Below, piece by piece: positions 1 through 64,000 of a DNA stretch of 64,000 nucleotides. Positions within the stretch are counted from its first letter, which is position 1; each line of letters begins with the position of its first letter. The notes beneath the pieces are model-generated. The model did no database searches. It was given only the letters and a program-made list of their open reading frames with translations, and was not told where the DNA came from. Origin of the DNA: Escherichia phage vB_EcoM_G17; the sequence record MK327931.1. The stretch is one strand, 5' to 3'. Both the position numbers and the translations under genes were made by a program.

Positions 1-152
1 AGGTTACCCGCCCTTTAGCCCCCTACGCATTTTGCCATAGTCCAATCCCTTTTATTTCAAAAAAGTCAAGGGATTACCTATGCATTTTTTTAACGCATAA
101 TTTTAAAAACGCCTTGACTTTTTTCTGAATCAGTACTAGATCCCTTTACGCA

Positions 153-362
153 TTAATCCTTCGTTACGCTAACGATTATCTGTGTATCCCCGTAGTCCTG
201 CCATACTTCCACGCCATCGGTCGCCCTGGTTAGTCGTGCTGTCATCTGCTTAATGGTCTTAGGCTTTAGTGGAACCTGTTGCAGTACTGTACGCATAGCA
301 TCATTGACGTTATCATGTACGCCTGCAATAGTACCTAGAACGCTGTATACTGTATAGAACAT
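153..362 (-). CDS. hypothetical protein (69 aa)
   Basis: Track ORF; ATG at 362 preceded by SD AGGAGGG with 8 nt spacer on minus strand. Confidence 0.55.
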   Translation of the reverse strand: MFYTVYSVLGTIAGVHDNVNDAMRTVLQQVPLKPKTIKQMTARLTRATDGVEVWQDYGDTQIIVSVTKD

Positions 363-430
363 ATGTATGCCCTCCTGATATAGTTAAGGCCGCTACAAGG
401 CGGCCTATGATGTTTGGTGATGTGTAACGC

Positions 431-832
431 TTACAGTCCTAAGATAGTGCGTGCTTCGTTACGTTCCGTACACAGCTGCATGATGTGAGCAAGTAAGTCC
501 TTGCTAATGTATCCGGTGTTCATAGCTTCACGAATAGATACATCATACGCACCGAACCCCGTGCGAACGATACGCACATCATTCAGGTTAGTATTATAGA
601 TACCGCCGAGATCAACGGCTTCGAATACTACATCAACAGAATATTCATTGTTGCCATCGTGGAAGTTTTCCAGTGCAATAGTATTGGATACCGCCCAACG
701 TTTGCAGTTTCCAATGATGCGGCACTGTTCCGGTTGGATAGTACCATTACTTACAGCGTACTCCAGTGCATCTTTACCAAAAGTCCGAGCCAGTACTAAA
801 ACGTCAGCGAAGGAATTGATTGAGAAGGTCAT
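431..832 (-). CDS. hypothetical protein (133 aa)
   Basis: Track ORF 431..865 trimmed to internal ATG at 832, which has AAGGAG SD; upstream consensus promoter plus hairpin. Confidence 0.6.
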   Translation of the reverse strand: MTFSINSFADVLVLARTFGKDALEYAVSNGTIQPEQCRIIGNCKRWAVSNTIALENFHDGNNEYSVDVVFEAVDLGGIYNTNLNDVRIVRTGFGAYDVSIREAMNTGYISKDLLAHIMQLCTERNEARTILGL

Positions 833-921
833 GATAAAACTCCTTAATTTAGGAGGGAGAACCATTTCCCCCTCTCTATGTAAAACATTATACTTGATTC
901 TAAGTACTATGCAAGTACTTT

Positions 922-1254
922 TTACATTTTAATACCTGGATTCAGGTAGCGGTGAGATCCATATTCTGGATCGGTTTCGGTCCAGTACTGTAAATCGATA
1001 GTACCTTTCGCGTTAATCTTGTCTACCAGCTTATTCATCTTAGTGTATACTACGTCAGCATCGATGCGTTTAAAGCCAGTAGCTTTAGTGAAGTAGTAGT
1101 GATTTGCTTCACTATCATTAAGGATATACCGAGCACCGTTTGCAGTCTGTGCGATAATGATTGAGTATTCTACTTCCCGATCCAGACCGTCGATGAATAC
1201 AGATGAAACATTGGTACGGATGAAAGCTTTAACGATAGCGATTGAAGTACTCAT
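922..1254 (-). CDS. hypothetical protein (110 aa)
   Basis: Track ORF; SD AGGAGA 6 nt upstream; TTGACA promoter upstream. Confidence 0.6.
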   Translation of the reverse strand: MSTSIAIVKAFIRTNVSSVFIDGLDREVEYSIIIAQTANGARYILNDSEANHYYFTKATGFKRIDADVVYTKMNKLVDKINAKGTIDLQYWTETDPEYGSHRYLNPGIKM

Positions 1255-1500
1255 TTTGAATCTCCTAACTTTGTGGGCCGTCGCACCATTGCCGCCCTAC
1301 GAGATACATTATTGCAGTACTGATATACTTTGTCAATACTTTTTTTATTAATAGTTTTCACCCCACCAGCAGATAGTTACTCACCGTTATTAACTATATA
1401 TTTTAGATACACTCCTGCACCCAGTGGGCTAGTTTTTGTCTATGCGTATATAATAGCAAAGGGACTGACCGGAGTCAATCCCTTTTTTTATTCTTTTTTG

Positions 1501-1701
1501 TTAGATGATTCTCCAATCTTCTACGATCATGGTAAGATAACGGACCATCGATTCAAGTGATTCGAATTCCCGATAGTCTGCCGCTCCACCAGCGGTACAA
1601 GTACAGCCGATTAAACCATTTTGTAATTCCTTAATCTGTACATCGATAAGGTTGGCTTTAGCTTCTTTCAGTACTTCAACCAGGGCGATAGCGATAGACA
1701 T
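1501..1701 (-). CDS. hypothetical protein (66 aa)
   Basis: Track ORF; GGAG SD; promoter/hairpin module upstream. Confidence 0.55.
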   Translation of the reverse strand: MSIAIALVEVLKEAKANLIDVQIKELQNGLIGCTCTAGGAADYREFESLESMVRYLTMIVEDWRII

Positions 1702-1790
1702 AATGTTTTACTCCAAACTATTGACGGGAGAACTATTCCCCCGCTCTATGTAAAACATTATACATTACTGGTTAGTACTGTCAAATAGTT

Positions 1791-2048
1791 TTATGAAATA
1801 TCTTCGATGTAGTCGGCCCATTTCATTTTTTCAGTACTGTCAATGGCTACCGGATTATTTGGATCAAACCATTCACCATTCCCGCAATACATACCCACGG
1901 CAACGGTTTTATATCCATCCTGTGCAGTACTCCACGACATAGCACGATAGATATGGCCTTTAACTGGTTGCAATACTGGTAATGTTTTATGGTCTTCTAC
2001 GTAGGCCATAGCTTGAGGATTTACCCGATATTGTGTGAACTGTTCCAT
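1791..2048 (-). CDS. hypothetical protein (85 aa)
   Basis: Track ORF in early-gene series. Confidence 0.55.
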   Translation of the reverse strand: MEQFTQYRVNPQAMAYVEDHKTLPVLQPVKGHIYRAMSWSTAQDGYKTVAVGMYCGNGEWFDPNNPVAIDSTEKMKWADYIEDIS

Positions 2049-2124
2049 TATGTTTCCCCTTGTAGTTAGTAAAGTTATTACATCAGTACTATCAAGCTAT
2101 GTCAATAGTACTGAAATAAAACTT

Positions 2125-2349
2125 TTAGATTAGATTATTGATGCCGTTGATGGTAGACTCGCTTTCTTCTTTCTCCCATTGGCGGTAGTACTTCCATGCT
2201 TCATGATATGTGGCGATTAGTTCATCTTTTTGATCCTGAGTACATGCCAGTACTGAATCACGGTGAGCGGTTTTATAGATAGAATCGAATGATTTCTTCT
2301 CTTCTGCCAGGTTAGCTACTTCCCGCATCAGTTCATCAAAGTTAGCCAT
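2125..2349 (-). CDS. hypothetical protein (74 aa)
   Basis: Track ORF; promoter/hairpin module upstream (2350-2440). Confidence 0.55.
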   Translation of the reverse strand: MANFDELMREVANLAEEKKSFDSIYKTAHRDSVLACTQDQKDELIATYHEAWKYYRQWEKEESESTINGINNLI

Positions 2350-2416
2350 TTTATTACTCCTTTTAGTGGGGGAGGATATCTCCCCCTATGCAAAACATTA
2401 TACTTTGTTTTAGTTA

Positions 2417-2680
2417 TTATGCAAGTACTTTTTTCATATAAAGATTATATTCTACACCGCCGTAACCTTCTACGATGATATGTTTTGCGTTATCACGTTT
2501 GCACATAGTGAAACCGTTGTTGATGTGTTCTGCATTTTCCAGGGCGACATCACCGATAGCGGCACATACGGCACTAATAACAGTATTCCGCAAAGTACTG
2601 GTATCATTAGCGGTCATAGTAGTTTGCAGTACTACGTTGTCGTATACGTGTGCATTGATAGTGATTTCGATAGTGTTCAT
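2417..2680 (-). CDS. hypothetical protein (87 aa)
   Basis: Track ORF; SD AGGAGA; promoter TTGCAT-N16-TATAAT upstream. Confidence 0.6.
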   Translation of the reverse strand: MNTIEITINAHVYDNVVLQTTMTANDTSTLRNTVISAVCAAIGDVALENAEHINNGFTMCKRDNAKHIIVEGYGGVEYNLYMKKVLA

Positions 2681-2698
2681 GGTGTATCTCCTGGACTG

Positions 2699-2759
2699 GC
2701 GGGAGAACTATTCCCCCGCTCTATGTAAAACATTATACGTTAATCTAACTACAATGCAA
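2699..2759 (-). promoter_or_regulatory. sigma70-type promoter (-35 TTGCAT at 2754-2759 rc, -10 TATAAT at 2732-2737 rc) plus 5'UTR hairpin (2699-2719)
   Basis: Read directly: rc of atgcaa and attata with 16 nt spacer; imperfect inverted repeat GCGGGAGAA/TTCCCCCGC between -10 and RBS. Confidence 0.6.
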
Positions 2760-2766
2760 GTACTTT

Positions 2767-2958
2767 TTAAATTTTATTTCCGATATAGTCCGGTCTATTC
2801 TTTTCGGTCATACGCTTTGCTAATGTTTGCATATGGCTTATTGCGTTTAATGTGTCTTCCTCCAGGGATGAATCAACATAATCAGGATCATTCTTCACCT
2901 TGCAATGATTATGATAGCGTAGTACTGCCAGTACTTTTTTAACTTCTTCTACTGTCAT
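2767..2958 (-). CDS. hypothetical protein (63 aa)
   Basis: Track ORF; start overlaps stop of next gene (ATGA). Confidence 0.5.
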   Translation of the reverse strand: MTVEEVKKVLAVLRYHNHCKVKNDPDYVDSSLEEDTLNAISHMQTLAKRMTEKNRPDYIGNKI

Positions 2959-3227
2959 AATAAGTACCCCACTTCGTTAGCTTTCAGGTTAGTATCAATC
3001 ATCAGTGGATTTTTGTAGTTCACAAAACGATTAGTTTTCTCGATAGCGAATCCCATATAATCCAGCTTACTAACAGTACATTCATTCTTAAAAACTTCTT
3101 TCGCTGCATCGATGGCTGATTGCATGGATAACCGACCATCTAAATTAATGTTTCCAAATGATCCACCAGCAGAAGTAGGATTACCGTTCATATCTTTAAT
3201 GATCATAGTAGCGGAGTAGCTGGACAT
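2955..3227 (-). CDS. hypothetical protein (90 aa)
   Basis: Track ORF; promoter/hairpin upstream. Confidence 0.55.
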   Translation of the reverse strand: MSSYSATMIIKDMNGNPTSAGGSFGNINLDGRLSMQSAIDAAKEVFKNECTVSKLDYMGFAIEKTNRFVNYKNPLMIDTNLKANEVGYLL

Positions 3228-3314
3228 AATTTTGTTTCCTTTTAGTATCGGGGAGAACTATTCTCCCCTTGATGTAAACTATTATACAGTACTGATATAC
3301 TTTGTCAAATACTT

Positions 3315-3722
3315 TTATTCGCCCATATAGATTAAGTTATCATCGCCTACATAGGGATCGCAAACGTTGATTTCTTCGCAGTACTTCGTGAATACATCGC
3401 CATAGTGACCTAAACCACGATCCCAAAAACCAGTTCCGTGACCTTCGCGGGTAAGGAACAGATCATGACCAGCTTGCTCATAACCGTAATCAATAAACAT
3501 ACCGCGAACTACTTCCAGATCATTACCGTGTTTCTCAATGAAGCGAGAACATGCAATCACCGCCGCTTGACGTGCTTCATCAGATAACTCATAATCTTCC
3601 AGGTAATCGCCGTTATCATTATGTACAGTACTGAATTGCATAGCTTCAATGTAAGCTACAACCATTGCAGCATGATTTTTATCGTTAGTGATGTTCCGAG
3701 CGAGATTAGTAGTAGTAGACAT
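3315..3722 (-). CDS. hypothetical protein (135 aa)
   Basis: Track ORF; promoter/hairpin upstream. Confidence 0.6.
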   Translation of the reverse strand: MSTTTNLARNITNDKNHAAMVVAYIEAMQFSTVHNDNGDYLEDYELSDEARQAAVIACSRFIEKHGNDLEVVRGMFIDYGYEQAGHDLFLTREGHGTGFWDRGLGHYGDVFTKYCEEINVCDPYVGDDNLIYMGE

Positions 3723-3805
3723 GATTTTATTCCTTATTGTATTGGGGAGAACTATTCTCCCCTTGATGTAAACTATTATACAGTACTGATATACTTTGTC
3801 AATAC

Positions 3806-4027
3806 TTAATTACGTTTAAAATGATATGTGCCTTTATCATCCTGTACGCCCCACACTGATTTACCATCAACACCAGTGAAACCGGATTGTAATTCAATAT
3901 GGAAACCATTATTATCAACTACAAAAACTTTTTTATTTTCATCCCGATAACATTGATATTCTGAATCAACATTAAAGGCCGCATCATTCAGAAGATTGGA
4001 AGCGTAAATGCAAGTCATTGTAGTCAT
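3806..4027 (-). CDS. hypothetical protein (73 aa)
   Basis: Track ORF 3806..4102 trimmed to ATG at 4027 (MTTMTC) with AAGGA SD; the longer form would start inside the hairpin/promoter. Confidence 0.55.
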   Translation of the reverse strand: MTTMTCIYASNLLNDAAFNVDSEYQCYRDENKKVFVVDNNGFHIELQSGFTGVDGKSVWGVQDDKGTYHFKRN

Positions 4028-4248
4028 GATTTTATTCCTTATTACCAGGGAGAACCATTTCCCCCTCTCTATGTAAAACATTATACTTGATTCTAAGTAC
4101 AATGCAAGTACTTTTTATCAAATAGTTTTCAGTACTGAATACTTATATAATAGATACACTTCCGCACCCTATGGGTCAGTGAGTTATCTCTCAATGAATA
4201 TATAATAGCAAAGGGACTGACCGGAGTCAATCCCTTTTTTAATCTTTT

Positions 4249-4833
4249 TTATCGTGTTACCTTACTTGCTTCTACATCACGCTTTTTATAGTACTGATTC
4301 CAGATATTGCGGGTTAAACCGTAATCAAGTACTTTAATAAGGCCATTACGATCCTGGCCGATATTCTGTTTTCTGATATCTCTTATCGTTAGTGTTGATA
4401 ATGTATCATCAACGTGTTGTAGTGCATCAGCAAAGCGGTGCTGGCGTTCAATGGCATTACGTTTAATATTGTACTTTAATTCATTGCACGCGTTTACGTG
4501 CTTTACACTGCCTTTACTTGCAGTACTCAACCGATCCATAACGATAAACATATTATCAGGATCGCATAAATGCATATGCACCTTTGCAAAGTACTGTTTC
4601 AATTGAGGGCGGTCATAATCTAAAAAATTCCATACCTTACATTCAGTTTCATTTTGTTCTACACCCGCATCACAATTCGCGACCTTGATCACTAACCGAT
4701 CATTTAAAGCGAATACAATACGGGAAGAACCCGCACCGATGATCTCCAGACCAGCTAACCGACAAGCTGAAAGGATCTCTTTGTTGGTTTCCATTTCTGA
4801 CAGGGTACGGATGAATTTAGTATAATTACGCAT
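4249..4833 (-). CDS. minimal protein-kinase-like protein (about 194 aa)
   Basis: Motifs in translation: glycine loop IGAGSSRIVF, VIKVA lysine, catalytic-loop-like RDIRKQNIG, DFG-like IKVLDYG; start trimmed to ATG 4833 with AAGGAGA SD. Confidence 0.55.
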   Translation of the reverse strand: MRNYTKFIRTLSEMETNKEILSACRLAGLEIIGAGSSRIVFALNDRLVIKVANCDAGVEQNETECKVWNFLDYDRPQLKQYFAKVHMHLCDPDNMFIVMDRLSTASKGSVKHVNACNELKYNIKRNAIERQHRFADALQHVDDTLSTLTIRDIRKQNIGQDRNGLIKVLDYGLTRNIWNQYYKKRDVEASKVTR

Positions 4834-4864
4834 TGCATGTTCTCCTTGAGTTAATGAAACTATC

Positions 4865-5107
4865 TTACAGTACTTTACTATCAATGGCAACTACTTTTTT
4901 AACATTAACGGCGTGGATCACCTCCTTAGTGTTTTTAGTACTGAATACTTTCGCCGCCCCATTCACGACCGTGATACGATAGCGACCATTAACATCAACC
5001 ATATTAATAAAGTCCGGCGTGCTGAATGGTGTTGTTTTACATTTGAGTACTGTTAACAATTCCACCAGCGATGTAGTTTCTTTGATACGTTTTTCTAAAG
5101 TAATCAT
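4865..5107 (-). CDS. hypothetical protein (80 aa)
   Basis: Track ORF; GGGGA SD; upstream region nearly identical to that of 5166..5384. Confidence 0.55.
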   Translation of the reverse strand: MITLEKRIKETTSLVELLTVLKCKTTPFSTPDFINMVDVNGRYRITVVNGAAKVFSTKNTKEVIHAVNVKKVVAIDSKVL

Positions 5108-5165
5108 TTTGTTTTTCCCCGTGTTGGTATGTACATATAGTACTAAAACATTTGAGTACTGTCAA

Positions 5166-5384
5166 TTAGATAATATTATATTTCTTAAAATAAAATGCGT
5201 CCTGTGTTGGTTGATACTCAATGCCATTGCCGTTATTGACTTCAACTAATAAACCTTTGTCAATAAGTTTTTTAATAGTACGATACCCTTGTTGAAAATT
5301 GGTAAAATGTGAATCATTACGAAAGGTATAACCGTGCTTAACTGCTTCATCAATAGTTTTCTTTTCGATTTTAGATAATTTCAT
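5166..5384 (-). CDS. hypothetical protein (72 aa)
   Basis: Track ORF 5166..5441 trimmed to ATG 5384 (MKLSKIEKK) with GGGAGA SD. Confidence 0.5.
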   Translation of the reverse strand: MKLSKIEKKTIDEAVKHGYTFRNDSHFTNFQQGYRTIKKLIDKGLLVEVNNGNGIEYQPTQDAFYFKKYNII

Positions 5385-5437
5385 TTTGTTTCTCCCGTGT
5401 TGGTATATGTACATAGTACTAAAACATTTGAGTACTG

Positions 5438-5692
5438 TCAACGTGATATTAGTTTTATTTTCTTATTATATTGTTGGTGTTCATATAGGTTTATCTTTCC
5501 TGTGTTCTCAATTACTATTCTGTTGTTAGTGTCCACATCGATTACACGCAGTTTCCCGTTGCTTAACTTCCTTGGTAATAGGTTACCATTAATAAACTCA
5601 TTAGCAAGCTGTACGGCCTTTGTGATGATTCTCTTCGGTGCTTTATAGTGTACCCGTAAGATGTTATCTTTATATAGTTGAACCTTAATCAT
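5438..5692 (-). CDS. hypothetical protein (84 aa)
   Basis: Track ORF; hairpin GGCGGGA-N5-TCCCGCC plus T-run just upstream. Confidence 0.5.
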   Translation of the reverse strand: MIKVQLYKDNILRVHYKAPKRIITKAVQLANEFINGNLLPRKLSNGKLRVIDVDTNNRIVIENTGKINLYEHQQYNKKIKLISR

Positions 5693-5753
5693 TTTGTTTG
5701 TCCTATAAAAAAGGCGGGAACTGATCCCGCCGTGTTGTTAGTACTGCAAGTTA

Positions 5754-6149
5754 TTAGATAACCTGGCGGCGTTTACTGAATACTGTTACACGATTACCCT
5801 TACGGTCGTGTCGGATCTCTTTCTGGTTGCGAATCAGTTCACTTGGACGCTTAAGGTTTGCCAGGTGATCCGCGTGAGTCCATGCGGTGTGGTTTACCTG
5901 TACTTTGATATCAGAATCAGCGATAAACTCATCTTGTGCGTCAAGTATTGCCGCCAGCATATCCGCTCGTTTTAGTTCTGCTGCTGTCAGTACTGGCTCA
6001 GGTGAATTCACAATATCAGAGATTTCTTTGAACTGTACGGCCCAGCGTTGACCTTTCGGTGCATCTTTGCCCATGTCTTTAAATGCTGCTCCTTCCTCGC
6101 GTGCAACAATACGGGCAGCTTCACGGGTAGCGTAGAATTTAGTAATCAT
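5754..6149 (-). CDS. hypothetical protein, paralog of 17936..18202
   Basis: Shared N-terminal FATRE(A/Q)ARI and C-terminal DRKGNRVTV motifs with 17936..18202; start trimmed to MITKFY (AGGA SD). Confidence 0.6.
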   Translation of the reverse strand: MITKFYATREAARIVAREEGAAFKDMGKDAPKGQRWAVQFKEISDIVNSPEPVLTAAELKRADMLAAILDAQDEFIADSDIKVQVNHTAWTHADHLANLKRPSELIRNQKEIRHDRKGNRVTVFSKRRQVI

Positions 6150-6244
6150 GGTATACATCCTATTAGTTGAGATAGTACTACAAGTTAGAGTCTATTATAA
6201 AGTACTATCTGGGCAATGTCAAATAGTACTTTAAATGGATTCTA

Positions 6245-6568
6245 TTACATGTCTTTCTTACGTTTTACATCGTAGTATCGAACTGTAATTTCTTTGTTGA
6301 TCTCTTCCTCGATGCGGTGAATAACTTTTTCTTTCGGGTTGAAACCTATAACGGTTTCTTTAATGATCTCCAAGCCCGTGTATTCGCCTTGTGTACCGTA
6401 ACCGTATGTAAAGGTTTCGTGTCCCAGGTCTTCCCAGCGGTCGCCAATTAACGCTGACACGTAGCAAGAGTGGTAAGTATTGCCGTTCCGATCAGTCCAG
6501 CGATTAACTTTAATGTCAAAGGAGGTTACAATTTTCAGTTCTACTTTCTGGGTAAGGATCATAGCCAT
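6245..6568 (-). CDS. hypothetical protein, paralog of 12363..12686
   Basis: Both share RWTD..GNTYHSC.VS and FTYGY motifs and end VKRKKD(M/L). Confidence 0.6.
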   Translation of the reverse strand: MAMILTQKVELKIVTSFDIKVNRWTDRNGNTYHSCYVSALIGDRWEDLGHETFTYGYGTQGEYTGLEIIKETVIGFNPKEKVIHRIEEEINKEITVRYYDVKRKKDM

Positions 6569-6591
6569 TTTTATTTCTCTCTCTTTGTTAG

Positions 6592-6652
6592 GAGGGGAAC
6601 CATTCCCCTCGCTTGATGTAAACTATTATACAGTACTAAGATACTTTGTCAA
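6592..6652 (-). promoter_or_regulatory. consensus sigma70 promoter (TTGACA 6647-6652 rc, TATAAT 6625-6630 rc, 16 nt spacer) plus 5'UTR hairpin GAGGGGAA/TTCCCCTC (6592-6610)
   Basis: Read directly; representative of about 35 similar modules on the minus strand. Confidence 0.65.
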
Positions 6653-6655
6653 TAC

Positions 6656-6838
6656 TTATTTTTTGGAAAGTTTACGCATTAATTCTACGCTTTCTTGTGA
6701 ACGTTTTGCTACCTGGCAAGCTGTATGGGCAGTAAACATTTTTGTATAGTCTGACGCTTTGCCACCAAACCGAGCGGCACGTTCACGGGCACTTGGAACT
6801 AATACTATTTCTTTCTTGCAGATAGTGCACTTAGCCAT
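6656..6838 (-). CDS. hypothetical small protein (60 aa)
   Basis: Track ORF 6656..6883 trimmed to ATG 6838 (MAKCTICKK); the longer form would read through the upstream hairpin. Confidence 0.5.
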   Translation of the reverse strand: MAKCTICKKEIVLVPSARERAARFGGKASDYTKMFTAHTACQVAKRSQESVELMRKLSKK

Positions 6839-6926
6839 TTTTATTTCTCTCTCTTTGTTAGGAGGGGAACCGTTTCCCCTCACTTGATGTAAACTATTAT
6901 ACAGTACTAAGATACTTTATCAATAC

Positions 6927-7202
6927 TTAAGTATTGTAAATGTCGTGAATAGTGATAAAGTTTTTACGACCGTAAACCTGCAAATCAATATCAATGTAGT
7001 GCTTATCTAGTACATCCTCGACGCTTAACGCGGTGTCGTGGATATCTTCGTAGAATTGAGGATCTACAATCTTGCTTAAGTCATCCGGCGTTAACTTATC
7101 GTTAAGCCATTGAACCGCCTGGATATCTGCTTCACGTTTCCAGTCTTCCAGGTTAGTAGTCAGTACTTGTTCGATTTCGTTAGCTGTCAGTAGAATCCGC
7201 AT
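6927..7202 (-). CDS. hypothetical protein (91 aa)
   Basis: Track ORF. Confidence 0.55.
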   Translation of the reverse strand: MRILLTANEIEQVLTTNLEDWKREADIQAVQWLNDKLTPDDLSKIVDPQFYEDIHDTALSVEDVLDKHYIDIDLQVYGRKNFITIHDIYNT

Positions 7203-7517
7203 TTTTATGTTTCCTTATCAGTGGTTGATGTAAGTATTATACTCGTTTACTTTCTATTGTCAAACTATTTTATCAGGGGAGTTTTTCGTATGTCTTACTC
7301 CTGGACTACTTAACAGGGTTACTTATTTCGTTCCCCGTCCTGATGTAAAACATTATACTTGATTCTAAGTACAATGCAAGTACTTTTTTAAAAATAGTTT
7401 TCAGTACTAGCCACCAGCAAACAATAGATACATTTATGCACCCTGTGGGCTGATTTGTTTCTATGCGTATATAATAGCAAAGGGACTGACCGGAGTCAAT
7501 CCCTTTTTCAAATATTT

Positions 7518-7667
7518 TTAAACTTCTTTCGGGTTGCGATAGGTGATAGCGTTCGGGTACATTTGTTTAATGTTATTCCATGCCTGGTTAACATTATAAC
7601 CACTTGAGCGAATCAGTTGGTTACTACCGACACCTTGAAACACTACTTCGAATAAGAATTCTTTCAT
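7518..7667 (-). CDS. hypothetical small protein (49 aa)
   Basis: Hand-translated ORF below track cutoff (MKEFLFEVVFQGV...); start overlaps stop of upstream gene (ATGA). Confidence 0.35.
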   Translation of the reverse strand: MKEFLFEVVFQGVGSNQLIRSSGYNVNQAWNNIKQMYPNAITYRNPKEV

Positions 7668-7837
7668 GCTTTCACCTCGCTATCTGCTTTACCTTTACGC
7701 CAGGACATTACTAATTGTTCGCGTTGCCATAAGTCGAGTGATACAAAAAGTTTTGCGGTATCACTTTTAGGATACTCGCCAGTAGTACCTAACCGATAAA
7801 ACAGATCTTTCAGTACTGATAATTCTACTTGAATCAT
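7664..7837 (-). CDS. hypothetical small protein (57 aa)
   Basis: Hand-translated ORF (MIQVELSVLKDLFYRLG...); ATGA overlaps on both sides. Confidence 0.35.
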   Translation of the reverse strand: MIQVELSVLKDLFYRLGTTGEYPKSDTAKLFVSLDLWQREQLVMSWRKGKADSEVKA

Positions 7838-7926
7838 TTTATTACTCCTGATTGCGTTAATACTTCTACTATTGCATGAATGATCATAAGTACAGCTAAC
7901 ACAATAATCATCGGATTCATTTGCAT
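7834..7926 (-). CDS. hypothetical hydrophobic peptide (30 aa)
   Basis: Hand-translated (MQMNPMIIVLAVLMIIHAIVEV...); AAGGAG SD 8 nt upstream. Confidence 0.3.
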   Translation of the reverse strand: MQMNPMIIVLAVLMIIHAIVEVLTQSGVIK

Positions 7927-7943
7927 AAGCTGTACTCCTTATA

Positions 7944-8156
7944 TTAATCTTTCAGCCAATGATCTTGAATGAATTTTTCACCGTATCCCTGTTTCATGGA
8001 TTCTAACAGGCGTTCGCGGTGAGCGGCGGCATATTGCTCAGTACTATGCGTTACGCCAGGCTGATAACGTGATACCCCATCCGGTCCGATGTATTGTACA
8101 TCCCACGGTTTTTCGTTAGTATCAGACCATTTACGAACGATTAGTTGACCTTGCAT
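7944..8156 (-). CDS. hypothetical protein (70 aa)
   Basis: Track ORF; promoter/hairpin upstream. Confidence 0.55.
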   Translation of the reverse strand: MQGQLIVRKWSDTNEKPWDVQYIGPDGVSRYQPGVTHSTEQYAAAHRERLLESMKQGYGEKFIQDHWLKD

Positions 8157-8239
8157 TTTTCTTTCCTCTCAGTGGGGAGAATCATTTCTCCCCTTCATGT
8201 AACTTATTATACAGTACTAGATTATCTTGTCAATAGTTT

Positions 8240-8563
8240 TTATTCACCTTGTTTGAATTTAGTTTTCTCCATTGATTCCATGATTGCAACCAATACGCTG
8301 TGGATCTCGCTTAACGCGGAATCACTGAAAGCATTAATGAATAGTCGATCATTCTCGCGAATATTTTTAATGTACTTTTCAGCAGTAGTTGCGAATTCAT
8401 TCAACGGTAGATCAAATGCTTTATCCCATGATGGATGGCGTAATTGTAACAGTACTGGATTATCACGATCACCAGGGGAAAACGTACCAGTGATGAAACA
8501 TACGCCCGGAATACTTTCGAACTGGCAACGGACTTCCTTTGTGATAGTAGTATGAATGTACAT
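8240..8563 (-). CDS. hypothetical protein (107 aa)
   Basis: Track ORF. Confidence 0.55.
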   Translation of the reverse strand: MYIHTTITKEVRCQFESIPGVCFITGTFSPGDRDNPVLLQLRHPSWDKAFDLPLNEFATTAEKYIKNIRENDRLFINAFSDSALSEIHSVLVAIMESMEKTKFKQGE

Positions 8564-8590
8564 TTATTGTTATCCTCTATTAAATTAATA

Positions 8591-8779
8591 TTACAGTTTA
8601 TGAATCAATTCTTTATCTAAGCGATAGCGTACATTATTAATAGTAACGGCATTGTTTTTAATGCTACGCTGTACAGGTCCACCAGCAATAACAAATGTTG
8701 CTTTATTACCCCGAACAATGATAGCACTTCCAGGATTACCGAAATCATCTTGTACTAAAATACTTGATAAGTTTTCCAT
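8591..8779 (-). CDS. hypothetical protein (62 aa)
   Basis: Track ORF 8591..8785; second ATG (MENLS) has better SD spacing. Confidence 0.5.
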   Translation of the reverse strand: MENLSSILVQDDFGNPGSAIIVRGNKATFVIAGGPVQRSIKNNAVTINNVRYRLDKELIHKL

Positions 8780-8860
8780 TTTCATTTCCTCTTAGTAGGG
8801 GAAGATGTTTCCCCTTGATGTAAGTACTATAACACTACTGGATAGTACTGTCAATACTTT

Positions 8861-9118
8861 TTATCTCATAGATCTATGCCAACAATTACGCGGGGGACGT
8901 TTAAAAGTACTATCATGATCCTCCTGGCAAGTTATGCAGTACTTACATCCCTTAACAGCCTGGCGGCGATTCTCAGGGATTTTATCGCCACAGTCGAGGC
9001 AATGTATCAGTGATTCTATTTGTGCGTTAATTTGCTTTCTAGCGTGGTTTACGGCGGCCTGAATCACTGCGTTAATCTCGTCTTGTTCGGCCCCGTCTTT
9101 CGCGAATCCTACAGCCAT
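8861..9118 (-). CDS. TraR/DksA-family C4 zinc-finger protein
   Basis: Motif CLDCGDKIPENRRQAVKGCKYCITCQ matches the C-x2-C-G-x2-IPE-x-RR...C-x2-CQ signature of the TraR/DksA family. Confidence 0.65.
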   Translation of the reverse strand: MAVGFAKDGAEQDEINAVIQAAVNHARKQINAQIESLIHCLDCGDKIPENRRQAVKGCKYCITCQEDHDSTFKRPPRNCWHRSMR

Positions 9119-9315
9119 TATTTTAACCTTTTTCTATCATTAATTAATGCTTTCAGTACTATACTAATAACTTGCAATGATTCATCAATGACTATAAAAT
9201 TATTTTCTTTCATTAGATGATAGTTACCATTGATATTATATTCTAACGAGTACTGTTTACGTTTAATTTTTGATAATGTTTCTATTTGTTTTTGTACTGA
9301 TTTCATGCTAATCAT
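9118..9315 (-). CDS. hypothetical protein (65 aa)
   Basis: Track ORF; start shares a base with stop of upstream gene. Confidence 0.5.
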   Translation of the reverse strand: MISMKSVQKQIETLSKIKRKQYSLEYNINGNYHLMKENNFIVIDESLQVISIVLKALINDRKRLK

Positions 9316-9420
9316 TGTTAAACGTCCTGTAACGCATTCTAACGAGATAAACGGTTTAGTACTGGCATTGTATAGGGTAATGAATTAAAGCCCACCAGCG
9401 TTAACCAGTGGGCTATAATC

Positions 9421-9564
9421 TTACATCTTGCGGATAATCTTAACAGTATCTTTCACCGATTTACCGTCTTGCTGGCATTGCTCGATCATTGCGTATTGTT
9501 CTGCGGTCAGATCCTCGCCAGTTTTTGCCAGTACTGCGTCGATGAATGAATCCAGTGCGATCAT
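9421..9564 (-). CDS. hypothetical small protein (47 aa)
   Basis: Hand-translated (MIALDSFIDAVLAKTGEDL...); SD AAGAGAGA; promoter module upstream. Confidence 0.4.
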   Translation of the reverse strand: MIALDSFIDAVLAKTGEDLTAEQYAMIEQCQQDGKSVKDTVKIIRKM

Positions 9565-9663
9565 TTTATTTCTCTCTTAGGTTAAGTTAACTACTGTTTA
9601 TAAAACTTATTATACAGTACTATCAAACGTTGTCAATATATTTAATAGTACTGGTAATATATT

Positions 9664-9843
9664 TTAGCGGTAATCGTCGTATGCTTTATTCACCTGGCGA
9701 ATGTAACTTTCAAAGGCTTCGTCTACCGTTTCATACTCCCGAACATAATCACCATAGGAAACTACATACATACCTTTTTGATCTTCAAACGTCATGATGA
9801 TAGAATCCAGACCAACGATTTCAGTTTTTGCGATGATAGCCAT
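9664..9843 (-). CDS. hypothetical small protein (59 aa)
   Basis: Hand-translated (MAIIAKTEIVGLDSI...); promoter module upstream at about 9850-9910. Confidence 0.4.
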   Translation of the reverse strand: MAIIAKTEIVGLDSIIMTFEDQKGMYVVSYGDYVREYETVDEAFESYIRQVNKAYDDYR

Positions 9844-9936
9844 TTTTTTAATTCCTTAGTAGTGTAGTTGATAAAACTTATTATGCCAGTACTATCAATC
9901 ATTGTCAATAGCTTTGATAGTACTGTGATAATATTT

Positions 9937-10149
9937 TTAGTTAATGATAGTCAGTGTAAAATTGTAATCACCACAGCGATATAGCACGTTATTCCCAAAT
10001 GTTCCAACTAATCGCACATCACACAAAACGCCGGTTTTTTCTTTTACTTCCTTGATACTTGTAACTCCTGTAATATCTTTATTAAAGTATTCATGATCTG
10101 AAAATAAAACTTGTTTTGCATTTTTTAATTTCGACCGGATATTAGCCAT
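9937..10149 (-). CDS. hypothetical protein (70 aa)
   Basis: Track ORF; promoter/hairpin upstream. Confidence 0.55.
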   Translation of the reverse strand: MANIRSKLKNAKQVLFSDHEYFNKDITGVTSIKEVKEKTGVLCDVRLVGTFGNNVLYRCGDYNFTLTIIN

Positions 10150-10244
10150 TTTGTTTTCTCTCTGTTAGTGGGGAGAAGTTTTTCTCCCCTTGATGTAAAC
10201 TATTATACAGTACTATAATCTATTGTCAAACTATTTTTTTTATA

Positions 10245-10586
10245 TTATTCGAAATCTTCTGGACCGGACTGATAATCATCTTCACCGTATGCACTTTCTA
10301 ACTTCTCGCCAGTGTGGTCATCAGTTAGTGAGTCATCCTCATAGTTCACGTCTACGCCAGTGATGTAAAACTGGCTATCGTCTGGATCATTGAAATTAAT
10401 TTTCTGTATGTTTACAATAACTGTATTGATGCCCAGGACACCGCCATCAGCCGTTACAAAGTACTGATATTTTTCACAACCGCCTGAATTGAAACCGTAA
10501 TTAATTTCGGCCCGACCATCATTTAAACGCAGTGCCTGAGCGATGATTTCATTTTCAAAGTTAGATTGAGCAATTGAGATAGTCAT
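10245..10586 (-). CDS. hypothetical acidic protein (113 aa)
   Basis: Track ORF; promoter/hairpin upstream. Confidence 0.6.
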   Translation of the reverse strand: MTISIAQSNFENEIIAQALRLNDGRAEINYGFNSGGCEKYQYFVTADGGVLGINTVIVNIQKINFNDPDDSQFYITGVDVNYEDDSLTDDHTGEKLESAYGEDDYQSGPEDFE

Positions 10587-10796
10587 GATTTGTTTCCTTA
10601 TTACCAGGGGAAACCGTTTCCCCTTTCGATGTAAAACATTATACGCTTATTGAGATAGTTTGCAAGTACTTTTTAAAAATAGTTTTCAGTACTCAAACAT
10701 TATACAATAGATACACTCCTGCACCCTGTGGGCTAGTGAGCTATCTCTCAATGAATATATAATAGCAAAATGGCTGACCGAAGTCAACCACTTTTT

Positions 10797-10934
10797 TCAT
10801 TTATTTTTAGCTTTTAGAATCGCCGCCTTTCGTGTCATTCCTTGTTTGATGTACTCCTTTACTTTCGCTTTTTTAGCGTTTACCTTGTCTGCTTTCGTTT
10901 TAGGAGTACTGTAAATTATACCGTTAGGATTCAT
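10797..10934 (-). CDS. hypothetical lysine-rich small protein (45 aa)
   Basis: Hand-translated; TAAATG junction with upstream small ORF. Confidence 0.3.
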   Translation of the reverse strand: MNPNGIIYSTPKTKADKVNAKKAKVKEYIKQGMTRKAAILKAKNK

Positions 10935-11024
10935 TTAAATCACCATAAAGAATAGATAGGTTACTAACAACGCCGCGATCAATGCACCGACCAGGGCCGA
11001 ACTATAGTAAGCTAATGTTTTCAT
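10935..11024 (-). CDS. hypothetical membrane peptide (29 aa)
   Basis: Hand-translated (MKTLAYYSSALVGALIAALLV...); hydrophobic. Confidence 0.3.
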   Translation of the reverse strand: MKTLAYYSSALVGALIAALLVTYLFFMVI

Positions 11025-11173
11025 TTTTTAGCCTGAAAATAATGTTTAATTTGTGCGGCGGTCAATGCACAATTACGCAGGAAGTTTTCTGTATAACTGC
11101 GGCGAGTACTGAAAGAGAATTGACCTTTGCCGTTGCCGATAGTAACATCAAACCGAGCGTTGTATTGTTTCAT
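11021..11173 (-). CDS. hypothetical small protein (50 aa)
   Basis: Hand-translated (MKQYNARFDVTIGNGKG...); promoter/hairpin upstream. Confidence 0.35.
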   Translation of the reverse strand: MKQYNARFDVTIGNGKGQFSFSTRRSYTENFLRNCALTAAQIKHYFQAKK

Positions 11174-11257
11174 TTTGATTCTCCTTGTATCAGGGGAGAA
11201 CCATTTCCCCCCCCTCTATGTAAACAATTATACAGTACTGGAAACTAATTGCAAGTA

Positions 11258-11404
11258 CTATTTTTTAGATTTACGCAAACTTTCTACCATCTCAGGAGTA
11301 AGGCCCGGCGGGTAGGAAACCACTTCATCCACAAAACGCAAAGGGAATACCCCAGCGAAAGGTGAACGTGCTTTCTTGTTAGTACTCTTTTTTGATGCTT
11401 TCAT
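11258..11404 (-). CDS. hypothetical basic small protein (48 aa)
   Basis: Hand-translated (MKASKKSTNKKARSPF...); AAGGA SD; promoter/hairpin upstream. Confidence 0.35.
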   Translation of the reverse strand: MKASKKSTNKKARSPFAGVFPLRFVDEVVSYPPGLTPEMVESLRKSKK

Positions 11405-11473
11405 TTCATATTCCTTAATTAGTGGGGAGAATCATTTCTCCCCTTCATGTAAAACATTATACAGTACTGAAAA

Positions 11474-11683
11474 CTAATTGCAAGTACTATTTGAAAGTAA
11501 ATGCTCATACGCTGCATTAACTACGTTTTCAATAACCGACTGTACAGAAAGATCCCCCACGTCCCGGCTATAGTAGAAATCGCTTACAGTGGTGTCATCG
11601 TATGCAAATACTTTACCAGGTACGGCATCAATCACATACATATTAACCTTTAAGATGTCGATCTTATCCTGTACAGTAAGCAT
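11474..11683 (-). CDS. hypothetical protein (69 aa)
   Basis: Track ORF. Confidence 0.5.
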   Translation of the reverse strand: MLTVQDKIDILKVNMYVIDAVPGKVFAYDDTTVSDFYYSRDVGDLSVQSVIENVVNAAYEHLLSNSTCN

Positions 11684-11688
11684 ATTAA

Positions 11689-11961
11689 TTAACCTTTTAA
11701 GTACTGGCTTAAGTAGTCTTGTTGATCTTCGGTGATTGCAGCCATCTTCCCTAGTACTGGATTGATGATATAATCCCCTGTAACGTCCTGTAACGCATTC
11801 TCAGGCGGTTTAACGGCTGGGGTAGCCATAGCCATTGCCTGGACTTGTTCGACGCTGTAACGCTCATAAAGGCGGCATTCTTCCGGTGTTAACATAGCAT
11901 CAGTACGCTTCATCGGTTTAATGATGCTTTCGATCTCATTCAGTACTTGATTAACGTTCAT
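11689..11961 (-). CDS. hypothetical protein (90 aa)
   Basis: Track ORF. Confidence 0.55.
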   Translation of the reverse strand: MNVNQVLNEIESIIKPMKRTDAMLTPEECRLYERYSVEQVQAMAMATPAVKPPENALQDVTGDYIINPVLGKMAAITEDQQDYLSQYLKG

Positions 11962-12012
11962 GGTATAATCCCCAATATAAGCGGCCTGAATCGACCGCTA
12001 ACGATGTTTTGA

Positions 12013-12282
12013 TTAATAGGTGTATGGTTGACGTTCAAACAATGATTGCACGTTGTACGCCCCACTAATGGGCTTTGCTGGTAAATCAATTTTATATTGT
12101 TCACGCTTAAAGATAATAAAACGGCAATTGTTTTTTACATCAAAATTGATTGAACGTTCCAGGAGTTTTCCATCGTGTACAAATACAAGATAACCGCTTG
12201 CTACTTGTTTTGTAGTACTGGTTGCAACCATAGACCGACGAACATGCGTACCTGCATCGATTAAAGTACTGATATTTTTCAT
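12013..12282 (-). CDS. hypothetical protein (89 aa)
   Basis: Track ORF. Confidence 0.55.
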   Translation of the reverse strand: MKNISTLIDAGTHVRRSMVATSTTKQVASGYLVFVHDGKLLERSINFDVKNNCRFIIFKREQYKIDLPAKPISGAYNVQSLFERQPYTY

Positions 12283-12362
12283 TATACGATCCTCTTAAGT
12301 TAATTTAATTTCTTTCCCCTATGCAGACACTATATCAAAGTATCTGCATAAAGTAAAGCTAA

Positions 12363-12686
12363 TTAAAGATCTTTTTTGCGTTTAACATTCTGTACAGTAC
12401 AATGCAACGGGATATTAAGATCATTGCACACACGAGTAAGGGAGGTTTCATCAGTATTAAGCCCGTCTACTGATTCCTTTAAGAGAGATAACGCCGTTTG
12501 TTGATATGCATCTTCATAGCCATAAGTAAATGATTCAACCGCCAGATCATTCAAACCGTTATCCAGTTCAACGCTTACATGACAAGAATGATAAGTATTG
12601 CCATATGAATCAGTCCAACGTTTACCGTCAACATTGATTGCACGGATTGCAGCCAGGGAAACGGTGTTAATGATAGTTTTAGCCAT
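12363..12686 (-). CDS. hypothetical protein, paralog of 6245..6568
   Basis: Shared motifs with 6245..6568 (RWTD..GNTYHSC, FTYGY, C-terminal VKRKKD). Confidence 0.6.
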   Translation of the reverse strand: MAKTIINTVSLAAIRAINVDGKRWTDSYGNTYHSCHVSVELDNGLNDLAVESFTYGYEDAYQQTALSLLKESVDGLNTDETSLTRVCNDLNIPLHCTVQNVKRKKDL

Positions 12687-12775
12687 TTTTGTATTCCTTA
12701 AATTAATATGTTGTCTTGATAAAATCTATTATGCCAGTACTATCAAACTATGTCAATAGTACTGTGATAATATTT

Positions 12776-12919
12776 TTACTTACTTTTTGCTTTCTTTGCT
12801 GCTTCCACCTGGTCGGCCCATTCTTTACCCCATACTTGTAAATTATAATGGTACTGGCAAAGAGCAACGCCCCGCTTTAAACCCGTAATAGATTTCTGAC
12901 CACATTGACAAGTTTTCAT
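12776..12919 (-). CDS. hypothetical small Cys-containing protein (47 aa)
   Basis: Hand-translated (MKTCQCGQKS...CQYHY...); possible zinc ribbon. Confidence 0.35.
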   Translation of the reverse strand: MKTCQCGQKSITGLKRGVALCQYHYNLQVWGKEWADQVEAAKKAKSK

Positions 12920-13005
12920 TTTAGTTTCCTTGTAGTGGGGAGAACCATTTCTCCCCTTGATGTAATGTATTATACTTTATTCGATTTACTTTGCAAGTAC
13001 TTTTT

Positions 13006-13233
13006 TTAATTTAATTCATCCAGGCAAAGGATACGCTCAACGCCCAAATCAGTTAAACTAATCGACGGCACTTGATAGGTTTCAATGTATGCTACACTTG
13101 CCCACTGACCGAACTCATTAACGGCCCAGGTATTCATTGCATTTTGCAATTCCGCACCTTCCTTGTTGGTAATTACAGCAACAGTAGAAGAATTACCAGT
13201 AGTACCAGATACGCGAGTGATTACGATAGCCAT
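13006..13233 (-). CDS. hypothetical protein (75 aa)
   Basis: Track ORF. Confidence 0.55.
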   Translation of the reverse strand: MAIVITRVSGTTGNSSTVAVITNKEGAELQNAMNTWAVNEFGQWASVAYIETYQVPSISLTDLGVERILCLDELN

Positions 13234-13302
13234 TTTTTAATTCCTATTCAGTAGTTGATGTATGTATTATGTCAGTACTTAAAACTATTGTCAAACTATT
13301 TT

Positions 13303-13455
13303 TTAAAGTTTATCAATGATTGATGCCGTTTCATTGATAGTCTTGCCGTGTTTTGCACACGCGATAACTGCTTTAAATTCCTTTGATGACCAATCTTTCT
13401 TGCTGCATACTGACATTACTTGTAAAGTAAAACAATCCAGTTCATAAGTATTCAT
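13303..13455 (-). CDS. hypothetical small protein (50 aa)
   Basis: Hand-translated (MNTYELDCFTLQVMSVCSKKDW...); GAGGA SD. Confidence 0.35.
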   Translation of the reverse strand: MNTYELDCFTLQVMSVCSKKDWSSKEFKAVIACAKHGKTINETASIIDKL

Positions 13456-13669
13456 CTTTAAATCCTCAGTTAGTTAAGGTGTCTCGCCTTGATGTAATTA
13501 ATTATACGCTAATCTCTTAATCGTGCAAGTACTTTTTATTACTTTTTGCAAAATACTTTAAACGCTCTCAATCGCATTCTAACGACCTTAACTCCACCAG
13601 CTAGGGCGATGTATCAGATAATCAGTTTAATGCGTTAGGCGGTGCTAGTGGACTGGAATACTATAGACA

Positions 13670-13697
13670 CAAAAAAGCCCACTGTTTAAGGTGGGCT
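13670..13697 (-). terminator. Rho-independent terminator (AGCCCAC-N8-GTGGGCT plus T-run on minus strand)
   Basis: Perfect 7 bp inverted repeat followed by run of T on minus strand, immediately downstream of gene 13719..14201. Confidence 0.6.
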
Positions 13698-13718
13698 AGT
13701 GATTCAGTACTTTAATTT

Positions 13719-14201
13719 TTATGCTTCAACTTTGCGATGAGCTTCGATCCATTCCTCGCGAGTCATACCGCTTTCTTTGATAGCGTCCAGTACTACCGCA
13801 ATGCAGTTACCGCGTACAGGAATCAAATGTTCTTCCCCGTTATCAAGTACTACCGCTACACGTTCCTGAATCCATTTTTTAGGCTTAGATTCCGGCTTAT
13901 CTTCACCATACTTAACCGCCAGGGCTTTATGTGCCATTTCCACAACCACTTCCAGATCCAATCCAGACACTGCCGCCTGAATACTTTCAATTGTTGCTTG
14001 TAGTTCTGCTTCACGGGCTTTTTTCTGTTCTTCCAGTTCTGCTACCTTTTTGGCTTGCAGTTCTTTCGCAGTACTGTACGCAATGTTAAAATTGTTGCGT
14101 ACCGCTTTCATGGTATCGCTATCCAGTTCAGCCAGGATTTCTGCCGCTACGTTAGTTTCATTTGCTACCAGTGCTTTGATGAATGATTTTACATTAGCCA
14201 T
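13719..14201 (-). CDS. hypothetical protein (160 aa)
   Basis: Track ORF 13719..14216 trimmed to ATG 14201 (MANVKSF) with GAGGA SD. Confidence 0.6.
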   Translation of the reverse strand: MANVKSFIKALVANETNVAAEILAELDSDTMKAVRNNFNIAYSTAKELQAKKVAELEEQKKAREAELQATIESIQAAVSGLDLEVVVEMAHKALAVKYGEDKPESKPKKWIQERVAVVLDNGEEHLIPVRGNCIAVVLDAIKESGMTREEWIEAHRKVEA

Positions 14202-14400
14202 TTTATAAATCCTCAATTAAAGTTTAGTTTACGTTAGATAGTGTATCAAAGTTTTCTCGACGTGTCCAGTTTTTCGTTCGACTTACTGGCGGTCTACTTA
14301 GTGCTCCCCGTCTTGATGTAATACATTCTACGCTTTTCTGTGGTAATGTCAACTACTTTTTTAAAACTATTTTTAAAGTATCTCAGTACTACGATACTAC

Positions 14401-14433
14401 AAAAACAAAAAAGCCCACTGTTTAAGGTGGGCT
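14401..14433 (-). terminator. Rho-independent terminator, second copy of AGCCCAC/GTGGGCT hairpin
   Basis: Same hairpin as 13670..13697 followed by T-run on minus strand, after gene 14451..14750. Confidence 0.6.
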
Positions 14434-14450
14434 AGTGATTCAGTACTAGA

Positions 14451-14750
14451 TTATAAACAGTTAATTACTCCGGTGTGCGTTACTTTCTCAGTATCCATAA
14501 CCGTGACCGATCCACGCTTAGTACTGGCATCATAATAAATTGTGGTGCTACCGTTTTCGTCTTCTTCATGGAACGGGCCGTTTTTAAATGCTTCCGGCTG
14601 GATCTCTAAATCCTTTAATACAATCTCGCCAGTTCTTTCATCGGTCATTGCAACAGTGCACTGAATGAATTTTTCATTACTTACATCTAATGACGCATTA
14701 ACAGCGAAAGAGGAAACAGATAAAGCCAGGGCGATGATTGCAATTTTCAT
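14451..14750 (-). CDS. hypothetical secreted protein (N-terminal signal peptide)
   Basis: N-terminus MKIAIIALALSVSSFAVNAS is signal-peptide-like. Confidence 0.55.
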   Translation of the reverse strand: MKIAIIALALSVSSFAVNASLDVSNEKFIQCTVAMTDERTGEIVLKDLEIQPEAFKNGPFHEEDENGSTTIYYDASTKRGSVTVMDTEKVTHTGVINCL

Positions 14751-14834
14751 TTGATTATCCTTAGTTACCAGGGGGAACCGCTCCCCCTTGCTATGTAAAA
14801 TATTATACAGTACTAAAAACTAATTGCAAGTACT

Positions 14835-15071
14835 TTATGATTTTTTATAAAACATTTCGGCAGTGATATTTTTACCCGTTGGCTGTACTTTATCCAGAAT
14901 TTTTTGATGCCCTGGCCGTCCAAATGAATATGATCCGTAAACCGTAAACCAGTAGTTACCCTCAGTGTTTACATGTACAGCACAATAGGGAACGCCCCGC
15001 GATTCATCACTAGTAAAGTGTGCTACCGTTCCCGTTACATTCGAAGTCGTTGATTTGATTTGTTCAAGCAT
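14835..15071 (-). CDS. hypothetical protein (78 aa)
   Basis: Track ORF. Confidence 0.55.
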   Translation of the reverse strand: MLEQIKSTTSNVTGTVAHFTSDESRGVPYCAVHVNTEGNYWFTVYGSYSFGRPGHQKILDKVQPTGKNITAEMFYKKS

Positions 15072-15313
15072 TTTCTTATTCCTTAGTTACCAGGGGAACC
15101 GCTCCCCTATGCAAAACATTATACGCGTTTAAAAACTAATAGCAAGTATTTTAATAAAAAGTATTTGGAAAATAATTGTTGACAAGTGCATCCAGTACTG
15201 GCATAATTACTACATCAAGACGAAACAGTCACTAACCCACCGGGTGCATAGATCCGTCTATTAAATGATTCAGTACTGAAAAAGTAACGGGGAGTTATTA
15301 TCTCCCCGCGTTG

Positions 15314-15535
15314 TTATTTTGTAAGGTATAAACAGAAGTCACCTTTATTTGCTACGCCGCCAGTGTAACGCGATGAATAGTTAGAAATATCTTGTACTTC
15401 TGCTATTACCAGTGTATCATCATTCATTTCGTCGCAGAAGCAAACGGCTGGATCTTTTACGCCGATATTGTCGGCATGTTCCCGCATAGATTTAACCAGT
15501 GCTTCCAGTTGAGAAAGAGTAGTGATATTAGCCAT
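15314..15535 (-). CDS. hypothetical protein (73 aa)
   Basis: Track ORF 15314..15565 trimmed to MANITTL (GAGGA SD). Confidence 0.55.
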   Translation of the reverse strand: MANITTLSQLEALVKSMREHADNIGVKDPAVCFCDEMNDDTLVIAEVQDISNYSSRYTGGVANKGDFCLYLTK

Positions 15536-15621
15536 TGTATTTTCCTCATTACCAGGGAGAACCATTTCTCCCCTCTATGTAAACTATTATACAGTACTGA
15601 AAACTAATTGCAAGTACTTTT

Positions 15622-15825
15622 TTAATTTAATTGCTTTAAAACATACTCAAAGACACCACGCACATCATTGATCATCGCCTGGCGGTTAGCAGGTAACGCA
15701 TCAGGATCGCCACTATCCCAGGCATTGATAAAACTCCCCAAATCATGATAGATTTTATTCTGTAAGCCGATTAACTGTAATTCTTTTTCTTCAAGCTCTT
15801 TGATGCGGTCGATTAAATCACTCAT
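15622..15825 (-). CDS. hypothetical protein (67 aa)
   Basis: Track ORF 15622..15861 trimmed to MSDLIDR (GAGGA SD). Confidence 0.5.
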   Translation of the reverse strand: MSDLIDRIKELEEKELQLIGLQNKIYHDLGSFINAWDSGDPDALPANRQAMINDVRGVFEYVLKQLN

Positions 15826-15842
15826 TAGATAATCCTCAGTAC

Positions 15843-16127
15843 TTAACTGTAAGATCCGCAACGGTCGCAGTAGTGCCCGTCCTCGTCATCGTCAACGAAT
15901 TGACCGACGAAATGATCTACTTTCGCTTTCAGGTTATTATAATCGTTTTCTACTTCATTTAAACGCTTCTGGTAGTATTCCAGTGCTTTAAGATATGCCG
16001 CATCAGCAGTTTTCTCCTGCATAGCTAAATTCATGCCACGCGTTTCATCGTACAGCCAAAAACCATCGGTGCACTGGCTAATAGATAATGACTTGCTTAG
16101 TACTGTATAGTTAATTACTTTACCCAT
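15843..16127 (-). CDS. hypothetical protein (94 aa)
   Basis: Track ORF; same RBS context as 15622..15825. Confidence 0.55.
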   Translation of the reverse strand: MGKVINYTVLSKSLSISQCTDGFWLYDETRGMNLAMQEKTADAAYLKALEYYQKRLNEVENDYNNLKAKVDHFVGQFVDDDEDGHYCDRCGSYS

Positions 16128-16219
16128 TAGATAATCCTCAGTAAAGGCGGGAACTATTCCCCGCCTCGATATAAAGTATTATACGTTAATCTAACTACAA
16201 TGCAAGTACTTTTTAAATT

Positions 16220-16486
16220 TTATAATCCTTTTACTGCATCAGGTGCGACTACTCCATCAATGTATTGAACATCGTTTTCAACTTCACGGGCGGCATCATT
16301 CAGCAGATCAAAATTAAATTCCATTTCTTCCAGATCATCGAAATCAGGCTCATAACCATTAATTGTTGAATAAGTCCAAGTACCTTTTTCATAAGTTACG
16401 ACACTTACATCAGGGAAGAAATCTTGCACATGATCCATCGCATCCCGAACCAATTGATGTGCAGTTGTGATATTTAAAGTTTTCAT
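16220..16486 (-). CDS. hypothetical protein (88 aa)
   Basis: Track ORF. Confidence 0.55.
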   Translation of the reverse strand: MKTLNITTAHQLVRDAMDHVQDFFPDVSVVTYEKGTWTYSTINGYEPDFDDLEEMEFNFDLLNDAAREVENDVQYIDGVVAPDAVKGL

Positions 16487-16579
16487 TTTGTTGCCCTTTT
16501 AGTGTGAGCGGGGAACCACTCCCCGCCTCGATGTAAAGTATTATACGCTTTTAAACTTAGTTTGCAAGTACTTTTTAAA

Positions 16580-17191
16580 TTAATATGCGATTGATTCTAC
16601 TACGTCATCAATAACATTGAATTGATATTCGTTACCCTCAATCAGTGCCGTAATGTTTTCAGTAGTGAATTGATCCTCATATGCATTCTCTAAATCACGG
16701 TACAACTTGCGGGATAATTCACGAATAGTTTCAGTGAGTAGTTCCTCAAGCTCATTAACTAACGTTTCTTGTTTTGCGGTTAAATCAGTGTAAGCCGATT
16801 CAATGTACCCGCTTACAGTATTCTCATGCGAGTAGTGGGAGTGAGAACGCTTTACACTCATCGCCAAATCATCTTCATTCAGCAGGTGACGGATTGAGCG
16901 ATACTTAGTTAATGCTCTTACCTTGCGTAAAAACTTCACTGCGTCAACGTGGTCAGTACTGATTGATGCACCGTCACCCTGGGACCAAAAACCACTGAAT
17001 TGTATTTCAGCTTCATTAATGCCATATTCCGGTAGTACTGTTTCTTTATAGTATTCAATTTCACTTTCAGAAAAATAATTGTCGTTTGAGTTTTTTTCAC
17101 GTTCCCGAACCAGTTCGATAGCTGACGTTTTTTGTTCTGCGTTCAATTCAGAAAAATCCATAACGAAAGTAGTAGTAGTGATAGTTTTCAT
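16580..17191 (-). CDS. hypothetical protein (203 aa)
   Basis: Track ORF; tandem promoters and structured leader upstream (17200-17400). Confidence 0.65.
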   Translation of the reverse strand: MKTITTTTFVMDFSELNAEQKTSAIELVREREKNSNDNYFSESEIEYYKETVLPEYGINEAEIQFSGFWSQGDGASISTDHVDAVKFLRKVRALTKYRSIRHLLNEDDLAMSVKRSHSHYSHENTVSGYIESAYTDLTAKQETLVNELEELLTETIRELSRKLYRDLENAYEDQFTTENITALIEGNEYQFNVIDDVVESIAY

Positions 17192-17617
17192 TTTGTAACC
17201 CTCATTCAGTAGTTGATGTAAGTATTATACGCTTTTAAAAACATTTGTCAAACTATTTTATCAGGGGAGTTTTTCGTGTGCCTTACTCCTGGGCTACTTA
17301 ACGGGAAGTTACTTATTTCGTTCCCCGTCCTGATGTAAAACATTATACGCCTTTAAACATAGTTTGCAAGTACTTTTTAAAAATAGTTTTCAGTACTGAA
17401 TATTTAAAAAAGTATTGACAGCATTATCAAGTACTGGCATAATATACCCCATGACAACAGCTAACCCACCGGGTGCACAATTGTAACTATACTAAACTAC
17501 TTTTTCTATAGATACACTCCCGCACCCTATGGGCTACGGCTTATCTGCCAATGAATACATTATGCCAGTACTGACAAAATAAGTCAATACCGGCAATTGT
17601 AAAGATTTGTAAACTGC

Positions 17618-17848
17618 TTATACTGCAATCGCGTCCAGGCTATAATAATAATAAGTGCCGTATTGGTGTACTTTATTACCTTTTATTTCAGTACTGAATG
17701 AATCCGAACGGTTTGCATATGATGTTAATTTAAAGTACTTTGATTTGCTGATACGTTGCCATACACCGCAGATCCGCTGTAAGTAAGTAGTTTTATTCGT
17801 GGTAGTATCTTTTACAGTTTTAACTTCAGTCATATACATATTAGTCAT
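17618..17848 (-). CDS. hypothetical protein (76 aa)
   Basis: Track ORF; GGAG SD. Confidence 0.5.
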   Translation of the reverse strand: MTNMYMTEVKTVKDTTTNKTTYLQRICGVWQRISKSKYFKLTSYANRSDSFSTEIKGNKVHQYGTYYYYSLDAIAV

Positions 17849-17935
17849 TTTTATTACTCCAGGTTATAGGCGGGAAGAGTTCCCGCTCTCGATGTAAAAC
17901 ATTATACGCCATTAAACATAGTTTGCAAGTACTTT

Positions 17936-18202
17936 TTATTCAAGTACTGCAATCTTTTTAGTACGGTACACGGTCACGCGGTTGCCCTTTCGGTCGAGCT
18001 TTATTTCTACCACTCGACGCGATACACTATCAGGACTTTTCAACGCCGCTAACCAGTACTGTAATGATCTGGCGGTACTACGCTTTATAATGGCCCAACG
18101 TTTACCACGTTCCGATTGTACGCCCATATCTTTAAACGTTGCCCCGTCCTGGCGTGCGGCGATCCGAGCTTGTTCACGCGTCGCAAAATACTTAATATTC
18201 AT
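17936..18202 (-). CDS. hypothetical protein, paralog of 5754..6149
   Basis: Shares KYFATREQARIAARQDGATFKDMG and DRKGNRVTV motifs with 5754..6149; start trimmed to MNIKYF. Confidence 0.55.
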   Translation of the reverse strand: MNIKYFATREQARIAARQDGATFKDMGVQSERGKRWAIIKRSTARSLQYWLAALKSPDSVSRRVVEIKLDRKGNRVTVYRTKKIAVLE

Positions 18203-18287
18203 GCTGTTGCCCTTATCGTTGGTGTATGAATAAAACACTATTATAAAGTACTATCGCAAAAAATGATAGTACTTTAAATAAATTCTA

Positions 18288-18527
18288 TTACATTCCAACC
18301 ATTGCAGCACGGATCGCAGTAGTGCTATATTTGAATCCGTCCGGCGTTTTATCTTGTCCAGTCTGTTCTAAAAATAACATCATATGACGGGCCGCATCAT
18401 TACGATTAGTATTGGCGGCAATAAAGTCCTGGGCCAACCGGTATAATGATTCATCGTTATTAATCCAAAGGCTTACATTCCAATGAGTTTTGTTTTTGTG
18501 ACCTAAGAACATTTTTGATTTAGCCAT
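18288..18527 (-). CDS. hypothetical protein (79 aa)
   Basis: Track ORF 18288..18566 trimmed to MAKSKMF. Confidence 0.5.
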   Translation of the reverse strand: MAKSKMFLGHKNKTHWNVSLWINNDESLYRLAQDFIAANTNRNDAARHMMLFLEQTGQDKTPDGFKYSTTAIRAAMVGM

Positions 18528-18620
18528 TTTTTTAATCCTCTTATATAGTGGGGAACTATTCCCCACCTGATGTAAAACATTATACGCTTTTAAACATAGT
18601 TTGCAAGTACTTTATTAAAC

Positions 18621-18983
18621 TTATTCGTAAATTTTGCCACTGTCAGCCCATACCAGGAAACGAGGCATATTATCCCATGCATCTTGTTTTAAATTTAAAC
18701 CGTGTAATACTTCTGTACTTTCCATTCCTGGTACTGGTTTACTATACACCGCGAAATTTTCGCCCATATACTGATAAACCATCGTCAAATCACTGGCGAT
18801 CATCTTATGGATCATCGCATCAAGCATCACGGTAGCGGCGTATTGTTCACGCTTAAGCGGCAACATTGTAATAAGTTCCCGATAAGCTGAAATGTGAATT
18901 TTTACCGTTTCAGCCGGAAGACCTTTCATCTCTTCACGGAAGTTGACCAGGTTAGAAATAATTTTATTGATTTGGGTCGCCAT
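18621..18983 (-). CDS. hypothetical protein (120 aa)
   Basis: Track ORF 18621..19040 trimmed to MATQINK (AAGAGA SD). Confidence 0.55.
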   Translation of the reverse strand: MATQINKIISNLVNFREEMKGLPAETVKIHISAYRELITMLPLKREQYAATVMLDAMIHKMIASDLTMVYQYMGENFAVYSKPVPGMESTEVLHGLNLKQDAWDNMPRFLVWADSGKIYE

Positions 18984-19764
18984 CGTATTAATCTCTTTTA
19001 AAGTGTAGCGGGAAGTGTTCCCGCTCTCGATGTAAAACATTATACGCCTTTAAACATAGTTTGCAAGTACTTTCTACATGTACTTTTAAAATAGTTTTCT
19101 TTCTATATAGGGGAACTATCATTCAGTACTATTATTCAGTACTGAATCAACCAAATCACTACTACACCCCATAAAACGGCCTCAGACGCATTCTAACGCA
19201 TTAATACACCTAAGCTATACATTTGCACCATTCCAATCATTCCAGGGCTTTACGGGCCGTTTAAACGCGTTAAATTATTTTCAATTATTTTGTTTTTAGC
19301 TATTGACTCAGTACAGAAAAAGCGTATAATTACTACATAGACGCGAGAAAGCGGAAACCCCAGAGGGTGCGGAATTACGCCCAAAATTCAAGATATAAAA
19401 AAAGGATACACTCCCGCACCCTAGCAGGTAAACGCACTTTCTCAGTACTGAAATATAGTACCATAGTCCGGCCCAGGATAGCAAGCAAATTAATTAAAAC
19501 TTTTTTGCTTCCAGGGTATTGCTTTATTTTTTCAGTACTGTATAATAGTTCCATCAAGTCGAGAAAGACTCAAGCCCACCGGGTGCATAGTTACGCCCAA
19601 AATTCAGTACTGAAAAAATTTTTAAAAATATCCGTCCAGGCCGTTGACATTGCCCCCAGTTTATAAGATAATGATTCCAGATTCAGAAAAATCTAACTCC
19701 AGATACTGCGGGGAAACTATCCCCACGCGGTAGGGGAACTATTGGAAAAAACAAAATAAAATTT

Positions 19765-19880
19765 TGATTTAGCCGTCTATACTTCCAGACGTGTAACCAT
19801 CTAGCCGTTTAGCCGTCCAAACGTCTAGCCATCCAGAAATCTAGCCGTCTAGATGGATAGCCATCTTTACTTCCAGACTT
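19765..19880. repeat. iteron cluster: six copies of TAGCC(G/A)T and two of CTTCCAGAC
   Basis: Read directly: tagccgtc at about 19770, 19802, 19809, 19825 (tagccatc), 19841, 19857; no ORF. Confidence 0.6.
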
Positions 19881-20868
19881 CTGGAGGGCTAGACATATCT
19901 ACGCCCAAAATCCATCCAGGGTAACTACACCCAAAATCCGTCAGTACTATACCATAGATCTATCTTTTGAAAGGGAGTATTCAGTACTGCCATCATAGCC
20001 CTCACTATGTTACCCTAGGAGGATGAAGACCATCATGTAGTACTGAATACTGTTAGAGGGAATCCACCAGCACAAGCTGGTGGTATAATGCTTTAGATTA
20101 AAATCAGTACTGACACCATTCTGTTAATATCAGTACTGTTATTACGATTTTCATATGAGGTTCAAAAAGATGTACCACCACAGGAGGAACTATCTTTTCT
20201 GTACTGTCTCACGACAGGAGGTAGAGTAAATGAATTGTTCGCAGCAACTCATCACCCCTTGAAGCTATGTAGAACATTATACAGTACTGAATCATAATGT
20301 CAATAGCTTTCTTTCATTATTCAGTACTGATATTCTTGAGAACTACCCGACTACAAACATCATTATATCCCACAAATCATAAACGTCCCAACGTAAATTT
20401 CAACTTTCGAAGATCCAACTTTTATTTCATAGGTACTCCAAAATTTTTAGGATCGAGATTTAGGATGGAGTACTAACCAACTTTTTGCTGGAGCCTCAAG
20501 GGGTAATTGAATTTTACCCCGAAGGGTAAAAGGGTAATTGTAATTAAGGTGAAAGTAATAATTCAGTACTAATCATTGCGTGATTACTTTTGATTACATT
20601 TGATGTAATTTGCAAAATGGAAAAGGAGCTTGGAAACTACAAAGTACGGCAGACTTCCTCTGCCTACTTAGTGGCATATCAGTACTGAATCATTCACACA
20701 CATTTCCGTGCATTCTTGTCTATACTAATCAGTACTGAATCATATATAATCATTCTGTGATTCTACGGTGCTCATATAAATGTTTATATATGATTACTTA
20801 TGACTACCTATGATTACGGGGTTTAGCCTGGGGAGAATCCTAGTGATCGCATTTGTCCAGGCTGAATT

Positions 20869-20891
20869 TTAACATATGCAACATATGTTAA
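20869..20891. promoter_or_regulatory. perfect palindrome TTAACATATG-caa-CATATGTTAA (candidate dimeric-protein binding site)
   Basis: 10 bp arms, perfect inverted repeat, in non-coding DNA downstream of the small-protein operon. Confidence 0.45.
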
Positions 20892-20933
20892 AGCCTGTAT
20901 AATGCTTCCACTACGGAGCTTCCCCTAGCTATA

Positions 20934-21125
20934 TTACTTCCTATATATAATCATTAAGATATAGTAGTACTGATTATACTGTACATTCTCTTTAATATTA
21001 TAAGGGTCTATAGCAATCTCGGTACATCTATTAAATGCATATCTATTAAATGCCAGTGGAATTATAGATCTAATCCATACTTGTTCATTTTCTTTTAGTT
21101 TACTTATATAGAAGTTTTTATACAT
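20934..21125 (-). CDS. MHKEYY-family small protein (member 1)
   Basis: 63 aa; N-terminus MYKNFY, C-terminus LMIIYRK. Confidence 0.6.
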   Translation of the reverse strand: MYKNFYISKLKENEQVWIRSIIPLAFNRYAFNRCTEIAIDPYNIKENVQYNQYYYILMIIYRK

Positions 21126-21140
21126 AGTATTCTCTATTAA

Positions 21141-21323
21141 TTAATATGATAGTACTAGTGTTAGTACTGAGCACAATTGTTCTTTGTAGTTCTTAGGGTA
21201 TATAGAATCTTTTATGCACTCATTGAAGTGCCATAGGTATAATCTTGGGTCGCATTCTTTATATATTCTTACGGGGACGAATGTTAGTTTTCTTATATAG
21301 AATTCTTTATGTTCTTTATTCAT
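21141..21323 (-). CDS. MHKEYY-family small protein (member 2)
   Basis: 60 aa; MNKEHKEFY...FNECI. Confidence 0.6.
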   Translation of the reverse strand: MNKEHKEFYIRKLTFVPVRIYKECDPRLYLWHFNECIKDSIYPKNYKEQLCSVLTLVLSY

Positions 21324-21328
21324 ATTAG

Positions 21329-21514
21329 TTAGTGTCTGTATATAAGTAATAGTAAGAATACGTACTGCACATCTTCATCTTTAGTATTGAGTACTGTACG
21401 TATTGCGTCATGGAACAAGAATATAGTACTTGGGTCATGAAAATTTAAAGGGGTTCTGGGTACGGCATGTTTGTAGTTCCCTTTAACAAATTGTGTGTAG
21501 TATTCTCTATGCAT
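21329..21514 (-). CDS. MHKEYY-family small protein (member 3)
   Basis: 61 aa; MHREYY...LLLLIYRH. Confidence 0.6.
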   Translation of the reverse strand: MHREYYTQFVKGNYKHAVPRTPLNFHDPSTIFLFHDAIRTVLNTKDEDVQYVFLLLLIYRH

Positions 21515-21515
21515 A

Positions 21516-21701
21516 TTAGTACCTATATATTAGGGCGAGAATGTAGTACAATTCATATGGAATGTAATTTGGGGTGATCGCACACTGTGTATGGTAAATG
21601 AATTGTTCGGTATTTTTCTTATCCTTGATATCTATTGGGATTAGTGGTATAAGCATTTGGGAGTTTAGATCCAGATGGCTTAAGTAGAATTCTTTATGCA
21701 T
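21516..21701 (-). CDS. MHKEYY-family small protein (member 4)
   Basis: 61 aa; MHKEFY...ILALIYRY. Confidence 0.6.
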   Translation of the reverse strand: MHKEFYLSHLDLNSQMLIPLIPIDIKDKKNTEQFIYHTQCAITPNYIPYELYYILALIYRY

Positions 21702-21710
21702 ATTGTTCTC

Positions 21711-21899
21711 TTAGAATACGAAAGCTAGGTACAGGGTATGATACAGTACTCGATGGTAGCTGTCAAAATCTAGTATACATGCTTTAGTGCACATAGTAAA
21801 ATACACTTTATCATTTTGTGCATTGATACCGCGAGGTTTATCTAATAGATTAGTTCTGAGGTACATTGGGAAATATTTTGTGTAGTATTCTTTATGCAT
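21711..21899 (-). CDS. MHKEYY-family small protein (member 5)
   Basis: Track ORF 21711..21944 trimmed to internal MHKEYY start. Confidence 0.55.
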   Translation of the reverse strand: MHKEYYTKYFPMYLRTNLLDKPRGINAQNDKVYFTMCTKACILDFDSYHRVLYHTLYLAFVF

Positions 21900-21900
21900 G

Positions 21901-22083
21901 TTAGTACCTGAATATAAGTAGGATAGTGTTATATAGCTGGTCATAACTACTACTATTTTCTATACTTCGTTCTATGCAGTTATTGAATCCCAGTACTGCC
22001 AAATCGTTATCCAGAGGGACTTTATATCTGGCGTAGTGTACAAAAATGCTGGGGAGAAATTGTGTGTAGTATTCTTTGTGCAT
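21901..22083 (-). CDS. MHKEYY-family small protein (member 6)
   Basis: 60 aa; MHKEYYTQF...FNNCI...LLIFRY. Confidence 0.6.
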   Translation of the reverse strand: MHKEYYTQFLPSIFVHYARYKVPLDNDLAVLGFNNCIERSIENSSSYDQLYNTILLIFRY

Positions 22084-22084
22084 A

Positions 22085-22276
22085 TTAGTACCTATATATT
22101 AGTAAAAGGATGTGATACAGTACTCGATTATAGTCTTCAATATATATCGAGGATTTAGTGCACTGAATGAAGTAGTCTTTTTCGTAGTTTTTTTCTATAC
22201 CCAATGGTTCTGTTGGTACAAGGTGTTGGAGATACATTGGGAGTTTCTCTATGTAGTATTCTTTGTGGTTATTCAT
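22085..22276 (-). CDS. MHKEYY-family small protein (member 7)
   Basis: 63 aa; MNNHKEYY...LLLIYRY. Confidence 0.6.
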   Translation of the reverse strand: MNNHKEYYIEKLPMYLQHLVPTEPLGIEKNYEKDYFIQCTKSSIYIEDYNRVLYHILLLIYRY

Positions 22277-22277
22277 A

Positions 22278-22460
22278 TTAGTACCTGAATGTTAGCATTA
22301 CTACGTAGTACAGCATATATGGATTATCATCGTATATGAGCGTGTACTTAGTACATTGTTGGAACATTATCTTTGCGTGATCTTTTATTCCTATTGGTTC
22401 TGTTGGTATATGGTGCTGGAGATGCATAGGGATTTTATCCCTGTAGTATTCTTTGTGCAT
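22278..22460 (-). CDS. MHKEYY-family small protein (member 8)
   Basis: 60 aa; MHKEYYRDK...FQQCTK...MLTFRY. Confidence 0.6.
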   Translation of the reverse strand: MHKEYYRDKIPMHLQHHIPTEPIGIKDHAKIMFQQCTKYTLIYDDNPYMLYYVVMLTFRY

Positions 22461-22470
22461 GTTGTTCTCT

Positions 22471-22653
22471 TTAGTACTTATATATTAGGAGTAAAATGTT
22501 ATAGTACTGGTTCATTGCGTCATCATTTTCTATAGCACGTTTTACGCTATTCATGTAGTTAGATCGAGCGGCACGAGTTATGAGAAGAACTTTGTATGCA
22601 GCAAAGTATTTTTGCTGCACGGGTAGTTTAGAGATATAGTATTCTTTATACAT
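22471..22653 (-). CDS. MHKEYY-family small protein (member 9)
   Basis: Track ORF 22471..22716 trimmed to MYKEYYISKLP; start overlaps stop of the 223 aa gene (ATGTATAA). Confidence 0.55.
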   Translation of the reverse strand: MYKEYYISKLPVQQKYFAAYKVLLITRAARSNYMNSVKRAIENDDAMNQYYNILLLIYKY

Positions 22654-23317
22654 AGTTTGTAATATACGTAATGAGGTGATGCATTTTCTTATTAGTACTG
22701 ATAATTTCCTGTACATGTTTTGTCAGATTGTACGCGTTTTTATAGAGTACTGGATTATCGATTACAGTACTGTACATGAATAGTTCTTCTTCCTGTAGTT
22801 CTTTGTGTTCTAGTTCTTTGAGGAAATCTACAATTGATTTAGTTTCTTCTGAACGTTGTGCTTGCCAGAAGTGCATATTCTCGTGTACTTTTTCTGCATC
22901 AGTAGAGTATATGCCACCCATTTGGAATTGTGCTGTATTGACATCGTGGGAGGTGTTACAATTCCCGAAGAAGTATGTATTCCCGAAGTATAGCATTAAA
23001 GTGCACGGGGTATTATCCAACTGCATATTGATGATGAAGGATGCGTTCTTTAGTACCTTTGTGCTCGTATTAGTACTCAATACTTTTAAATCAGTATTAT
23101 AGATATTCATATAATGAACAGCTATATTATTTTTCTTCATGTACAATTCAAGGTTCTTTGATACGTTAACTCCATTTGTACTGGATTTTTCCTTTTTATT
23201 TCGTTTCTTTAGTACATTCGGGTGATACGTATATGCAGATGTAACTGATTCTGCCTGAATACTATTGAGGTACTTAAAGTGCTTAAGGTATTGTTTGCTG
23301 TGTGCATTAAGTTTCAT
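22646..23317 (-). CDS. hypothetical protein (223 aa) embedded in the small-protein operon
   Basis: Track lists it as +, but the stop (rc tta at 22646-22648) and ATG (rc cat at 23315-23317) are on the minus strand; AAGGAAA SD upstream. Confidence 0.6.
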   Translation of the reverse strand: MKLNAHSKQYLKHFKYLNSIQAESVTSAYTYHPNVLKKRNKKEKSSTNGVNVSKNLELYMKKNNIAVHYMNIYNTDLKVLSTNTSTKVLKNASFIINMQLDNTPCTLMLYFGNTYFFGNCNTSHDVNTAQFQMGGIYSTDAEKVHENMHFWQAQRSEETKSIVDFLKELEHKELQEEELFMYSTVIDNPVLYKNAYNLTKHVQEIISTNKKMHHLITYITNYV

Positions 23318-23327
23318 TTGGTTTCCT

Positions 23328-23507
23328 TTATATAGATGCCAGGGCGAGGATTTCCCTGTAGGGATTATCTTGTGTTAGTACAGCATAAATGCAGCTATTG
23401 AGATTAATATTTTTAGTACTTTTTGTTCCTAGTTTGTAGTACTTCACGAAGGTGTCGTACATGAAACGGTCTTTTATGGTTATACGTTCTCTATAGAATT
23501 GTTGCAT
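23328..23507 (-). CDS. MHKEYY-family small protein (member 10, 59 aa)
   Basis: Hand-translated (MQQFYRERITIKDRF...ILALASI), below track cutoff. Confidence 0.4.
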   Translation of the reverse strand: MQQFYRERITIKDRFMYDTFVKYYKLGTKSTKNINLNSCIYAVLTQDNPYREILALASI

Positions 23508-23515
23508 AGTATTCC

Positions 23516-23698
23516 TTAAATAGCGATTAGTTTCATTACTTCTCTGTATGTGTACTTTTCGTTTTGTGCATCTCTTGTGACGACATATAGGAAGGTGTGT
23601 TTATCTTTTTTGTTCCCGCAATTGTAGAAAATATTGAACTTATTGAAGTTGAATCTTTCGGCGTGTTGTAGTTTAGTTAAATAGAATTCTATGTTCAT
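23516..23698 (-). CDS. MHKEYY-family small protein (member 11)
   Basis: 60 aa; MNIEFYLTKL...MKLIAI. Confidence 0.55.
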   Translation of the reverse strand: MNIEFYLTKLQHAERFNFNKFNIFYNCGNKKDKHTFLYVVTRDAQNEKYTYREVMKLIAI

Positions 23699-23706
23699 TT
23701 TCTTCC

Positions 23707-23892
23707 TTACATTTCAATAAGTTTAAGTACTGCTCGGTACGTGTACTTAGTTGTTAGTGCTTCTTTAATAGAAATGCAGAAGTAATGTTGTTTGTCTCTT
23801 ATACTGCCGCGTTTGTAGTACCACACATGGGAGTTGTGACTGTACTTGTCTCTGTCGGATAGTTGTTGGTAGTAGTAGCTTATATGATTCAT
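23707..23892 (-). CDS. MHKEYY-family small protein (member 12)
   Basis: 61 aa; MNHISYYYQQL...LKLIEM. Confidence 0.55.
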   Translation of the reverse strand: MNHISYYYQQLSDRDKYSHNSHVWYYKRGSIRDKQHYFCISIKEALTTKYTYRAVLKLIEM

Positions 23893-24101
23893 TATAATGT
23901 AATTAGCCTTACTATATTAAAGTACTCGGTCCCTGGTGTACCTTGTAGTATATTACGCACGACATTTTTTTGGTGCTGGATGATTGCTGAAGGTGCGGTT
24001 CTTTTTAGTTTTTTTAAAGTACTGAATTCTTGTTTAAGTATGAACTGTACATCTTTAGGGAGAATATCTATGTAGTACTGATGAATGTTTGTAGTTTTCA
24101 T
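23892..24101 (-). CDS. MHKEYY-family small protein (member 13)
   Basis: 69 aa; MKTTNIHQYYIDILP...VRLITL. Confidence 0.55.
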   Translation of the reverse strand: MKTTNIHQYYIDILPKDVQFILKQEFSTLKKLKRTAPSAIIQHQKNVVRNILQGTPGTEYFNIVRLITL

Positions 24102-24111
24102 ATAGCACCTT

Positions 24112-24306
24112 TTAGAACTTAAAGATGAGGTTCAGGATAGAGCGGTACTTAGTTTCAGGGAACTGATGTTCTATTGCATAACGTGTCGCCATCCTGAAAT
24201 CGTAATTGTAATATAGATTATCCTTTCTCATAGGTGGTGCTAAAGAGAATGATAGCTGGTCTTGCTTGTGTAGTTTACTACCATAGAAATCTTTATGATT
24301 ATTCAT
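24112..24306 (-). CDS. MHKEYY-family small protein (member 14)
   Basis: 64 aa; MNNHKDFY...LNLIFKF; start overlaps upstream stop (ATGAATAA). Confidence 0.55.
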   Translation of the reverse strand: MNNHKDFYGSKLHKQDQLSFSLAPPMRKDNLYYNYDFRMATRYAIEHQFPETKYRSILNLIFKF

Positions 24307-24508
24307 AGAAGTAGATTAGTCCTATTAAACCTGAGTACATAATATTTTTGTTATTGCATTCGATTGCTTCTAGAGTACTACGTATACAATTATTAAAGCA
24401 ATCTCTACCGAAGTGAGTATTGGTACTTACAGGTGATACACTCCTTAGAAACAATTGTTCTTCGTTGCTAAGGTATTTGGTGTAGAATTCTTTATGTTCA
24501 GTATTCAT
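24299..24508 (-). CDS. MHKEYY-family small protein (member 15)
   Basis: 69 aa; MNTEHKEFY...FNNCIRS...LIGLIYFYE. Confidence 0.55.
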   Translation of the reverse strand: MNTEHKEFYTKYLSNEEQLFLRSVSPVSTNTHFGRDCFNNCIRSTLEAIECNNKNIMYSGLIGLIYFYE

Positions 24509-24509
24509 A

Positions 24510-24713
24510 TTAGTACTCGATTAAAAGGGCAAGGATATAATAGTATTGCATACTTTCTGCCCCTTGTAAAGCATTTCTTATGATATTACTCCTGTACGAG
24601 TTCAGGAGTTTAGGACAACGTTTGTAGTGTATAAAAGTATTTTGTGTATACAGTAGGCTTTCTCGTAGACCTTTTGTTGGTAGTGCATCGATGTAGTACT
24701 GTTCAATGTTCAT
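24510..24713 (-). CDS. MHKEYY-family small protein (member 16)
   Basis: 67 aa; MNIEQYYIDALP...LALLIEY. Confidence 0.55.
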   Translation of the reverse strand: MNIEQYYIDALPTKGLRESLLYTQNTFIHYKRCPKLLNSYRSNIIRNALQGAESMQYYYILALLIEY

Positions 24714-24937
24714 ATAGATAGCAGTACTAAGATTTTTGATAATTGTTTATTGCTATCCCCGCAGATGTTGCTGTGTAAAATACTCACAATGAGGGTATCA
24801 ATTGCATTGTTCATCATAAGGGTGCATCTTGGACTATTATAATTTTTTAGCTCAATTAGCCACGAACTATCCGAGAGAAATTCCCCGTACTCTAGTTCAT
24901 TTAGAGTATTGAGGTAGTACTTAAGAGTATTTGTCAT
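24710..24937 (-). CDS. MHKEYY-family small protein (member 17, first gene of operon)
   Basis: 75 aa; MTNTLKYYLNTL; AAGGAG SD; promoter TTGACA-N17-TACTAT upstream on minus strand. Confidence 0.55.
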   Translation of the reverse strand: MTNTLKYYLNTLNELEYGEFLSDSSWLIELKNYNSPRCTLMMNNAIDTLIVSILHSNICGDSNKQLSKILVLLSI

Positions 24938-25039
24938 GTGTAGTTCTCCTTATATTCCTTCTATAGTACACCAGTACTGAAAGGATGTCAAGGGTTTTCT
25001 TTATGGGGTAAATATGATATAATGAATAAGGAGGGATTT
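24938..25039. promoter_or_regulatory. divergent promoter region between the small-protein operon (minus) and the MLPF/RCC1-like array (plus)
   Basis: Minus: TTGACA-N17-TACTAT then AAGGAG; plus: TATAAT at about 25016 then AAGGAGGG and ATG at 25040. Confidence 0.55.
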
Positions 25040-26176
25040 ATGTTACCTTTTGTTAGAATGTTAAATTATGGGAACGTAGCACCAGAAAAACTAAAAGTTC
25101 GTGATATTGTTGCAGGTGCTAATTCATTATTACTAATAACCGAGGATAATGAATTATGGGTGCGTGGTAATAATTCGTATGGCAAATTAGGTATAGGAAC
25201 TGATACTATAGTGAATGTAACCGAGTGGACTAAAGTTAGAGATGATGTTAAGTTTGCTTGTGCTAGTAATTTAGTATGCGTTGTATTAACTGTAGATAAT
25301 AAAATTTTCTACTGTGGTGATGAATGGTTTGAATCTGGTGGTTCGACAAGTTCTAAAGTTGTTACATGGAAAGATGTTACGACACAATTTAGTGCAGTGA
25401 ATCTAAGCACAGTACGTGAAATGAAAATGACTTCTTATTGTGTAGGATTACTTACAAATGATAATAGATTATATGCTAAAGGATATGATAATAACCAATC
25501 ATTTGGTGGTTCAACAAGCAAAGTTAATGCTGTATTAGTTGCGTCAAATGTTTCAAAATTCTACACTTCTCTATCTGGTACTATATATTCTAGTACTACT
25601 GGTGGTTACTACCGCTGTGGTATAAGCAATACTGGAGCATTGGGTACTAGCACAAATTTAACTTCTTATAATTTGTACTCTGCTCCCGAATTTGCATCCG
25701 AATGTGCAGTTGGTATGTCAACATTAAACTCTGGTATATTATATTATGATACTAATGGTAGCACTAGATATGTTATAGCAGGTCAAAATAGATATTATCA
25801 ACTAGGTAATTCTTCTTCAAATACCACAAACGTATATTCGTATACAGAATTAACCGGATATAGAGGCAGGTTTAGGGATTTGTGGAGTGATATGAATAAC
25901 TCTGTTCTTTCTTTTGCTATAAGCACAGATGGCAATACTTTATATTATGCTGGTACTAACACTACACTATCTTCTGGTGACCCTGGTGTTGAATATTCAT
26001 CTACATTTAAAGAAGTACCACACGGGTTTAATGATATAACAAAGGCGGCATCGTTAGCCTATCTATCTATAGTGCAAGATTCAACGGGATGGTATTATTC
26101 TGGAAATGCAACTACGTTATATGGTTTGCCATCGAGTGATGAATTTATACCATTACCATTACCAACAATAATTTAA
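25040..26176 (+). CDS. MLPF-family RCC1-like repeat protein R1
   Basis: N-terminus MLPFVRMLNYGNVAP; repeated G-x-N-x-(Y/G)-(G/Q)-LG-x-G motifs (NNSYGKLGIGT, QNRYYQLGNSS); start trimmed from 25022 to the ATG with AAGGAGGG SD. Confidence 0.7.
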   Translation: MLPFVRMLNYGNVAPEKLKVRDIVAGANSLLLITEDNELWVRGNNSYGKLGIGTDTIVNVTEWTKVRDDVKFACASNLVCVVLTVDNKIFYCGDEWFESGGSTSSKVVTWKDVTTQFSAVNLSTVREMKMTSYCVGLLTNDNRLYAKGYDNNQSFGGSTSKVNAVLVASNVSKFYTSLSGTIYSSTTGGYYRCGISNTGALGTSTNLTSYNLYSAPEFASECAVGMSTLNSGILYYDTNGSTRYVIAGQNRYYQLGNSSSNTTNVYSYTELTGYRGRFRDLWSDMNNSVLSFAISTDGNTLYYAGTNTTLSSGDPGVEYSSTFKEVPHGFNDITKAASLAYLSIVQDSTGWYYSGNATTLYGLPSSDEFIPLPLPTII

Positions 26177-26182
26177 ATACAG

Positions 26183-26211
26183 GCCAGTACTTGATACTGG
26201 CTTTTCTTTTT
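26183..26211 (+). terminator. Rho-independent terminator after R1 (GCCAGTA-N5-TACTGGC plus T-run)
   Basis: Inverted repeat followed by ttttctttttt; next promoter -10 TATAAT at 26226-26231. Confidence 0.6.
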
Positions 26212-26247
26212 TGTATTAAATATAGTATAATGAATAAGGAGGGAAAT

Positions 26248-27450
26248 ATGTTACCTTTTGGAAGAATGGTTAAGTACGCAAATATTGCACCAGGTCCAGA
26301 ACCTGTAGAGTTCTCAGATGTTTTACAACAACATTATACAAACTGTATGTATCTCCATAACCCAACTAATACTTTATATGGTTATGGTAGTAATAACTTT
26401 TACCAATTTGGTCTTGGGAATTCAGCAGCAGTTTCGTCATTTACAGTACTTGCAAGGAACTGTGCAGCCTTTTGGCTTGGTGTTCAAGGTTCATTGATGA
26501 TTGATTTGGATAATAAAATATACTACACTGGGTCGGTTGGTGCATTTTCTGATTATGGAGATGCAACACCTGTTAATGGTTATTTGACAACATGGACTGA
26601 TGTTACTGTTGCATTTAATAAAATAGGTGTTATGGCTAATATGATCAAGAGTGTATATATAGGTGAAAGTACTAGAATATTATTAACCGATGGTAGAGTA
26701 ATTGCGTGTGGAAGAAATACTAATGGTGAATGTGGCTCTGGTAATAAAAATTCCATCCCTACACTCACAGTTATGACTAATATGGGTGAAGTTACACATA
26801 TGGCATGTTCATTACAAGGAACGCACTATATCAAATCAAATAAAGATGCATGGTTTTGTGGTAAGGATAACTTTGGTGAAAGTGGATGTGGTGGTAGTTT
26901 TGTTGTATATTTGAACAAATTCGTGATTAGTAATGTAGAACATATTAGTACTACATACGATGTTACTTGGTGGTTTACTACTGGTGGGCCTGTATATTAT
27001 AGCGGGGCTAACAGTTCTGGACAAGCTGGTAATGGTACGACTACATCGGTAAATCAGCTAACACCAATTAGGAACACATCGGTCACGGTTGATGTAAGTA
27101 AGTACAGTACTTTTATTTGTCCAAGTAATATGGGAAATGCATCAATTGGTGCACCTATGGCACAATACGCACCATATGTTAGAAGTAGTGGTGCTAACTC
27201 ATATGGTCAAGAAGGTAATGGAACTAATACATTAGTTAGAACTTGGAATATTTTTAATCTTAGTGCAATAAGTGGTGGTTATGACAATGTTCTTATGGCA
27301 TCTAAAGATTGGAGCAGAACCATAATAATTACTAAAGATTATAAATTATATGCATGTGGTGGCTGGAATGGTAGTGGTGGTAGATTACCTGATGGCACTT
27401 ATAGTATTACTACACTAACATTAATGCCAACGCAGTTATGGCAACAATAG
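26248..27450 (+). CDS. MLPF-family RCC1-like repeat protein R2
   Basis: MLPFGRMVKYANIAP; motifs SNNFYQFGLGN, RNTNGECGSGN, ANSYGQEGNGT; start trimmed from 26191. Confidence 0.7.
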   Translation: MLPFGRMVKYANIAPGPEPVEFSDVLQQHYTNCMYLHNPTNTLYGYGSNNFYQFGLGNSAAVSSFTVLARNCAAFWLGVQGSLMIDLDNKIYYTGSVGAFSDYGDATPVNGYLTTWTDVTVAFNKIGVMANMIKSVYIGESTRILLTDGRVIACGRNTNGECGSGNKNSIPTLTVMTNMGEVTHMACSLQGTHYIKSNKDAWFCGKDNFGESGCGGSFVVYLNKFVISNVEHISTTYDVTWWFTTGGPVYYSGANSSGQAGNGTTTSVNQLTPIRNTSVTVDVSKYSTFICPSNMGNASIGAPMAQYAPYVRSSGANSYGQEGNGTNTLVRTWNIFNLSAISGGYDNVLMASKDWSRTIIITKDYKLYACGGWNGSGGRLPDGTYSITTLTLMPTQLWQQ

Positions 27451-27458
27451 GAGGGAAT

Positions 27459-28568
27459 ATGTTACCTTTTGGAAGAATGATTAGGTATGGAAATATTGTC
27501 CCTGGTCCTAAAAAAATAATTAAAGTTGGTGCTTCTACCCAAGGCCAATTCTTATTGACTGATTCACATGATTTATATTACATAGGTAGAAATCAAGGTG
27601 GTGAATCTGGAAATGGTAATACCAACACGGTGTCTTCGTGGACATTAGTAAGTGCAGATGTTTCTAATTTTTTCGTGGGTGATCGTACACTTGTTATTAT
27701 TAAAAATGATAATACGATATGGACATCAGGTCAAACGTACTGGTTCTCATCTTCTACAACTACTTCTTACAGTACTGTATTAGTTGAAAGAACTAATTGG
27801 TTTACCAATGCTATACCAGTAAGTGAAATTGCTAATATTGTATGCACAAATGGTTTAATATTTGTACTTAGCACTAATTCAGTACTCTATGGTGCAGGAG
27901 ATAATGGATATCGTGGTTCTTTGGGTATTGGTTCATCATCAATTTACACATTAACTCAATGTGCTACGAACGTTCGTAAAGTAATGACCAATGCGAATGA
28001 TAGTATGTATCTTACATTAGATAATAAGCTATATAGTTCTGGATGGAATAGTAGTGGGCAGCATGGTACGGGGAACCAAACACAAATTAACACTTGGGGA
28101 TTGCGTAGTTCTGGTGTAATCGATGCAGCCATTGGTGGTAATGCATTAAATTACTATAATGGTACATCATATTTCGTATGTGGTCAAACTCCAAACTTTC
28201 TTAGTTCAGGTACGACTACATTCCGTGCAGTTCCTTTAAGTACTTTGCCTAATAGTTCTCCATTGTTTATGACGAATTCACCTGCCTTAAATACTGCTAC
28301 ACAAATGGTAATTACTAGTACATATCAGAAGGGTGTTGGGGCGAACCGTGGTTTGGGATTAAACAATTCTCAAACTGGTGCTATATATAGTGCTACCAAT
28401 TTACAATTACCCGTTGAAGTTAGTGAGATTAGGGATGTTCTTTTTAGTGATGGTTTGACATCGATATTAACCAAAAATGGAGACGTGTATAGTACTGGAT
28501 CGTATTACGCCATTCCAGGTGCAATCGAGGATGTTGCAGTCTTTACTAAAATTGATTTACCAAAATAA
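27459..28568 (+). CDS. MLPF-family RCC1-like repeat protein R3
   Basis: MLPFGRMIRYGNIVP; motifs RNQGGESGNGN, DNGYRGSLGIG, WNSSGQHGTGN; no terminator between R2 and R3 (co-transcribed). Confidence 0.7.
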   Translation: MLPFGRMIRYGNIVPGPKKIIKVGASTQGQFLLTDSHDLYYIGRNQGGESGNGNTNTVSSWTLVSADVSNFFVGDRTLVIIKNDNTIWTSGQTYWFSSSTTTSYSTVLVERTNWFTNAIPVSEIANIVCTNGLIFVLSTNSVLYGAGDNGYRGSLGIGSSSIYTLTQCATNVRKVMTNANDSMYLTLDNKLYSSGWNSSGQHGTGNQTQINTWGLRSSGVIDAAIGGNALNYYNGTSYFVCGQTPNFLSSGTTTFRAVPLSTLPNSSPLFMTNSPALNTATQMVITSTYQKGVGANRGLGLNNSQTGAIYSATNLQLPVEVSEIRDVLFSDGLTSILTKNGDVYSTGSYYAIPGAIEDVAVFTKIDLPK

Positions 28569-28574
28569 CATAAT

Positions 28575-28604
28575 GCCAGTACTCTGTACTGGCTTTCTTA
28601 TTTG
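28575..28604 (+). terminator. Rho-independent terminator after R3
   Basis: GCCAGTAC-tct-GTACTGGC then T-rich tract. Confidence 0.6.
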
Positions 28605-28638
28605 TATTAAATATAGTATAATGAATAAAGGAGGGAAT

Positions 28639-29808
28639 ATGTTACCTTTTGGAAGAATGATTAAGTACGGAAATATTGCACCTGCTAAACCAAATATTAA
28701 AAAAATACTTGCTAACAACTATAATGTTGCTGTTTTAACAAACAGTGGTGATTTATATGTGCGTGGTGAGAATGCAAATGGTCTTTTGGGTTTAGGTCAC
28801 AAAAATACTGTTACTACATGGACTTATAGTACTTCTGGTGTTCAAGATTTTTGGATGGGAGCCACGACGATAGTTCTTAAGAAAAGCAATGATGAAATAT
28901 GGTACAGTGGAAGTTCAACAACTGTTGGTATGAAAGGGGCAGCAGTATCAATATGGACTTCTGCTATGCCAACATTCGATACATTAACATTACCAATATT
29001 AGATATAGCAGTTAGTTATCAGACTACAAGTGTGTTACTGTCAGACCAAACAATATGGAGTACTGGAGTGGGGTCAGATGGTCAGTTGGGTGATGGGACA
29101 ACAACTAACAATATTGCTGGTAAATTCGTCAAAAGTACTGTTCCGGCCGCAGCAAATCAATTACCTGTTAAATTGTTTGCAAGTAATTTAATGCACGGTT
29201 ATGTTACAAACCAAGGATGGCTATTTTATACAGGAAGAGTAAATGCAGTTACAAGTTCAGGAAGTAAGTTATATACTATATATTATGGTGCTCCTACCAG
29301 CTTAAGAAATACAATTAATATCAAGTACTACACGGAGAATGGTACTTCAATGGCAATGGCAATTGGTACTGATCCAAATGGAAAAACCATCATCGCAAAT
29401 GGCGGTTCGAGAATATTTGGTGCACAAGCAGATGGGACAAATGGTTCTCTCAATGATTATAGAGCATTTGAGGTTCAAACTGCTTCACTAATGCCACCCG
29501 GTGATGTAGTAAGCATTGCTAACAATACTTCATATTATAACCAAGTTATTGCTACAACAGATGGTATATATTGTTGCGGCTACAATCAATCTTCAGAAGC
29601 TGGTATGTTAGGTATTGGTACATCTACCAATGCATTGGTATATACCAAAGCAATCGTGCCTGATGGGTTTGATTATAGTAAGTCGCAGATGGCAGGTGGG
29701 TATAACCGAACTTATATAACTGATGGTAATTTTGTATATAGCACAGGGACAAATGTCACATATGGTGGCGTTAGTAGCTTAGAATTTGTATTAGATTCAC
29801 CAGTTTAA
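28639..29808 (+). CDS. MLPF-family RCC1-like repeat protein R4
   Basis: MLPFGRMIKYGNIAP; motifs ENANGLLGLGH, VGSDGQLGDGT, YNQSSEAGMLGIGT; start trimmed from 28477. Confidence 0.7.
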   Translation: MLPFGRMIKYGNIAPAKPNIKKILANNYNVAVLTNSGDLYVRGENANGLLGLGHKNTVTTWTYSTSGVQDFWMGATTIVLKKSNDEIWYSGSSTTVGMKGAAVSIWTSAMPTFDTLTLPILDIAVSYQTTSVLLSDQTIWSTGVGSDGQLGDGTTTNNIAGKFVKSTVPAAANQLPVKLFASNLMHGYVTNQGWLFYTGRVNAVTSSGSKLYTIYYGAPTSLRNTINIKYYTENGTSMAMAIGTDPNGKTIIANGGSRIFGAQADGTNGSLNDYRAFEVQTASLMPPGDVVSIANNTSYYNQVIATTDGIYCCGYNQSSEAGMLGIGTSTNALVYTKAIVPDGFDYSKSQMAGGYNRTYITDGNFVYSTGTNVTYGGVSSLEFVLDSPV

Positions 29809-29814
29809 ATATAT

Positions 29815-29845
29815 GCCAGTACTCTGTACTGGCATTCTTATTTGT
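29815..29845 (+). terminator. Rho-independent terminator after R4
   Basis: GCCAGTAC-tct-GTACTGGC then attcttatttg. Confidence 0.55.
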
Positions 29846-29879
29846 ATTAAATATAGTATAATGAATAAAGGAGGGAAAT

Positions 29880-31028
29880 ATGTTACCTTTTGCAAGAATG
29901 ATGAATTATGGGAATATTGCCCCTGGTAAGGATAGGCGTTTTAAAATATATTCAAGTGATTCTATGTATCTTCATGATACTTATACTAATAAGTTGTATG
30001 CATCTTCTGCGACGAATTGGGGTACTGGAACAGGTGTAGCATCGAGTAAATTTATTCTTTGTGCAGAGAATGTTAAACGAGTTCTATTGGAAGATAACAG
30101 TAGTAGTTGTCAATTGTATGAAGAGAAAGGTACTGGAAAAGTTTTTATCACTGGTAACACGAAGGCATTCACTGGTGTAACTGATACAAAAACTTTGTGG
30201 ACGGACTGTACTACGTGGATAACATCAGGTGGTATTAATGTTTCTGATATAAAATACATGAGTAGTTTTAATGATATGAAGGTGAATTTGATAACAAACG
30301 ATGGTACGTTGTATTGTTGTGGAGTTAACAATAACTCGAACCTATCATCATTTGGTGATGGTACAAACATTAATTCTTTTAACACATTCAAAAGGGTAGA
30401 TACTATAACTTCGGTTAAAAAGGCAGTTGGTAACATATACCTAAAAGAAGATAATACTTTATGGGGTTGTGGTTTTAACTATTACTATCAGTTAGGTACA
30501 GGTAATCAAACTTCTATTACTGGGGTGACGATGATTGCTTCGGATGTTATAGATTTTGATGTAAGTTATCAAAGTACATTTTTTATTAAATCGGATAATA
30601 ATTTGTACGCTTGTGGTAAACAGTTCGGTGCACAATACGGGAACGAATTTGGCACAGGTGGTACTTCTTCATCTACCGATATACAATACAAAACTCCGAC
30701 ATTATTGAGTTCAGGAGTTTATACTCTATATACTTGTGTTAGTAACATGGCATCACATATAGCTAAAGGTGATGAAGTTCTATACGCATCTGGGTCGAAT
30801 GGATTTGGTCAATTAGGTGTTGGTAATAATATTAATCAGTACTCATATACTCCTTCGTATACTTCGTTTAATAGTTCGTGTAATTTGGTACGCACTCCAT
30901 CTGGTTCACTTATACTTACGGACACTGAGCAATTATATTATTGTGGGTATGCTATGGTAGTAATGGGGGGAATTGCTGGACAAAACATTCTTAGTTATAC
31001 AGAAGTTGATATGTCATTTATACAATGA
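29880..31028 (+). CDS. MLPF-family RCC1-like repeat protein R5
   Basis: MLPFARMMNYGNIAP; motifs FNYYYQLGTGN, SNGFGQLGVGN. Confidence 0.7.
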   Translation: MLPFARMMNYGNIAPGKDRRFKIYSSDSMYLHDTYTNKLYASSATNWGTGTGVASSKFILCAENVKRVLLEDNSSSCQLYEEKGTGKVFITGNTKAFTGVTDTKTLWTDCTTWITSGGINVSDIKYMSSFNDMKVNLITNDGTLYCCGVNNNSNLSSFGDGTNINSFNTFKRVDTITSVKKAVGNIYLKEDNTLWGCGFNYYYQLGTGNQTSITGVTMIASDVIDFDVSYQSTFFIKSDNNLYACGKQFGAQYGNEFGTGGTSSSTDIQYKTPTLLSSGVYTLYTCVSNMASHIAKGDEVLYASGSNGFGQLGVGNNINQYSYTPSYTSFNSSCNLVRTPSGSLILTDTEQLYYCGYAMVVMGGIAGQNILSYTEVDMSFIQ

Positions 31029-31034
31029 TTTAAT

Positions 31035-31063
31035 GCCAGTACACTGTACTGGCTTTCTTATTT
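31035..31063 (+). terminator. Rho-independent terminator after R5
   Basis: GCCAGTAC-act-GTACTGGC then T-rich tract. Confidence 0.6.
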
Positions 31064-31099
31064 GTATTAAATATAGTATAATGAATAAAGGAGGAATTT

Positions 31100-32242
31100 A
31101 TGTTACCTTTTGCAAGAATGATGAATTATGGGAATATTGCACCAGAACCAAAACCTCTATTTAAAAATAGATTACAAGCAAATTATAATACTCGTTTTTA
31201 TTTGCATGTTAATGGTGACTTGTACTGGTATGGTTCATCTTCATTTGGACAAGGTGGTAATGGTTCATTACAATCATCCACCGTATGGACCCGTGTGAAT
31301 AATAATATTGAACGTTACTGGGGTGGTGTTCTTGGTTCCATTGCCATTAAGAATGATGGAACTATTTGGTTCACAGGTGCTAGTATAGTAATGCCACAAA
31401 TCGGAACAAATACAAATGGGGTTTGGATTGATGTAACCCAGTACTTCACTGATTTTGGTGTCAGTGCTGATGATATTGATGGTATTGCTGTTGGGCAGAA
31501 TTTGCGTGTATTTTTAAAAAATGGAAAATGGTTCTACTGTGGTACTGGCGAAGCTGGTGTATTTGGTAACGCGTCAACAGCTAATGTCACATCGTTCAGA
31601 TACAGCACTATAGAAAATGTTAAAAGTTATGGCTGTTCTTTGCTCAGTACTGGGTTAGTACTTGATGATGGCTCCTATTGGTATGCAGGAAATACTGTTG
31701 CTCCTGGTAGTACAAAAACATCAAATATATTAAGTTTTACAAAAGACAATACGATCACCAATGCTATACAAGCTGTAAATACATACCGTACTTCATATAT
31801 ATTTCTTAATGATGGTTCAGTGAAGGTTGCTTCACCAAATGCATATGGTCAAGCTGGTGTAGGTACAGTATCAGCAGTACCAATGAGTACATTAATTCCC
31901 AATTTATCATTCCAAGGTGAAATAGAGTTGGTGGGTGGTTTATCCAACAACGAAGGGAATGGATGTGTTGTTAAAAATAATAATAAGTTATATACTTGTG
32001 GTCGAAATACCTATGGTCTATGTGGTGTTAATCAAACATCCGAAAATATACTAACTTTCACCGAAATGGTTCTTGATGCATTAGAAGGAAGACGAATTTC
32101 AGGCTTCGTAAATGATAATTTCTATTCAATGATAATTGATGAAAATAACAATTTGTATATGTGTGGTTTGGCTGAACTTGGAAATGTTCCAGTCAATAGA
32201 GTTCCAACAAGGGTTCCTGATTCACTTCTACCGTGGAAATAA
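31100..32242 (+). CDS. MLPF-family RCC1-like repeat protein R6
   Basis: MLPFARMMNYGNIAP; motifs SSSFGQGGNGS, PNAYGQAGVGT, RNTYGLCGVN. Confidence 0.7.
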   Translation: MLPFARMMNYGNIAPEPKPLFKNRLQANYNTRFYLHVNGDLYWYGSSSFGQGGNGSLQSSTVWTRVNNNIERYWGGVLGSIAIKNDGTIWFTGASIVMPQIGTNTNGVWIDVTQYFTDFGVSADDIDGIAVGQNLRVFLKNGKWFYCGTGEAGVFGNASTANVTSFRYSTIENVKSYGCSLLSTGLVLDDGSYWYAGNTVAPGSTKTSNILSFTKDNTITNAIQAVNTYRTSYIFLNDGSVKVASPNAYGQAGVGTVSAVPMSTLIPNLSFQGEIELVGGLSNNEGNGCVVKNNNKLYTCGRNTYGLCGVNQTSENILTFTEMVLDALEGRRISGFVNDNFYSMIIDENNNLYMCGLAELGNVPVNRVPTRVPDSLLPWK

Positions 32243-32248
32243 TATAAT

Positions 32249-32278
32249 GCCAGTATCAAGTACTGGCATTTCTTTTTG
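32249..32278 (+). terminator. Rho-independent terminator after R6
   Basis: GCCAGTA-tcaag-TACTGGC then T-rich tract. Confidence 0.6.
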
Positions 32279-32312
32279 ATTAAATATAGTATAACAAATA
32301 AAGGAGGGAATT

Positions 32313-33500
32313 ATGTTACCTTTTGCAAGAATGATGAATTATGGGAATATTGCCCCAGTACCACTTCAAATTAAGAAAATAATCCCAACTGATTTAGATG
32401 TTGTGGTTCTGTATACGGATGGTCAACTATATGCACGTGGGAATAATAGTTTTGGGAAATTCGGTAGAGGAAACAACACTGCATTAAAATCATGGACATT
32501 AATTAGAGAAAACGTTAACGATTGCTGGCTTACACAAGGAACTTTATTAGTAAAAGACAATGACTCAAATTATTATTACTGTGGATATGGTAGTCATATT
32601 GGTTTATCAACTAGTACTACTACGTTTTTAAGTTATAACCAATATATTCAAAATTTGTACACACAAAGTTCAAGTACTTCAATTAAACAGATGTATGGAG
32701 GTACTACGTGGTTTACTTTCTTAATGGACAATAATACAATATGGAGTACAGGGTGGAACAGTGCTAGACAATTCGCCGATGGAACGGGAACTACTTATGA
32801 AATAACCGATGGTTCATTTGTAAAAGCGGTCACACCTAATGTTGATATTGCACAAATACAGTCAACAAATAACTGTGTATTGTTGTTTGATAAACAAAAT
32901 AATTTATATATTGGTGGTGTTACATCCGGTATAAGTTCCGCGACTACATGGACTTCATATAATCAATATACTTTATATCAACCAAATACAACATACACAA
33001 AAACGTTACAATACACAGGATGCTCAACTGGTGCAGTAAGTGCTTTAGTTGAAAATCCAAATACAGGAGCACGTCAGTTCCTTGTCGGTGGGTTAGCTAA
33101 TAATGGGGCATGGGGAAATAACACTACATCTAGCTCTGTTAATGGAGTTTTAGGAAATAACAGTACGACGTTACCACCCGGTACTTTGTATTCAATTCAT
33201 ACTGGATACCCACCACAATCTAGTATACTAATTACGAGTACTGGTGTATATGCAACTGGTTTAAATGCCAGTAGTTATGCTGGTTCATTGGGTATTGGTA
33301 CTAGTGCAACTGTTGGTAAGTTTACTGCATGTCCAATGCCTACACAAATAACATATTCTATGTATGATAAAATAAAAATATATAGAGGTTCATATCGTAC
33401 ATTTCTAACTGATATGAAAAATATATATTCAACCGGAACTTATGATGATGGTGGTCCTAGTACAACTAGATATGTACTAGATACACCCCGACAATTATAA
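32313..33500 (+). CDS. MLPF-family RCC1-like repeat protein R7
   Basis: MLPFARMMNYGNIAP; motifs NNSFGKFGRGN, NASSYAGSLGIGT. Confidence 0.7.
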   Translation: MLPFARMMNYGNIAPVPLQIKKIIPTDLDVVVLYTDGQLYARGNNSFGKFGRGNNTALKSWTLIRENVNDCWLTQGTLLVKDNDSNYYYCGYGSHIGLSTSTTTFLSYNQYIQNLYTQSSSTSIKQMYGGTTWFTFLMDNNTIWSTGWNSARQFADGTGTTYEITDGSFVKAVTPNVDIAQIQSTNNCVLLFDKQNNLYIGGVTSGISSATTWTSYNQYTLYQPNTTYTKTLQYTGCSTGAVSALVENPNTGARQFLVGGLANNGAWGNNTTSSSVNGVLGNNSTTLPPGTLYSIHTGYPPQSSILITSTGVYATGLNASSYAGSLGIGTSATVGKFTACPMPTQITYSMYDKIKIYRGSYRTFLTDMKNIYSTGTYDDGGPSTTRYVLDTPRQL

Positions 33501-33507
33501 TATAATA

Positions 33508-33537
33508 GCCAGTACTCAGTACTGGCTTTTCTTTTTG
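33508..33537 (+). terminator. Rho-independent terminator after R7
   Basis: GCCAGTAC-tca-GTACTGGC then ttttctttttg. Confidence 0.6.
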
Positions 33538-33572
33538 TATTAAATATATTATAATGAATAAAGGAGGGAATT

Positions 33573-34310
33573 ATGTTACCTTTTGGAAGAATGATTAAGT
33601 ACGGGAATGAAATTGAATATAAGCCACATGGTGAACAATTAATCACGACAATAGGAACAACACAATTTACAGTTCCTGCTGGCGTTACCGAAATATCAGT
33701 ATGTGTTATTTCGCCGGGTGGTCAACGTGGTGCTGGCGGCGGCTTATCGTGGCGTAATAATATTCCGGTTACTAGTGGTGAGTACTTAAGTGTTTCTCTT
33801 ACGCATACCAACACTACTACACCAGTTGAAAACGGTTTATATCGTGGAACTGAAAAACTATGTGTTAGCTTCACTGGTGCATATACGGTTGGTGGACTAG
33901 GTGGAAAAGCTGCTAACGCTATTAATGATGGTGGTGGTAATGGTGGCAATACTGGTGTAAGTGGTGGTGCAGTCATTGGTGGTGGTGCTGGTGGCTACAC
34001 AGGTAAAGGTGGTAACGGAGATGCAATCACTGGTGAAAATGGTGCTGGCGGCGGCGGGGGCGGTGGTACATTCTATAATACCTCGTTCATTGGTACGGGT
34101 GGTGGTACTGGTATCATTGTTCAAGGTGCTAATGGTATTGGTGGTAGCTACGGTGGTTCATATAATGGTGGTGCTGGTAGTGGTGGTGCTGGTAAGATGT
34201 ATGGTGGTGGTGGTAGTATATGGGATAATTCTTCTTATACGGCTGCTGGTGGTGGTGCTGTGCGAATAATATGGGGAAATGGGAGATATTATCCTAACAA
34301 TTCAGTATAA
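33573..34310 (+). CDS. MLPF-family glycine-rich protein R8 (245 aa)
   Basis: Same promoter/RBS cassette and N-terminus MLPFGRMIKYGN, but body is Gly-rich (GGAGGYTGKGGNGDAITGENGAGGGGGGG...). Confidence 0.65.
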   Translation: MLPFGRMIKYGNEIEYKPHGEQLITTIGTTQFTVPAGVTEISVCVISPGGQRGAGGGLSWRNNIPVTSGEYLSVSLTHTNTTTPVENGLYRGTEKLCVSFTGAYTVGGLGGKAANAINDGGGNGGNTGVSGGAVIGGGAGGYTGKGGNGDAITGENGAGGGGGGGTFYNTSFIGTGGGTGIIVQGANGIGGSYGGSYNGGAGSGGAGKMYGGGGSIWDNSSYTAAGGGAVRIIWGNGRYYPNNSV

Positions 34311-34317
34311 AATATAG

Positions 34318-34347
34318 GCCAGTACAGAGTACTGGCTTTTCTTTTTG
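34318..34347 (+). terminator. Rho-independent terminator after R8
   Basis: GCCAGTAC-aga-GTACTGGC then ttttctttttg. Confidence 0.6.
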
Positions 34348-34380
34348 ATTAAATATAGTATAATGAATAAAGGAGGAAAT

Positions 34381-43883: not shown

Positions 43884-43916
43884 ATTATAGCAAAAAGGGC
43901 TGACCGAAGTCAACCC
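43884..43916 (-). promoter_or_regulatory. hybrid terminator/promoter cassette: hairpin GGGTTGAC-ttcg-GTCAGCCC plus T-run whose stem carries -35 TTGACT; -10 TATAAT at 43884-43889 (rc)
   Basis: Read on minus strand; 18 nt spacer; one of about 13 copies of the ctgaccgaagtcaacc element. Confidence 0.6.
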
Positions 43917-43923
43917 TTTTGTT

Positions 43924-45042
43924 TTAGATAATTTGTACTTCACCATAGATCTGCACGATTTGCTTTCCTGGATTCTCTTCAATGAGTTTAAGGAAAGATT
44001 TCAATGCTCCAATATGGTCTTCATAATACGCAATACGAATGAAGTTATATCCATTTTTTATTGCGTATTCTGTTTTGATTTTATCGTGTTTTTTCCTCAT
44101 AAGTCCGTTTCCCCATCCTGATTCACGTTCTTCAAAGTGATTACTACCATCATATTCAAATAACGTATTAATATCACGAATATAAAAATCATATGGAAGT
44201 TTTGATTTATTTTTTAAATCAGGAAATGTTTTCTCTCTTTCAGTAACAAACATTCCTCTCAAAAACTCTTTACAATCATTATGACCAAATGAGTGTGTTT
44301 CTAATTGGGAACAACATCCACACTTTTGTGCTTGTTTACTAGTAAACGCATAATAGTCTTGATTACACTCGTGTCCTTTATCACATATATATTTTACATA
44401 ATAACGACCATTTGATTTCTTGTAAACTTCTTTTAATGTATATCCTAGTTCATTACAGCGTGTGTTAGCAATTGTTTCACGCATTTCAGGTGTTATAAAA
44501 TATCTAACGTTCATTGATGTTTTTGTAATTATATCATTTATTCTTCGTGGTTGTGTAAATCCATCGGAATATGTGAATTTAATATATGACATTATCCCAT
44601 TGTCTAAATGTTCATTTTCATATATATAGCATCCTCTTTCCTCAAGAGAACCCAATTTGGTTACATAGTAATAATAATTTTCATCTGTATAGGTAAATGA
44701 TGGCTTGAATTTATTGTTTGTTATTTTTTCAAGCTTTGTTTTTAAACCAGTTATTTTATAATTATCATACAATACCCCATTATACATAATCAGTAAATTG
44801 TTATTACTATTTCCGTTTTTACCAAACTCACGTGATGATTTAACTGATAATCCAATAATAGTAATATTGTCAATATCTTTGTTTTTTAATTTTGCTTCTA
44901 TGTCATCAACATGATCCTTAGCAGTGAGTCCTTTTGAAACCCTTTTTATATCTTCAGGCTTCATCCATTCAAAACGCATACCAAGTTCTTCATGAAAATA
45001 AACTTTTTCACCATCTTCATTTAAATAATACTGTTCAAACAT
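43924..45042 (-). CDS. putative endonuclease (DUF559/Vsr-like C-terminal motif) in AT-rich island
   Basis: C-terminal FEYDGSNHF...D..K...G.NFIRI resembles the E-x-DG-x-x-H...R/K...G-x-V-R pattern of DUF559-type endonucleases; strongly AT-rich. Confidence 0.45.
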   Translation of the reverse strand: MFEQYYLNEDGEKVYFHEELGMRFEWMKPEDIKRVSKGLTAKDHVDDIEAKLKNKDIDNITIIGLSVKSSREFGKNGNSNNNLLIMYNGVLYDNYKITGLKTKLEKITNNKFKPSFTYTDENYYYYVTKLGSLEERGCYIYENEHLDNGIMSYIKFTYSDGFTQPRRINDIITKTSMNVRYFITPEMRETIANTRCNELGYTLKEVYKKSNGRYYVKYICDKGHECNQDYYAFTSKQAQKCGCCSQLETHSFGHNDCKEFLRGMFVTEREKTFPDLKNKSKLPYDFYIRDINTLFEYDGSNHFEERESGWGNGLMRKKHDKIKTEYAIKNGYNFIRIAYYEDHIGALKSFLKLIEENPGKQIVQIYGEVQII

Positions 45043-45271
45043 TACTTAATACTCCTTTCCAGTACTGAACCCGTCCAGCACCATTAATCTTAGCTTTAAT
45101 CTTATCTTTTTCGACAAGACCTTCTTTGAAATCGATGGAAGTATTATCGCACTGAATTACATCTAAGTCAAGTACTTCTTGTGTACTTAATGAAGTATTA
45201 TCTGCAATTTGTTGTAAAGTAATTACATCAGTACCGAAGAATTCAGCTAATCGTATAAAAGATAGTTTCAT
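45035..45271 (-). CDS. hypothetical protein (78 aa)
   Basis: Track ORF; 8-nt overlap with downstream gene. Confidence 0.5.
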   Translation of the reverse strand: MKLSFIRLAEFFGTDVITLQQIADNTSLSTQEVLDLDVIQCDNTSIDFKEGLVEKDKIKAKINGAGRVQYWKGVLSNV

Positions 45272-45336
45272 TTGTTACCTCTTGTGTTGATGAAATAATT
45301 ATAGCAAAAAGGGCTGACCGAAGTCAACCCTTTATG

Positions 45337-45696
45337 TTATTCTAATTCACTCATAGTACTAATAGTTAATCCCATTTCTTCTGCAATGTTGCATAACATA
45401 CCAACTGCATTACGAAGAATATCAGTGTTGTCCACCGATAATGATGAGTTTTCATTTACAGTTGAAGACTCAATGTAGTACTCAAAATAACGAGAAGTTG
45501 AACGCACAACTTTAACACCTTCATAGTTCTGTAGTTCAGAGTTGATACGCTCGATGAGCGAATCTTCCAGTACTCGATAGTCACCATTCATTCCACGTTT
45601 CCATCCATCAGCAGGACGGAAATAAAAAGTTTTTGTACGTTGAATTGTTGAGATTGTTAGTGGGTTGTATTCTGCGATTTCACTTAAAGATGCCAT
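45337..45696 (-). CDS. hypothetical protein (119 aa)
   Basis: Track ORF; terminator/promoter cassette at 45300-45333. Confidence 0.55.
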   Translation of the reverse strand: MASLSEIAEYNPLTISTIQRTKTFYFRPADGWKRGMNGDYRVLEDSLIERINSELQNYEGVKVVRSTSRYFEYYIESSTVNENSSLSVDNTDILRNAVGMLCNIAEEMGLTISTMSELE

Positions 45697-45802
45697 GTTG
45701 TATTCCTCATTTGGTGATGTACATAATACAGAAAGATAGAACAGGTGTCAATGTTTATATATCAAATATCCAAATACTTTGGTGTATCACATACTACATC
45801 AA

Positions 45803-45997
45803 CTAATCCTCGCTGAAGACAACAAGAAGGAATGACACGAACAATGCCGCATAACAAGGAGCTATCTTCATGTACCACGGGACTTCATAATACCATGTAC
45901 CTAATTCATCCCACGAAAAGAGTATACTCAAACCGAAGCCGATTAGCGATAGTACAATAAAAGAAATCCAGAAACGCGTTGAATATACTAATAACAT
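45803..45997 (-). CDS. small membrane protein (64 aa)
   Basis: Hydrophobic (FWISFIVLSLIGFGLSILF...). Confidence 0.5.
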   Translation of the reverse strand: MLLVYSTRFWISFIVLSLIGFGLSILFSWDELGTWYYEVPWYMKIAPCYAALFVSFLLVVFSED

Positions 45998-46035
45998 GTT
46001 ATGTTCCTTTGTGTAACCGAAGTCAACCCTTTCCT

Positions 46036-46551
46036 TTAATAATTATTCATTTCATCTTTGATTTGTTCTTCAATTTCGTCGAACATATCAGTACTAGATT
46101 CGTTCTTACTACTTACGTTCTGCATATCTTTAACGTACTGTGGACATTCAACATCAGTAAACTTATACCACGTAGGCTTCATCTGGAGCTTCTCAATCAA
46201 ACGATCACGAGACATTTTAATCTCTGACTCCGTTGGTACGTAGTCATTACAAAACTCAGTAGGGAAGCCGCTAATGTCGTTTACTTCAGTGTTTTGAATC
46301 TTCATACCACGACGCAGACATTCGTTGACAATATCAATATGACGCTTCTGTAAGTACAATAACTTGTCGTAAAAGAATGTCACATGACCTGAACCTAACA
46401 GATAAGTACTATTAATTTTGAAATCACGTACACGCTTACGTGCTTGAACGTGTTTTTGTACAGCACCAAATACACGTGGGAGTTCACGATATTCAGCCAT
46501 CAGATGTTGGTCAGCAAGTTCTTTAACGTGTACTAAGTTAATGCGTGTCAT
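46036..46551 (-). CDS. denV: pyrimidine-dimer DNA glycosylase (T4 endonuclease V-like)
   Basis: Long colinear identity to T4 DenV as recalled from memory: [30 protein letters not shown]...KRVRDFKI....[12 protein letters not shown]...KR.I......CL.RG..I..T.V.DIS..P.EF..DY.P.E..I......RL.EK....PTWYK. Confidence 0.85.
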
Positions 46552-46618
46552 GTATTCATCCTCTCGTCTTGATGAAATAATTATAGCAAAAAGGGCTGAC
46601 CGAAGTCAACCCTTTTCT

Positions 46619-46888
46619 TTATTCAATGATCCCCAACTTCACAATCTCATACCCGTCCAGATAGCCGTAGGAACACTCAGGTGTTTCATAAGATGAACCA
46701 TCATGGATGCCCTGGCATTGACTTTTGGAATTCTCAAGCAATCGTTGCAGTACTGATACGTCATCAAGAACGTAATACAAGTTAGCATATAGGTCAGTTA
46801 CAATACAGTACTCCAACATATCAAATGTATCAATCGAAATTTCAACCTTAGCAAATCGTTTCTTTTCTTTATTATACAGTGCGTACAT
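46619..46888 (-). CDS. hypothetical protein (89 aa)
   Basis: Track ORF 46619..46906 trimmed to MYALYNK, placing the ATG just after the stop of the upstream kinase-like gene. Confidence 0.45.
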   Translation of the reverse strand: MYALYNKEKKRFAKVEISIDTFDMLEYCIVTDLYANLYYVLDDVSVLQRLLENSKSQCQGIHDGSSYETPECSYGYLDGYEIVKLGIIE

Positions 46889-46889
46889 A

Positions 46890-47261
46890 TTAATCTCCAT
46901 AATCAAGTTTAACTAACTTACCACCCAGATACCCAAAGTTTTCTGGCTTCGCATCTGAATAGAAGAAGTCAGTACTTAACTCTGAATTCAATGCTAAAGC
47001 ACACAACTCCACCCAAAATAAACCCCTATGTTGAACTGGCTTACAACGTTTCTGTACAGTTACTAGTCCAGTACATGATGACCACAACGTAGGACAGATA
47101 CTACTATCACTACGATTGGAGTACTGCATCCACGAACGTTCATTGAGGTTAGCTATCATCCCTGTTAAGAATAGCTTCCAACTTTTAAAGGTTGGAATCT
47201 TGATAGCATATTCCCCAATGAGGATAACAGTTCGTGTTGCACCTTTCAAATCTATATTCAT
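46890..47261 (-). CDS. minimal protein-kinase-like protein, paralog of 4249..4833
   Basis: VILIGEYAIKIP (lysine), SDAKPENFG (catalytic-loop-like), KLVKLDYGD (DFG-like); LST...D.K.(Q/E)N.G....G(L/K)(I/L)VK(V/L)LDYG shared with 4249..4833. Confidence 0.5.
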   Translation of the reverse strand: MNIDLKGATRTVILIGEYAIKIPTFKSWKLFLTGMIANLNERSWMQYSNRSDSSICPTLWSSCTGLVTVQKRCKPVQHRGLFWVELCALALNSELSTDFFYSDAKPENFGYLGGKLVKLDYGD

Positions 47262-47269
47262 ATTTTTAA

Positions 47270-47521
47270 TTAGAAGAACACAAACCAAGTCCAGAACAAA
47301 TTCCACATTACAAATAAAGACATAGTGGTTTTATGTACAATATCAGCAGTACTGGTCCATCCTCCACCGTGTCCTATTCCATTTATGAATAGAACTAAGA
47401 ACAAGATACCATTTACTACAATAGTACATACTAAGTACACAAATACATTCCATGCAAGTCCAGGGGATACTAAAGTAAATGGTAAAACTATTAGTAGTAT
47501 TAGAACTAATAATATTTTCAT
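47270..47521 (-). CDS. small membrane protein (83 aa)
   Basis: Hydrophobic. Confidence 0.5.
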   Translation of the reverse strand: MKILLVLILLIVLPFTLVSPGLAWNVFVYLVCTIVVNGILFLVLFINGIGHGGGWTSTADIVHKTTMSLFVMWNLFWTWFVFF

Positions 47522-47560
47522 TTATCGCCTCACTTAATTAACGTGACATATCACGTAATA

Positions 47561-47737
47561 TTAGTACGAATCAGATTCCCAGTACTCGATTGCTTCTTTC
47601 AGCAATTCTTTAGCACGTTGTTTTGCAATGCGAGCGGGGAACTGATATGTGTACATTAACTGACGCTTCACTTCATTCAGTGAAAGCTGTTCATGGTACA
47701 GTGCATCCATCAGTCGATTACGAGTACGTAGTTTCAT
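47561..47737 (-). CDS. hypothetical small protein (58 aa)
   Basis: Hand-translated (MKLRTRNRLMDALYHEQ...); AAGGA SD. Confidence 0.4.
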   Translation of the reverse strand: MKLRTRNRLMDALYHEQLSLNEVKRQLMYTYQFPARIAKQRAKELLKEAIEYWESDSY

Positions 47738-47748
47738 ATAAGTTATCC

Positions 47749-48303
47749 TTATTTCAAAGAATCATAGTAAGCAGTGTCAAAGATTGGAGTCATAATAACA
47801 TAGTCAATACGGTCAATGTAAGTTGAACTCCACATTTCTGGTTTGTCATATAACTGACGCTCGCGTTCATTCATACGAGTCAGTACTTCTTCCAATTTAC
47901 TACGTGAATCCATCAATGTATTACTCGAACCATAAGTGAAGTACTCAGTCCAATGATATTCATATTCAGTACTGATAGATTGAATAGTACCATCTTTGAA
48001 ATGAGCTAAGGCATAACCTTTCTCTACAAAGTTATCAGGTGGAAGAACACCATCTGGATTAGTTTTCAATGCTTGTGCTAACTTTTCTTTAATTTCATTT
48101 AACGTGCATACTGAACGAATGTTCTTCAGGTTTGATACTTGAAAATCACTGTACTTTCCAAAGAAAAAGACACGCCAATCTTTAGGTTCATTATCAGATA
48201 CGGTAGCATCAGGGTGATGGGCGAGTAAACGAAGAAGGCCAGCTTTGTGACCGTTAATGTAGATTTCATGGATGTGGTTAGCAGTTTTCTTAAAAGTAAT
48301 CAT
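47749..48303 (-). CDS. hypothetical protein (184 aa)
   Basis: Track ORF; consensus promoter plus hairpin GGGATGA-N5-TCATCCC upstream (48305-48380). Confidence 0.6.
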   Translation of the reverse strand: MITFKKTANHIHEIYINGHKAGLLRLLAHHPDATVSDNEPKDWRVFFFGKYSDFQVSNLKNIRSVCTLNEIKEKLAQALKTNPDGVLPPDNFVEKGYALAHFKDGTIQSISTEYEYHWTEYFTYGSSNTLMDSRSKLEEVLTRMNERERQLYDKPEMWSSTYIDRIDYVIMTPIFDTAYYDSLK

Positions 48304-48379
48304 GGTAGTTCCTCGATTGTAGGGATGAGAAGTTCATCCCCTTGATAAGCATTATACAGTACTGAATGTGTTTGTCAAC

Positions 48380-48760
48380 TCAAAATAAATTCATTTCATG
48401 TGCGTATTGTGGTTCAAGATAAGATAAGTTTTTGAAACTGTCTTTCAATTCTGCATCATCTACGTACACAGTACCAGGTACATTCCCCATAGTGAAGCCA
48501 ACCCAAACAGTCATGTTTCCAGTTCCTAAGCGGGGCATTGATAGCGTCCCGTCAGGTGAAACATCAAACGCTACACTAAAGTCATCCGTTACAACTTCCG
48601 AACCATTTTCCAGAATAATACAACCACGTTCTTTAAGCTTCTGAATGTGGATAGAAGCCTCTACTGCACGTTTAAAGTTATAGTAAGACTCTTTATCCTC
48701 AAACATAGATTGTTTAACCAGACGCTTGTTTAGCTCGGTTACTTTGTACATTTGTCGCAT
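48380..48760 (-). CDS. hypothetical protein (126 aa)
   Basis: Track ORF 48380..48775 trimmed to MRQMYK (TAATG junction). Confidence 0.55.
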   Translation of the reverse strand: MRQMYKVTELNKRLVKQSMFEDKESYYNFKRAVEASIHIQKLKERGCIILENGSEVVTDDFSVAFDVSPDGTLSMPRLGTGNMTVWVGFTMGNVPGTVYVDDAELKDSFKNLSYLEPQYAHEMNLF

Positions 48761-49014
48761 TACTTCAACTCCCACAGTTGTAGAATTTCATAAGAGCCTG
48801 GTGGTGCTGGATTGATAATCTCAGGGTATTCAGTACTGTTAGGATTACCACCAGCATTGAACTCAGCAAGTAATAATTCGAGTTCATTCCTATCATGTAC
48901 AACAAACACGCAATATCCAGTTCCTTCTTCAAGAACTGTAGTTGACCCCGCACAATCCCATACGGTATCAATACATAATAATTCTTTAGTGTTTTTATTA
49001 CGCAACGCAAACAT
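48760..49014 (-). CDS. hypothetical protein (84 aa)
   Basis: Track ORF. Confidence 0.5.
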   Translation of the reverse strand: MFALRNKNTKELLCIDTVWDCAGSTTVLEEGTGYCVFVVHDRNELELLLAEFNAGGNPNSTEYPEIINPAPPGSYEILQLWELK

Positions 49015-49023
49015 ATTTGTCTC

Positions 49024-49368
49024 CTATCGATTCGGCATATTCTTTCGTAGTCGCAAGAGAAATTCAACCACTGACCATGTTGTAATGAAGGCAATATAAG
49101 TTGCAAGGAATCCAGTAAGAATAAATGCAACCAGCGTACTACCATTTGGGGAATCAGTTTTAATGCCGATGACACCATCGGCTACAGTGAAACATGTAGC
49201 CATTAATGTGTAACCTACGTACAACACAAAGAAAAACTCATTCTCCATTGAAGGATAGAAACGGTTAAACACTTTATAAAATTTAAAGTACAGTAGGATT
49301 ATACCAACAAAGGCATAGAATGTAAACAGTGTTGTTATAATATATGAGATTAGGTTCAAATTATACAT
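49024..49368 (-). CDS. small membrane protein, paralog of 49370..49717 and 49721..50059
   Basis: Shared motif (Y/F)FK(F/Y)(Y/K)..FNR(F/M)YP; hydrophobic; start trimmed to MYNLNL. Confidence 0.55.
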   Translation of the reverse strand: MYNLNLISYIITTLFTFYAFVGIILLYFKFYKVFNRFYPSMENEFFFVLYVGYTLMATCFTVADGVIGIKTDSPNGSTLVAFILTGFLATYIAFITTWSVVEFLLRLRKNMPNR

Positions 49369-49369
49369 A

Positions 49370-49717
49370 TCAACGCTCCGGTAGATTATCACGTAATGTT
49401 TTAATTCGATGATACATTTTCATACCAATATTACCAAAGATACCATATCCAAGTACTAAAATGTATGCGATAAGCATAGTAATAATTACTATAGTACCAA
49501 AACTATAATGTACACTACTGATACCCATTGTAGTTTCAACGATTATTTGAGAAACTGAAAGAATCAAAAGTACAACTACAATTGGATGATTTGGGTACAT
49601 TCGGTTGAACAACGTTTTGTACTTAAAGAAGCACAGTACTCCACCAAATAAGAAGTAAACAATGTAAATGCAAGCAACAGCATAGGCAAACATGTTAGTG
49701 TAATAAATCATTACCAA
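49370..49717 (-). CDS. small membrane protein, paralog
   Basis: FFKYKTLFNRMYP motif; hydrophobic. Confidence 0.55.
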   Translation of the reverse strand: MVMIYYTNMFAYAVACIYIVYFLFGGVLCFFKYKTLFNRMYPNHPIVVVLLILSVSQIIVETTMGISSVHYSFGTIVIITMLIAYILVLGYGIFGNIGMKMYHRIKTLRDNLPER

Positions 49718-49720
49718 TCC

Positions 49721-50059
49721 TTACTTTTCAGGGATATTAGAACGCCATATATCAATGCGATGAACTAGTCCAAAGAACAACCATACTGGAACGGCAGCTA
49801 TCATAACAACAAATGAAAACCCAGTCAAGACCGATACCAGATTTAATTCATCAGTACTATACCCACATATCAGTACTTCTAATATTCCCCACGTACATGC
49901 ACAAAACATCAAGAATGAAATTGGGGCATCATAGTAGATACGTTCATATAAAGTAGTGTATCGGAAGAATGCAATAATGTAGCAAAACATATAATACACC
50001 CAAACCAAAGATACTACATAAAATGATACTTTGTTTATTAATTCAAAATATTGTTCCAT
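49721..50059 (-). CDS. small membrane protein, paralog
   Basis: FFRYTTLYERIYY motif; hydrophobic. Confidence 0.55.
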   Translation of the reverse strand: MEQYFELINKVSFYVVSLVWVYYMFCYIIAFFRYTTLYERIYYDAPISFLMFCACTWGILEVLICGYSTDELNLVSVLTGFSFVVMIAAVPVWLFFGLVHRIDIWRSNIPEK

Positions 50060-50061
50060 TT

Positions 50062-50343
50062 TTACCCCAATATATATTCAGAGAGTAATGTATTAGCTTC
50101 ATCTTTGTTCTTAAGGTAATACATGTAATATAGATTCGGTTCACCATCTTTAGCACTCAAATCGAAGTACTTTAAACTATGTACTTTCATAGTAAAAACA
50201 AATAATGACTTAAAACCAATCTCACCGTACTTAATAAACAGTTCATCCAAATGAATGTAACTTTTTGATTTGGATAATTCTTTAACGTCTGCATCAATTT
50301 CAGATAAAAGATGCTTACCTATTAAGTTTTCAAATGAACGCAT
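50062..50343 (-). CDS. hypothetical protein (93 aa)
   Basis: Track ORF. Confidence 0.5.
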   Translation of the reverse strand: MRSFENLIGKHLLSEIDADVKELSKSKSYIHLDELFIKYGEIGFKSLFVFTMKVHSLKYFDLSAKDGEPNLYYMYYLKNKDEANTLLSEYILG

Positions 50344-50404
50344 GATTTTATCCTTTACCGCAATTTTTATGGTTTATTAAGAATACATCAGAACATCAGT
50401 TCTG

Positions 50405-51046
50405 TCAATAAAAAACTGGATCTTCTTCAGTAATTGGTATTTCTCTACGCACATCACACGAAAGAGGATCAGTAATGAATACATTCCCATCTTTATCCAT
50501 CATCACATTACTTGAATGAATGTCTGGTACAAAACGCCCGTGAAACTCTTTCATGATGTTAGCAGCGACCGTTGCAATAGCAATCTCTTCAGAATTTCCA
50601 CGCATATCATTCACTGAAGTTGCGTACTGACCAGCATGTGCATACGAATACAAATCTCCAATTTTAGTACTAACAAAGTCATCATAATTATTTTTTTGTT
50701 TAATTATAGGATAGTACTTGTCCATCTCATACCATCCAAAGTTTCCTTGTTCGTTTGCACTGTAGATCACAGGAAGAAACTTGGTTCCTGCGTTTTCAAT
50801 GCAGTACTTTGCATAAGCACGAAAACCATCCCAGCGTGAAGTGGTTACTTTAAATGCACTTCCAGGATAGTTTTTATGTTCAACTACTACAGAGTACATC
50901 CCCATTCCAAGCAAAGTAAGTCCAGCAGCTTTAACTTGTGGAAAGATTACGCGTTCAGCATAAGGAATATCAAACTCCATCGCACAACGAGTTTTTGATG
51001 GACGCAAAATGTCAATTAAAGTTTTGAATATTTCTTGCTTAGTCAT
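50405..51046 (-). CDS. protein-kinase-like fold protein (213 aa)
   Basis: LLGMGMYSVVV (Gly-rich loop), AFKV lysine, PDIHSSNVMMDKDGNVFITDP (D-x-H-x-x-N then D); start trimmed to MTKQEIF because upstream ATGs lie in the predicted -10 box. Confidence 0.5.
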   Translation of the reverse strand: MTKQEIFKTLIDILRPSKTRCAMEFDIPYAERVIFPQVKAAGLTLLGMGMYSVVVEHKNYPGSAFKVTTSRWDGFRAYAKYCIENAGTKFLPVIYSANEQGNFGWYEMDKYYPIIKQKNNYDDFVSTKIGDLYSYAHAGQYATSVNDMRGNSEEIAIATVAANIMKEFHGRFVPDIHSSNVMMDKDGNVFITDPLSCDVRREIPITEEDPVFY

Positions 51047-51115
51047 TACTTTATCCTCTGTAGTTAATACCAACATCATAACAAAAAAGGCTGACCGAAG
51101 TCAACCCTTTTATTA

Positions 51116-51535
51116 TCATTTACAGTTTTCTATAACTATTGCACGTTTTAGTATTTTACTTTCATAAACATACTTAAGATGACCTTCTTCACGAATACGA
51201 TTGAACACATATCCTAGTTTATCTTTTAGTACTGAAGCGGTATCAATGTCAAGATTAACTTCAACCCCTCCTGTTAATTTAACTTTATATGTAAAGCTAA
51301 AAGCATCACCAGATTCAACCAATGGGACTACTTGTTCATACGTATTCAACATAACTCGTTCATCATTAACTAAATTATATATTACTATATCACAAGTTTT
51401 TACCCCAATTTCCTCTAAGGTAGGAGCATTGTCTACTATAACATCTTTTACTGTATTAGCAACCTGTTTAGCATCTGCTGCATATACATTAAAACTAAAA
51501 AGTACTAAAATAATACTTAAAAAAATCTTTTTCAT
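51116..51535 (-). CDS. secreted protein (signal peptide), 139 aa
   Basis: N-terminus MKKIFLSIILVLFSFNVYAADAK. Confidence 0.55.
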   Translation of the reverse strand: MKKIFLSIILVLFSFNVYAADAKQVANTVKDVIVDNAPTLEEIGVKTCDIVIYNLVNDERVMLNTYEQVVPLVESGDAFSFTYKVKLTGGVEVNLDIDTASVLKDKLGYVFNRIREEGHLKYVYESKILKRAIVIENCK

Positions 51536-51544
51536 TATATATCC

Positions 51545-51874
51545 TTATTTTATTTTACACGTCATATCGGGTTGTGCTGGTTTATTATTTTTAAACGGAT
51601 TAGGTTTTTTATCTTTCTTTTTATCTTTTAAAGGTTTTTTGTCTTCTTTTTTATCTTTATCTTTGTCTTTTTTATTTTTATCAGGTTCAGAGGGAGTATT
51701 ACATTGTGCTGGGGGTTGATTAGTTGGAGTACAGCTATTGTCTGATGGGAGTATTACTTCTTTACAATTGTAAAATAGTAAACTTTTATTTGTGGTTAAA
51801 TTATGAAAACGATAGTTACGTTCATTATTATAATAAATTGTTTTAGTACTTTCAATGTCATTACACATTGCCAC
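51545..51874 (-). CDS. hypothetical protein with Lys/Asp-rich C-terminal tract
   Basis: Track ORF; KNKKDKDKDKKEDKKPLKDKKKDKK low-complexity tail. Confidence 0.45.
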   Translation of the reverse strand: MAMCNDIESTKTIYYNNERNYRFHNLTTNKSLLFYNCKEVILPSDNSCTPTNQPPAQCNTPSEPDKNKKDKDKDKKEDKKPLKDKKKDKKPNPFKNNKPAQPDMTCKIK

Positions 51875-51878
51875 GGAA

Positions 51879-52130
51879 TCACCGAAACTCTTTTTCTATT
51901 CCCATTACATCAGTCTTACGCTCAGATAGTATACCTGAAGTATATGAATCTTTGTTGTCAAACGCATTAAATCCAATAGTTCTGTCGGTGTCGTGTATTA
52001 TTCCTTTTGTGTATGAGGTAGTATAGAACTCCCCATTTCTGAAATCCTGCCTTGCTACGGAGCAATGATAATCTGCACCATAAGCAGTACTGGAAAATAA
52101 TACAATTCCAAATATAATATATTTTTTCAT
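51879..52130 (-). CDS. secreted protein (signal peptide), 83 aa
   Basis: Track ORF 51879..52205 trimmed to MKKYIIFGIVLFSSTAYGADY; GAGGGA SD. Confidence 0.5.
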   Translation of the reverse strand: MKKYIIFGIVLFSSTAYGADYHCSVARQDFRNGEFYTTSYTKGIIHDTDRTIGFNAFDNKDSYTSGILSERKTDVMGIEKEFR

Positions 52131-52201
52131 TGTAATCCCTCTTCTTAATTCCTCTTTTGTATTTACAAAAAAAGGCTGACCGAAGTCAACCTTTAGTTTT
52201 A

Positions 52202-53746
52202 TCATTTACCGTATTTGCTCATGATGTCCTTTTCCCAATGAGTTACGTTACCGTTATCGTAATCTTTAAAGGAATTATCAAGAGTAGTTAATGCATATTC
52301 GTATGCTTCAGGTGATTCAATGTCAACATCATCAGCACCATTTACTAAATCAGTCCATGCTTTTTGTAGTTTACGAGCATTTTTACCAACATTACTTTTA
52401 ATCCAACTAATGTTTTTGTTGATACTCTTATTATCAGCACCAGCTTTTTTACCAATATCGGATATCCACATCATTAGCTTTTGGAGTTCATGAATGGAGT
52501 TGTCGTTCATTTCACGATCTTTAGCCAATTCTGCTTCCATGCCATCAGTATCAGTACCATCTTTAGAACCTACATCAATTCCATGTTTAGCTAATAGTTT
52601 ACCAAGTTCAAAGAATGCTGCCTCAGCAGGGAAGTCATAACCTTTGTCTTTGTAGTTGTTCCATGCACTATCAAACTCATCTACAAATCGGTTGGCATAA
52701 TCTGGATTGTCCACGAGAGCTTTGTACACTGCCATTGCATGTTCAAATCCTTCTTTGTCAGAACCAAACTCTCCCATTTCTGGACGATGAATGTAACCAT
52801 CCATATCAACAGTATCAGGTAAATCATCATGAGATGTTTCAGCATCTTTCTGGTCAACTGCACCTTCTTCATCTGCACGAACTAAGTAACCATCTTTTGA
52901 TACTTTCTCACCATGTTCAGCTTCATACTTTTTCATAGTATTGAATGCAGAATTCATAACAGTGATGAATCGAGACTTCTCACCTGGTGAGTAAGAATCT
53001 AATGCTGCTTTAATAGCATCATGTACTAATTGAATCTTATCATCTTTGCCTTCAAGACGATTTTCTAACTTAGCAAGAACATTCTTAACTTGCTGGGCGT
53101 TAGCACGGTCTTCTTTACCTATACGGTTAACAGTATGGAGGATGCTTTCAAGACTTGCTTCTTCAGCAGTCGCTTCTTCTTGTCCTTCAAGTGCACGCAT
53201 GATAGTACTGAATACTTCAGTTGGTTCAGTACTGGTATTTCCACTCATTGCATCAAGTACAGCTTGTGCTTTGACTTTTAATTCTTCTTTAGGTACAGAT
53301 TGCAATTCTTTCACAATACCTTGGATAAGTTGTGGTTTATTAGCAAAAATCTTACCTAACTTATCAGACAATTCTTTGACAGGGTTAACCGCCTTTGGTG
53401 CTTCTTGTTTTGGTTCTTCTTTCGCAGGAGAAGACTTTTCTTTTTCTTCACGTTCCATATCAGCTAGGCGTTGTTTTTGTGTAGCATTAAGAAGTCCCAA
53501 TGAATTAACATAACGTAGCTTTTCTAGCTCAGTCATGTTCTCAGTACTCTTAACTTCACCTGCTTCTGCGTTTGCTTTACCAGCTAGACCAGTTCCTTGG
53601 TTACGTGATCCACGTGAACCTTGACCTGCTTGATAACTATTTGGTCGGCGGTTGCGTTCACTCCATTTATCCGAGTGACCAGCCATGTTACCACCATTTT
53701 TATCAGTAAAATTACTTGGCATTTGATTTCTCTCCATAGATTTCAT
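52202..53746 (-). CDS. large charged hypothetical protein (about 506-514 aa)
   Basis: Longest ORF in window; Lys/Glu/Asp-rich; start ambiguous (53746 or 53722); shares motifs with 53992..54375. Confidence 0.65.
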   Translation of the reverse strand: MKSMERNQMPSNFTDKNGGNMAGHSDKWSERNRRPNSYQAGQGSRGSRNQGTGLAGKANAEAGEVKSTENMTELEKLRYVNSLGLLNATQKQRLADMEREEKEKSSPAKEEPKQEAPKAVNPVKELSDKLGKIFANKPQLIQGIVKELQSVPKEELKVKAQAVLDAMSGNTSTEPTEVFSTIMRALEGQEEATAEEASLESILHTVNRIGKEDRANAQQVKNVLAKLENRLEGKDDKIQLVHDAIKAALDSYSPGEKSRFITVMNSAFNTMKKYEAEHGEKVSKDGYLVRADEEGAVDQKDAETSHDDLPDTVDMDGYIHRPEMGEFGSDKEGFEHAMAVYKALVDNPDYANRFVDEFDSAWNNYKDKGYDFPAEAAFFELGKLLAKHGIDVGSKDGTDTDGMEAELAKDREMNDNSIHELQKLMMWISDIGKKAGADNKSINKNISWIKSNVGKNARKLQKAWTDLVNGADDVDIESPEAYEYALTTLDNSFKDYDNGNVTHWEKDIMSKYGK

Positions 53747-53808
53747 TTTTTCTCTATGTCTATATTTATAGTATAAAGAAAAGGCTGACCGAAGTCAACC
53801 TTATTTTG

Positions 53809-53922
53809 TTACTTAGATTGTTCTTGTGCAGGTGGATTTACTTTTTGATCCACTACATAGAATACACCACCAACCAGTACTGCGGCGATGAGTGCAGCAA
53901 CTACAAATTTCAAACCTTGCAT
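53809..53922 (-). CDS. hypothetical membrane peptide (37 aa)
   Basis: Hand-translated (MQGLKFVVAALIAAVLVGGVFYVV...). Confidence 0.3.
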   Translation of the reverse strand: MQGLKFVVAALIAAVLVGGVFYVVDQKVNPPAQEQSK

Positions 53923-53991
53923 ATATGATACCTCAGTTATATTGAGAAGTTATGATACAACAAAGGGCTGACCTTAGTCAACCCCTTTTTA

Positions 53992-54375
53992 TTACTTCTT
54001 GAACTTATGTTTTTCACTTTCGATTGCATTCACGATTTCATCATGAATTTTACGAAGATTGTGAGTTTTCTTGAGAGAATCATGCAATGCACGGAATGCA
54101 GAGTGTACAGTTGCTTTAAAGTGCTCTTTAGGAGTTACTTTAAGTTTCTCGATAATATCACGTACATAGATTGGGTGATCTTCAAACACACGGTTTAGCT
54201 CGTGGCCTAGAGACTCTAGACTAAACGCTTTTTCACGTGAAGGACGATCATGTGCAAGACTTTGGTCAGGTTTTAGAAGACCTAGTGAATCTAGATATTT
54301 GTGCTTATGTGCATTGTCTAGACCAGAAATATCAACATCATGGGATGGATCTTTCTTATTCCATTTATCAACCAT
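53992..54375 (-). CDS. hypothetical protein (127 aa), related to N-terminal part of 52202..53746
   Basis: KYLDSLGLL and LKVTPKEHFKA resemble YVNSLGLL and LQSVPKEELKV in the large protein. Confidence 0.5.
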   Translation of the reverse strand: MVDKWNKKDPSHDVDISGLDNAHKHKYLDSLGLLKPDQSLAHDRPSREKAFSLESLGHELNRVFEDHPIYVRDIIEKLKVTPKEHFKATVHSAFRALHDSLKKTHNLRKIHDEIVNAIESEKHKFKK

Positions 54376-54490
54376 TTTTATAACTCCTATAAGAGATAAA
54401 TTTTACTATAATATTTATAGTTCCTGTGTCATTTATATGAACTGACATAGAAAATTATATCATATTAAAAATGGTTGTCCCAAAGTTAAA

Positions 54491-54934
54491 TCAGTACTGA
54501 TCAAGTTCAGATGTAAAAATGAATGCATCCATGTCTTCCAACGTAAGTTTTAAGTCTGGTACGTACTTAAGAATAACGCACTCTGGCTTCTTAATAGCAG
54601 CTTGATAAGCAGCAATGGCAAGGGATTCCAACTGCTGTGCTGTATAATTTTTACGTTCTGCATTAAAAACTTTGTTTTTGATATCACCACCTGGGAGTTT
54701 TTCAAACTCACGCATAACTGCGGTAAGAACATCGTCAGCAGTGTTACTATATACCCATTGGGGTAATTGCATTACATTATAAATCACACCACTATCATCC
54801 ATCAAAGAGATCCATTTATATCCATCACTCGCACTAAACAAACGCCCTTTTAGTACTGTGTTATTAGTTAAATTTACAAATGCAAAAATATCTTGTTCGT
54901 TAAGTTCAATACTATTAACATTTACCCAACTCAT
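54491..54934 (-). CDS. hypothetical protein (147 aa)
   Basis: Track ORF 54491..54964 trimmed to MSWVNVNS (GGGGA SD). Confidence 0.55.
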   Translation of the reverse strand: MSWVNVNSIELNEQDIFAFVNLTNNTVLKGRLFSASDGYKWISLMDDSGVIYNVMQLPQWVYSNTADDVLTAVMREFEKLPGGDIKNKVFNAERKNYTAQQLESLAIAAYQAAIKKPECVILKYVPDLKLTLEDMDAFIFTSELDQY

Positions 54935-54947
54935 TACGATTCCCCAT

Positions 54948-55520
54948 TCATAAATCACGAACAATATTCATTAAACACAATTTAGGTTTTATAGCATTCA
55001 ACACCCATATGCATTCTTTGTAAGTAGCTATTATATCATCTAAATGCTCAGTTACAATGCTTTCTTGAAAATATTCTTCATCATTGAGCTTTGCTAATTT
55101 AGTAACATCACACGTAGGCACTATAGGTCTGGATTGTACACCCATTCCATTATTGATATTAGTGAAATGTACAAAATGGTACTTCACAACACCTTTATCT
55201 AGATTTACTATACATGACAAGTTTTCCAACTCAGTTAGTTCTTTACTACAAGTAACATTAATGAAACCAGTATTATAGGCTCTATAATCATCTACTGATA
55301 TCTCAAAATCATTACGCTGAAATATAAGTGAAATGAGTTTGTCCAGTGGTTTTACATTCATATATTTTAATGAATTTACGTATGATACTTCAATCTTAGA
55401 TGAAATTATTTTTTTACTAAGTGCAGTCAATTCTTTATTAGATTTACCTGTTAATACTATAGGTTTAAACCTAGAACTCTTATTTTTCTTTGATACTTTA
55501 AAACGACCTTTACGATTCAT
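54948..55520 (-). CDS. hypothetical protein (190 aa)
   Basis: Track ORF 54948..55544 trimmed to MNRKGRF (GAGGA SD). Confidence 0.55.
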   Translation of the reverse strand: MNRKGRFKVSKKNKSSRFKPIVLTGKSNKELTALSKKIISSKIEVSYVNSLKYMNVKPLDKLISLIFQRNDFEISVDDYRAYNTGFINVTCSKELTELENLSCIVNLDKGVVKYHFVHFTNINNGMGVQSRPIVPTCDVTKLAKLNDEEYFQESIVTEHLDDIIATYKECIWVLNAIKPKLCLMNIVRDL

Positions 55521-55527
55521 ATTTTCC

Positions 55528-55749
55528 TCAATTAATAATTTCACATTTAACGTGTGGTTTATATAACATAATTAACCCATTTTTAAGTACAATGATTGTT
55601 CCTCGGTCAGTAATAGAAACGTTTTTAATTATACTTTTTTTATATGTTTCAACATATTTCTCTTCGTAATTTATACATTTAACATATTCTTTTTGTTTAG
55701 CACTTACAACAGTACTGAATAATATCAGTACAAGTACTATATATTTCAT
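55528..55749 (-). CDS. secreted protein (signal peptide), 73 aa
   Basis: MKYIVLVLILFSTVVSAKQ. Confidence 0.5.
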   Translation of the reverse strand: MKYIVLVLILFSTVVSAKQKEYVKCINYEEKYVETYKKSIIKNVSITDRGTIIVLKNGLIMLYKPHVKCEIIN

Positions 55750-55801
55750 TACTATACCTTATAAACAAAAAGGAATTCATTTAAGAATTCCTATTTTACA
55801 A

Positions 55802-56095
55802 TCATTTATCTAACATACCATTGTGTAAACGTTCATATACTTCAGTTCGACGCAAATTCACAATATCTTCTGCGTATTTTAATGTAAATGCCCATGCTTT
55901 TGGATGTACGTTAAGCTTCATACGAATTCGATTTTTCATCAACTCTCCACTTAAACGAATAAATTCGTGTACACCACGACTACCGTATTCAGTAATTAAA
56001 TCATTAATGTACATATCACGAAGAGTTTCATCTGCACATTCTTTAACCATTTCTACGTCAGCGACGATGCTTTCATTAACTGAAGTACTGATCAT
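55802..56095 (-). CDS. hypothetical protein (97 aa)
   Basis: Track ORF. Confidence 0.5.
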   Translation of the reverse strand: MISTSVNESIVADVEMVKECADETLRDMYINDLITEYGSRGVHEFIRLSGELMKNRIRMKLNVHPKAWAFTLKYAEDIVNLRRTEVYERLHNGMLDK

Positions 56096-56106
56096 TTTAA
56101 TTTACC

Positions 56107-56373
56107 TTATTTAAATTCGACTGTAATTTTATCACCTTCAACTACGAACTTACAGTTGTAGCGACGTGCCATATCCATGTACATATGCTCAGAGTACCAG
56201 GGAACATCAATAATCGGATGCTCTGCGTATTGTAGAACTTCACGGTCGCCAACTGTAGTGATGACGAAAGAAATGTTCATCTCTCGTAAAAACAGTTCAG
56301 CACCAGGAGAACGATTAATAAATTCAGTATCATTACGTAAAGTAAATCCATTATATTGTAATTTAAGCTTCAT
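56107..56373 (-). CDS. hypothetical protein (88 aa)
   Basis: Track ORF. Confidence 0.5.
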   Translation of the reverse strand: MKLKLQYNGFTLRNDTEFINRSPGAELFLREMNISFVITTVGDREVLQYAEHPIIDVPWYSEHMYMDMARRYNCKFVVEGDKITVEFK

Positions 56374-56387
56374 ATGTTATCCTCTAT

Positions 56388-56732
56388 TCAATACCATTCT
56401 TTAAAACCATTAAGTTCGGCTATGTGAGTAATTATAACACATATAACATTCAGGTCAAGTATAATTTGATCATAATTTAATTTTATACGATCATCATTAT
56501 ATGCCCTAAAGACTACATCGTAATCAAAGAAATTTGCGTTTTCATCATTCATTGAAACGATTCGGTATCTACGTCTTCCATCTGTATTGAATATTGTTAA
56601 ACACTGTTGAAACTTTCTCATTAACTGTTTAGATAGGATATTATAATATTCAATATCTTTTTGTGAATTACGTGGGTCATCAGGAAGATAGAATGAAACA
56701 AATTTCTTTAATTCTATTTGAGTTTTATCCAT
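56388..56732 (-). CDS. hypothetical protein (114 aa)
   Basis: Track ORF. Confidence 0.5.
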   Translation of the reverse strand: MDKTQIELKKFVSFYLPDDPRNSQKDIEYYNILSKQLMRKFQQCLTIFNTDGRRRYRIVSMNDENANFFDYDVVFRAYNDDRIKLNYDQIILDLNVICVIITHIAELNGFKEWY

Positions 56733-57165
56733 ATATTACCTCATGTGTTTCTCTTTTACTTTGTCGGAACTCATCCTTTGCTTCCTTAACTGACATGATA
56801 CGAACTAATTTAGCACTACCGCAATAGTACTGAACCTGATTACGACCAATGTCTACATGGTGGTCTGGAACTTCATATACAGATATAGCAAACCCAGCAC
56901 GATGCAATTTACCTAAGTCCATAGTGAAGAATCTGAACAAATCTTTCAAACTTTGACAGCCAAATACCCATCCACTTTTGATTGAATAGATCCCATCCTC
57001 AGTTGGTTCAGGTTGGAATTGAGAAGGTGTAGTCATGAGCATACGGTCAAATCCATTTTTAGTACTGTATCTGGTTGAATACCGTGCAAACGGACCTACA
57101 GTTCGTGCAGGATCTAAGTTAGGTTCAATGTAACTAAATTTAAGTTCAAAACGATATACATACAT
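56725..57165 (-). CDS. hypothetical protein (146 aa)
   Basis: Track ORF; terminator/promoter cassette upstream (57205-57232). Confidence 0.55.
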   Translation of the reverse strand: MYVYRFELKFSYIEPNLDPARTVGPFARYSTRYSTKNGFDRMLMTTPSQFQPEPTEDGIYSIKSGWVFGCQSLKDLFRFFTMDLGKLHRAGFAISVYEVPDHHVDIGRNQVQYYCGSAKLVRIMSVKEAKDEFRQSKRETHEVIYG

Positions 57166-57219
57166 AATTAAAATCCTCTAATTTATTAAGAGAATTATAA
57201 CAAAAAAGGCTGACCGAAG

Positions 57220-57411
57220 TCAACCTTTGTTTTGAAGTTCTTGAACTAATTGTCGTACTTCGTTAATATTTTTACACTGCTTTACAGTGAAGTAATCATA
57301 CTTACGACCATAGGTTCTTGGGTCATCACCTTCCATATACTGCTGCACATCAAAGATTTGTAAGTAGGGATGCTGCATAACACGAATATTATCACTTTGA
57401 TAAATCAACAT
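57220..57411 (-). CDS. hypothetical protein (63 aa)
   Basis: Track ORF 57220..57465 trimmed to MLIYQSD (AAGGA SD). Confidence 0.45.
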   Translation of the reverse strand: MLIYQSDNIRVMQHPYLQIFDVQQYMEGDDPRTYGRKYDYFTVKQCKNINEVRQLVQELQNKG

Positions 57412-57415
57412 AATA

Positions 57416-57766
57416 TCAATCCTTATATTTACACAAGCCACCAAAACTAGTTTCTTTAGCACCACGACGCATCATAACTAATTTAGCATATTGTGTGCCA
57501 TTACTATCTTCATATACATCTACTTCAATAAACGCTAAGAAGTTAGGGTCTGTGTCGTTAGAAAACTCAGTGAAGCTAATGTCGCCTACTGTATGCTCTT
57601 TAACAAACGTATATGATTGTCCATCAATATATACAATATCTCGATCGTCACTATCACCTTGATAGATATGTTTAATATTACCATCGGTACAAACTAAACC
57701 TTCCAATGGTTCAGCATATGACAATCCACACATTAACATACATACAAAAAATAAAATAATTTTCAT
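57416..57766 (-). CDS. secreted protein (signal peptide), 116 aa
   Basis: MKIILFFVCMLMCGLSYAEP. Confidence 0.55.
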   Translation of the reverse strand: MKIILFFVCMLMCGLSYAEPLEGLVCTDGNIKHIYQGDSDDRDIVYIDGQSYTFVKEHTVGDISFTEFSNDTDPNFLAFIEVDVYEDSNGTQYAKLVMMRRGAKETSFGGLCKYKD

Positions 57767-57768
57767 GA

Positions 57769-58146
57769 TTATTTTCCTCCAACGTTAAGTGATTTCTTGT
57801 ACTGATATTCTTTATAAGTACTATACCATATATCACCAACGTAAATCAAGTACCACGTAGCAGGATAAAGAGCCAATCCAGTACTGATATATACGAACTT
57901 TTGGTCAAGGACATCAAATACATACAGAAGGAAAGTTACTCCCATAATGCAAGAACAAATTAACCACAAGTTATAAGCAATCGAATCGCAAGCAAAAATA
58001 GAATCAAGCTTAGAAATTAGGACATATTTGTTTGTTAAAATGAAATGAATTACTGCAACTAAACAATATCCTGCCATAAAAATAGAAATTAAAAAAGACA
58101 GAATAATTGGAATATTCAACAACAAAAGTAAAATAGTGTTTACCAT
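57769..58146 (-). CDS. small membrane protein (125 aa)
   Basis: Hydrophobic. Confidence 0.55.
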   Translation of the reverse strand: MVNTILLLLLNIPIILSFLISIFMAGYCLVAVIHFILTNKYVLISKLDSIFACDSIAYNLWLICSCIMGVTFLLYVFDVLDQKFVYISTGLALYPATWYLIYVGDIWYSTYKEYQYKKSLNVGGK

Positions 58147-58157
58147 TTTTTTAAGTC

Positions 58158-58517
58158 CTATATTTCACAGTGTAAGTTCAATTTATCTATATCTAGGTCA
58201 CGGCGTACCGATGAGTCCAAGTAAATTACTATATAGATATCACCATTACCAGTTCTTGGGTCTACAATTAATATTACGTTTGCTAATGTACCAGAATCAT
58301 CTCTATAAGTCGAGATTTTTTTATTACCGATAATACTTTCTACTTTAAAACGATAAATCACACCATCAACAACTATATTTTTACCATTTCTAGGGTCGTT
58401 AGTCAATACATGCCACGTTCCCTTAGTACTACGACAATATGTTTCTGCTGCTGCACCATAACTAAAACATGAAAATAATGCACACACAAGTGCTATTAAT
58501 TTTATATAACTCTTCAT
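58158..58517 (-). CDS. secreted protein (signal peptide), 119 aa
   Basis: MKSYIKLIALVCALFSCFSYGAAAETYC. Confidence 0.55.
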   Translation of the reverse strand: MKSYIKLIALVCALFSCFSYGAAAETYCRSTKGTWHVLTNDPRNGKNIVVDGVIYRFKVESIIGNKKISTYRDDSGTLANVILIVDPRTGNGDIYIVIYLDSSVRRDLDIDKLNLHCEI

Positions 58518-58595
58518 AACAAACCTCTAACGAGAAATACTTCTGTACTATATATATGTACAGAAGTATTTAATACTATAGAGATATTTTCACTG

Positions 58596-58922
58596 TTACA
58601 TCTTATTCGTGAACTTGAATTTGATAATATCAATCCAAATTTTAACATTTCCTGCAAATAGTGCTTTGATTAGCCACATAATTGCAACAAAGTTCTCAAC
58701 TAAATCCAAAGTTTTAACTACTGCACCGAGTGGGAAGATAAAACTCAAAACCCATACAATTACTGAAACCACAACGACTGTATAGAAAATACGCACAATC
58801 GGTGAATCAAGCATAAACAACTCAGAGAACTCTTTTTTATCATTATCATCAGTAATAAAGCATTCGTAAACCAGAAGCCAAATCAGAATTAAAGACGGAA
58901 TTGAAATTAGTACTGATAGCAT
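58596..58922 (-). CDS. small membrane protein (108 aa)
   Basis: Hydrophobic; consensus promoter upstream (about 58960-59000). Confidence 0.55.
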   Translation of the reverse strand: MLSVLISIPSLILIWLLVYECFITDDNDKKEFSELFMLDSPIVRIFYTVVVVSVIVWVLSFIFPLGAVVKTLDLVENFVAIMWLIKALFAGNVKIWIDIIKFKFTNKM

Positions 58923-58979
58923 ATTTTTTACCTCAAGTTTAAGTGTTAAGTTTCAGACTACAGGAACCATTATACAGTA

Positions 58980-59222
58980 CTACGAACGTTTGTCAACATT
59001 TGTTTCTTCAATAAGCATAAGATAACTTAACACGAAGAGTAATACCGAAATAATATCAATAACTGTAAAGCTCACTGGAATGATAATAGACACCAGTACT
59101 AATGCCACGTTTAGCAAGAATACAGTAGTGAGATCTACCATCGTTCGTCTAGTGGCTAATGCCACTAGTGTAGGATAGAACATAAACAATAGTGCAACAA
59201 CAAAACTTAGTACTAGATACAT
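58980..59222 (-). CDS. small membrane protein (80 aa)
   Basis: Hydrophobic. Confidence 0.5.
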   Translation of the reverse strand: MYLVLSFVVALLFMFYPTLVALATRRTMVDLTTVFLLNVALVLVSIIIPVSFTVIDIISVLLFVLSYLMLIEETNVDKRS

Positions 59223-59875
59223 TTCTTTTTCACCTTAATAAAATTATAACACAAAACCACATCAACATCTGGTTCATCATACAAGTACTCAAAACGTTCT
59301 TTACTTCGTTTAGTACCGATATACTCACCATTCTTATGCCAACGCCATCCACCATCCTTTGGTTGTTCAGACTTAAGTACTGGGTGATAGCACAGGACAA
59401 TTTCTTCTGGACCTTCAATTAGGTTCTTGTACTTATTCATAATCTGTTCAAGCGTATCTGCTACACCATAAGATGGATGCATAAGATAAGACTCAGGACG
59501 TGGACGTCCACTTGGTAGAATATCATCAGTACTATTAAAGATAGCACGGAAGTCTTCAGATGTGTATAGACTTCCATCTTCATGGATCATTGGGTATTCA
59601 TCCACTACATCGTAATCAGTGAAGTGTTCAATTGCATGTCCAGGTCGATAACCTGCAAGGATACCTGCATGTTTAGTCTGGACAATAGTCATAACAGATG
59701 TATTGTTGTTTACAGTTGGATCATGAATTTCAGCCCAGAACGGATGATTTGGGTCAAAAGTTGCATTTACCAATGTACACTCACCAATGTAATCAAACAT
59801 AGTTTCCTTGAAGTTTAAAGAAACCCCACGTAATGCCCAGTCAGGTGAAGTGATGAAATTAAGATTAACTAACAT
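59213..59875 (-). CDS. hypothetical protein (about 220 aa)
   Basis: Track ORF 59213..59893 begins at a TTG codon; first ATG (MLVNLNF, 59875) has GAGGA SD. Confidence 0.55.
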   Translation of the reverse strand: MLVNLNFITSPDWALRGVSLNFKETMFDYIGECTLVNATFDPNHPFWAEIHDPTVNNNTSVMTIVQTKHAGILAGYRPGHAIEHFTDYDVVDEYPMIHEDGSLYTSEDFRAIFNSTDDILPSGRPRPESYLMHPSYGVADTLEQIMNKYKNLIEGPEEIVLCYHPVLKSEQPKDGGWRWHKNGEYIGTKRSKERFEYLYDEPDVDVVLCYNFIKVKKKCI

Positions 59876-59906
59876 AAGTATCCTCAGATGCAATTTTTTG
59901 ATGTGG

Positions 59907-60122
59907 TTATTGTATCAAAGATGTATCTATTTGTACAACATTTATTGTAACTATTTCGTACATATAGTCAGGTGCATTGAACTCAGCATACCACTCAATG
60001 ATCTCACAGGCAGCATCAACTTGGTTGTTCGCATTAACACGTCTTGCATAGGTACTAGACATTTTATATCTACCATTTACATACACGTTATATACACCAT
60101 GACACCACCACATCTTAGTCAT
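59907..60122 (-). CDS. hypothetical protein (71 aa)
   Basis: Track ORF. Confidence 0.5.
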   Translation of the reverse strand: MTKMWWCHGVYNVYVNGRYKMSSTYARRVNANNQVDAACEIIEWYAEFNAPDYMYEIVTINVVQIDTSLIQ

Positions 60123-60333
60123 TTATGCTAGGCCATACTTTGTATTGTAAGTTCTGGTATTGAAATTTACCAATTTCATTTTTCTTACGGAATGATTCAT
60201 CTACTTGAATTTCCGCATCGTACTGACCATCAGCCTGTACAACGTACTTAAATTCTTCTACGTGTGAAAAACGTTGACCTTCACCTTCTGGTTTATAGAC
60301 TTGTACTAAACCTTCAACTAGATATAAATTCAT
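60115..60333 (-). CDS. hypothetical protein (72 aa)
   Basis: Track ORF. Confidence 0.5.
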   Translation of the reverse strand: MNLYLVEGLVQVYKPEGEGQRFSHVEEFKYVVQADGQYDAEIQVDESFRKKNEIGKFQYQNLQYKVWPSIND

Positions 60334-60336
60334 TTA

Positions 60337-60558
60337 TCATTCCTCATCACTTTCAGTTAGCATAATGCTATGTACAGTTTCCACATAGCGGTGTGTTTTG
60401 GGTGTGTTATACTTTGTAATTTCATCAAACAATTTAAACAGTGCATCTACTTCACTAAGAGCACGAATGAATACATCCATCTTGGTGACTACTCTGGAAA
60501 ACCCGCGTATGTTATTAAATTCAGAGACGTGTTCATACACAACATAGTATCTATTCAT
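60337..60558 (-). CDS. hypothetical protein (73 aa)
   Basis: Track ORF. Confidence 0.5.
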   Translation of the reverse strand: MNRYYVVYEHVSEFNNIRGFSRVVTKMDVFIRALSEVDALFKLFDEITKYNTPKTHRYVETVHSIMLTESDEE

Positions 60559-61073
60559 ATATTAAAAAGTTCCATGAATTCATTGAATAAAGAAGTTCTA
60601 ATGCACATAACAAATTCAAAGTCAACATCGATGGTGTCAAGTAGTTTGAACAACTTTGGTACTAATGGATCATTCACCTCAAAGTTATGAATCAAACTTT
60701 GTTGAAACACATTTTCTTCAGTACTATAATCAATAACAAAATATTCAGCAATACCAGGTGGTGTGTAAACATCATATAAAATATGGCGGTGATGATTTGT
60801 TTTAGAACTAGGGGAATATATAAGTTCTATTTCATAAGATTTATCAGCACTGCGTGCGTAACAAACAATATCAGTACTTGTTATTTCTGAACCATCACTT
60901 CTCTCTGAAAAACAAACATCAGCATAGCGTTTTCCAGAGAGATTCAAAAGATCATGAGTTGTTTTACCATAACAGAAATCAGTTTCAATGCGTATCACAT
61001 CTTGATATTCAATTGGTCTTGTATCGCGGCGTTCACGATTAAACACTAATTTCAACAACTCATTAATATCCAT
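60555..61073 (-). CDS. hypothetical protein (172 aa)
   Basis: Track ORF. Confidence 0.6.
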   Translation of the reverse strand: MDINELLKLVFNRERRDTRPIEYQDVIRIETDFCYGKTTHDLLNLSGKRYADVCFSERSDGSEITSTDIVCYARSADKSYEIELIYSPSSKTNHHRHILYDVYTPPGIAEYFVIDYSTEENVFQQSLIHNFEVNDPLVPKLFKLLDTIDVDFEFVMCIRTSLFNEFMELFNI

Positions 61074-61273
61074 TACTTAGTCTCAATAACCTTTAGATTT
61101 ACAAAGTCACCTTTAACCTTCATACATTTGTATTCAGTGCGAGTTTCATCACCAGCATCACGAGGCCAATGAGTTGCAGAGTAACACTGATCAGGTGTTT
61201 TATATACACCTTCACCAACGGTGCGAGTGATTTCACCATTAGTTAGTACTACTGCAAGATATAAAGTAAACAT
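61073..61273 (-). CDS. hypothetical protein (66 aa)
   Basis: Track ORF. Confidence 0.5.
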   Translation of the reverse strand: MFTLYLAVVLTNGEITRTVGEGVYKTPDQCYSATHWPRDAGDETRTEYKCMKVKGDFVNLKVIETK

Positions 61274-61424
61274 ATTAGTCCTTAGAATAATTTATTAATA
61301 ATAATAGCACCCAAACCAAGTACTGCAATAATTGCAGATACCCACATTACCGCGTTCACTGCACCTGTGAGTTCTTTATCAAACTCTCGGCACTTCTTGC
61401 GGTAATCTTCCCACTCTTTGTTAT

Positions 61425-61640
61425 TCACACTACCACTCCTAATAGGTCGGTAGCTTTCTTGAGAACTACATCAATCGTTTCCAGTACTGCACCTTTGTGT
61501 TCAATTGATACAATATTATTATAAGTATCAAGGTCCAAGTACTCCATATATTCTGTTTTGAATACACGAACTTCAGTACTGGTGATTTTAATATCACAAC
61601 CTTTATCCCAAATAACCTGCATCATTTCATTGGTAGTCAT
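61425..61640 (-). CDS. hypothetical protein (71 aa)
   Basis: Track ORF. Confidence 0.5.
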   Translation of the reverse strand: MTTNEMMQVIWDKGCDIKITSTEVRVFKTEYMEYLDLDTYNNIVSIEHKGAVLETIDVVLKKATDLLGVVV

Positions 61641-61915
61641 TATTCAACCTTATCATAAACAAGTTTGTGTGTGCTTAGTACTTTGTTGTGATGTCCAGGG
61701 CATTCATATACATACAATCGCTCCTGACGTTTTTCCCAACCACCACAGATACGACCTGATTGTGTACATATTTCATACTCGTTAATAAAAGACTTGCCTG
61801 TGAATGTACAATCCTGACGAACTAAGTCTTTTGCACTAAACCTGCCGTCATCATTACATGCTGTAAGAAACATTGTACAGAATACAAAGACAACTGTCAA
61901 TAGTTTTTTAATCAT
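61640..61915 (-). CDS. putative lipoprotein (91 aa)
   Basis: MIKKLLTVVFVFCTMFLTAC: signal peptide ending in lipobox-like LTAC. Confidence 0.55.
   Translation of the reverse strand: MIKKLLTVVFVFCTMFLTACNDDGRFSAKDLVRQDCTFTGKSFINEYEICTQSGRICGGWEKRQERLYVYECPGHHNKVLSTHKLVYDKVE

Positions 61916-64000: not shown

What the first reader, a model, noticed from the sequence alone, without database searches (positions are those of the whole stretch)
150..19100. About 35 near-identical promoter plus 5'UTR-hairpin modules, one per small gene
Before almost every early gene the same 60-70 nt module recurs on the minus strand: -35 TTGACA/TTGCAA/TTGCAT, 16-17 nt spacer often containing CAGTACTG, -10 TATAAT, about 8 nt, then a G/C-rich inverted repeat (GGGGAGAA-cta-TTCTCCCC; variants GAGGGGAA..TTCCCCTC, GCGGGGAA..TTCCCCGC), then the Shine-Dalgarno. 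Copies are near + coordinates 885, 1755, 2390, 2732, 3283, 3775, 4080, 6625, 6900, 7240, 7345, 8210, 8825, 9615, 10200, 10637, 11230, 11458, 12968, 13505, 14805, 15115, 15585, 16185, 16545, 17345, 17905, 18575, 19035, and again at 48350, 58970, 62920 and 63285. The hairpin sits between the expected transcription start and the RBS, so it could be an RNA element (stability, RNase processing, translational control) or a DNA operator for a dimeric regulator acting on the whole regulon.
Basis: seen in the sequence. Interest (0 to 1): 0.8.

Follow-up and report, generated by a model that had tools for sequence, protein, structure and literature searches.

The report
Mobile early-promoter cassettes with RNA hairpin
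A giant E. coli phage drives about 25 tiny early genes in its terminal repeat with near-identical "strong promoter, RNA hairpin, ribosome site" cassettes, which also act as crossover points for gaining, losing and swapping genes, even with unrelated phages.

Summary
The window is Escherichia phage Sharanji (Asteriusvirus, a 350-kb RaK2-like jumbo phage).

**Observation.** It is real. TATAAT followed 8-14 nt later by a G/C-rich hairpin occurs 24 times against 0.07 expected. All copies lie on the minus strand, each before a small gene with no Pfam match. The other 8 are promoters alone or promoters with a different leader.

**What the hairpin is.**
- It starts about +5 of the predicted transcript and ends 14-23 nt before the AUG.
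- Pairing is conserved but sequence is not: 18 distinct stems and 13 loops in 24 copies, with compensatory changes at 8 of 9 pairs.
- G·U pairs occur on the sense strand only.
- The hairpin is retained in 41 of 41 orthologous sites.
- None of the 24 array copies scanned has a U-tract.

This supports an RNA-level 5'-UTR element. It argues against a DNA operator and against an intrinsic terminator.

**Context.** The array maps onto the annotated ~21.5-kb direct terminal repeat of a close relative. Gene gains and losses between relatives break at the cassettes. A 514-bp piece is 93% identical in an unrelated phi92-like phage.

**Closest known.** PeSL cassettes of T4-type phages. This is a new variant; the hairpin's molecular role (stabiliser or insulator) remains inferred.

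The parts
830..914 (-). Module m892. -35 TTGCAT at 914, -10 at 892-887, hairpin 874-853 (GAGGGGGAA-augg-UUCUCCCUC), true ATG at 832.
   Evidence: the GenBank start at 865 is the AUG in the hairpin loop
1699..1784 (-). Module m1762. Hairpin 1744-1724 (GCGGGGGAA-uag-UUCUCCCGU, with a G.U pair), ATG at 1701 (gp055).
2347..2424 (-). Module m2402. Hairpin 2386-2368 (GGGGGAG-auauc-CUCCCCC), ATG at 2349 (gp057).
2678..2759 (-). Module m2737. Hairpin 2719-2699, ATG at 2680 (gp058). This cassette is absent from 121Q.
3225..3308 (-). Module m3286. Hairpin 3268-3250 (GGGGAGAA-uag-UUCUCCCC), ATG at 3227 (gp060).
3720..3802 (-). Module m3780, identical to m3286. Hairpin 3762-3744, ATG at 3722 (gp061). The gp061 cassette between the two identical modules is missing in 121Q.
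4025..4107 (-). Module m4085. Hairpin 4066-4047, ATG at 4027 (gp062).
6566..6652 (-). Module m6630. Hairpin 6610-6592 (GAGGGGAA-ugg-UUCCCCUC), ATG at 6568 (gp068).
6836..6923 (-). Module m6901, near-identical to m6630. Hairpin 6881-6862, true ATG at 6838 (gp069, annotated from GTG 6883).
8154..8233 (-). Module m8211. Hairpin 8193-8174, ATG at 8156 (gp074).
8777..8854 (-). Module m8831. -35 TTGACA at 8854, 17-nt spacer, -10 TATAGT at 8831-8826, hairpin 8815-8797 (AGGGGAA-acauc-UUCCCCU), ATG at 8779 (gp076).
10147..10229 (-). Module m10207. Hairpin 10189-10170, ATG at 10149 (gp081).
10584..10665 (-). Module m10643. Hairpin 10624-10606 (AGGGGAAA-cgg-UUUCCCCU), ATG at 10586 (gp082).
11171..11254 (-). 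Module m11232. Hairpin 11215-11192, ATG at 11173, followed by an unannotated 50-aa ORF.
11402..11483 (-). Module m11461. Hairpin 11443-11424, ATG at 11404 (gp083).
12917..12996 (-). Module m12974. Hairpin 12956-12937, ATG at 12919, followed by an unannotated 47-aa ORF.
14748..14829 (-). Module m14807. Hairpin 14788-14770, ATG at 14750 (gp091).
15069..15145 (-). Module m15123. Hairpin 15109-15091, ATG at 15071 (gp092). This cassette is absent from 121Q.
15533..15613 (-). Module m15591. Hairpin 15573-15554, true ATG at 15535 (gp093, annotated from the loop AUG at 15565).
16125..16205 (-). Module m16183. Hairpin 16167-16144 (10 bp), ATG at 16127 (gp095).
16484..16567 (-). Module m16545. Hairpin 16527-16507, ATG at 16486 (gp096). 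This cassette is replaced by another gene in 121Q and in vB_Ec-M-J.
17846..17928 (-). Module m17906. Hairpin 17886-17870 (GCGGGAA-cuc-UUCCCGC, with a C-G pair), ATG at 17848 (gp098).
18525..18606 (-). Module m18584. Hairpin 18567-18547 (GGUGGGGAA-uag-UUCCCCACU, with a U-A pair), ATG at 18527 (gp100).
18981..19066 (-). Module m19044, the first module inward from the inferred genome end. Hairpin 19025-19007, true ATG at 18983 (gp101, annotated from TATAATG at 19040).
48301..48378 (-). The only module outside the array. -10 at 48356, hairpin 48341-48321 (GGGGAUGA-acuuc-UCAUCCCU), ATG at 48303, 184-aa ORF.
1..20668 (-). The stretch that aligns with the annotated direct terminal repeat (1-21525) of the close relative vB_Ec-M-J. 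The inferred left genome end falls at about window 20668, and genes are transcribed inward from it.
   Evidence: the homologous region of Klebsiella phage Muenster also lies in a PhageTerm-predicted terminal repeat
7202..7263 (-). Example of the hairpin-less class: consensus promoter (-10 at 7241), the same AUCAA start, a 27-nt UTR, then gp070. Others are at 9614, 9885, 12733, 13271, 17229, 6199, 58974, 62935 and 63284.

Best explanation
These are self-contained early-expression cassettes, one per small gene of unknown function. They fill the region that corresponds to the direct terminal repeat of this RaK2-like jumbo phage, the likely host-takeover region.

Each cassette has three parts: a near-consensus host sigma-70 promoter with an A-rich upstream stretch, a transcribed stem-loop and a Shine-Dalgarno sequence. 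Transcription most likely starts at the A of the conserved CAT, 8 nt after TATAAT. The mRNA therefore begins AUCAA or AUAGA, forms a 7-10 bp G-rich hairpin at about +6 to +26, and reaches the AUG 14-23 nt after the stem (5' UTR about 44 nt).

The hairpin works as RNA and through its structure, not its sequence. My best guess is that it is a generic stabiliser and insulator. With the ribosome bound just downstream, it leaves almost no naked 5' UTR for RNase E. It keeps the AU-rich upstream RNA from pairing with the ribosome-binding site. On read-through transcripts it can also cap the 3' end of the upstream message after processing.

Independently of that role, the roughly 85-bp repeated cassette is the homology at which recombination deletes, inserts and replaces whole genes. 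This happens within the genus and between unrelated coliphage families, as proposed for the PeSL cassettes of T4-type phages.

Shown here: the repeat, its geometry, selection on pairing, the sense-strand bias, the absence of U-tracts, and breakpoints at the cassettes. Inferred: the +1 position, the terminal-repeat status in Sharanji itself, early timing, and the stabiliser or insulator role.
For: Identity and context:
- The window is 100% identical to Escherichia phage Sharanji, an Asteriusvirus.
- Window 20668..1 aligns with the annotated terminal repeat 1-21525 of vB_Ec-M-J.
- The first 16 kb of the Sharanji record (window minus-strand downstream of the array) is packed overlapping genes with no modules and no model hits.

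Non-randomness: 24 observed against 0.07 expected.

Geometry:
- The -10 to stem distance is 12 nt (8-14), and the stem to ATG distance is 14-23 nt.
- The predicted 5' UTR is 34-50 nt.

RNA-level structure:
- There are 18 distinct stems and 13 distinct loops in 24 copies. Pair types are GC 113, AU 59, GU 17, UG 1, CG 6 and UA 2, with no A.C mismatch.
- In the gap-free alignment, 92.3% of cells pair against 69.3% in shuffles. Eight of 9 pairs show double changes, and slid-partner controls give 49-64%. With 30 distinct sequences from 4 phages the figures are 90.4% against 73.3%.
- The sense strand is more stable in 20 of 25 copies, at -13.4 against -12.1 kcal/mol, p = 4e-4.
- The covariance model scores sense copies at 20-37 bits and antisense copies at no more than 19.6 bits.

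Conservation of presence, not sequence:
- All 41 orthologous gene upstream regions in 121Q and vB_Ec-M-J keep a hairpin, and 39 of them fold at -9.4 kcal/mol or better. Several have a different stem despite 95-100% identical coding starts.
- The same architecture, with unrelated stems, occurs in Klebsiella phage Muenster (Alcyoneusvirus, in its terminal repeat) and in phi92-like phage muut.

Not a terminator: none of the 24 array hairpins is followed by a T-run, and canonical terminators exist nearby.

Cassette recombination:
- Twenty of 26 synteny breakpoints against 121Q lie within -70 to +40 nt of a promoter -10. Both flanks of an indel align onto a single module in the other genome, for example at gp058, gp061, gp069 and gp092. 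The same is seen against vB_Ec-M-J.
- A 514-bp segment (window 7358-6850) is 93% identical in muut. It starts in one promoter and ends just past the next module's hairpin.

Cargo: ten module-driven proteins have no Pfam match.
Against: - No transcription start has been mapped for this phage or any relative found in the held literature.
- With the predicted +1, the 5' single-stranded leader is 1-6 nt, most often 5. To my knowledge, classical 5'-terminal stabilisers need no more than about 2-4 unpaired nt (own knowledge: Emory, Bouvet and Belasco 1992).
[quoted passage not shown] A pure anti-RNase E role is therefore not secure.
- Predicted accessibility of the Shine-Dalgarno sequence is only modestly higher with the hairpin than in hairpin-less promoters (0.62 against 0.50, small samples).
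- About 16 promoters in the same array do without the hairpin, so it is not essential for early expression.
- The copies are paralogues that exchange sequence, so covariation counts are not independent events.
- The terminal-repeat status of Sharanji rests on homology, not on sequencing reads.
Confidence: 0.6

Rival explanations
1. PeSL-type terminator or attenuator. The stem-loop stops or damps transcription arriving from the upstream cassettes, so that each gene is expressed mainly from its own promoter.
For: In RB49 and phi1 the PeSL stem-loop, often a G-tract followed by a C-tract, reduced lacZ expression about as much as rrnB T1. It was interpreted as a terminator or attenuator (PMC2839356). 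Promoters here are closely spaced and read through one another, with few canonical terminators in the array.
Against: None of the 24 array hairpins has a downstream T-run. This phage uses canonical hairpin-plus-T-run terminators elsewhere in the same region. The hairpin lies downstream of its own promoter's start, so an efficient terminator would also abort the cassette's own transcript at about +27.
Confidence: 0.1
2. A handle for a phage-encoded RNA-binding factor, such as a structure-specific nuclease, translational repressor or protector. The factor would switch the whole early class off or on, or mark phage mRNAs as self during host mRNA destruction.
For: The element is restricted to one temporal and positional class of genes, and is absent from the adjacent operon-like block. 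All stems share a G-run at the base and most close with GAA...UUC. T4 has early-mRNA-specific post-transcriptional shut-off systems, RegB and RegA (own knowledge; review PMC3014915 listed, not read).
Against: Loops vary in length (3-6 nt) and in sequence (13 variants). Stems differ completely between genera. This argues against sequence-specific recognition. No candidate protein was identified.
Confidence: 0.12
3. A DNA operator. The inverted repeat binds a dimeric phage or host regulator that controls all these promoters together.
For: A perfect or near-perfect inverted repeat sits at a fixed distance downstream of about 25 co-oriented promoters, a classical position for a repressor roadblock.
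Against: There are 18 different half-site sequences in 24 copies. Half-site spacing varies from 3 to 6 bp. Substitutions are compensatory rather than conserved. G.U pairs make the repeat imperfect as DNA but intact as sense RNA. Stems are unrelated in Muenster and muut.
Confidence: 0.04
4. No function of its own. The palindrome is a passenger that spread with the promoter cassette by duplication and gene conversion, or is a small selfish palindromic insert.
For: The copies are clearly related by descent and exchange. Hairpin-less promoters have the same leader, as if the roughly 20-nt palindrome were an insertion between AUCAA and ACUA. Promoterless intergenic hairpins exist at 406-387 and 11999-11980, and in muut at about 15853-15879.
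Against: A neutral palindrome should decay. Instead pairing is kept in 41 of 41 orthologous sites while the sequence turns over. Mismatches are exclusively of the RNA-tolerated G.U type. The same layout recurs with unrelated stems in three genera.
Confidence: 0.1

Closest known systems
PeSLs (promoter-early stem-loop cassettes) of T4-type phages RB49/phi1, T4/PST and KVP40/nt-1 (Arbiol et al. 2010, PMC2839356; Comeau et al. 2014, PMC4122927)
   Same: Both are roughly 100-bp intergenic motifs made of an AT-rich stretch, a consensus sigma-70 early promoter, a stable G/C-tract stem-loop, a Shine-Dalgarno sequence and ATG. Both are repeated before small ORFan genes in a hyperplastic early region. 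In both, indels and replacements between close relatives have their junctions in the motifs, and a role in horizontal transfer is proposed.
   Different: Here the stem-loop has one fixed position, downstream of the start site in the 5' UTR. PeSL stem-loops sit in five positions, mostly within or upstream of the promoter. The hairpin here lacks terminator features and shows RNA-type covariation. The host lineage is RaK2-like jumbo phages, with similar cassettes in a phi92-like phage, not T4-like phages. The array fills a direct terminal repeat. This window also holds a second, more PeSL-typical class: a terminator hairpin overlapping the -35, AAAGGGATTGACTCCGGTCAGTCCCTTT, at 7506, 4237, 1485 and 10794.
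5'-terminal mRNA-stabilising stem-loops (E. coli ompA 5' UTR; the T7 phi10 leader GGGAGACCACAACGGUUUCCC; synthetic 5' hairpins). Own knowledge: Emory et al. 1992; Carrier and Keasling 1999.
   Same: A short stable hairpin with a G-rich 5' arm near the 5' end of an mRNA, followed by an unstructured A-rich spacer and a strong Shine-Dalgarno sequence. The effect depends on structure, not sequence.
   Different: The predicted 5' overhang here is mostly 5 nt, at or beyond the limit reported for protection. No half-life data exist. The element is mass-produced as part of a repeated cassette.
Host-takeover modules in phage terminal repeats (SPO1 terminal redundancy, T5 pre-early region; own knowledge). 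Also the RpoD-like promoters with UP elements before short early ORFs in the RaK2-like phage CBB (PMC5259590).
   Same: Many small genes of unknown function, each with its own very strong host-type promoter and ribosome-binding site, located in or next to the terminal repeat.
   Different: No conserved promoter-proximal hairpin has been reported for those systems in the papers read here.
Promoter-proximal RNA hairpins that act on RNA polymerase (lambda nut boxB, HK022 put; own knowledge)
   Same: An RNA stem-loop transcribed just downstream of early promoters.
   Different: Those elements have conserved loop or stem sequences and occur once or twice per genome. Here the loops are not conserved and there is one hairpin per gene.

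Membership tests
PeSL cassettes (T4-type phages) | Consensus sigma-70-type early promoter with an AT-rich upstream region | tested here: met
   There are 10 perfect 12/12 and many 10-11/12 promoters on the minus strand in 20 kb, preceded by AAAAAGTAC. This is a sequence match only; promoter activity was not tested.
PeSL cassettes (T4-type phages) | A stable stem-loop, often a G-tract followed by a C-tract, within the same intergenic motif, which ends in a Shine-Dalgarno sequence and the start codon | tested here: met
   Stems are 7-10 bp at -10.6 to -16.7 kcal/mol, and the start codon lies 14-23 nt after the stem.
PeSL cassettes (T4-type phages) | Concentrated in hyperplastic regions, flanking small ORFan genes | tested here: met
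   There are 24 cassettes in 19 kb before genes of 47-135 aa. Ten of 10 tested proteins have no Pfam match. Gene content differs between Sharanji, 121Q and vB_Ec-M-J.
PeSL cassettes (T4-type phages) | Junctions of insertions, deletions and replacements between close relatives fall in the motifs (recombination between motifs) | tested here: met
   Twenty of 26 breakpoints against 121Q lie within -70 to +40 nt of a -10. Indel flanks overlap on one module by 45-100 nt. The same holds against vB_Ec-M-J. The segment shared with muut is bounded by modules. Caveat: the intergenic DNA here is almost entirely module.
PeSL cassettes (T4-type phages) | The stem-loop acts as a terminator or attenuator of upstream transcription ('promoter-terminator motif') | tested here: not met
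   By sequence criteria only: none of the 24 array hairpins has a T-run, and the hairpin is downstream of its own start site. Function was not measured.
PeSL cassettes (T4-type phages) | Excision as mini-circles by recombination between flanking motifs | not testable with these tools
   This needs inverse PCR on infected cells or virion DNA.
5'-terminal stabiliser stem-loop (ompA type) | The hairpin is transcribed and lies in the 5' UTR | tested here: met
   The stem begins 12 nt after the -10, which is about +5 for a start at the 7th-8th nt. This is inferred from sigma-70 geometry; the start site was not mapped.
5'-terminal stabiliser stem-loop (ompA type) | No more than about 2-4 unpaired nucleotides at the 5' end | tested here: inconclusive
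   The predicted overhang is 1-6 nt. It is 5 nt in 11 of 25 copies and 0-4 nt in 12 of 25. The result depends on the unmapped +1.
5'-terminal stabiliser stem-loop (ompA type) | Lengthens mRNA half-life in an RNase E or RppH dependent way | not testable with these tools
   This needs rifampicin-chase experiments.
Intrinsic (Rho-independent) terminator | A G/C-rich hairpin immediately followed by a U-tract | tested here: not met
   None of the module hairpins appears in the terminator scan. Tails read ACUAA, GGUAA, CUAAC and similar.
Palindromic operator of a dimeric DNA-binding regulator | Conserved half-site sequence at fixed spacing, symmetrical on both strands | tested here: not met
   There are 18 distinct stems and spacing of 3-6 nt. 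Changes are compensatory. The sense-strand bias appears.
Rfam families | A match to a curated covariance model | tested here: not met
   No family matches any module in window 1-21000 at E up to 1.

The most novel reading that the evidence does not exclude
The promoter-hairpin-RBS cassette may be a portable expression unit shared by unrelated families of large coliphages (RaK2-like jumbo phages and phi92-like phages). It would let them trade ready-to-express host-takeover genes. Its hairpin may be a so far undescribed class-wide RNA signal, for example a mark that spares early phage mRNAs from phage-induced RNA decay or that times their shut-off, rather than a generic stabiliser.
Probability: 0.2. 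Interest if true: 0.7.

Novelty: new variant of a known kind. Interest (0 to 1): 0.5.

Why it matters
**For phage evolution.** Jumbo phages of the RaK2 group carry hundreds of small genes of unknown function. How these genes are acquired and expressed is largely unknown. This finding extends the PeSL idea, regulatory cassettes that double as recombination joints, beyond T4-type phages to the terminal repeat of an Asteriusvirus. A 93%-identical segment bounded by cassettes in a phi92-like phage shows that such units move between phage families.

**For RNA biology.** The array offers about 25 natural variants of one 5'-UTR hairpin, with a built-in control set of hairpin-less promoters. That is a ready experiment for testing what a promoter-proximal stem-loop does to mRNA life and translation during infection.

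**For annotation.** Knowing the module corrects several start codons and reveals unannotated small genes.

**For engineering.** The cassettes are compact, strong, insulated E. coli expression parts.

Tried and rejected
- **MAFFT plus RNAalifold on 95-nt module windows.** The stems were put out of register because loops and leaders differ in length, and only a spurious 3-bp helix was returned. I replaced this with loop-centred gap-free windows (A2), a covariance model and my own loop-anchored counts.
- **Rfam scan of window 1-21000 at E up to 1.** No family matched a module.
- **Literature searches for mapped start sites or a prior description.** The Sharanji paper, the RaK2 paper, PA5oct, rV5 and CBB mention promoters at most, never the hairpin. 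One search was too broad and returned nothing useful.
- **Strict pattern scan of IMG/VR.** It returned only 121Q and one other contig, so it gave no extra breadth. I did not follow up the other contig (L011).
- **Purine-rich 5' arm as a strand marker.** An inverted repeat of this kind reads the same way on both strands. I therefore used G.U against A.C counts and folding energies instead.
- **The loop AUG (AUGG or AUGA in 7 of 24 copies) as a mini-ORF or coupling device.** It has no consistent frame or stop relative to the real start, so I treated it as coincidence. It does, however, mislead gene callers.
- **Pairing of the 3' arm with the real Shine-Dalgarno sequence as a switch.** Complementarity is at most 4 nt and is not consistent between copies.
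- **RNase III site.** The stems are far too short.
- **lambda boxB or HK022 put analogy.** The loops are not conserved.
- **Remaining 270 kb of the Sharanji genome.** I did not fetch it. BLAST place counts, 10-13 in records with a collapsed repeat against 21-25 in records showing both repeat copies, suggest the copies are essentially confined to the terminal repeat.

Full report
**What the sequence is.** Window 150-8000 is 100% identical to Escherichia phage Sharanji (OR545507.1, Asteriusvirus), a 350-kb RaK2/121Q/PBECO4-type jumbo phage. Window coordinate x corresponds to record coordinate x + 15777. Every gene in 150-19100 is on the minus strand and is annotated 'hypothetical protein'. The paper describing Sharanji does not discuss promoters or hairpins.

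- Reading the minus strand shows the same block before gene after gene.
- The core TATAATRNTTTRCAT gives 38 matches at up to 2 mismatches against 9.9 expected. Twenty-two matches are exact, all on the minus strand between 878 and 19044.
- TATAAT followed 8-14 nt later by a hairpin of at least 7 bp with at least 4 G-C pairs occurs 24 times. The mean in 100 dinucleotide-preserving shuffles is 0.07 and the maximum is 1.
- The consensus scan lists ten perfect TTGACA-16/17-TATAAT promoters and many 10-11/12 ones on the minus strand.

- Of the 33 listed sites, 25 carry promoter plus hairpin: 24 in the array and one at 48356.
- Sites 7240, 9615, 58970, 62920 and 63285 are promoters without a hairpin, and 13505 keeps only a 4-bp remnant.
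- Sites 7345 and 17345 are promoters followed by a different structured leader of about 75-80 nt and then a second promoter.
- The distance from -10 to stem is 12 nt (8-14), not about 8.

**Anatomy.** Each module reads as follows:
- an A-rich stretch, then (A)AGTAC
- the -35 (TTGACA, TTGCAA or TTGCAT)
- 16 nt, often ending CAGTACTG
- TATAAT
- (G/A)NTTT-ACAT, then 1-6 nt
- a stem of 7-10 bp (8 bp in 15 of 24 copies) with a loop of 3-6 nt
- an A-rich tail, often containing UAA
- a Shine-Dalgarno sequence and ATG

The stem ends 14-23 nt before the ATG.

By standard sigma-70 geometry the start site is the A of the conserved CAT, the 8th nt after the -10 (pyrimidine at -1, purine at +1). That gives a 5' UTR of 34-50 nt (mean 44) with 1-6 unpaired nt at the 5' end, most often 5 (AUCAA, AUAGA or AUGAA). 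This start site is inferred, not mapped.

Promoters that lack the hairpin start with the same AUCAA and run straight to the Shine-Dalgarno sequence (UTR 26-41 nt). The hairpin therefore looks like an optional insert of about 20 nt.

**RNA or DNA?**
- The 24 array copies have 18 distinct stems and 13 distinct loops.
- Pair types are GC 113, AU 59, GU 17, UG 1, CG 6 and UA 2, with no A.C mismatch inside any stem. Because the 5' arm is purine and the 3' arm pyrimidine, neutral transitions would give G.U and A.C equally. Only the RNA-tolerated type is seen.
- The sense strand folds better than the antisense strand in 20 of 25 copies (mean -13.4 against -12.1 kcal/mol, Wilcoxon p = 4e-4), though the copies are not independent.
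- On a gap-free loop-centred alignment of 13 copies from four phages, 92.3% of cells pair against 69.3% in shuffles. Eight of 9 pairs have changes on both sides, and sliding the partner by 1-3 columns drops pairing to 49-64%.
- With 30 distinct sequences gathered by a covariance model the figures are 90.4% against 73.3%.
- The model scores sense copies at 20-37 bits and their antisense images at no more than 19.6 bits. It finds nothing convincing in the first 16 kb of the Sharanji record.

Variable half-site sequence, variable spacing (3-6 nt) and strand asymmetry together argue against a DNA operator for a dimeric protein.

**Terminator?** None of the 24 array hairpins is followed by a T-run. 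The scan does pick up canonical terminators in the same stretch: 5731, 13697, 14433, 15309 and 19422, plus the composite at 7506, 4237, 1485 and 10794. The hairpin also lies after its own promoter's start site, so an efficient terminator there would abort the cassette's own mRNA.

**Conservation.**
- For the 24 array modules I located the orthologous genes in phage 121Q (18 present) and vB_Ec-M-J (23 present) by their coding starts, then folded the upstream 42 nt. All 41 have a hairpin, and 39 fold at -9.4 kcal/mol or better.
- Several orthologues with 95-100% identical coding starts carry a different stem. For gp058, GCGGGGGAA/UUCUCCCGC is replaced by GAGGGGGAA/UUUCCCCUC. m11232 has three different stems in three phages. 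There are also G.U to G-C and G.U to A-U switches.
- The same layout, with unrelated stems, precedes early genes in Klebsiella phage Muenster (Alcyoneusvirus). Examples are GGGGAUAC-auag-GGUAUCCC, GGGAAUGAA-uaa-UUCAUUCCC and AGAGAUUCCA-guac-UGGAAUCUCU.
- It also occurs in the phi92-like phage muut (Justusliebigvirus), for example GGCGGGGAA-augg-UUUCCCGCC.

Presence and pairing are therefore maintained while the sequence turns over.

**Genomic context.**
- In vB_Ec-M-J the annotated direct terminal repeat 1-21525 aligns with window 20668..1. The alignment stops exactly at position 1 of that genome although the query continued.
- In Muenster the homologous region lies in a 20-kb terminal repeat predicted by PhageTerm.
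- Records that show both repeat copies have 21-25 BLAST places for one module, against 10-13 in 350-kb records.
- The array therefore corresponds to the terminal repeat, transcribed inward from the physical end. The first module (m19044) lies about 1.6 kb from the end.
- The first 16 kb of the Sharanji record (window minus-strand downstream of the array) is a tight block of overlapping genes without modules.
- This resembles the host-takeover modules in the terminal repeats of SPO1 and T5 (own knowledge), and the RpoD-like promoters before short early ORFs noted for the RaK2-like phage CBB (PMC5259590).
- Ten module-driven proteins have no Pfam match.

**Cassettes as recombination joints.**
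- Aligning the region with 121Q gives collinear blocks interrupted by whole-gene gains, losses and replacements. Twenty of 26 block ends lie within -70 to +40 nt of a promoter -10.
- For several indels both flanks align onto one single module in the other genome, overlapping by 45-100 nt. gp061 lies between the identical modules m3780 and m3286. gp058 lies between m2737 and m2402, gp069 between m6901 and m6630, and gp092 between m15123 and m14807. This is the signature of homologous exchange between repeated modules.
- The comparison with vB_Ec-M-J shows the same pattern.
- Window 7358-6850 is 93.2% identical over 514 nt to phage muut, which belongs to a different subfamily. The shared piece begins in one promoter and ends just past the hairpin of the next module.
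- Caveat: intergenic DNA here is almost entirely module, so enrichment alone is weak evidence. The overlapping flanks are the stronger argument.

**Comparison with what is known.**
- The closest precedent is the PeSL cassettes of T4-type phages. These are sigma-70 early promoter plus stem-loop motifs that flank ORFans in hyperplastic regions and mediate modular shuffling (PMC2839356, PMC4122927).
- Four PeSL features are met here: promoter, adjacent stem-loop, ORFan-rich plastic region, and junctions at the motifs.
- The terminator role is not supported by sequence. The stem-loop has a single transcribed position instead of five positions around the promoter. The lineage is different, and mini-circles cannot be tested.
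- I found no paper applying the PeSL concept to RaK2-like or phi92-like phages in the held library.
- I therefore file this as a new variant of a known kind, not as a member.

**Mechanism: what is shown and what is inferred.**

Shown:
- a repeated cassette
- a hairpin under selection for pairing in the sense transcript
- no terminator tail
- recombination junctions at the cassettes

Inferred:
- the +1 position
- early timing
- the terminal-repeat status in Sharanji itself
- the function of the hairpin

My preferred reading is a generic structural role in the 5' UTR. With a 30S subunit covering roughly -20 to +15, the hairpin and the ribosome together leave almost no naked leader. The hairpin also isolates the ribosome-binding site from AU-rich upstream RNA on read-through transcripts, and it could cap the 3' end of the upstream message after processing.

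Evidence against a simple anti-RNase E stabiliser:
- the predicted 5-nt overhang
- the published finding that RNase E readily bypasses an orthogonal stem-loop (PMC9943677)
- the 16 or so hairpin-less promoters in the same array
- promoterless hairpins 18-24 nt upstream of starts, at 406-387, at 11999-11980 and in muut at about 15853-15879, which suggest the relevant partner is the ribosome-binding site rather than the 5' end

A class-specific phage factor that recognises the structure remains possible but has no direct support.

**Verdict.** The element is a PeSL-like mobile early-expression cassette with a transcribed, structurally conserved 5'-UTR hairpin, filling the terminal repeat of a jumbo phage and shared across phage families. 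Interest is moderate at 0.5: the biology is coherent and extends a known concept, and the hairpin's function is open and directly testable.

Noticed in passing
whole window, 1-64000: AGTACT is the most frequent hexamer: 282 copies against about 22 expected from base composition, and three times the next most frequent palindromic hexamer. It is spread over coding and non-coding DNA on both gene orientations, most often as CAGTACTG. It occupies two fixed places in the promoters (just upstream of the -35 and just upstream of the -10) and appears in some hairpin loops in Muenster. This suggests a genome-wide protein-binding or modification site.
   Followed up: partly
window 7346-7262 (-), 17336-17255 (-), variant after the promoter at 14330 (-); muut L003 11577-11660: A structured RNA of about 75-80 nt sits between two tandem promoters. 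It has an outer stem AUCAGG/CCUGAU enclosing two hairpins, with MFE -18.8 kcal/mol and z = -2.2. It is present 2-3 times in the array and is 86-93% conserved in the phi92-like phage muut. It has no Rfam match. It is a candidate small RNA or leader.
   Followed up: partly
window 7506-7479, 4237-4210, 1485-1458, 10794-10767 (-); also 43920, 45333, 46617, 51111, 52194, 53802, 53987, 57228 (-): A second repeated composite has a 10-13 bp hairpin whose 5' arm and loop contain a -35 TTGACT (AAAGGGATTGAC-tccg-GTCAGTCCCTTT, or GGGTTGAC-ttcg-GTCAGCCC). It is followed by T's and then a -10 (TATTAT or TATAAT). This is a terminator-promoter unit of the classical PeSL type.
   Followed up: partly
window 26181, 28575, 29813, 31035, 32246, 33507, 34316, 39083 (+): Eight or more copies of another module lie on the plus-strand gene block. 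Each has a hairpin (A)GCCAGTAC-nnn-GTACTGGC(T), a T-run, and then a conserved GTATTAAATATAGTATAATG. This looks like a terminator followed by a promoter-like box of a different class.
   Followed up: no
window 865, 6883, 15565, 19040 (annotated starts) against 832, 6838, 15535, 18983: The GenBank starts of gp053 and gp093 are the AUG in the hairpin loop. The start of gp101 is the ATG overlapping TATAATG, and gp069 starts from a GTG inside the module. The starts preceded by a Shine-Dalgarno sequence lie 30-57 nt downstream.
   Followed up: yes
window 11173-11021 (-) and 12919-12776 (-): Two unannotated small ORFs (50 and 47 aa) lie directly behind full modules m11232 and m12974, inside gaps of 671 and 319 nt in the annotation.
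   Followed up: partly
window 7358-6850 against muut MN850573.1 (L003 11576-12085): A 514-nt stretch is 93% identical between an Asteriusvirus and a Justusliebigvirus. It covers a promoter, the structured RNA, a second promoter, gp070 and the next module's hairpin. Two further genes are 67-72% identical. This indicates recent cassette transfer between phage families.
   Followed up: yes
window 19100-20668: About 1.6 kb between the first module and the inferred physical genome end has no annotated gene. It carries plus-strand consensus promoters at 19325 and 19541 with G/C-rich short hairpins downstream. The GC skew changes sign near 20000.
   Followed up: no
Sharanji record 1-15900 (L002), window minus-strand downstream of the array: Fifty-one small genes are packed with overlapping stops and starts and have no modules. 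This is a sharp switch from one promoter per gene to operon-style organisation at about the terminal-repeat boundary.
   Followed up: partly
window 406-387 (-) and 11999-11980 (-); muut L003 about 15853-15879: Promoterless intergenic hairpins without T-runs lie 18-24 nt upstream of start codons (gp052, gp085 and a muut gene). They occupy the same position relative to the ribosome-binding site as the module hairpins.
   Followed up: partly

What the first reader, a model, noticed from the sequence alone, without database searches (positions are those of the whole stretch)
1400..1440. Conserved CCCACYGGGTGCA element 20-35 nt downstream of promoters, in both orientations
A motif of about 30 nt with core CCCAC(T/C)GGGTGCA (rc TGCACCC(G/A)GTGGG) occurs at least 10 times, always shortly downstream of a promoter on the same strand. 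Minus-strand copies: about 1405-1430, 4155-4185, 7440-7465, 10722-10748, 17508-17535, 19410-19435, each after a hybrid-cassette promoter. Plus-strand copies: about 15225-15245 (after TTGACA-N17-CATAAT at 15180-15210), 17455-17475 (after promoter at 17420-17450), 19355-19375 and 19575-19590. Several drive no ORF. Consistent placement in the first 40 nt of short transcripts suggests a family of small RNAs, an attenuator or antitermination site, or replication-priming transcripts.
Basis: seen in the sequence. Interest (0 to 1): 0.75.

Follow-up and report, generated by a model that had tools for sequence, protein, structure and literature searches.

The report
Jumbo-phage terminal-repeat small RNA motif
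The repeated CCCAnnGGGTGC element is real: it is the core of an apparently undescribed, about 55-nucleotide structured RNA, found only in the terminal repeats of one group of giant enterobacterial phages, that sits at the very start of transcripts from strong host-type promoters; its function is unknown.

Summary
The window is Escherichia phage Sharanji, an Asteriusvirus jumbo phage. Bases 1 to about 20,685 are its direct terminal repeat (DTR).

**Copies.** All lie in the DTR, and none lies in the other 43 kb. Eight have a strong sigma-70 promoter call ending 27-35 nt upstream on the same strand.

**Family.** The same module occurs about 10-12 times per DTR in Mimasvirus, Alcyoneusvirus and Eneladusvirus relatives. 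I collected 128 copies, 120 of them unique. It is absent from Rfam, and pattern scans of other viral contigs and of 100,044 bacterial species genomes gave only chance-level matches.

**Anatomy, 5' to 3':**
- TSS (+1 A).
- P1 hairpin: 48 different stems with clear compensatory changes, and an A-rich loop.
- UAR linker.
- CCC-loop-GGGU (P2).
- A 3' segment YRYCY that can pair with the same GGGUG instead (P3). P2 and P3 exclude each other.

Reliance on G·U pairs and the fixed strand orientation point to RNA rather than DNA.

**Transcript ends.** Lone antisense copies end in intrinsic terminators, giving RNAs of about 100 nt. In one copy P3 plus U7 is itself a terminator. 38% of copies form convergent pairs.

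**Verdict.** Most likely these are autonomous immediate-early small-RNA modules with a bistable core. The function is unresolved. The main rival is a put/nut-like or attenuator leader.

The parts
1393..1452 (-). Copy 1, the one at the finding's coordinates. Weak P1 (UAG-ACAAAAA-CUA), then CCC-ACU-GGGUGC, then P3 GGGUGCA-GGAG-UGUAUCU. Followed by a Chi site (1363-1370), a second promoter (1308-1336) and gene gp054.
   Evidence: CM hit 57.3 bits, E=4.4e-12; sequence; Chi
1450..1485 (-). Hybrid terminator/promoter driving copy 1. The hairpin AAAGGGATTGACTCCGGTCAGTCCCTTT contains the -35 TTGACT; 17-nt spacer; -10 TATTAT.
   Evidence: Scored both as a promoter (10/12) and as a terminator
4140..4200 (-). 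Copy 2. P1 UGAG-AGAUAA-CUCA, then CCC-AUA-GGGUGC, then P3.
   Evidence: CM 62.7 bits
4202..4237 (-). Hybrid terminator/promoter of copy 2
7414..7473 (-). Copy 3. No convincing P1 (A-rich leader). A Chi site lies at 7411-7418 just downstream.
   Evidence: CM 52 bits
7471..7506 (-). Hybrid terminator/promoter of copy 3
10697..10757 (-). Copy 4. P1 UGAG-AGAUAG-CUCA.
   Evidence: CM 59.5 bits
10759..10794 (-). Hybrid terminator/promoter of copy 4
15179..15322 (+). Complete lone antisense small-RNA unit. Promoter TTGACA-N17-CATAAT (15179-15207), motif copy 5 (15211-15271), CAGUACUGAAAA, then intrinsic terminator GGGGAG-N7-CUCCCC plus a U-rich tail (15288-15308). Predicted RNA about 105 nt. No ORF.
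   Evidence: nearly identical (99% column identity over 243 columns) in phage vB_Ec-M-J
17415..17500 (+). Copy 6 with its promoter: the plus-strand member of a convergent pair
17498..17587 (-). Copy 7 with its promoter: the minus-strand (gene-sense) member of the same convergent pair. GGGTGC-to-GGGTGC spacing is 56 nt.
19303..19394 (+). Copy 8 with its promoter: the plus-strand member of the terminal convergent pair, about 1.3 kb from the inferred left genome end
19392..19451 (-). Copy 9, the minus-strand member of the terminal pair. Its P3 (AGGGUGCGGGAGUGUAUCCU) is followed by U7 and is scored as an intrinsic terminator (19403-19422). Predicted RNA about 50 nt.
19550..19610 (+). Copy 10: a lone plus-strand copy pointing toward the genome end. 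Promoter TTGCTT-N16-TATAAT with TG.

Best explanation
Each copy is a self-contained module for a short, non-coding, immediate-early RNA.

**Shown.**
- A strong sigma-70-type promoter lies upstream. It is presumably used by host RNA polymerase as soon as the terminal repeat enters the cell.
- The transcript starts at an A. Within 3-8 nt comes a small hairpin P1 with an A-rich loop (GCGAAA, GAGAAA or AGAUAA).
- Next comes a UAR linker, then the conserved core.
- In the core, the near-invariant GGGUG can pair backwards with CCC (hairpin P2, loop of 3-4 nt). Alternatively it can pair forwards with a YRYCY segment 8 nt downstream (hairpin P3, 5-7 bp with a tetraloop).
- The core is therefore a two-state RNA element.

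**Inferred.**
- The transcripts are ended in one of four ways:
  - by P3 plus a U-tract;
  - by an intrinsic terminator 45-60 nt further on;
  - by the facing promoter of a convergent pair;
  - by the next tandem promoter.

  Ends of the last two kinds are speculative. No terminator is detectable in most gene-sense copies, which may instead read through into the downstream gene.
- This would give abundant RNAs of about 50-110 nt from about 20 gene copies per genome (10 per repeat, two repeats).
- The RNA acts as RNA, most likely in trans. The constant core would be presented to a protein or RNA partner during host takeover. The partner is unknown.
For: **RNA-level selection.**
- P1 has 48 distinct stems with compensatory changes: 68 double-change cells against 26.9±3.4 in shuffles (0 of 500 shuffles reach the observed value), 85% paired against 24-58% in slid controls.
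- The same holds on a structure-blind MAFFT alignment.
- P2 shows CCU..AGG double changes in independent copies.
- The five core P3 pairs are 95-100% pairable in two independent sets. The 3' strand varies almost only by transitions: 47 transition cells against 5 transversion cells.
- P3 and the closing pair of P2 rely on G·U, so they exist only on the promoter-sense strand.

**Autonomy from genes.**
- Copies occur in both orientations. By my count from the coordinate tables, about 24 convergent pairs account for about 48 of 128 copies. Spacing is fixed at 56 nt between cores in Sharanji and CBB.
- Copies are not syntenic with particular genes across genera.
- In the copies with readable context, every gene-sense copy is followed by a separate promoter for the gene.

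**Defined short units.**
- Window 15179-15322 and K64-1 copies 8664- and 1283- each have promoter, motif and intrinsic terminator.
- Copy 19421- terminates at its own P3.

**Distribution.**
- 10 of 10 copies lie in the DTR and none in the other 43 kb. The same holds in CBB, Yersinia and Serratia phages.
- There is no host counterpart in 298 Gb of genomes.

**Precedent.** The related jumbo phage PA5oct makes two very abundant ncRNAs from its DTR, seen by RNA-seq (PMC7318152). They lack this motif.
Against: - No transcript data exist for this phage clade.
- Only a minority of copies have a recognisable 3' end. Most gene-sense copies have no terminator before the next promoter and could simply be long 5' leaders.
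- The full-length lone RNA is not unusually stable (z = -1.34).
- P2 and P3 are marginal thermodynamically: mean pairing probabilities 0.45 and 0.19.
- P3 has no double compensatory changes, because its 5' strand never varies.
- No partner protein was identified. The conserved DTR proteins are all of unknown function.
- No target complementarity was tested against the host genome.
Confidence: 0.4

Rival explanations
1. Cis-acting leader that controls the elongating polymerase. One version is a put- or nut-like processive antitermination signal loaded at the start of each insulated transcription unit. The other is a factor-controlled attenuator in which P2 is the antiterminator and P3 the terminator. 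Either would set how far immediate-early transcription reads into the downstream genes, or into antisense.
For: - The element sits at the extreme 5' end of the transcript, as HK022 putL does. putL is about 70 nt, has two stem-loops and begins at +2/+3 just downstream of PL (PMC9378689).
- Four copies follow directly on a terminator that is fused to their promoter, so transcription is stopped and restarted with the element.
- Internal terminators exist downstream, at 15309, 14433, 13697 and 5731 on the minus strand.
- P2 and P3 share the GGGU strand, as attenuator hairpins do. P3 is followed by at least 5 U in 9 nt in 27 of 118 copies, and in copy 19421- it is called as a terminator.
- A -10-like TANNNT starts at the last P3 base, or 2 nt later, in about one third of copies each. 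This recalls the sigma-dependent pause element of putL.
- The P1 loops (GNGAAA) loosely recall boxB.
Against: - About 40% of copies point away from genes or face another copy. Lone antisense copies are followed by a terminator within about 50 nt and by no gene.
- Genes downstream of sense copies always have their own promoter.
- No boxA or ops sequence occurs in any of 118 copies.
- Three quarters of copies have no U-tract after P3.
- No N-like, Q-like or NusG-like protein was recognised among the conserved DTR proteins.
Confidence: 0.25
2. 5'-end stability or processing signal. The structured 5' domain would protect immediate-early transcripts from 5'-end-dependent decay (RppH, RNase E), or mark them for a phage or host endonuclease, without any further regulatory role.
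For: - Nearly all other early genes in the repeat also start with ACAU followed by a 5' hairpin (GGGGAG-N7-CUCCCC) a few nt from the TSS. P1 may be the same device.
- The fixed distance from the TSS is kept across different promoter types.
- GGAG, the T4 RegB target, lies in or at the edge of the P3 loop in many copies. The RegB link rests on my own knowledge.
Against: - A stabiliser explains P1 but not the near-invariant CCC/GGGUGC core across four genera.
- It does not explain copies that have no downstream gene.
- GGAG is absent from many copies, including most of the K64-1/RaK2 lineage.
Confidence: 0.12
3. DNA-level or replication role. Promoter-proximal transcripts would prime or open replication origins (T4 ori R-loops, ColE1 RNA II/RNA I-like convergent pairs). 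Alternatively the motif would be a protein-binding DNA site.
For: - Convergent promoter pairs have transcription starts about 112 nt apart (inferred from the 56-nt core spacing). This recalls the ColE1 RNA I/RNA II geometry, a resemblance from my own knowledge.
- A G-cluster is followed by AT-rich DNA.
- One pair sits about 1 kb from the genome end in every genus.
- These phages have a T4-like replisome (PMC5259590).
Against: - Covariation in P1 and dependence on G·U indicate a folded single strand of fixed polarity, not a duplex site or an RNA-DNA hybrid.
- CACCnGGTG symmetry is present in only some copies.
- Ten or more origins per repeat is implausible.
- No origin-specific feature was found.
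Confidence: 0.08
4. Passive passenger of mobile promoter cassettes. The modules would be PeSL-like terminator/promoter repeats that spread and homogenise by recombination, and the transcribed motif would have no function of its own.
For: - The hybrid terminator/promoter (A5G3-loop-C3T3 plus a sigma-70 promoter) matches the PeSL description in T4-like phages (PMC4122927).
- Three window copies share a 100% identical promoter hairpin.
- The P3 loop is AGGAG in two Sharanji modules and AUAAG in both orthologous vB_Ec-M-J modules, which suggests gene conversion.
Against: - Within one genome the copies differ widely, yet they keep P1 through compensatory changes (48 stems) and keep the core through four genera. 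That is purifying selection, not recent copying.
- Promoter types differ between copies while the transcribed element stays.
Confidence: 0.07

Closest known systems
HK022 put RNAs (putL/putR), cis-acting antitermination RNAs
   Same: Phage-encoded. Transcribed by host RNA polymerase from early promoters. putL begins at the very 5' end of the transcript, is built of two stem-loops, is tens of nt long and needs no ORF (PMC9378689).
   Different: - put is about 70 nt with long stems and an RNA triplex, at two copies per genome, always upstream of operons.
- Here the hairpins are 3-7 bp, there are about 10 copies per repeat, and 40% are antisense or in convergent pairs.
- No sequence comparison with put was possible, and no functional evidence exists.
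Lambda nut sites (boxA + boxB) and rrn antiterminators
   Same: Promoter-proximal RNA with a small hairpin carrying a purine-rich loop, next to a conserved segment.
   Different: No boxA sequence in any copy. P1 loops are 6-7 nt, not a GNRA-like pentaloop. No N-like protein was found.
PeSL composite terminator/promoter cassettes of T4-like phages
   Same: An A-run, G3, loop, C3, T-run stem-loop fused to a near-consensus sigma-70 early promoter. Repeated in plastic regions full of small ORFs (PMC4122927, PMC2839356).
   Different: In the passages I read, PeSLs are defined by the promoter and stem-loop only. The conserved transcribed RNA core described here is not mentioned, and only 4 of 10 window copies use such a cassette.
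Enterobacterial trans-acting small RNAs with intrinsic terminators (Hfq-type architecture)
   Same: Own promoter, conserved 5' region, AU-rich stretch, then a terminator hairpin with a U tail, in the lone copies (about 100 nt).
   Different: About 10 paralogues with the same core. The core is largely base-paired. Most copies lack a terminator. Hfq binding and targets are untested.
PA5oct DTR ncRNA001/002
   Same: Abundant ORF-less transcripts from the long terminal repeat of a related jumbo phage, detected by RNA-seq (PMC7318152).
   Different: They are 236-451 nt long, and the covariance model finds no similarity (best hit 11.5 bits, E=0.24).

Membership tests
Any Rfam 15 family | Covariance-model match at the gathering score, or a suggestive sub-threshold match at the motif positions | tested here: not met
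   No match at gathering score in 64 kb. At E<=5 on bases 1-21,500 there are four weak matches, none at a motif copy.
tRNA / tmRNA-like element | Cloverleaf or tmRNA detected by ARAGORN | tested here: not met
   0 genes in the window
Lambda-type nut site | boxA sequence (CGCUCUUA / UGCUCUUUAACAA) | tested here: not met
   0 of 118 copies contain GCTCTT or variants
Lambda-type nut site | boxB: 5-bp stem with a GNRA-like pentaloop, bound by an arginine-rich N protein | tested here: inconclusive
   P1 is a covarying stem of 3-5 bp, but its loops are 6-7 nt (GCGAAA, GAGAAA, AGAUAA). No N-like protein was recognised. Binding is not testable here.
RfaH ops element | GGCGGTAG core on the non-template strand of the leader | tested here: not met
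   0 of 118 copies
HK022 put RNA | Two stem-loops of about 70 nt just downstream of an early promoter | tested here: inconclusive
   The position at the 5' end and the two-hairpin layout are similar. Size and stem lengths differ. No put sequence or model was available for comparison.
HK022 put RNA | Acts in cis on RNA polymerase (beta' zinc-binding domain) to suppress termination | not testable with these tools
   Needs in vitro transcription or genetics
Transcription attenuator (terminator/antiterminator switch) | Two mutually exclusive hairpins sharing one strand | tested here: met
   GGGU pairs with RCCC (P2). GGGUG pairs with YRYCY (P3; 91% and 86% of cells paired against 32-67% in slid controls).
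Transcription attenuator (terminator/antiterminator switch) | The downstream hairpin is an intrinsic terminator (stable stem plus U-tract) | tested here: not met
   Only 27 of 118 copies combine local P3 energy <= -3 kcal/mol with at least 5 U in the next 9 nt. Window copy 19421- is one of them.
PeSL terminator/promoter cassette | A-run/G3-loop-C3/T-run stem-loop combined with a sigma-70 early promoter | tested here: met
   Met for 4 of 10 window copies (1485, 4237, 7506, 10794), and for copies in CBB and K64-1. It describes the promoter, not the transcribed motif.
Terminator-ended trans-acting small RNA | Own promoter, no ORF, intrinsic terminator | tested here: met
   Met for window 15179-15322(+) and 19392-19451(-), and for K64-1 copies 8664- and 1283-. 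Not met for most gene-sense copies.
Terminator-ended trans-acting small RNA | Detected transcript, chaperone binding, base-pairing targets | not testable with these tools
   No transcriptome exists for this phage clade

The most novel reading that the evidence does not exclude
The module is a new kind of phage RNA device. It would be a tiny bistable RNA, made in about 20 gene copies from the first DNA to enter the cell. It would either reprogram host RNA polymerase in cis (a miniature put-like element that also drives antisense shut-off of early genes), or act as a high-copy decoy that neutralises a host RNA-binding or defence protein in the first minutes of infection.
Probability: 0.2. Interest if true: 0.85.

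Novelty: new variant of a known kind. Interest (0 to 1): 0.68.

Why it matters
Rak2-like jumbo phages (Asteriusvirus, Alcyoneusvirus, Mimasvirus, Eneladusvirus) are being isolated widely, and several of the isolation papers consulted here present such phages as therapy or biocontrol candidates. Their early, host-takeover phase is essentially unknown. In this window, all 50 annotated genes of the roughly 20-kb terminal repeat are 'hypothetical protein'.

This element is the most conserved non-coding feature of that region.
- It has about 10 copies per repeat.
- Its 6-nt core is almost unchanged across four genera, while everything around it diverges.

It marks promoters likely to be among the first used after DNA entry. 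It also gives a concrete, mutable handle (P1, P2 and P3) for asking how these phages organise immediate-early transcription.

If it proves to be a polymerase-modifying RNA or a decoy, it would add a new class to a very short list of such phage RNAs. As a family with clear covariation, it could be proposed to Rfam.

Tried and rejected
- **tRNA or tmRNA:** none found.
- **Known RNA family:** none, even at E<=5.
- **Duplex DNA operator:** the CACCnGGTG symmetry holds in only some copies, and every copy has fixed polarity relative to its promoter.
- **Pairing of the 3' segment with the P1 loop (AGAUA/UAUCU):** it works only for the AGAUAA-loop class. The 3' segment does not covary with the loop type.
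- **Mini-ORF starting after GGAG:** start codons and frame are not conserved. The Y-R-Y variation is not a codon pattern.
- **CsrA-type GGA hairpin:** GGA is absent from many copies, including most of the K64-1/RaK2 lineage.
- **Phage-type promoter:** the TAACCCTATAGGG of Eneladusvirus copies resembles T3/T7 promoters. I set this aside because the published CBB and PA5oct analyses describe reliance on host polymerase with phage sigma factors (PMC5259590, PMC7318152), and the other genera have CCCACAGGG.
- **N4-type DNA hairpin promoter:** the 3-bp stem is too short. This judgement rests on my own knowledge.
- **Consensus elemental pause (G-10, Y-1, G+1) at U55/G56:** positions fit, but +1 is G in only 57% of copies, and the pause does not explain YRYCY.
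- **-10-like element after P3:** present in only about one third of copies per register.
- **Homology to PA5oct DTR ncRNAs:** none.
- **Protein partner:** ten DTR proteins conserved across genera gave only 'unknown function' plus one ParE-like domain.
- **Host counterpart or prophage copy:** 3 chance-level hits in 298 Gb.
- **CRISPR-repeat mimicry (I-E, I-F) and ToxI-like repeats:** compared from memory only; no resemblance. Not tested computationally.

Full report
**1. Where the window comes from**

Megablast places window 1-20,000 at 100% identity on Escherichia phage Sharanji (OR545507.1, positions 15,778-35,777). Sharanji is a 350-kb Asteriusvirus jumbo phage.
- Sharanji has a direct terminal repeat (DTR) of 20,668 bp (PMC11895373).
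- In the close relative vB_Ec-M-J the DTR is annotated, and its left end maps to about window 20,685.
- So window 1 to about 20,685 is the DTR. Its small genes lie on the minus strand and read inward from the left genome end.

**2. The observation**

The motif count is far above chance.
- CCCACYGGGTGCA with up to 1 mismatch occurs 7 times against 0.04 expected.
- Looser matching recovers the degenerate copies.

A covariance model (R1) built from 10 Sharanji and 12 Pectobacterium phage CBB copies finds exactly 10 copies in the window, with E-values from 1e-13 to 2e-6. There is none between 20 and 64 kb. GGGTGC itself occurs only 13 times in 64 kb.

Eight copies have a promoter call with at least 10 of 12 consensus matches whose -10 box ends 27-35 nt upstream on the same strand. 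Two have good -10 boxes but poor -35 boxes.

Two small corrections apply. Only four of the six minus-strand copies use the hairpin-containing 'hybrid' promoter. The conserved element is about 55 nt long, with CCC and GGGTGC as its invariant parts.

**3. A family across genera, and nowhere else**

The promoter-plus-motif cassette is found at 71-76% identity in related jumbo phages:
- Klebsiella phages RaK2, K64-1 and Muenster;
- Cronobacter phage GAP32;
- Pectobacterium phage CBB;
- Serratia phage BF;
- Yersinia phage fHe-Yen9-03;
- Erwinia and Salmonella jumbo phages.

In the records that annotate terminal repeats (Muenster, fENko-Kae01, CBB), the match lies within them.

R1 finds 12 copies in CBB, 11 in the Yersinia phage, 9 in K64-1 and 11 in Serratia BF. 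All lie in the first 21 kb or less of records that start near the genome end, and in CBB all lie inside the annotated repeat.

An exact-pattern scan of 2.9 million IMG/VR contigs returned 32 stretches.
- The model confirmed copies only in genomes of 345-378 kb (GAP32, RaK2 and five uncultured phages) and in one 109-kb fragment.
- Stretches from 121Q, BF and CBB were not re-searched with the model.
- The four stretches on other contigs were not confirmed.

A scan of one genome for each of 100,044 bacterial and archaeal species gave 3 hits in unrelated taxa, which is chance level.

Rfam 15 has nothing at these sites, even at E<=5. The CBB and Sharanji papers do not mention the motif, and no transcriptome exists for this clade.

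In total I collected 128 copies, 120 of them unique.

**4. Anatomy (alignments A3 and A4)**

From 5' to 3':
- The -10 box, then a start at the A of CAT/ACAT.
- After 3-8 nt, hairpin P1: 3-5 bp, 48 different stems, with loops GCGAAA (29), GAGAAA (17), AGAUAA (10) and AGAACAA. A minority of copies has only an A-rich stretch here.
- A linker ending in UAR.
- P2 = R-CCC-(ACA, AUA, AGA, UAUA...)-GGG-U.
- G and C, completing the core. GGGUGC is exact in 100 of 118 copies.
- A purine-rich loop of 4-5 nt (GAGA, GGAG, UAAA).
- U, one variable base, then Y-R-Y-C-Y and AU.

**5. Evidence that it is RNA**

*P1 and P2.*
- On A3, 85% of cells pair. Double-change cells number 68 against 26.9±3.4 in shuffles (0 of 500 shuffles reach the observed value). 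Slid controls pair at 24-58%.
- The structure-blind MAFFT alignment A2 gives the same answer: 31 against 14.8±2.8, 0 of 500.
- P2 is almost invariant, but CCU..AGG double changes occur in independent copies.

*P3.* The YRYCY segment can pair with GGGUG.
- 91% (A3) and 86% (A4) of cells pair, against 32-67% when slid.
- These five columns vary almost only by transitions (47 transition cells against 5 transversion cells), unlike their neighbours.
- Column 55 is U in 52 of 53 copies and can pair with the purine at column 50, extending the stem.
- Because GGGUG never varies, P3 has no double compensations. It is well supported but not proven.

*P2 against P3.*
- The two hairpins use the same G's and so exclude each other.
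- Local energies average -2.8 kcal/mol for P2 and -4.1 for P3.
- In the full 61-nt context the mean pairing probabilities are 0.45 and 0.19.

*Strand.* P3 and the closing pair of P2 depend on G·U, which becomes C·A on the other strand. Every copy with readable context is co-oriented with a promoter. This points to a folded transcript, not a duplex DNA site.

**6. Context**

*Gene-sense copies (1422, 4169, 7443, 10726).*
- Each follows a terminator whose stem contains the -35 box: AAAGGGATTGACTCCGGTCAGTCCCTTT, then GCTATTAT.
- After 60-90 nt comes a second promoter (AGTACTTGCA-N16-TATAAT).
- Then come the standard early leader (ACAUCAAGGGGAG-N7-CUCCCC, then the ribosome-binding site) and a gene.
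- The same layout holds in CBB and K64-1. The downstream genes are not orthologous between genera.

*Lone antisense copies.* These are complete ORF-less units.
- Window 15179-15322(+) has promoter, motif, CAGUACUGAAAA and an intrinsic terminator. It is nearly identical in vB_Ec-M-J.
- K64-1 copies 8664- and 1283- are built the same way.

*Copy 19421(-).* Its P3 is followed by U7 and is scored as a terminator. 27 of 118 copies have such a U-rich tail.

*Convergent pairs.*
- By my count from the coordinate tables, about 24 convergent pairs hold about 38% of all copies.
- The GGGTGC-to-GGGTGC spacing is exactly 56 nt in both Sharanji and CBB. A second class sits about 17 nt wider.
- One pair lies about 1 kb from the left genome end in Sharanji, CBB and Serratia BF, and near the record start in the Yersinia phage.

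**7. Interpretation**

*What is shown.* This is a family of structured RNA elements under purifying selection. It sits at the 5' end of transcripts from strong sigma-70 promoters and is confined to the DTRs of one jumbo-phage clade.

*What is inferred.* The modules are autonomous small-RNA genes rather than leaders of particular genes. The reasons are:
- both orientations occur;
- there is no synteny with particular genes;
- downstream genes have their own promoters;
- some copies have defined terminators.

The bistable core would be the functional part, binding a protein or an RNA. Abundant DTR ncRNAs in the related phage PA5oct (PMC7318152) make this plausible, although they are not homologous. 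I put this reading at 0.4.

*Main rival (0.25).* A cis-acting leader, either put/nut-like antitermination or a P2/P3 attenuator.
- For: the 5'-terminal position, as in putL (PMC9378689); the stop-and-restart arrangement at hybrid terminators; and the shared-strand hairpins.
- Against: the many antisense and paired copies; the lack of boxA or ops; and the lack of a U-tract in most copies.

*Lesser rivals.*
- A 5' stabiliser or processing mark (0.12).
- A replication primer or other DNA-level role (0.08).
- A passive passenger of PeSL-like recombining cassettes (0.07; PMC4122927).

**8. Novelty**

Phage small RNAs and promoter-proximal regulatory RNAs are known kinds. This family is not in Rfam or in the literature I could search. 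It combines an unusual set of features: about 10 paralogues per terminal repeat, a two-state core, and fixed-spacing convergent pairs. I file it as a new variant of a known kind. Interest is about 0.68. Experiments, not further sequence analysis, will decide its function.

Noticed in passing
whole window, e.g. 4130-4137, 15193-15200, 17391-17398: The palindrome-centred AGTACTG (core AGTACT, often CAGTACTG) occurs 260 times against 9.1±3.2 expected, about 28-fold. It is found on both strands, in genes and between them. It is fused to -35 boxes (AGTACTTGCA, AGTACTTGAC), sits just before extended -10 boxes (cAGTACTGtATAAT), and lies 25-35 nt after GGGTGC in most motif copies, also in CBB and K64-1. 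Its role is unknown. It could be the site of a DNA-binding or DNA-modifying protein.
   Followed up: partly
1363, 1586, 3163, 5062, 7411, 8679, 9392, 13594, 20064 (minus); 20076 (plus): The E. coli Chi sequence GCTGGTGG occurs 14 times in the window against 0.57 expected. Nine are on the minus strand inside the terminal repeat, and one on the plus strand about 600 bp from the inferred left genome end. The orientations would suit RecBCD entering from either physical end of the virion DNA. Two Chi sites lie inside motif modules.
   Followed up: partly
1458-1485, 4210-4237, 7479-7506, 10767-10794 (minus): Composite terminator/promoters. A 12-bp terminator stem (AAAGGGATTGACT...AGTCCCTTT) contains the -35 box of the next promoter. 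Three copies are 100% identical. The arrangement resembles the PeSL cassettes of T4-like phages and is conserved in CBB and K64-1.
   Followed up: partly
most intergenic regions from 866 to 18620 (minus), e.g. 3228-3314, 8157-8239, 10150-10244: Most early genes in the repeat have their own sigma-70 promoter and a stereotyped leader. It reads ACAUCAAG, then the hairpin GGGGAG-N7-CUCCCC, then ACUAA, then the ribosome-binding site. This is a 5' hairpin a few nt from the start of every transcript.
   Followed up: no
13676-13697 and 14412-14433 (minus): Two strong terminators, AGCCCAC-CTTAAACA-GTGGGCT followed by T6, are preceded by AGTACTGAATCACT. They share CACTAGCCCAC with the linker and 5' half of the motif. 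They may be relics or relatives of the module.
   Followed up: no
5438-5692 (minus), gp066: An 84-aa protein with a ParE-like toxin domain (PF24732, E=4.6e-11), conserved in the terminal repeats of CBB and K64-1. No obvious antitoxin was examined.
   Followed up: no
19041-20933 and 21126-22645: Two long ORF-poor stretches (1.9 and 1.5 kb) flank the inferred genome terminus at about 20,685. The first is dense in AGTACTG and holds three motif copies and two facing Chi sites.
   Followed up: no
window 1393-1452 and 10697-10757 compared with L001 (vB_Ec-M-J) 6421 and 16105: The P3 loop is AGGAG in both Sharanji modules and AUAAG in both orthologous vB_Ec-M-J modules. This suggests gene conversion between copies within a genome.
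   Followed up: no

Follow-up and report, generated by a model that had tools for sequence, protein, structure and literature searches.

Can a protein kinase fold that ends at or shortly after its DFG position serve a phage as an enzyme? The question is raised by a 64,000-nucleotide stretch of the genome of Escherichia phage vB_EcoM_G17 (MK327931.1), here called the window, which shares 99% identity with Escherichia phage Sharanji and 92 to 98% with other Asteriusvirus jumbo coliphages (∼350 kb). Three minus-strand open reading frames (ORFs) are at issue: P1 (4249-4833), a 194-aa minimal Hanks-type kinase-like protein (K50 at 4684-4686, D152 at 4378-4380, and D170 at 4324-4326); P2 (46890-47261), a 123-aa kinase core (K21 at 47199-47201, D103 at 46953-46955, and D120 at 46902-46904); and P3 (50405-51046), a 213-aa T7 gp0.7-type kinase domain without the shut-off domain (K66 at 50849-50851, D175 at 50522-50524, and D193 at 50468-50470). 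According to the original prediction, the canonical order of kinase motifs is present in all three, which end 0 to 30 residues after the DFG equivalent. We confirmed both points: conservation in each family peaks at the motif columns, the motif order is maintained in homologs, and the proteins extend 24 (P1), 3 (P2), and 20 (P3) residues past the DFG-type Asp. A scan of all ORFs of the window with a P2-type profile recovered P1 at 2e-7 and found no fourth kinase-like ORF. The start codons assigned earlier are supported by Shine-Dalgarno sequences (AAGGAG 8 nt ahead of ATG 4833 for P1; GAGGA ahead of ATG 51046 for P3), by start residues that match those of distant homologs for all three proteins, and by the position of the alternative P3 start, ATG 51079, which falls within a promoter/terminator element.

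By its sequence, P3 is a homolog of the T7 gp0.7 kinase domain, and is already known as such. It matches the same two PHROGs as T7 gp0.7, phrog_15752 (1.9e-91) and phrog_2828 (6e-16), and hhalign aligns it to T7 residues 61-230 with 98.5% probability (E = 3e-15; ∼30% identity), pairing GMGMYS with GNGHFS, FKV with IKV, DIHSSNVM with DMHSGNIM, and FITDP with YITDP. The residues conserved in its family (G47/G49, K66, D175-x-H-x-x-N180, and D193-P) include the Gly loop, Lys, D-x-H-x-x-N loop (DIHSSN), and D-P in place of DFG (ITDPL) that it shares with T7 gp0.7, although P3 has Leu rather than Val after D-P. A tblastn search with P3 returned 769 phage records, mostly gp0.7 genes of Autographiviridae; all P3 homologs have a precomputed Pfam match, PF27024.1. 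P3 is annotated as a "putative protein kinase" in G17 and as a gp0.7-like kinase in 121Q, PBECO4, and phAPEC6, and the Sharanji paper names its ortholog a T7 kinase homolog. Bartolec et al. (PMC13645617; Nature 2026) place G17 among the jumbophage T7-kinase homologs without a shut-off domain and report that a D-P(V) motif replaces DFG in this family; the T7 enzyme, an early gene product, phosphorylates Ser, Thr, and Tyr hyperpromiscuously and is described as a broad anti-defense weapon (2026). P3 differs from it in lacking the C-terminal shut-off/DNA-binding domain (T7 residues 243-359). Its short tail after D-P is nevertheless a feature shared with T7 gp0.7: in vitro work on T7 used a kinase domain spanning residues 1-242 (DPV at 213-215), and this domain is highly active by itself, so the P3 tail represents the family norm and not a truncation.

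P1 and P2 do not belong to the gp0.7 family. The three proteins had been proposed to form one family, of which P1 and P2 were clear paralogs; the relationship between P1 and P2 stands, whereas P3 is separate (hhalign probability to the P1 family, 3.9%). P1 and P2 are both members of PHROG 4301 (phrog_4301 matches of 1e-41 and 8e-44, respectively), which is annotated as "unknown function," with scattered records labeling its members Ser/Thr kinases. They are paralogs, albeit distant ones whose homology emerges at the profile level (hhalign of the two family profiles, E = 5.5e-5): pairwise BLASTP gives E = 0.03 and ∼18% identity, which argues for old paralogs and against a recent duplication. 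A joint alignment shows invariant G, R, V, K, G, N, E, D, G, D, and G. Conserved motifs are G33/G35/R38/V40, K50, E64, D152, N157, and D170-Y-G in the P1 family and G7/R10/V12, K21, E41, D103-A-K-P-E-N108, and D120-Y-G in the P2 family. Both families therefore possess the Gly-rich loop, in which the third Gly is replaced by an invariant Arg, the β3 Lys, and the helix C Glu, together with the catalytic-loop Asp and Asn and the DFG Asp (D152/N157/D170 in P1; D103/N108/D120 in P2).

Predicted structures support a kinase-like fold for P1 and P2. The AlphaFold2 model of P1 (pLDDT 84.4) begins with two helices at the N terminus, followed by an N-lobe of five strands plus helix C, then helices D and E, the catalytic loop, a β hairpin, DYG, and one terminal helix, thus covering kinase subdomains I-VII. 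The P2 model (pLDDT 92) is a P1-like core minus these extensions and ends at DYGD; both models were built on shallow alignments (22 to 23 sequences). Foldseek searches of the PDB with the P1 model matched only kinases (best E = 1.5e-4; MEK1, PknB, MKK4, APH(2''), and Lpg2603), and the top 50 matches to the P2 model (E = 2e-3; TM 0.5 to 0.65) were all kinase-fold proteins, among them WbdD, Lpg2603, MPS1/TTK, RIOK2, and PRPK. Structural neighbors in BFVD include many short phage proteins (117 to 209 aa) and short giant-virus kinases. Sequence searches gave fainter signals: P1 matches only positions 26-152 of the 263 in the Pfam Pkinase HMM, with 17.8 bits (below the gathering threshold of 31.7), and a PDB search with its family profile finds MKK4 and MKK7 at ∼2e-4 over residues 29-182; neither P2 nor P3 matched Pkinase in the Pfam scan, and P2 had no significant sequence match in Pfam or the PDB. 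Profiles and, for P1 and P2, predicted structures together support a kinase-like fold. According to the Pkinase HMM coverage for P1 and the models of both proteins, Hanks subdomains VIII-XI (activation segment/APE and helices F-I) are absent from P1 and P2, which bears out the proposal that most of the C-lobe is missing after the DFG position. "Truncated," as the proteins were first called, does not apply relative to their own families: lengths are conserved in all homologs, so the short form is native to their families.

P1 is an already recognized, uncharacterized kinase. P1-type proteins are restricted to RaK2-like jumbo phages, and the Sharanji paper calls the P1 ortholog (WNN14351.1) another protein kinase, of unknown function. 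Since the kinase status of P1 and P3 was already in the literature, the description of the three as an unusual set was overstated. Five metagenomic proteins (P0068, P0105, P0139, P0159, and P0189; 468 to 969 aa) contain 2 to 4 tandem P1-like units and are without a Pfam match.

P2, annotated as hypothetical, is the most interesting of the three and belongs to a large, unstudied family comprising the shortest kinase-like proteins we found. An exhaustive profile search yielded 2,086 cluster representatives at E ≤ 0.001 and at least 733 clusters at E ≤ 1e-10. Length is ≤160 aa in 131 of the 143 best representatives (median, 124 aa), whose median tail past the DFG-type Asp is 3 residues. G7, R10, K21, E41, and D120 are near-invariant (the last three as assessed in 135 cluster representatives); the catalytic loop reads D-x-K-x-x-N in 62 of these 135 and E-x-K-x-x-S in 37, and P2 itself carries the Ser/Thr-kinase signature D-x-K-P-x-N. 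Such covariation between D-K-N and E-K-S, together with the near-invariance of K21, E41, and D120, indicates selection on the active site. P2 homologs are found in 117 phage records spanning many genera (T-even phages such as BASEL Bas45 among them) and are nearly always annotated as "hypothetical protein," occasionally as "serine/threonine kinase." In a lambdoid Salmonella prophage (L010; L011, positions 4001-4372), a P2 homolog stands alone between Rz of the lysis cassette and terminase Nu1, a typical cargo site. In one protein, P0193, a P2-like domain is fused to Phage_min_cap2 (PF06152); this fusion may hint at virion delivery of some mini-kinases, or may be a gene-calling fusion.

The surroundings of the three genes suggest how they might be expressed. 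A hairpin with an embedded σ70-like promoter (TTGACT-18-TATGAT) lies directly upstream of P3 (51075-51113, minus strand); elements of the same type lie directly downstream of P1 (4202-4237, minus) and at the end of the block running from P3 through P2 to an abutting ORF (46580-46609, minus), so that these units bracket P1 and the P3-to-P2 block. The hairpin core, TTGACT[CT]CGGTCAG, occurs 11 times on the minus strand of the window (at 1465, 4217, 7486, 10774, 43900, 45314, 46596, 51091, 52176, 53785, and 57210), with 0 copies expected by chance. The stem and T-run resemble a terminator, with TTGACT as the −35 box of a σ70-like promoter; the elements look like composite terminator/promoter units. 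Perfect 12/12 σ70 promoters (TTGACA-16/17-TATAAT) occur on the coding (minus) strand, both in the vicinity of P1 and between P3 and P2 (6652-6625, 6222-6194, 3802-3775, 3308-3281, and 48378-48351). In phages vB_Ec-M-J and fENko-Kae01, the annotated direct terminal repeat (∼20 kb) contains the P1 ortholog, which is thus present in two copies per genome and near a genome end. Because of these consensus promoters and the terminal repeat location, we infer that the kinase-like genes are probably transcribed early by host RNA polymerase. Two sets of tandem paralogs lie nearby on the minus strand: three small membrane proteins (122, 115, and 112 aa) between P3 and P2 (49024-50059), and duplicated short ORFs at 5037-5441, both beginning MTVLKCFST and each with a promoter-like site, TTGACA-17-TACTAT.

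We somewhat favor the explanation that P1, P2, and P3 are three autonomous, early-expressed ATP-dependent phosphotransferases from two families that act in host takeover or anti-defense. Each would retain the N-lobe that binds ATP, helix E, the catalytic loop, and the Asp that binds Mg, and would dispense with helices F-I as well as the activation segment and P+1 loop; with no activation loop or substrate-docking platform, such enzymes are predicted to be constitutively active and poorly selective. Host (and phage) proteins would be phosphorylated soon after DNA entry and, by analogy with what has been shown for T7 gp0.7, this could aid takeover or blunt defense systems. Support comes from the homology of P3 to the hyperactive T7 kinase, whose isolated domain has an equally short tail; from the occurrence of a P2-type gene on its own in unrelated phages and at the prophage cargo site; and from the existence of active kinases without subdomains VIII-XI, namely, the effectors OspG of Shigella and NleH1/2 of E. 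coli (OspG/NleH). The likeness of P1 and P2 to OspG/NleH is architectural only, since hhalign of OspG and phage-borne NleH with P1 and P2 gave probabilities of ≤2.7% and there was no HMM score, even if the OspG tail, IDFRNIYAEYY, resembles that of P1, DYGLTRNIWNQYY (ospG, 33824-34414; window, 4249-4326). Moreover, OspG acts in eukaryotic cells, requires E2∼ubiquitin, and has ∼39 residues past the DFG-type Asp compared with 3 in P2. Bud32/PRPK and RIO kinases are likewise small kinase folds without an activation loop and are among the structural matches of P2 (TM 0.63 to 0.65), but these proteins are twice the length, still have helix F and additional C-lobe helices, and form part of conserved cellular complexes.

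Several points weigh against autonomous phosphotransferases. P3 lacks the DNA-binding domain that targets the T7 kinase, and the weak or absent Pfam and PDB sequence matches of P1 and P2 also count against this explanation. P2 reduces the kinase fold further than any characterized kinase we found, and we know of none whose chain stops 3 residues past DFG. The kinase catalytic core is normally anchored by helix F, and P2 may therefore be inactive alone. P1, and especially P2, might instead be nucleotide-binding pseudokinases or ATPase switches that bind and sequester or remodel a host protein and do not phosphorylate substrates. P2 does lack all substrate-binding elements, a third of its family has E/S for D/N in the catalytic loop, and its structural matches include RIOK2 and PRPK; ATPase activity is the main one of Bud32/PRPK and RIO. 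However, one or more catalytic residues are usually missing from a pseudokinase, and the canonical ones are all kept in the proteins of the window and in most of the family. Their retention argues against a pseudokinase, and we regard this alternative as unlikely.

Given its extreme truncation and the OspG precedent, P2 might also be one half of a split kinase, with the rest supplied in trans by a host protein or through self-association, in the way that host E2∼ubiquitin activates OspG. The partner suggested originally, a translationally coupled 89-aa ORF (phrog_8563; 46619-46888, minus) whose GGAG sits in the last P2 codons, can be set aside: it is restricted to Asteriusvirus, Salmonella relatives with P2 have lost part of it, and a weak paralog lies elsewhere in the window; P2 homologs had no common neighbor in the four unrelated contexts we compared. 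Without a conserved phage-encoded neighbor, any partner of P2 would be a host protein or P2 itself. A host partner would have to be very conserved, given the spread of the P2 family among phages of many host genera, and the AlphaFold2 monomer of P2 is very confident; we consider a split kinase improbable. Phosphorylation of a small molecule (sugar, lipid, nucleotide, or signaling molecule) by P1, P2, and P3 seems very unlikely: the structural matches include APH(2'') and WbdD, and the D-x-H-x-x-N loop of P3 is typical of APH and choline kinases, but this loop is shared by T7 gp0.7, whose protein kinase activity is proven, P2 carries the Ser/Thr signature D-x-K-P-x-N, and none of the three proteins has the large C-terminal helical lobe that binds such substrates. 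Chance motif matches or decayed gene fragments, which the weak pairwise similarity might bring to mind, are refuted by the profile and fold evidence, by conserved length over hundreds of clusters, and by intact orthologs in dozens of phages, leaving a negligible likelihood.

G17 thus carries three kinase-fold genes, two of them from PHROG 4301, a family without an assigned function. A more speculative and less likely reading is that P2-type proteins (∼120 aa, subdomains I-VII only, 3 residues past DYG) constitute a widespread, undescribed class of smallest functional kinases, active alone or completed by docking to a host protein, and that a wide variety of phages and prophages use them as a one-gene module for host manipulation or anti-defense. 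If the 120-aa form is active, it would redefine how small a catalytic unit of the kinase fold can be, and a large family of hundreds of clusters, represented in the tractable BASEL phage Bas45, would join the enzymes of phage host takeover; if it is inactive, the family would represent a new kind of viral nucleotide-binding decoy.

What the first reader, a model, noticed from the sequence alone, without database searches (positions are those of the whole stretch)
8861..9118. Phage-encoded TraR/DksA-type zinc-finger protein among early genes
The motif CLDCGDKIPENRRQAVKGCKYCITCQ matches the C4 zinc-finger signature of TraR/DksA-family proteins, which bind the RNA polymerase secondary channel. 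In an early-gene cluster this suggests a host-transcription-modulating factor, possibly linked to the promoter-regulon described above.
Basis: established knowledge. Interest (0 to 1): 0.5.

Follow-up and report, generated by a model that had tools for sequence, protein, structure and literature searches.

The report
Phage YbiI-type DksA/TraR zinc-finger protein
The flagged stretch is a real, well-conserved small gene of the E. coli jumbo phage Sharanji that encodes a DksA/TraR-family zinc-finger protein, most likely a factor that binds the host RNA polymerase; the same gene is already annotated this way in sister phages, so it is largely ordinary.

Summary
Window 8861..9118 (minus strand) is an 85-aa ORF, Sharanji_gp077, labelled "hypothetical protein" in its own record. 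Residues 40-65 carry the quoted CxxC…CxxC motif and hit Pfam PF01258 at 45 bits (cut-off 24.9).

The gene is under purifying selection (dN/dS about 0.1). It is single-copy and sits in a 22-kb run of small minus-strand ORFs with 20 near-consensus sigma-70 promoters, against 0.5 expected.

It is not a classical TraR. Its best relatives are E. coli YbiI (PDB 2KGO) and YbiI-type proteins of T4-like phages. The RNAP rim/Si3 contact motif I-P-E-x-R-R is invariant, and the predicted fold is TraR-like.

The N-terminal DxxDxA motif is only half present (D8-G9-A10, with F/W where the first Asp would be). The clade also has an invariant extra C-terminal tail, PRNCWHRSMR.

The most likely function, inferred and not shown, is an RNAP secondary-channel binder that reprogrammes host transcription. 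Early timing is also inferred.

Identical or near-identical proteins are already annotated "DksA-like zinc-finger protein" in phages ph0011 and 121Q, and 979 phage records carry relatives. Interest is low to moderate. The only open point is what the uncharacterised YbiI-type termini do.

The parts
8861..9118 (-). CDS Sharanji_gp077, 85 aa plus stop: YbiI-type DksA/TraR-family C4 zinc-finger protein
   Evidence: ORF. PF01258 at 45 bits, phrog_54, NF008243 YbiI-family model at 82.8 bits. dN/dS about 0.1. Annotated CDS.
9083..9118 (-). Codons 1-12, MAVGFAKDGAEQ: the clade-defining N-terminal tip, including D8-G9-A10
   Evidence: Mean identity is 97% in 38 phage-clade sequences, higher than in the Zn domain. 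The tip is shared with bacterial YbiI proteins. The AF2 helix starts at residue 5.
8924..9001 (-). Codons 40-65: C4 zinc-binding domain (C40, C43, C61, C64)
   Evidence: The four Cys are invariant. The Pfam match covers residues 39-68.
8963..8980 (-). Codons 47-52, I-P-E-N-R-R: counterpart of TraR I44-P45-E46-A47-R48-R49 (rim-helix and beta' Si3 contacts)
   Evidence: I47, R51 and R52 are invariant; P48 and E49 are at least 90% conserved. The roles of TraR R48/R49/E46 are taken from PMC9239242 and PMC6970531.
8864..8905 (-). Codons 72-85, FKRPPRNCWHRSMR: C-terminal tail specific to the YbiI-type clade and absent from TraR
   Evidence: Mean identity is 94% in the phage clade. The homologous bacterial tail is (Y)NRRGSKDSQLR, and P0065 carries an intermediate form, NRKVWHRSMR. 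The AF2 model has low confidence and no regular structure here. The tail also hits phrog_25948.
9127..9130 (-). Shine-Dalgarno AAGG, 8 nt upstream of the ATG
   Evidence: Read directly from the sequence.
9118..9315 (-). Upstream 65-aa ORF gp078 (phrog_36844, unknown function); its TAA overlaps the gp077 ATG (TAATG), implying co-transcription and translational coupling
   Evidence: The direct fusion is specific to Sharanji-type genomes: 121Q has about 317 bp (a promoter copy plus gene 293) in between.
9385..9420 (-). Stable conserved stem-loop between gp079 and gp078, followed by UUUAAUU: a possible partial terminator or RNA-processing site upstream of the gp078-gp077 pair
   Evidence: MFE is -20.6 kcal/mol, z=-6.5. 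The sequence is identical in 121Q and E9.1.
9609..9636 (-). Nearest upstream perfect sigma-70 consensus promoter (TTGACA-16-TATAAT) with an AT-rich discriminator AAGTTTTA. It drives gp079 and, by read-through, probably gp078-gp077
8826..8854 (-). Next promoter (TTGACA-17-TATAGT), starting 7 nt after the gp077 stop codon. It marks the 3' boundary of the gp077 cassette and serves gp076

Best explanation
gp077 is a small single-helix member of the DksA/TraR family, of the YbiI type. It is probably made early in infection from host sigma-70-driven transcription, co-translated with gp078. The proposed mechanism is TraR-like. The zinc-bound globular domain docks on the beta' rim helices and Si3 at the mouth of the RNA polymerase secondary channel, through the invariant I-P-E-x-R-R surface. 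The 27-residue N-terminal helix runs down the channel and places its near-invariant tip (AVGFAKDGAEQ, with D8-G9-A10 as the counterpart of TraR D6-x-A8) next to the active site. The short C-terminal helix and the conserved basic tail contact the beta lobe/Si1 side. Binding would change open-complex kinetics without ppGpp. Host promoters that form short-lived open complexes (rRNA and ribosomal-protein promoters) would be depressed. The phage's own near-consensus promoters with AT-rich discriminators would be spared, so polymerase and resources shift towards the phage. Shown here: gene reality, family membership, fold class, conservation pattern and promoter context. Inferred: RNAP binding, direction of the effect, and timing.
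For: - **Family and fold.** PF01258 scores above its cut-off. The best Foldseek PDB hits are YbiI 2KGO and TraR bound to RNAP (6N57_M, TMt 0.63, rmsd 3.9 over 68 columns; 5W1S_M), followed by DksA-RNAP. The AF2 topology is H5-31, Zn knuckle, H62-71. This parallels TraR_N 2-27, TraR_G 28-57 and TraR_C 58-73.
- **RNAP-contact residues.** The counterparts of TraR P45, E46, R48 and R49 are invariant or nearly so (I47, P48, E49, R51, R52). In TraR, R48 contacts the rim helices and R49/E46 contact Si3.
- **Tip.** D8-G9-A10 is at least 90% conserved. D8 lies 31 residues (YbiI) or 32 (phage) before the first Cys, against 31 for TraR D6.
- **Termini.** The termini are the most constrained parts, at 97% and 94% identity, against 72% for the Zn domain. 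This fits contact with an extremely conserved target.
- **Function of relatives.** All five TraR homologues tested bound RNAP and inhibited rrn and r-protein promoters, including two with imperfect DxxDxA motifs (PMC9239242). YbiI itself is reported to rescue the amino-acid auxotrophy of a dksA null when over-expressed, though only as data not shown (PMC2613031).
- **Phage biology.** Sharanji encodes its own RpoD-type sigma factor (WNN14470.1), which the paper suggests associates with host RNA polymerase to transcribe phage genes (PMC11895373).
- **Setting.** 20 near-consensus sigma-70 promoters occur against 0.5 expected, with discriminators of 27% GC.
- **Selection.** Purifying selection is strong.
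Against: - The full DxxDxA motif, described as critical for TraR/DksA function, is absent: an aromatic F/W5 stands where the first Asp would be. Some C4 zinc-finger relatives that lack the motif do not work like DksA.
- The curated TraR-subfamily and YbiI equivalog models score below their cut-offs: 52.8 against 59.7, and 82.8 against 96.
- No YbiI-type protein has published biochemistry. [quoted passage not shown]
- The register between D8 and TraR D6 is uncertain by one residue in the phage clade. HMMER aligns with an offset of 3, and BLASTP aligns differently again.
- AF2 confidence is only moderate (pLDDT 73.6), and the termini are low.
- Early expression is not shown. No sigma-70 promoter lies directly upstream of gp078-gp077, and a -20.6 kcal/mol hairpin intervenes.
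Confidence: 0.6

Rival explanations
1. gp077 binds the secondary channel but acts mainly as a passive competitor or plug. It would exclude host DksA/ppGpp, GreA/GreB or host YbiI, for example to blunt a stringent-response-type shutdown during infection, rather than exerting TraR-like allosteric control of initiation.
For: The rim-binding IPExRR surface is conserved, while the acidic DxxDxA tip is incomplete: F/W5 replaces the first Asp. Other secondary-channel binders such as Rnk act by competition.
Against: The N-terminal tip is the most conserved part of the protein (97%). A mere plug anchored at the rim would not be expected to show this. YbiI reportedly substitutes for DksA in vivo, which implies a positive DksA-like activity.
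Confidence: 0.15
2. gp077 and the YbiI clade have a target other than RNA polymerase, such as a metal/iron-linked role as once suggested for YbiI, or binding to another conserved host machine through the invariant N-terminal and C-terminal peptides. The zinc finger would serve only as a scaffold.
For: The invariant termini (MAxGF/WAKDGA… and …RNCWHRSMR / NRRGSKDSQLR) have no counterpart in TraR or DksA. The authors who found YbiI favoured an iron-metabolism role. Some C4 proteins of this family do not act like DksA. The curated equivalog cut-offs are not reached.
Against: The neighbourhoods of bacterial homologues are not conserved and not iron-related in the two cases examined: trpE–ybiI–selO–trpGDC, and a Gcw_chp neighbour. 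The exact TraR residues that contact RNAP are invariant. The best structural matches are TraR in its RNAP complexes. A strictly lytic phage has little obvious use for an iron-homeostasis factor.
Confidence: 0.2
3. The ORF is a chance or decaying reading frame, or the real gene is on the plus strand.
For: The record labels it only 'hypothetical protein'. Short plus-strand ORFs overlap it.
Against: dN/dS is 0.08-0.12 in the minus-strand frame, and the full-length protein is about 70% identical in T4-like phages although synonymous sites are saturated. 58 full-length homologues were found. A Shine-Dalgarno sequence and start/stop coupling are present. The profile hits are strong.
Confidence: 0.01

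Closest known systems
E. coli YbiI (b0803; NMR structure PDB 2KGO), NCBIfam NF008243 'DksA/TraR family C4-type zinc finger protein'
   Same: The two align over the full length (residues 1-82, 39% identity; PDB phmmer E=1.6e-12). They share the N-terminal signature MAxG(F/W)A.D.A..(E/Q)QI, the IPxxRR motif, the C4 spacing and similar size (85 vs 88 aa). Both have a conserved C-terminal tail ending in R.
   Different: The phage clade has E11 where bacterial proteins have V11, which gives D8-x-x-E11. Its helix-to-finger linker is one residue longer. Its tail has a different sequence (FKRxPRNCWHRSMR vs GYNRRGSKDSQLR). It scores 82.8 bits, below the equivalog cut-off of 96. YbiI's own function is not established.
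F-plasmid TraR (PDB 5W1S, 6N57/6N58 with RNAP)
   Same: Both are single-helix DksA-family proteins of similar size. The three-element topology is the same (N-helix, Zn globular domain, C-helix). The counterparts of P45, E46, R48 and R49 are conserved. Identity is 36% over residues 11-65.
   Different: There is no D3xxD6xA8; only a D-G-A half-motif with F5 in the place of D3. There are three more residues before the first Cys, a 14-residue extra tail, and a shorter predicted C-helix of 10 residues. The TraR models are below cut-off: TIGR02419 at 52.8 against 59.7, NF010268 at 31.2 against 108.
Phage TraR homologues with demonstrated activity: lambda Orf73, P2 Orf82, VHML Orf8, VP882 Orf61 (PMC9239242)
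   Same: These are phage-encoded small C4 proteins that reprogramme host RNAP. gp077 is 45% identical to a lambda-type Orf73 over residues 28-74. They sit among small early or accessory ORFs.
   Different: Those come from temperate phages and carry the DxxDxA tip; the lambda-type Orf73 encoded by phage HK630 reads MADIIDSASE. gp077 is in a 350-kb phage annotated without any sign of lysogeny, and its N-terminus does not align with theirs.
Orthologues already in GenBank: 121Q gp294 'DksA-like zinc-finger protein', ph0011 'DksA C4-type domain-containing protein', and proteins of T4-like phages Moon, Marfa, JS10 ('hypothetical protein PA4870'), SP18, MHG19 and fHe-Yen9-01
   Same: Identity is 94-100% within Asteriusvirus and 62-74% in T4-like phages, with full-length collinearity and identical N- and C-terminal motifs.
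   Different: Only the cassette context differs. Sharanji lacks the neighbouring GNAT acetyltransferase and gene 293 of 121Q. In T4-likes the gene lies in the tk–rI–mobD region.
DksA (E. coli, 151 aa)
   Same: Both have a C4 zinc finger of PF01258, and DksA is a secondary-channel binder.
   Different: gp077 has no two-helix coiled coil and no C-terminal ppGpp-site helix. The DksA equivalog models score 11-16 bits against cut-offs above 105.

Membership tests
DksA/TraR C4 zinc-finger superfamily (Pfam PF01258) | Profile match above the gathering threshold, with four Cys in CxxC-N17-CxxC | tested here: met
   45 bits against 24.9, E=1.1e-11, residues 39-68. C40, C43, C61 and C64 are invariant in 57 homologues.
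YbiI family (NCBIfam NF008243 equivalog) | Whole-protein score above the curated cut-off | tested here: not met
   It is the best-scoring NCBIfam model (82.8 bits, residues 1-72 on profile 1-71 of 88) but falls below the cut-off of 96. gp077 is a close relative, not an equivalog.
YbiI family | N-terminal signature MAxG(F/W)AxDGA.Q and a conserved basic C-terminal tail ending in R | tested here: met
   Alignments A1 and A2. 84 of the 150 best 50%-cluster representatives share the N-terminal signature. Tail homology is bridged by P0065. These features were derived here from alignments and are not a published definition.
TraR family sensu Gopalkrishnan et al. (PMC9239242) | DxxDxA motif at the tip of the N-terminal helix | tested here: not met
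   Residues 3-8 are VGFAKD. Only D8-G9-A10 is conserved, at the distance from the finger expected for TraR D6-x-A8, and F/W5 occupies the D3 position. The lambda-type Orf73 used for comparison has D3xxD6xA8.
TraR family | Globular-domain residues equivalent to R48 (rim helices) and R49/E46 (beta' Si3) | tested here: met
   R51 and R52 are invariant, E49 and P48 at least 90% conserved, I47 invariant.
TraR family | C-terminal helix after the second CxxC (beta lobe/Si1 contact) | tested here: inconclusive
   AF2 predicts helix 62-71 at pLDDT about 85, dropping to about 65. It is shorter than TraR_C 58-73 and is followed by a low-confidence tail.
TraR family | Curated subfamily/equivalog profile (TIGR02419; NF010268) | tested here: not met
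   52.8 against 59.7, and 31.2 against 108.
TraR family | Binds RNAP in the secondary channel and regulates initiation without ppGpp | not testable with these tools
   This needs biochemistry. The only indirect support is the report that YbiI complements a dksA null, given as 'data not shown'.
DksA proper | Two-helix coiled coil with DxxDxA at its tip, ppGpp site-2 residues, about 150 aa | tested here: not met
   There is a single N-terminal helix and the protein is 85 aa. TIGR02420 scores 11.5 against 115.5, and NF033459 scores 16.2 against 105.
Phage early gene | Transcribed by unmodified host sigma-70 RNAP soon after infection | tested here: inconclusive
   The region is packed with consensus sigma-70 promoters. 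The nearest one upstream (9636-9609) is separated from gp078-gp077 by a -20.6 kcal/mol hairpin. The Sharanji paper's hits for promoter, sigma and RNA polymerase gave no expression data; I did not search it or other papers for transcriptomics.

The most novel reading that the evidence does not exclude
YbiI-type proteins, bacterial and phage, may be a mechanistically distinct third class of secondary-channel factors. In this reading an aromatic/Gly-rich N-terminal peptide (A-x-G-F/W-A-K-D-G-A) replaces the di-acidic tip and reaches about three residues further towards the active centre than TraR does. An invariant basic C-terminal tail would make a contact that TraR lacks. Lytic T4-like and Asteriusvirus phages would have captured and retuned this host factor (V11 to E, new tail PRNCWHRSMR) to control RNAP differently from TraR, for example by favouring holoenzyme carrying the phage's own RpoD-like sigma factor.
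Probability: 0.2. Interest if true: 0.5.

Novelty: already known. Interest (0 to 1): 0.25.

Why it matters
If gp077 works as inferred, it extends TraR-style, ppGpp-independent reprogramming of host RNA polymerase to new phage groups. So far this has been shown only for a conjugative plasmid and for temperate-phage or prophage-derived homologues. The new groups would be large, apparently strictly lytic phages (Asteriusvirus jumbo phages and several T4-like genera). These use host core polymerase throughout infection.

It also offers a convenient handle on the unstudied YbiI branch of the family. The two termini are more conserved than the zinc finger itself, which predicts clear mutant phenotypes. 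In practical terms, the Sharanji record could be re-annotated from 'hypothetical protein' to 'DksA/TraR-family (YbiI-type) zinc-finger protein'. None of this overturns current understanding.

Tried and rejected
- **Genomic context of bacterial YbiI homologues.** Two long contigs showed unrelated neighbourhoods, so they give no functional clue.
- **Literature.** I searched for YbiI, PA4870 and DksA-like proteins of lytic or jumbo phages. Only one 'data not shown' sentence on YbiI turned up. The Sharanji paper and the jumbo-phage comparative paper do not mention DksA or TraR.
- **Base composition as a sign of recent capture from the host.** The gene's GC is 46.5% against 39.6±4.2% for neighbours. 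That is within their range (maximum 46.9%), so I rejected it as evidence.
- **A dedicated sigma-70 promoter directly upstream of gp078-gp077.** None was found. The alignment of the intergenic region with 121Q and E9.1 is 97% identical and so uninformative.
- **A second DksA/TraR paralogue in the window.** A six-frame hmmsearch with the family profile found only this ORF. tblastn finds one place per Asteriusvirus genome.
- **Plus-strand ORFs overlapping the locus.** They have no support, and selection acts on the minus-strand frame.
- **A second metal site** formed by C79/H81 of the tail with C58/H68. I considered this and set it aside, because C58 and H68 are only about 53% conserved.
- **A DNA-binding regulator of the AGTACT-containing promoters.** I rejected this as the lead hypothesis. 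The family acts on RNAP, not DNA, and no DNA-binding domain is present.

Full report
**Where the window comes from.** Window 7000-11000 is 100% identical to Escherichia phage Sharanji (OR545507.1; record position = window position + 15777). Sharanji is a 350-kb Asteriusvirus related to 121Q and PBECO4. [quoted passage not shown] It does not mention any DksA/TraR protein (PMC11895373).

**The observation.** An ATG-started ORF of 85 aa lies at 8861..9118 on the minus strand. It is the annotated CDS Sharanji_gp077 (WNN14365.1, 'hypothetical protein'). The quoted motif is residues 40-65.
- Pfam PF01258 (zf-dskA_traR): E=1.1e-11, 45 bits against a cut-off of 24.9.
- PHROG phrog_54, 'DksA-like zinc-finger protein': E=4.9e-19.
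- An AAGG Shine-Dalgarno sequence sits 8 nt before the ATG.
- The ATG overlaps the stop codon of the upstream 65-aa ORF gp078 (TAATG).

**Is it a real gene?** Nei-Gojobori dN/dS is 0.093 against 121Q, 0.078 against E9.1, and 0.124 between the Marfa and JS10 orthologues. Synonymous sites are saturated between Asteriusvirus and T4-like phages, although the proteins are about 70% identical over their full length. A six-frame profile search finds no second copy in the window.

**Which branch of the family?** The protein is closer to E. coli YbiI than to TraR.
- YbiI (PDB 2KGO) is the best solved relative (1.6e-12) and aligns from residue 1. TraR (5W1S, 6N57) aligns only from residue 18, at 9e-6.
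- Among NCBIfam models, the YbiI equivalog NF008243 scores best but below its cut-off (82.8 against 96). The TraR subfamily TIGR02419 scores 52.8 against 59.7. The TraR and DksA equivalogs are far below their cut-offs.
- BLASTP gives 39% identity to YbiI over residues 1-82, 45% to a lambda-type Orf73 over 28-74 only, and 36% to TraR over 11-65.

**Relatives in the large databases.**
- The 5.8-billion-protein search returned 58 relatives. One group is a phage clade of 84-87 aa at 62-98% identity: Asteriusvirus plus T4-like phages Moon, MHG19, fHe-Yen9-01, RZ, JS10 and SP18. The other is a bacterial clade of 88 aa at 49-62% identity.
- The phmmer scan of 1.84 billion representatives gave 609 hits at E≤1e-3. 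Of the 150 best, 84 have the YbiI-type N-terminus MAxG(F/W). Another 21 have the TraR-type DxxDxA N-terminus (24 carry the motif in all, counting 3 of the YbiI-type group). A third group begins MSGYGGPDDE and ends KMLTKML.
- tblastn finds relatives in 979 phage records. The 100%-identical protein of phage ph0011 is annotated 'DksA C4-type domain-containing protein', and 121Q gp294 'DksA-like zinc-finger protein'.

**Anatomy.** Across 57 sequences the invariant positions are M1, A2, G4, R27, C40, C43, I47, R51, R52, G57, C61, C64, Q65, D69 and R77. Mean identity by segment in the 38 phage-clade sequences:

| Segment | Mean identity |
|---|---|
| Residues 1-12 | 97% |
| Helix body | 67% |
| Zinc domain | 72% |
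| Tail 72-85 | 94% |

The two termini are therefore more constrained than the zinc finger. AlphaFold2 (57-sequence alignment, mean pLDDT 73.6) predicts helix 5-31, a zinc knuckle, a short helix 49-54, helix 62-71, and an unstructured, low-confidence tail. Foldseek against the PDB returns YbiI, then TraR in its RNAP complexes (6N57_M, TM 0.63; 5W1S_M), then DksA-type proteins. This parallels the published TraR division into an N-helix (2-27), a globular domain (28-57) and a C-helix (58-73) (PMC6970531).

**Testing against the features that define functional TraR homologues (PMC9239242).**
1. *DxxDxA tip: not met as such.* Residues 3-8 are VGFAKD. D8-G9-A10 is at least 90% conserved. D8 lies 31 (YbiI) or 32 (phage) residues before the first Cys, against 31 for TraR D6. 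D-G-A is therefore plausibly the D6-x-A8 half of the motif, with F/W5 where D3 would be. The register is uncertain by one residue, and the alignment programs disagree. The phage clade additionally has an invariant E11 where bacteria have V11, which gives D8-x-x-E11.
2. *Rim-helix and Si3 contact residues: met.* I47-P48-E49-x-R51-R52 corresponds to TraR I44-P45-E46-x-R48-R49.
3. *C-terminal helix: present in the model but short.* It is followed by a clade-specific tail, FKRxPRNCWHRSMR. The bacterial tail (Y)NRRGSKDSQLR is homologous, and P0065 carries an intermediate form.

The paper notes that two homologues with imperfect DxxDxA still worked, though less well. It also notes that some C4 proteins lacking the motif do not act like DksA. 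For YbiI there is only one report, given as 'data not shown': over-expression rescues the auxotrophy of ΔdksA but not of ΔrelA ΔspoT (PMC2613031).

**Setting.**
- All annotated genes from window 153 to 24937 are on the minus strand, and nearly all are short and of unknown function.
- The minus strand of window 1-22000 carries 20 matches of at least 11/12 to TTGACA-N16/17-TATAAT, against 0.5±0.7 in shuffles. Most share a spacer ending in AGTACTG. Their 8-nt discriminators average 27% GC.
- This pattern fits an early region read by host sigma-70 holoenzyme. From established knowledge of DksA/TraR-sensitive promoters, which have GC-rich discriminators and short-lived open complexes, such promoters would be expected to resist TraR-like inhibition. 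That step is an inference.
- The nearest consensus promoter upstream of gp077 is at 9636-9609, in front of gp079. A stable, conserved hairpin (-20.6 kcal/mol, z=-6.5) lies between gp079 and gp078. No sigma-70-like promoter lies directly upstream of gp078. Early timing is therefore likely but not shown.
- Compared with 121Q, Sharanji lacks about 317 bp (a promoter copy plus gene 293) just upstream of the gene. It also lacks the GNAT acetyltransferase gene just downstream, and it carries an extra DUF7247 gene. The zinc-finger gene is the conserved element in a field of shuffled promoter-plus-ORF cassettes.
- In T4-like phages the orthologue lies in the tk–rI–mobD region.

**Most likely mechanism (confidence about 0.6).** gp077 is probably a ppGpp-independent binder of the RNAP secondary channel.
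- *How it would dock.* It would anchor on the β′ rim helices and Si3 through IPExRR and send its N-helix to the active-site region. The C-helix and tail would touch the β lobe/Si1 side.
- *What that would do.* Initiation kinetics would change so that host rRNA and ribosomal-protein promoters are depressed while the phage's strong, AT-discriminator promoters continue to fire.
- *What is shown and what is inferred.* Shown here: gene reality, family, fold class, conservation of the contact residues, and promoter context. Inferred: binding, direction of the effect, and timing.

**Rivals.**
- A channel plug that only competes with DksA or the Gre factors (0.15).
- A non-RNAP target engaged through the unusual termini (0.2).
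- An artefactual ORF (about 0.01, refuted).

The contexts of bacterial homologues gave no support for an iron-related role.

**Novelty and score.** However, identical or near-identical proteins already carry this annotation in public records, and relatives occur in nearly a thousand phage genomes. I rate the finding 'already known' and score interest at 0.25. The residual interest lies in the uncharacterised YbiI-type termini and in the presence of such a factor in apparently strictly lytic large phages.

Noticed in passing
window 1-22000, minus strand (e.g. 9636-9609, 8233-8206, 10229-10202, 7263-7236, 3308-3281, 3802-3775): There are 20 near-perfect sigma-70 promoters (TTGACA-16/17-TATAAT) against 0.5 expected. 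Most share an extended consensus: ...AAGTA TTGACA AAGTATnnnAGTACTG TATAAT AGTTTACA.
   Followed up: partly
window minus strand 1485-1458, 4237-4210, 7506-7479, 10794-10767, 43920-43893, 45334-45307, 46616-46589, 51111-51084, 53988-53961: A repeated 28-nt palindromic hairpin, AAAGGGnTTGACTyCGGTCAGnCCCTTT, has a stem containing a -35-like TTGACT and is immediately followed by (T)GCTAT(A/T)AT. It looks like a fused terminator-promoter module, present in at least nine copies. It also reads as a terminator on the plus strand.
   Followed up: partly
window 9385-9420 (minus strand): A stable stem-loop (-20.6 kcal/mol, z=-6.5) followed by UUUAAUU lies between gp079 and gp078. It is identical in 121Q and E9.1. 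It could be a leaky terminator or an RNA-processing/stability element that governs expression of gp078-gp077.
   Followed up: partly
window 8240-9130 compared with L009 (121Q 145432-148686): There is cassette-level mosaicism around the zinc-finger gene. Sharanji lacks 121Q gene 293 together with a promoter copy (about 317 bp), and it lacks the GNAT acetyltransferase gene 295 (about 430 bp). It carries an extra DUF7247 gene (8240..8563). The junctions fall at repeated promoter/RBS sequences.
   Followed up: partly
L002:1414-1581 (Escherichia phage DCP548, Mosigvirus): A 55-aa ORF next to the antiholin gene keeps only the C-terminal half of the protein (…YCVGCQSMHDEIFKREPRNCWHRSMR) behind an unrelated acidic N-terminus. 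This is phrog_25948. It is either a remnant or a re-used tail module.
   Followed up: partly
L011:1501-1716 (Klebsiella phage RaK2, JQ513383.1 198265-198480): A tblastn match at 37% identity over residues 1-73 falls in a stretch with no annotated feature, between ORF263 and ORF264. It is probably an unannotated DksA/TraR-like gene in RaK2.
   Followed up: no
proteins P0073, P0086, P0108, P0113, P0117, P0120, P0123, P0139, P0146, P0173: A third class of small DksA/TraR zinc-finger proteins has its own conserved termini: N-terminus MSGY(G/A)GPDDE… and C-terminus …(K/R)MLT(K/N)ML. It is distinct from both the TraR type (DxxDxA) and the YbiI type.
   Followed up: no
window 25040-32000+ (plus strand; gp106-gp111): At least five consecutive genes of about 380-400 aa are divergent paralogues (25-45% pairwise identity). 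All are annotated as hypothetical.
   Followed up: partly
window 21141-22083 (minus strand) and 19040-20930: A run of tightly packed ORFs of about 60-77 aa (21141..21323, 21329..21514, 21516..21701, 21711..21944, 21901..22083) is not annotated in the Sharanji record. The 19.0-20.9 kb stretch also has no annotated gene.
   Followed up: no
L010:764-1150 (Klebsiella phage Marfa gp097) and L003:1597-1980 (JS10 rI.-1/MobD.6): In T4-like phages the YbiI-type gene lies two genes downstream of a protein that Marfa annotates as 'starvation-inducible transcriptional regulator'. The two could be a functional pair acting on host transcription.
   Followed up: no
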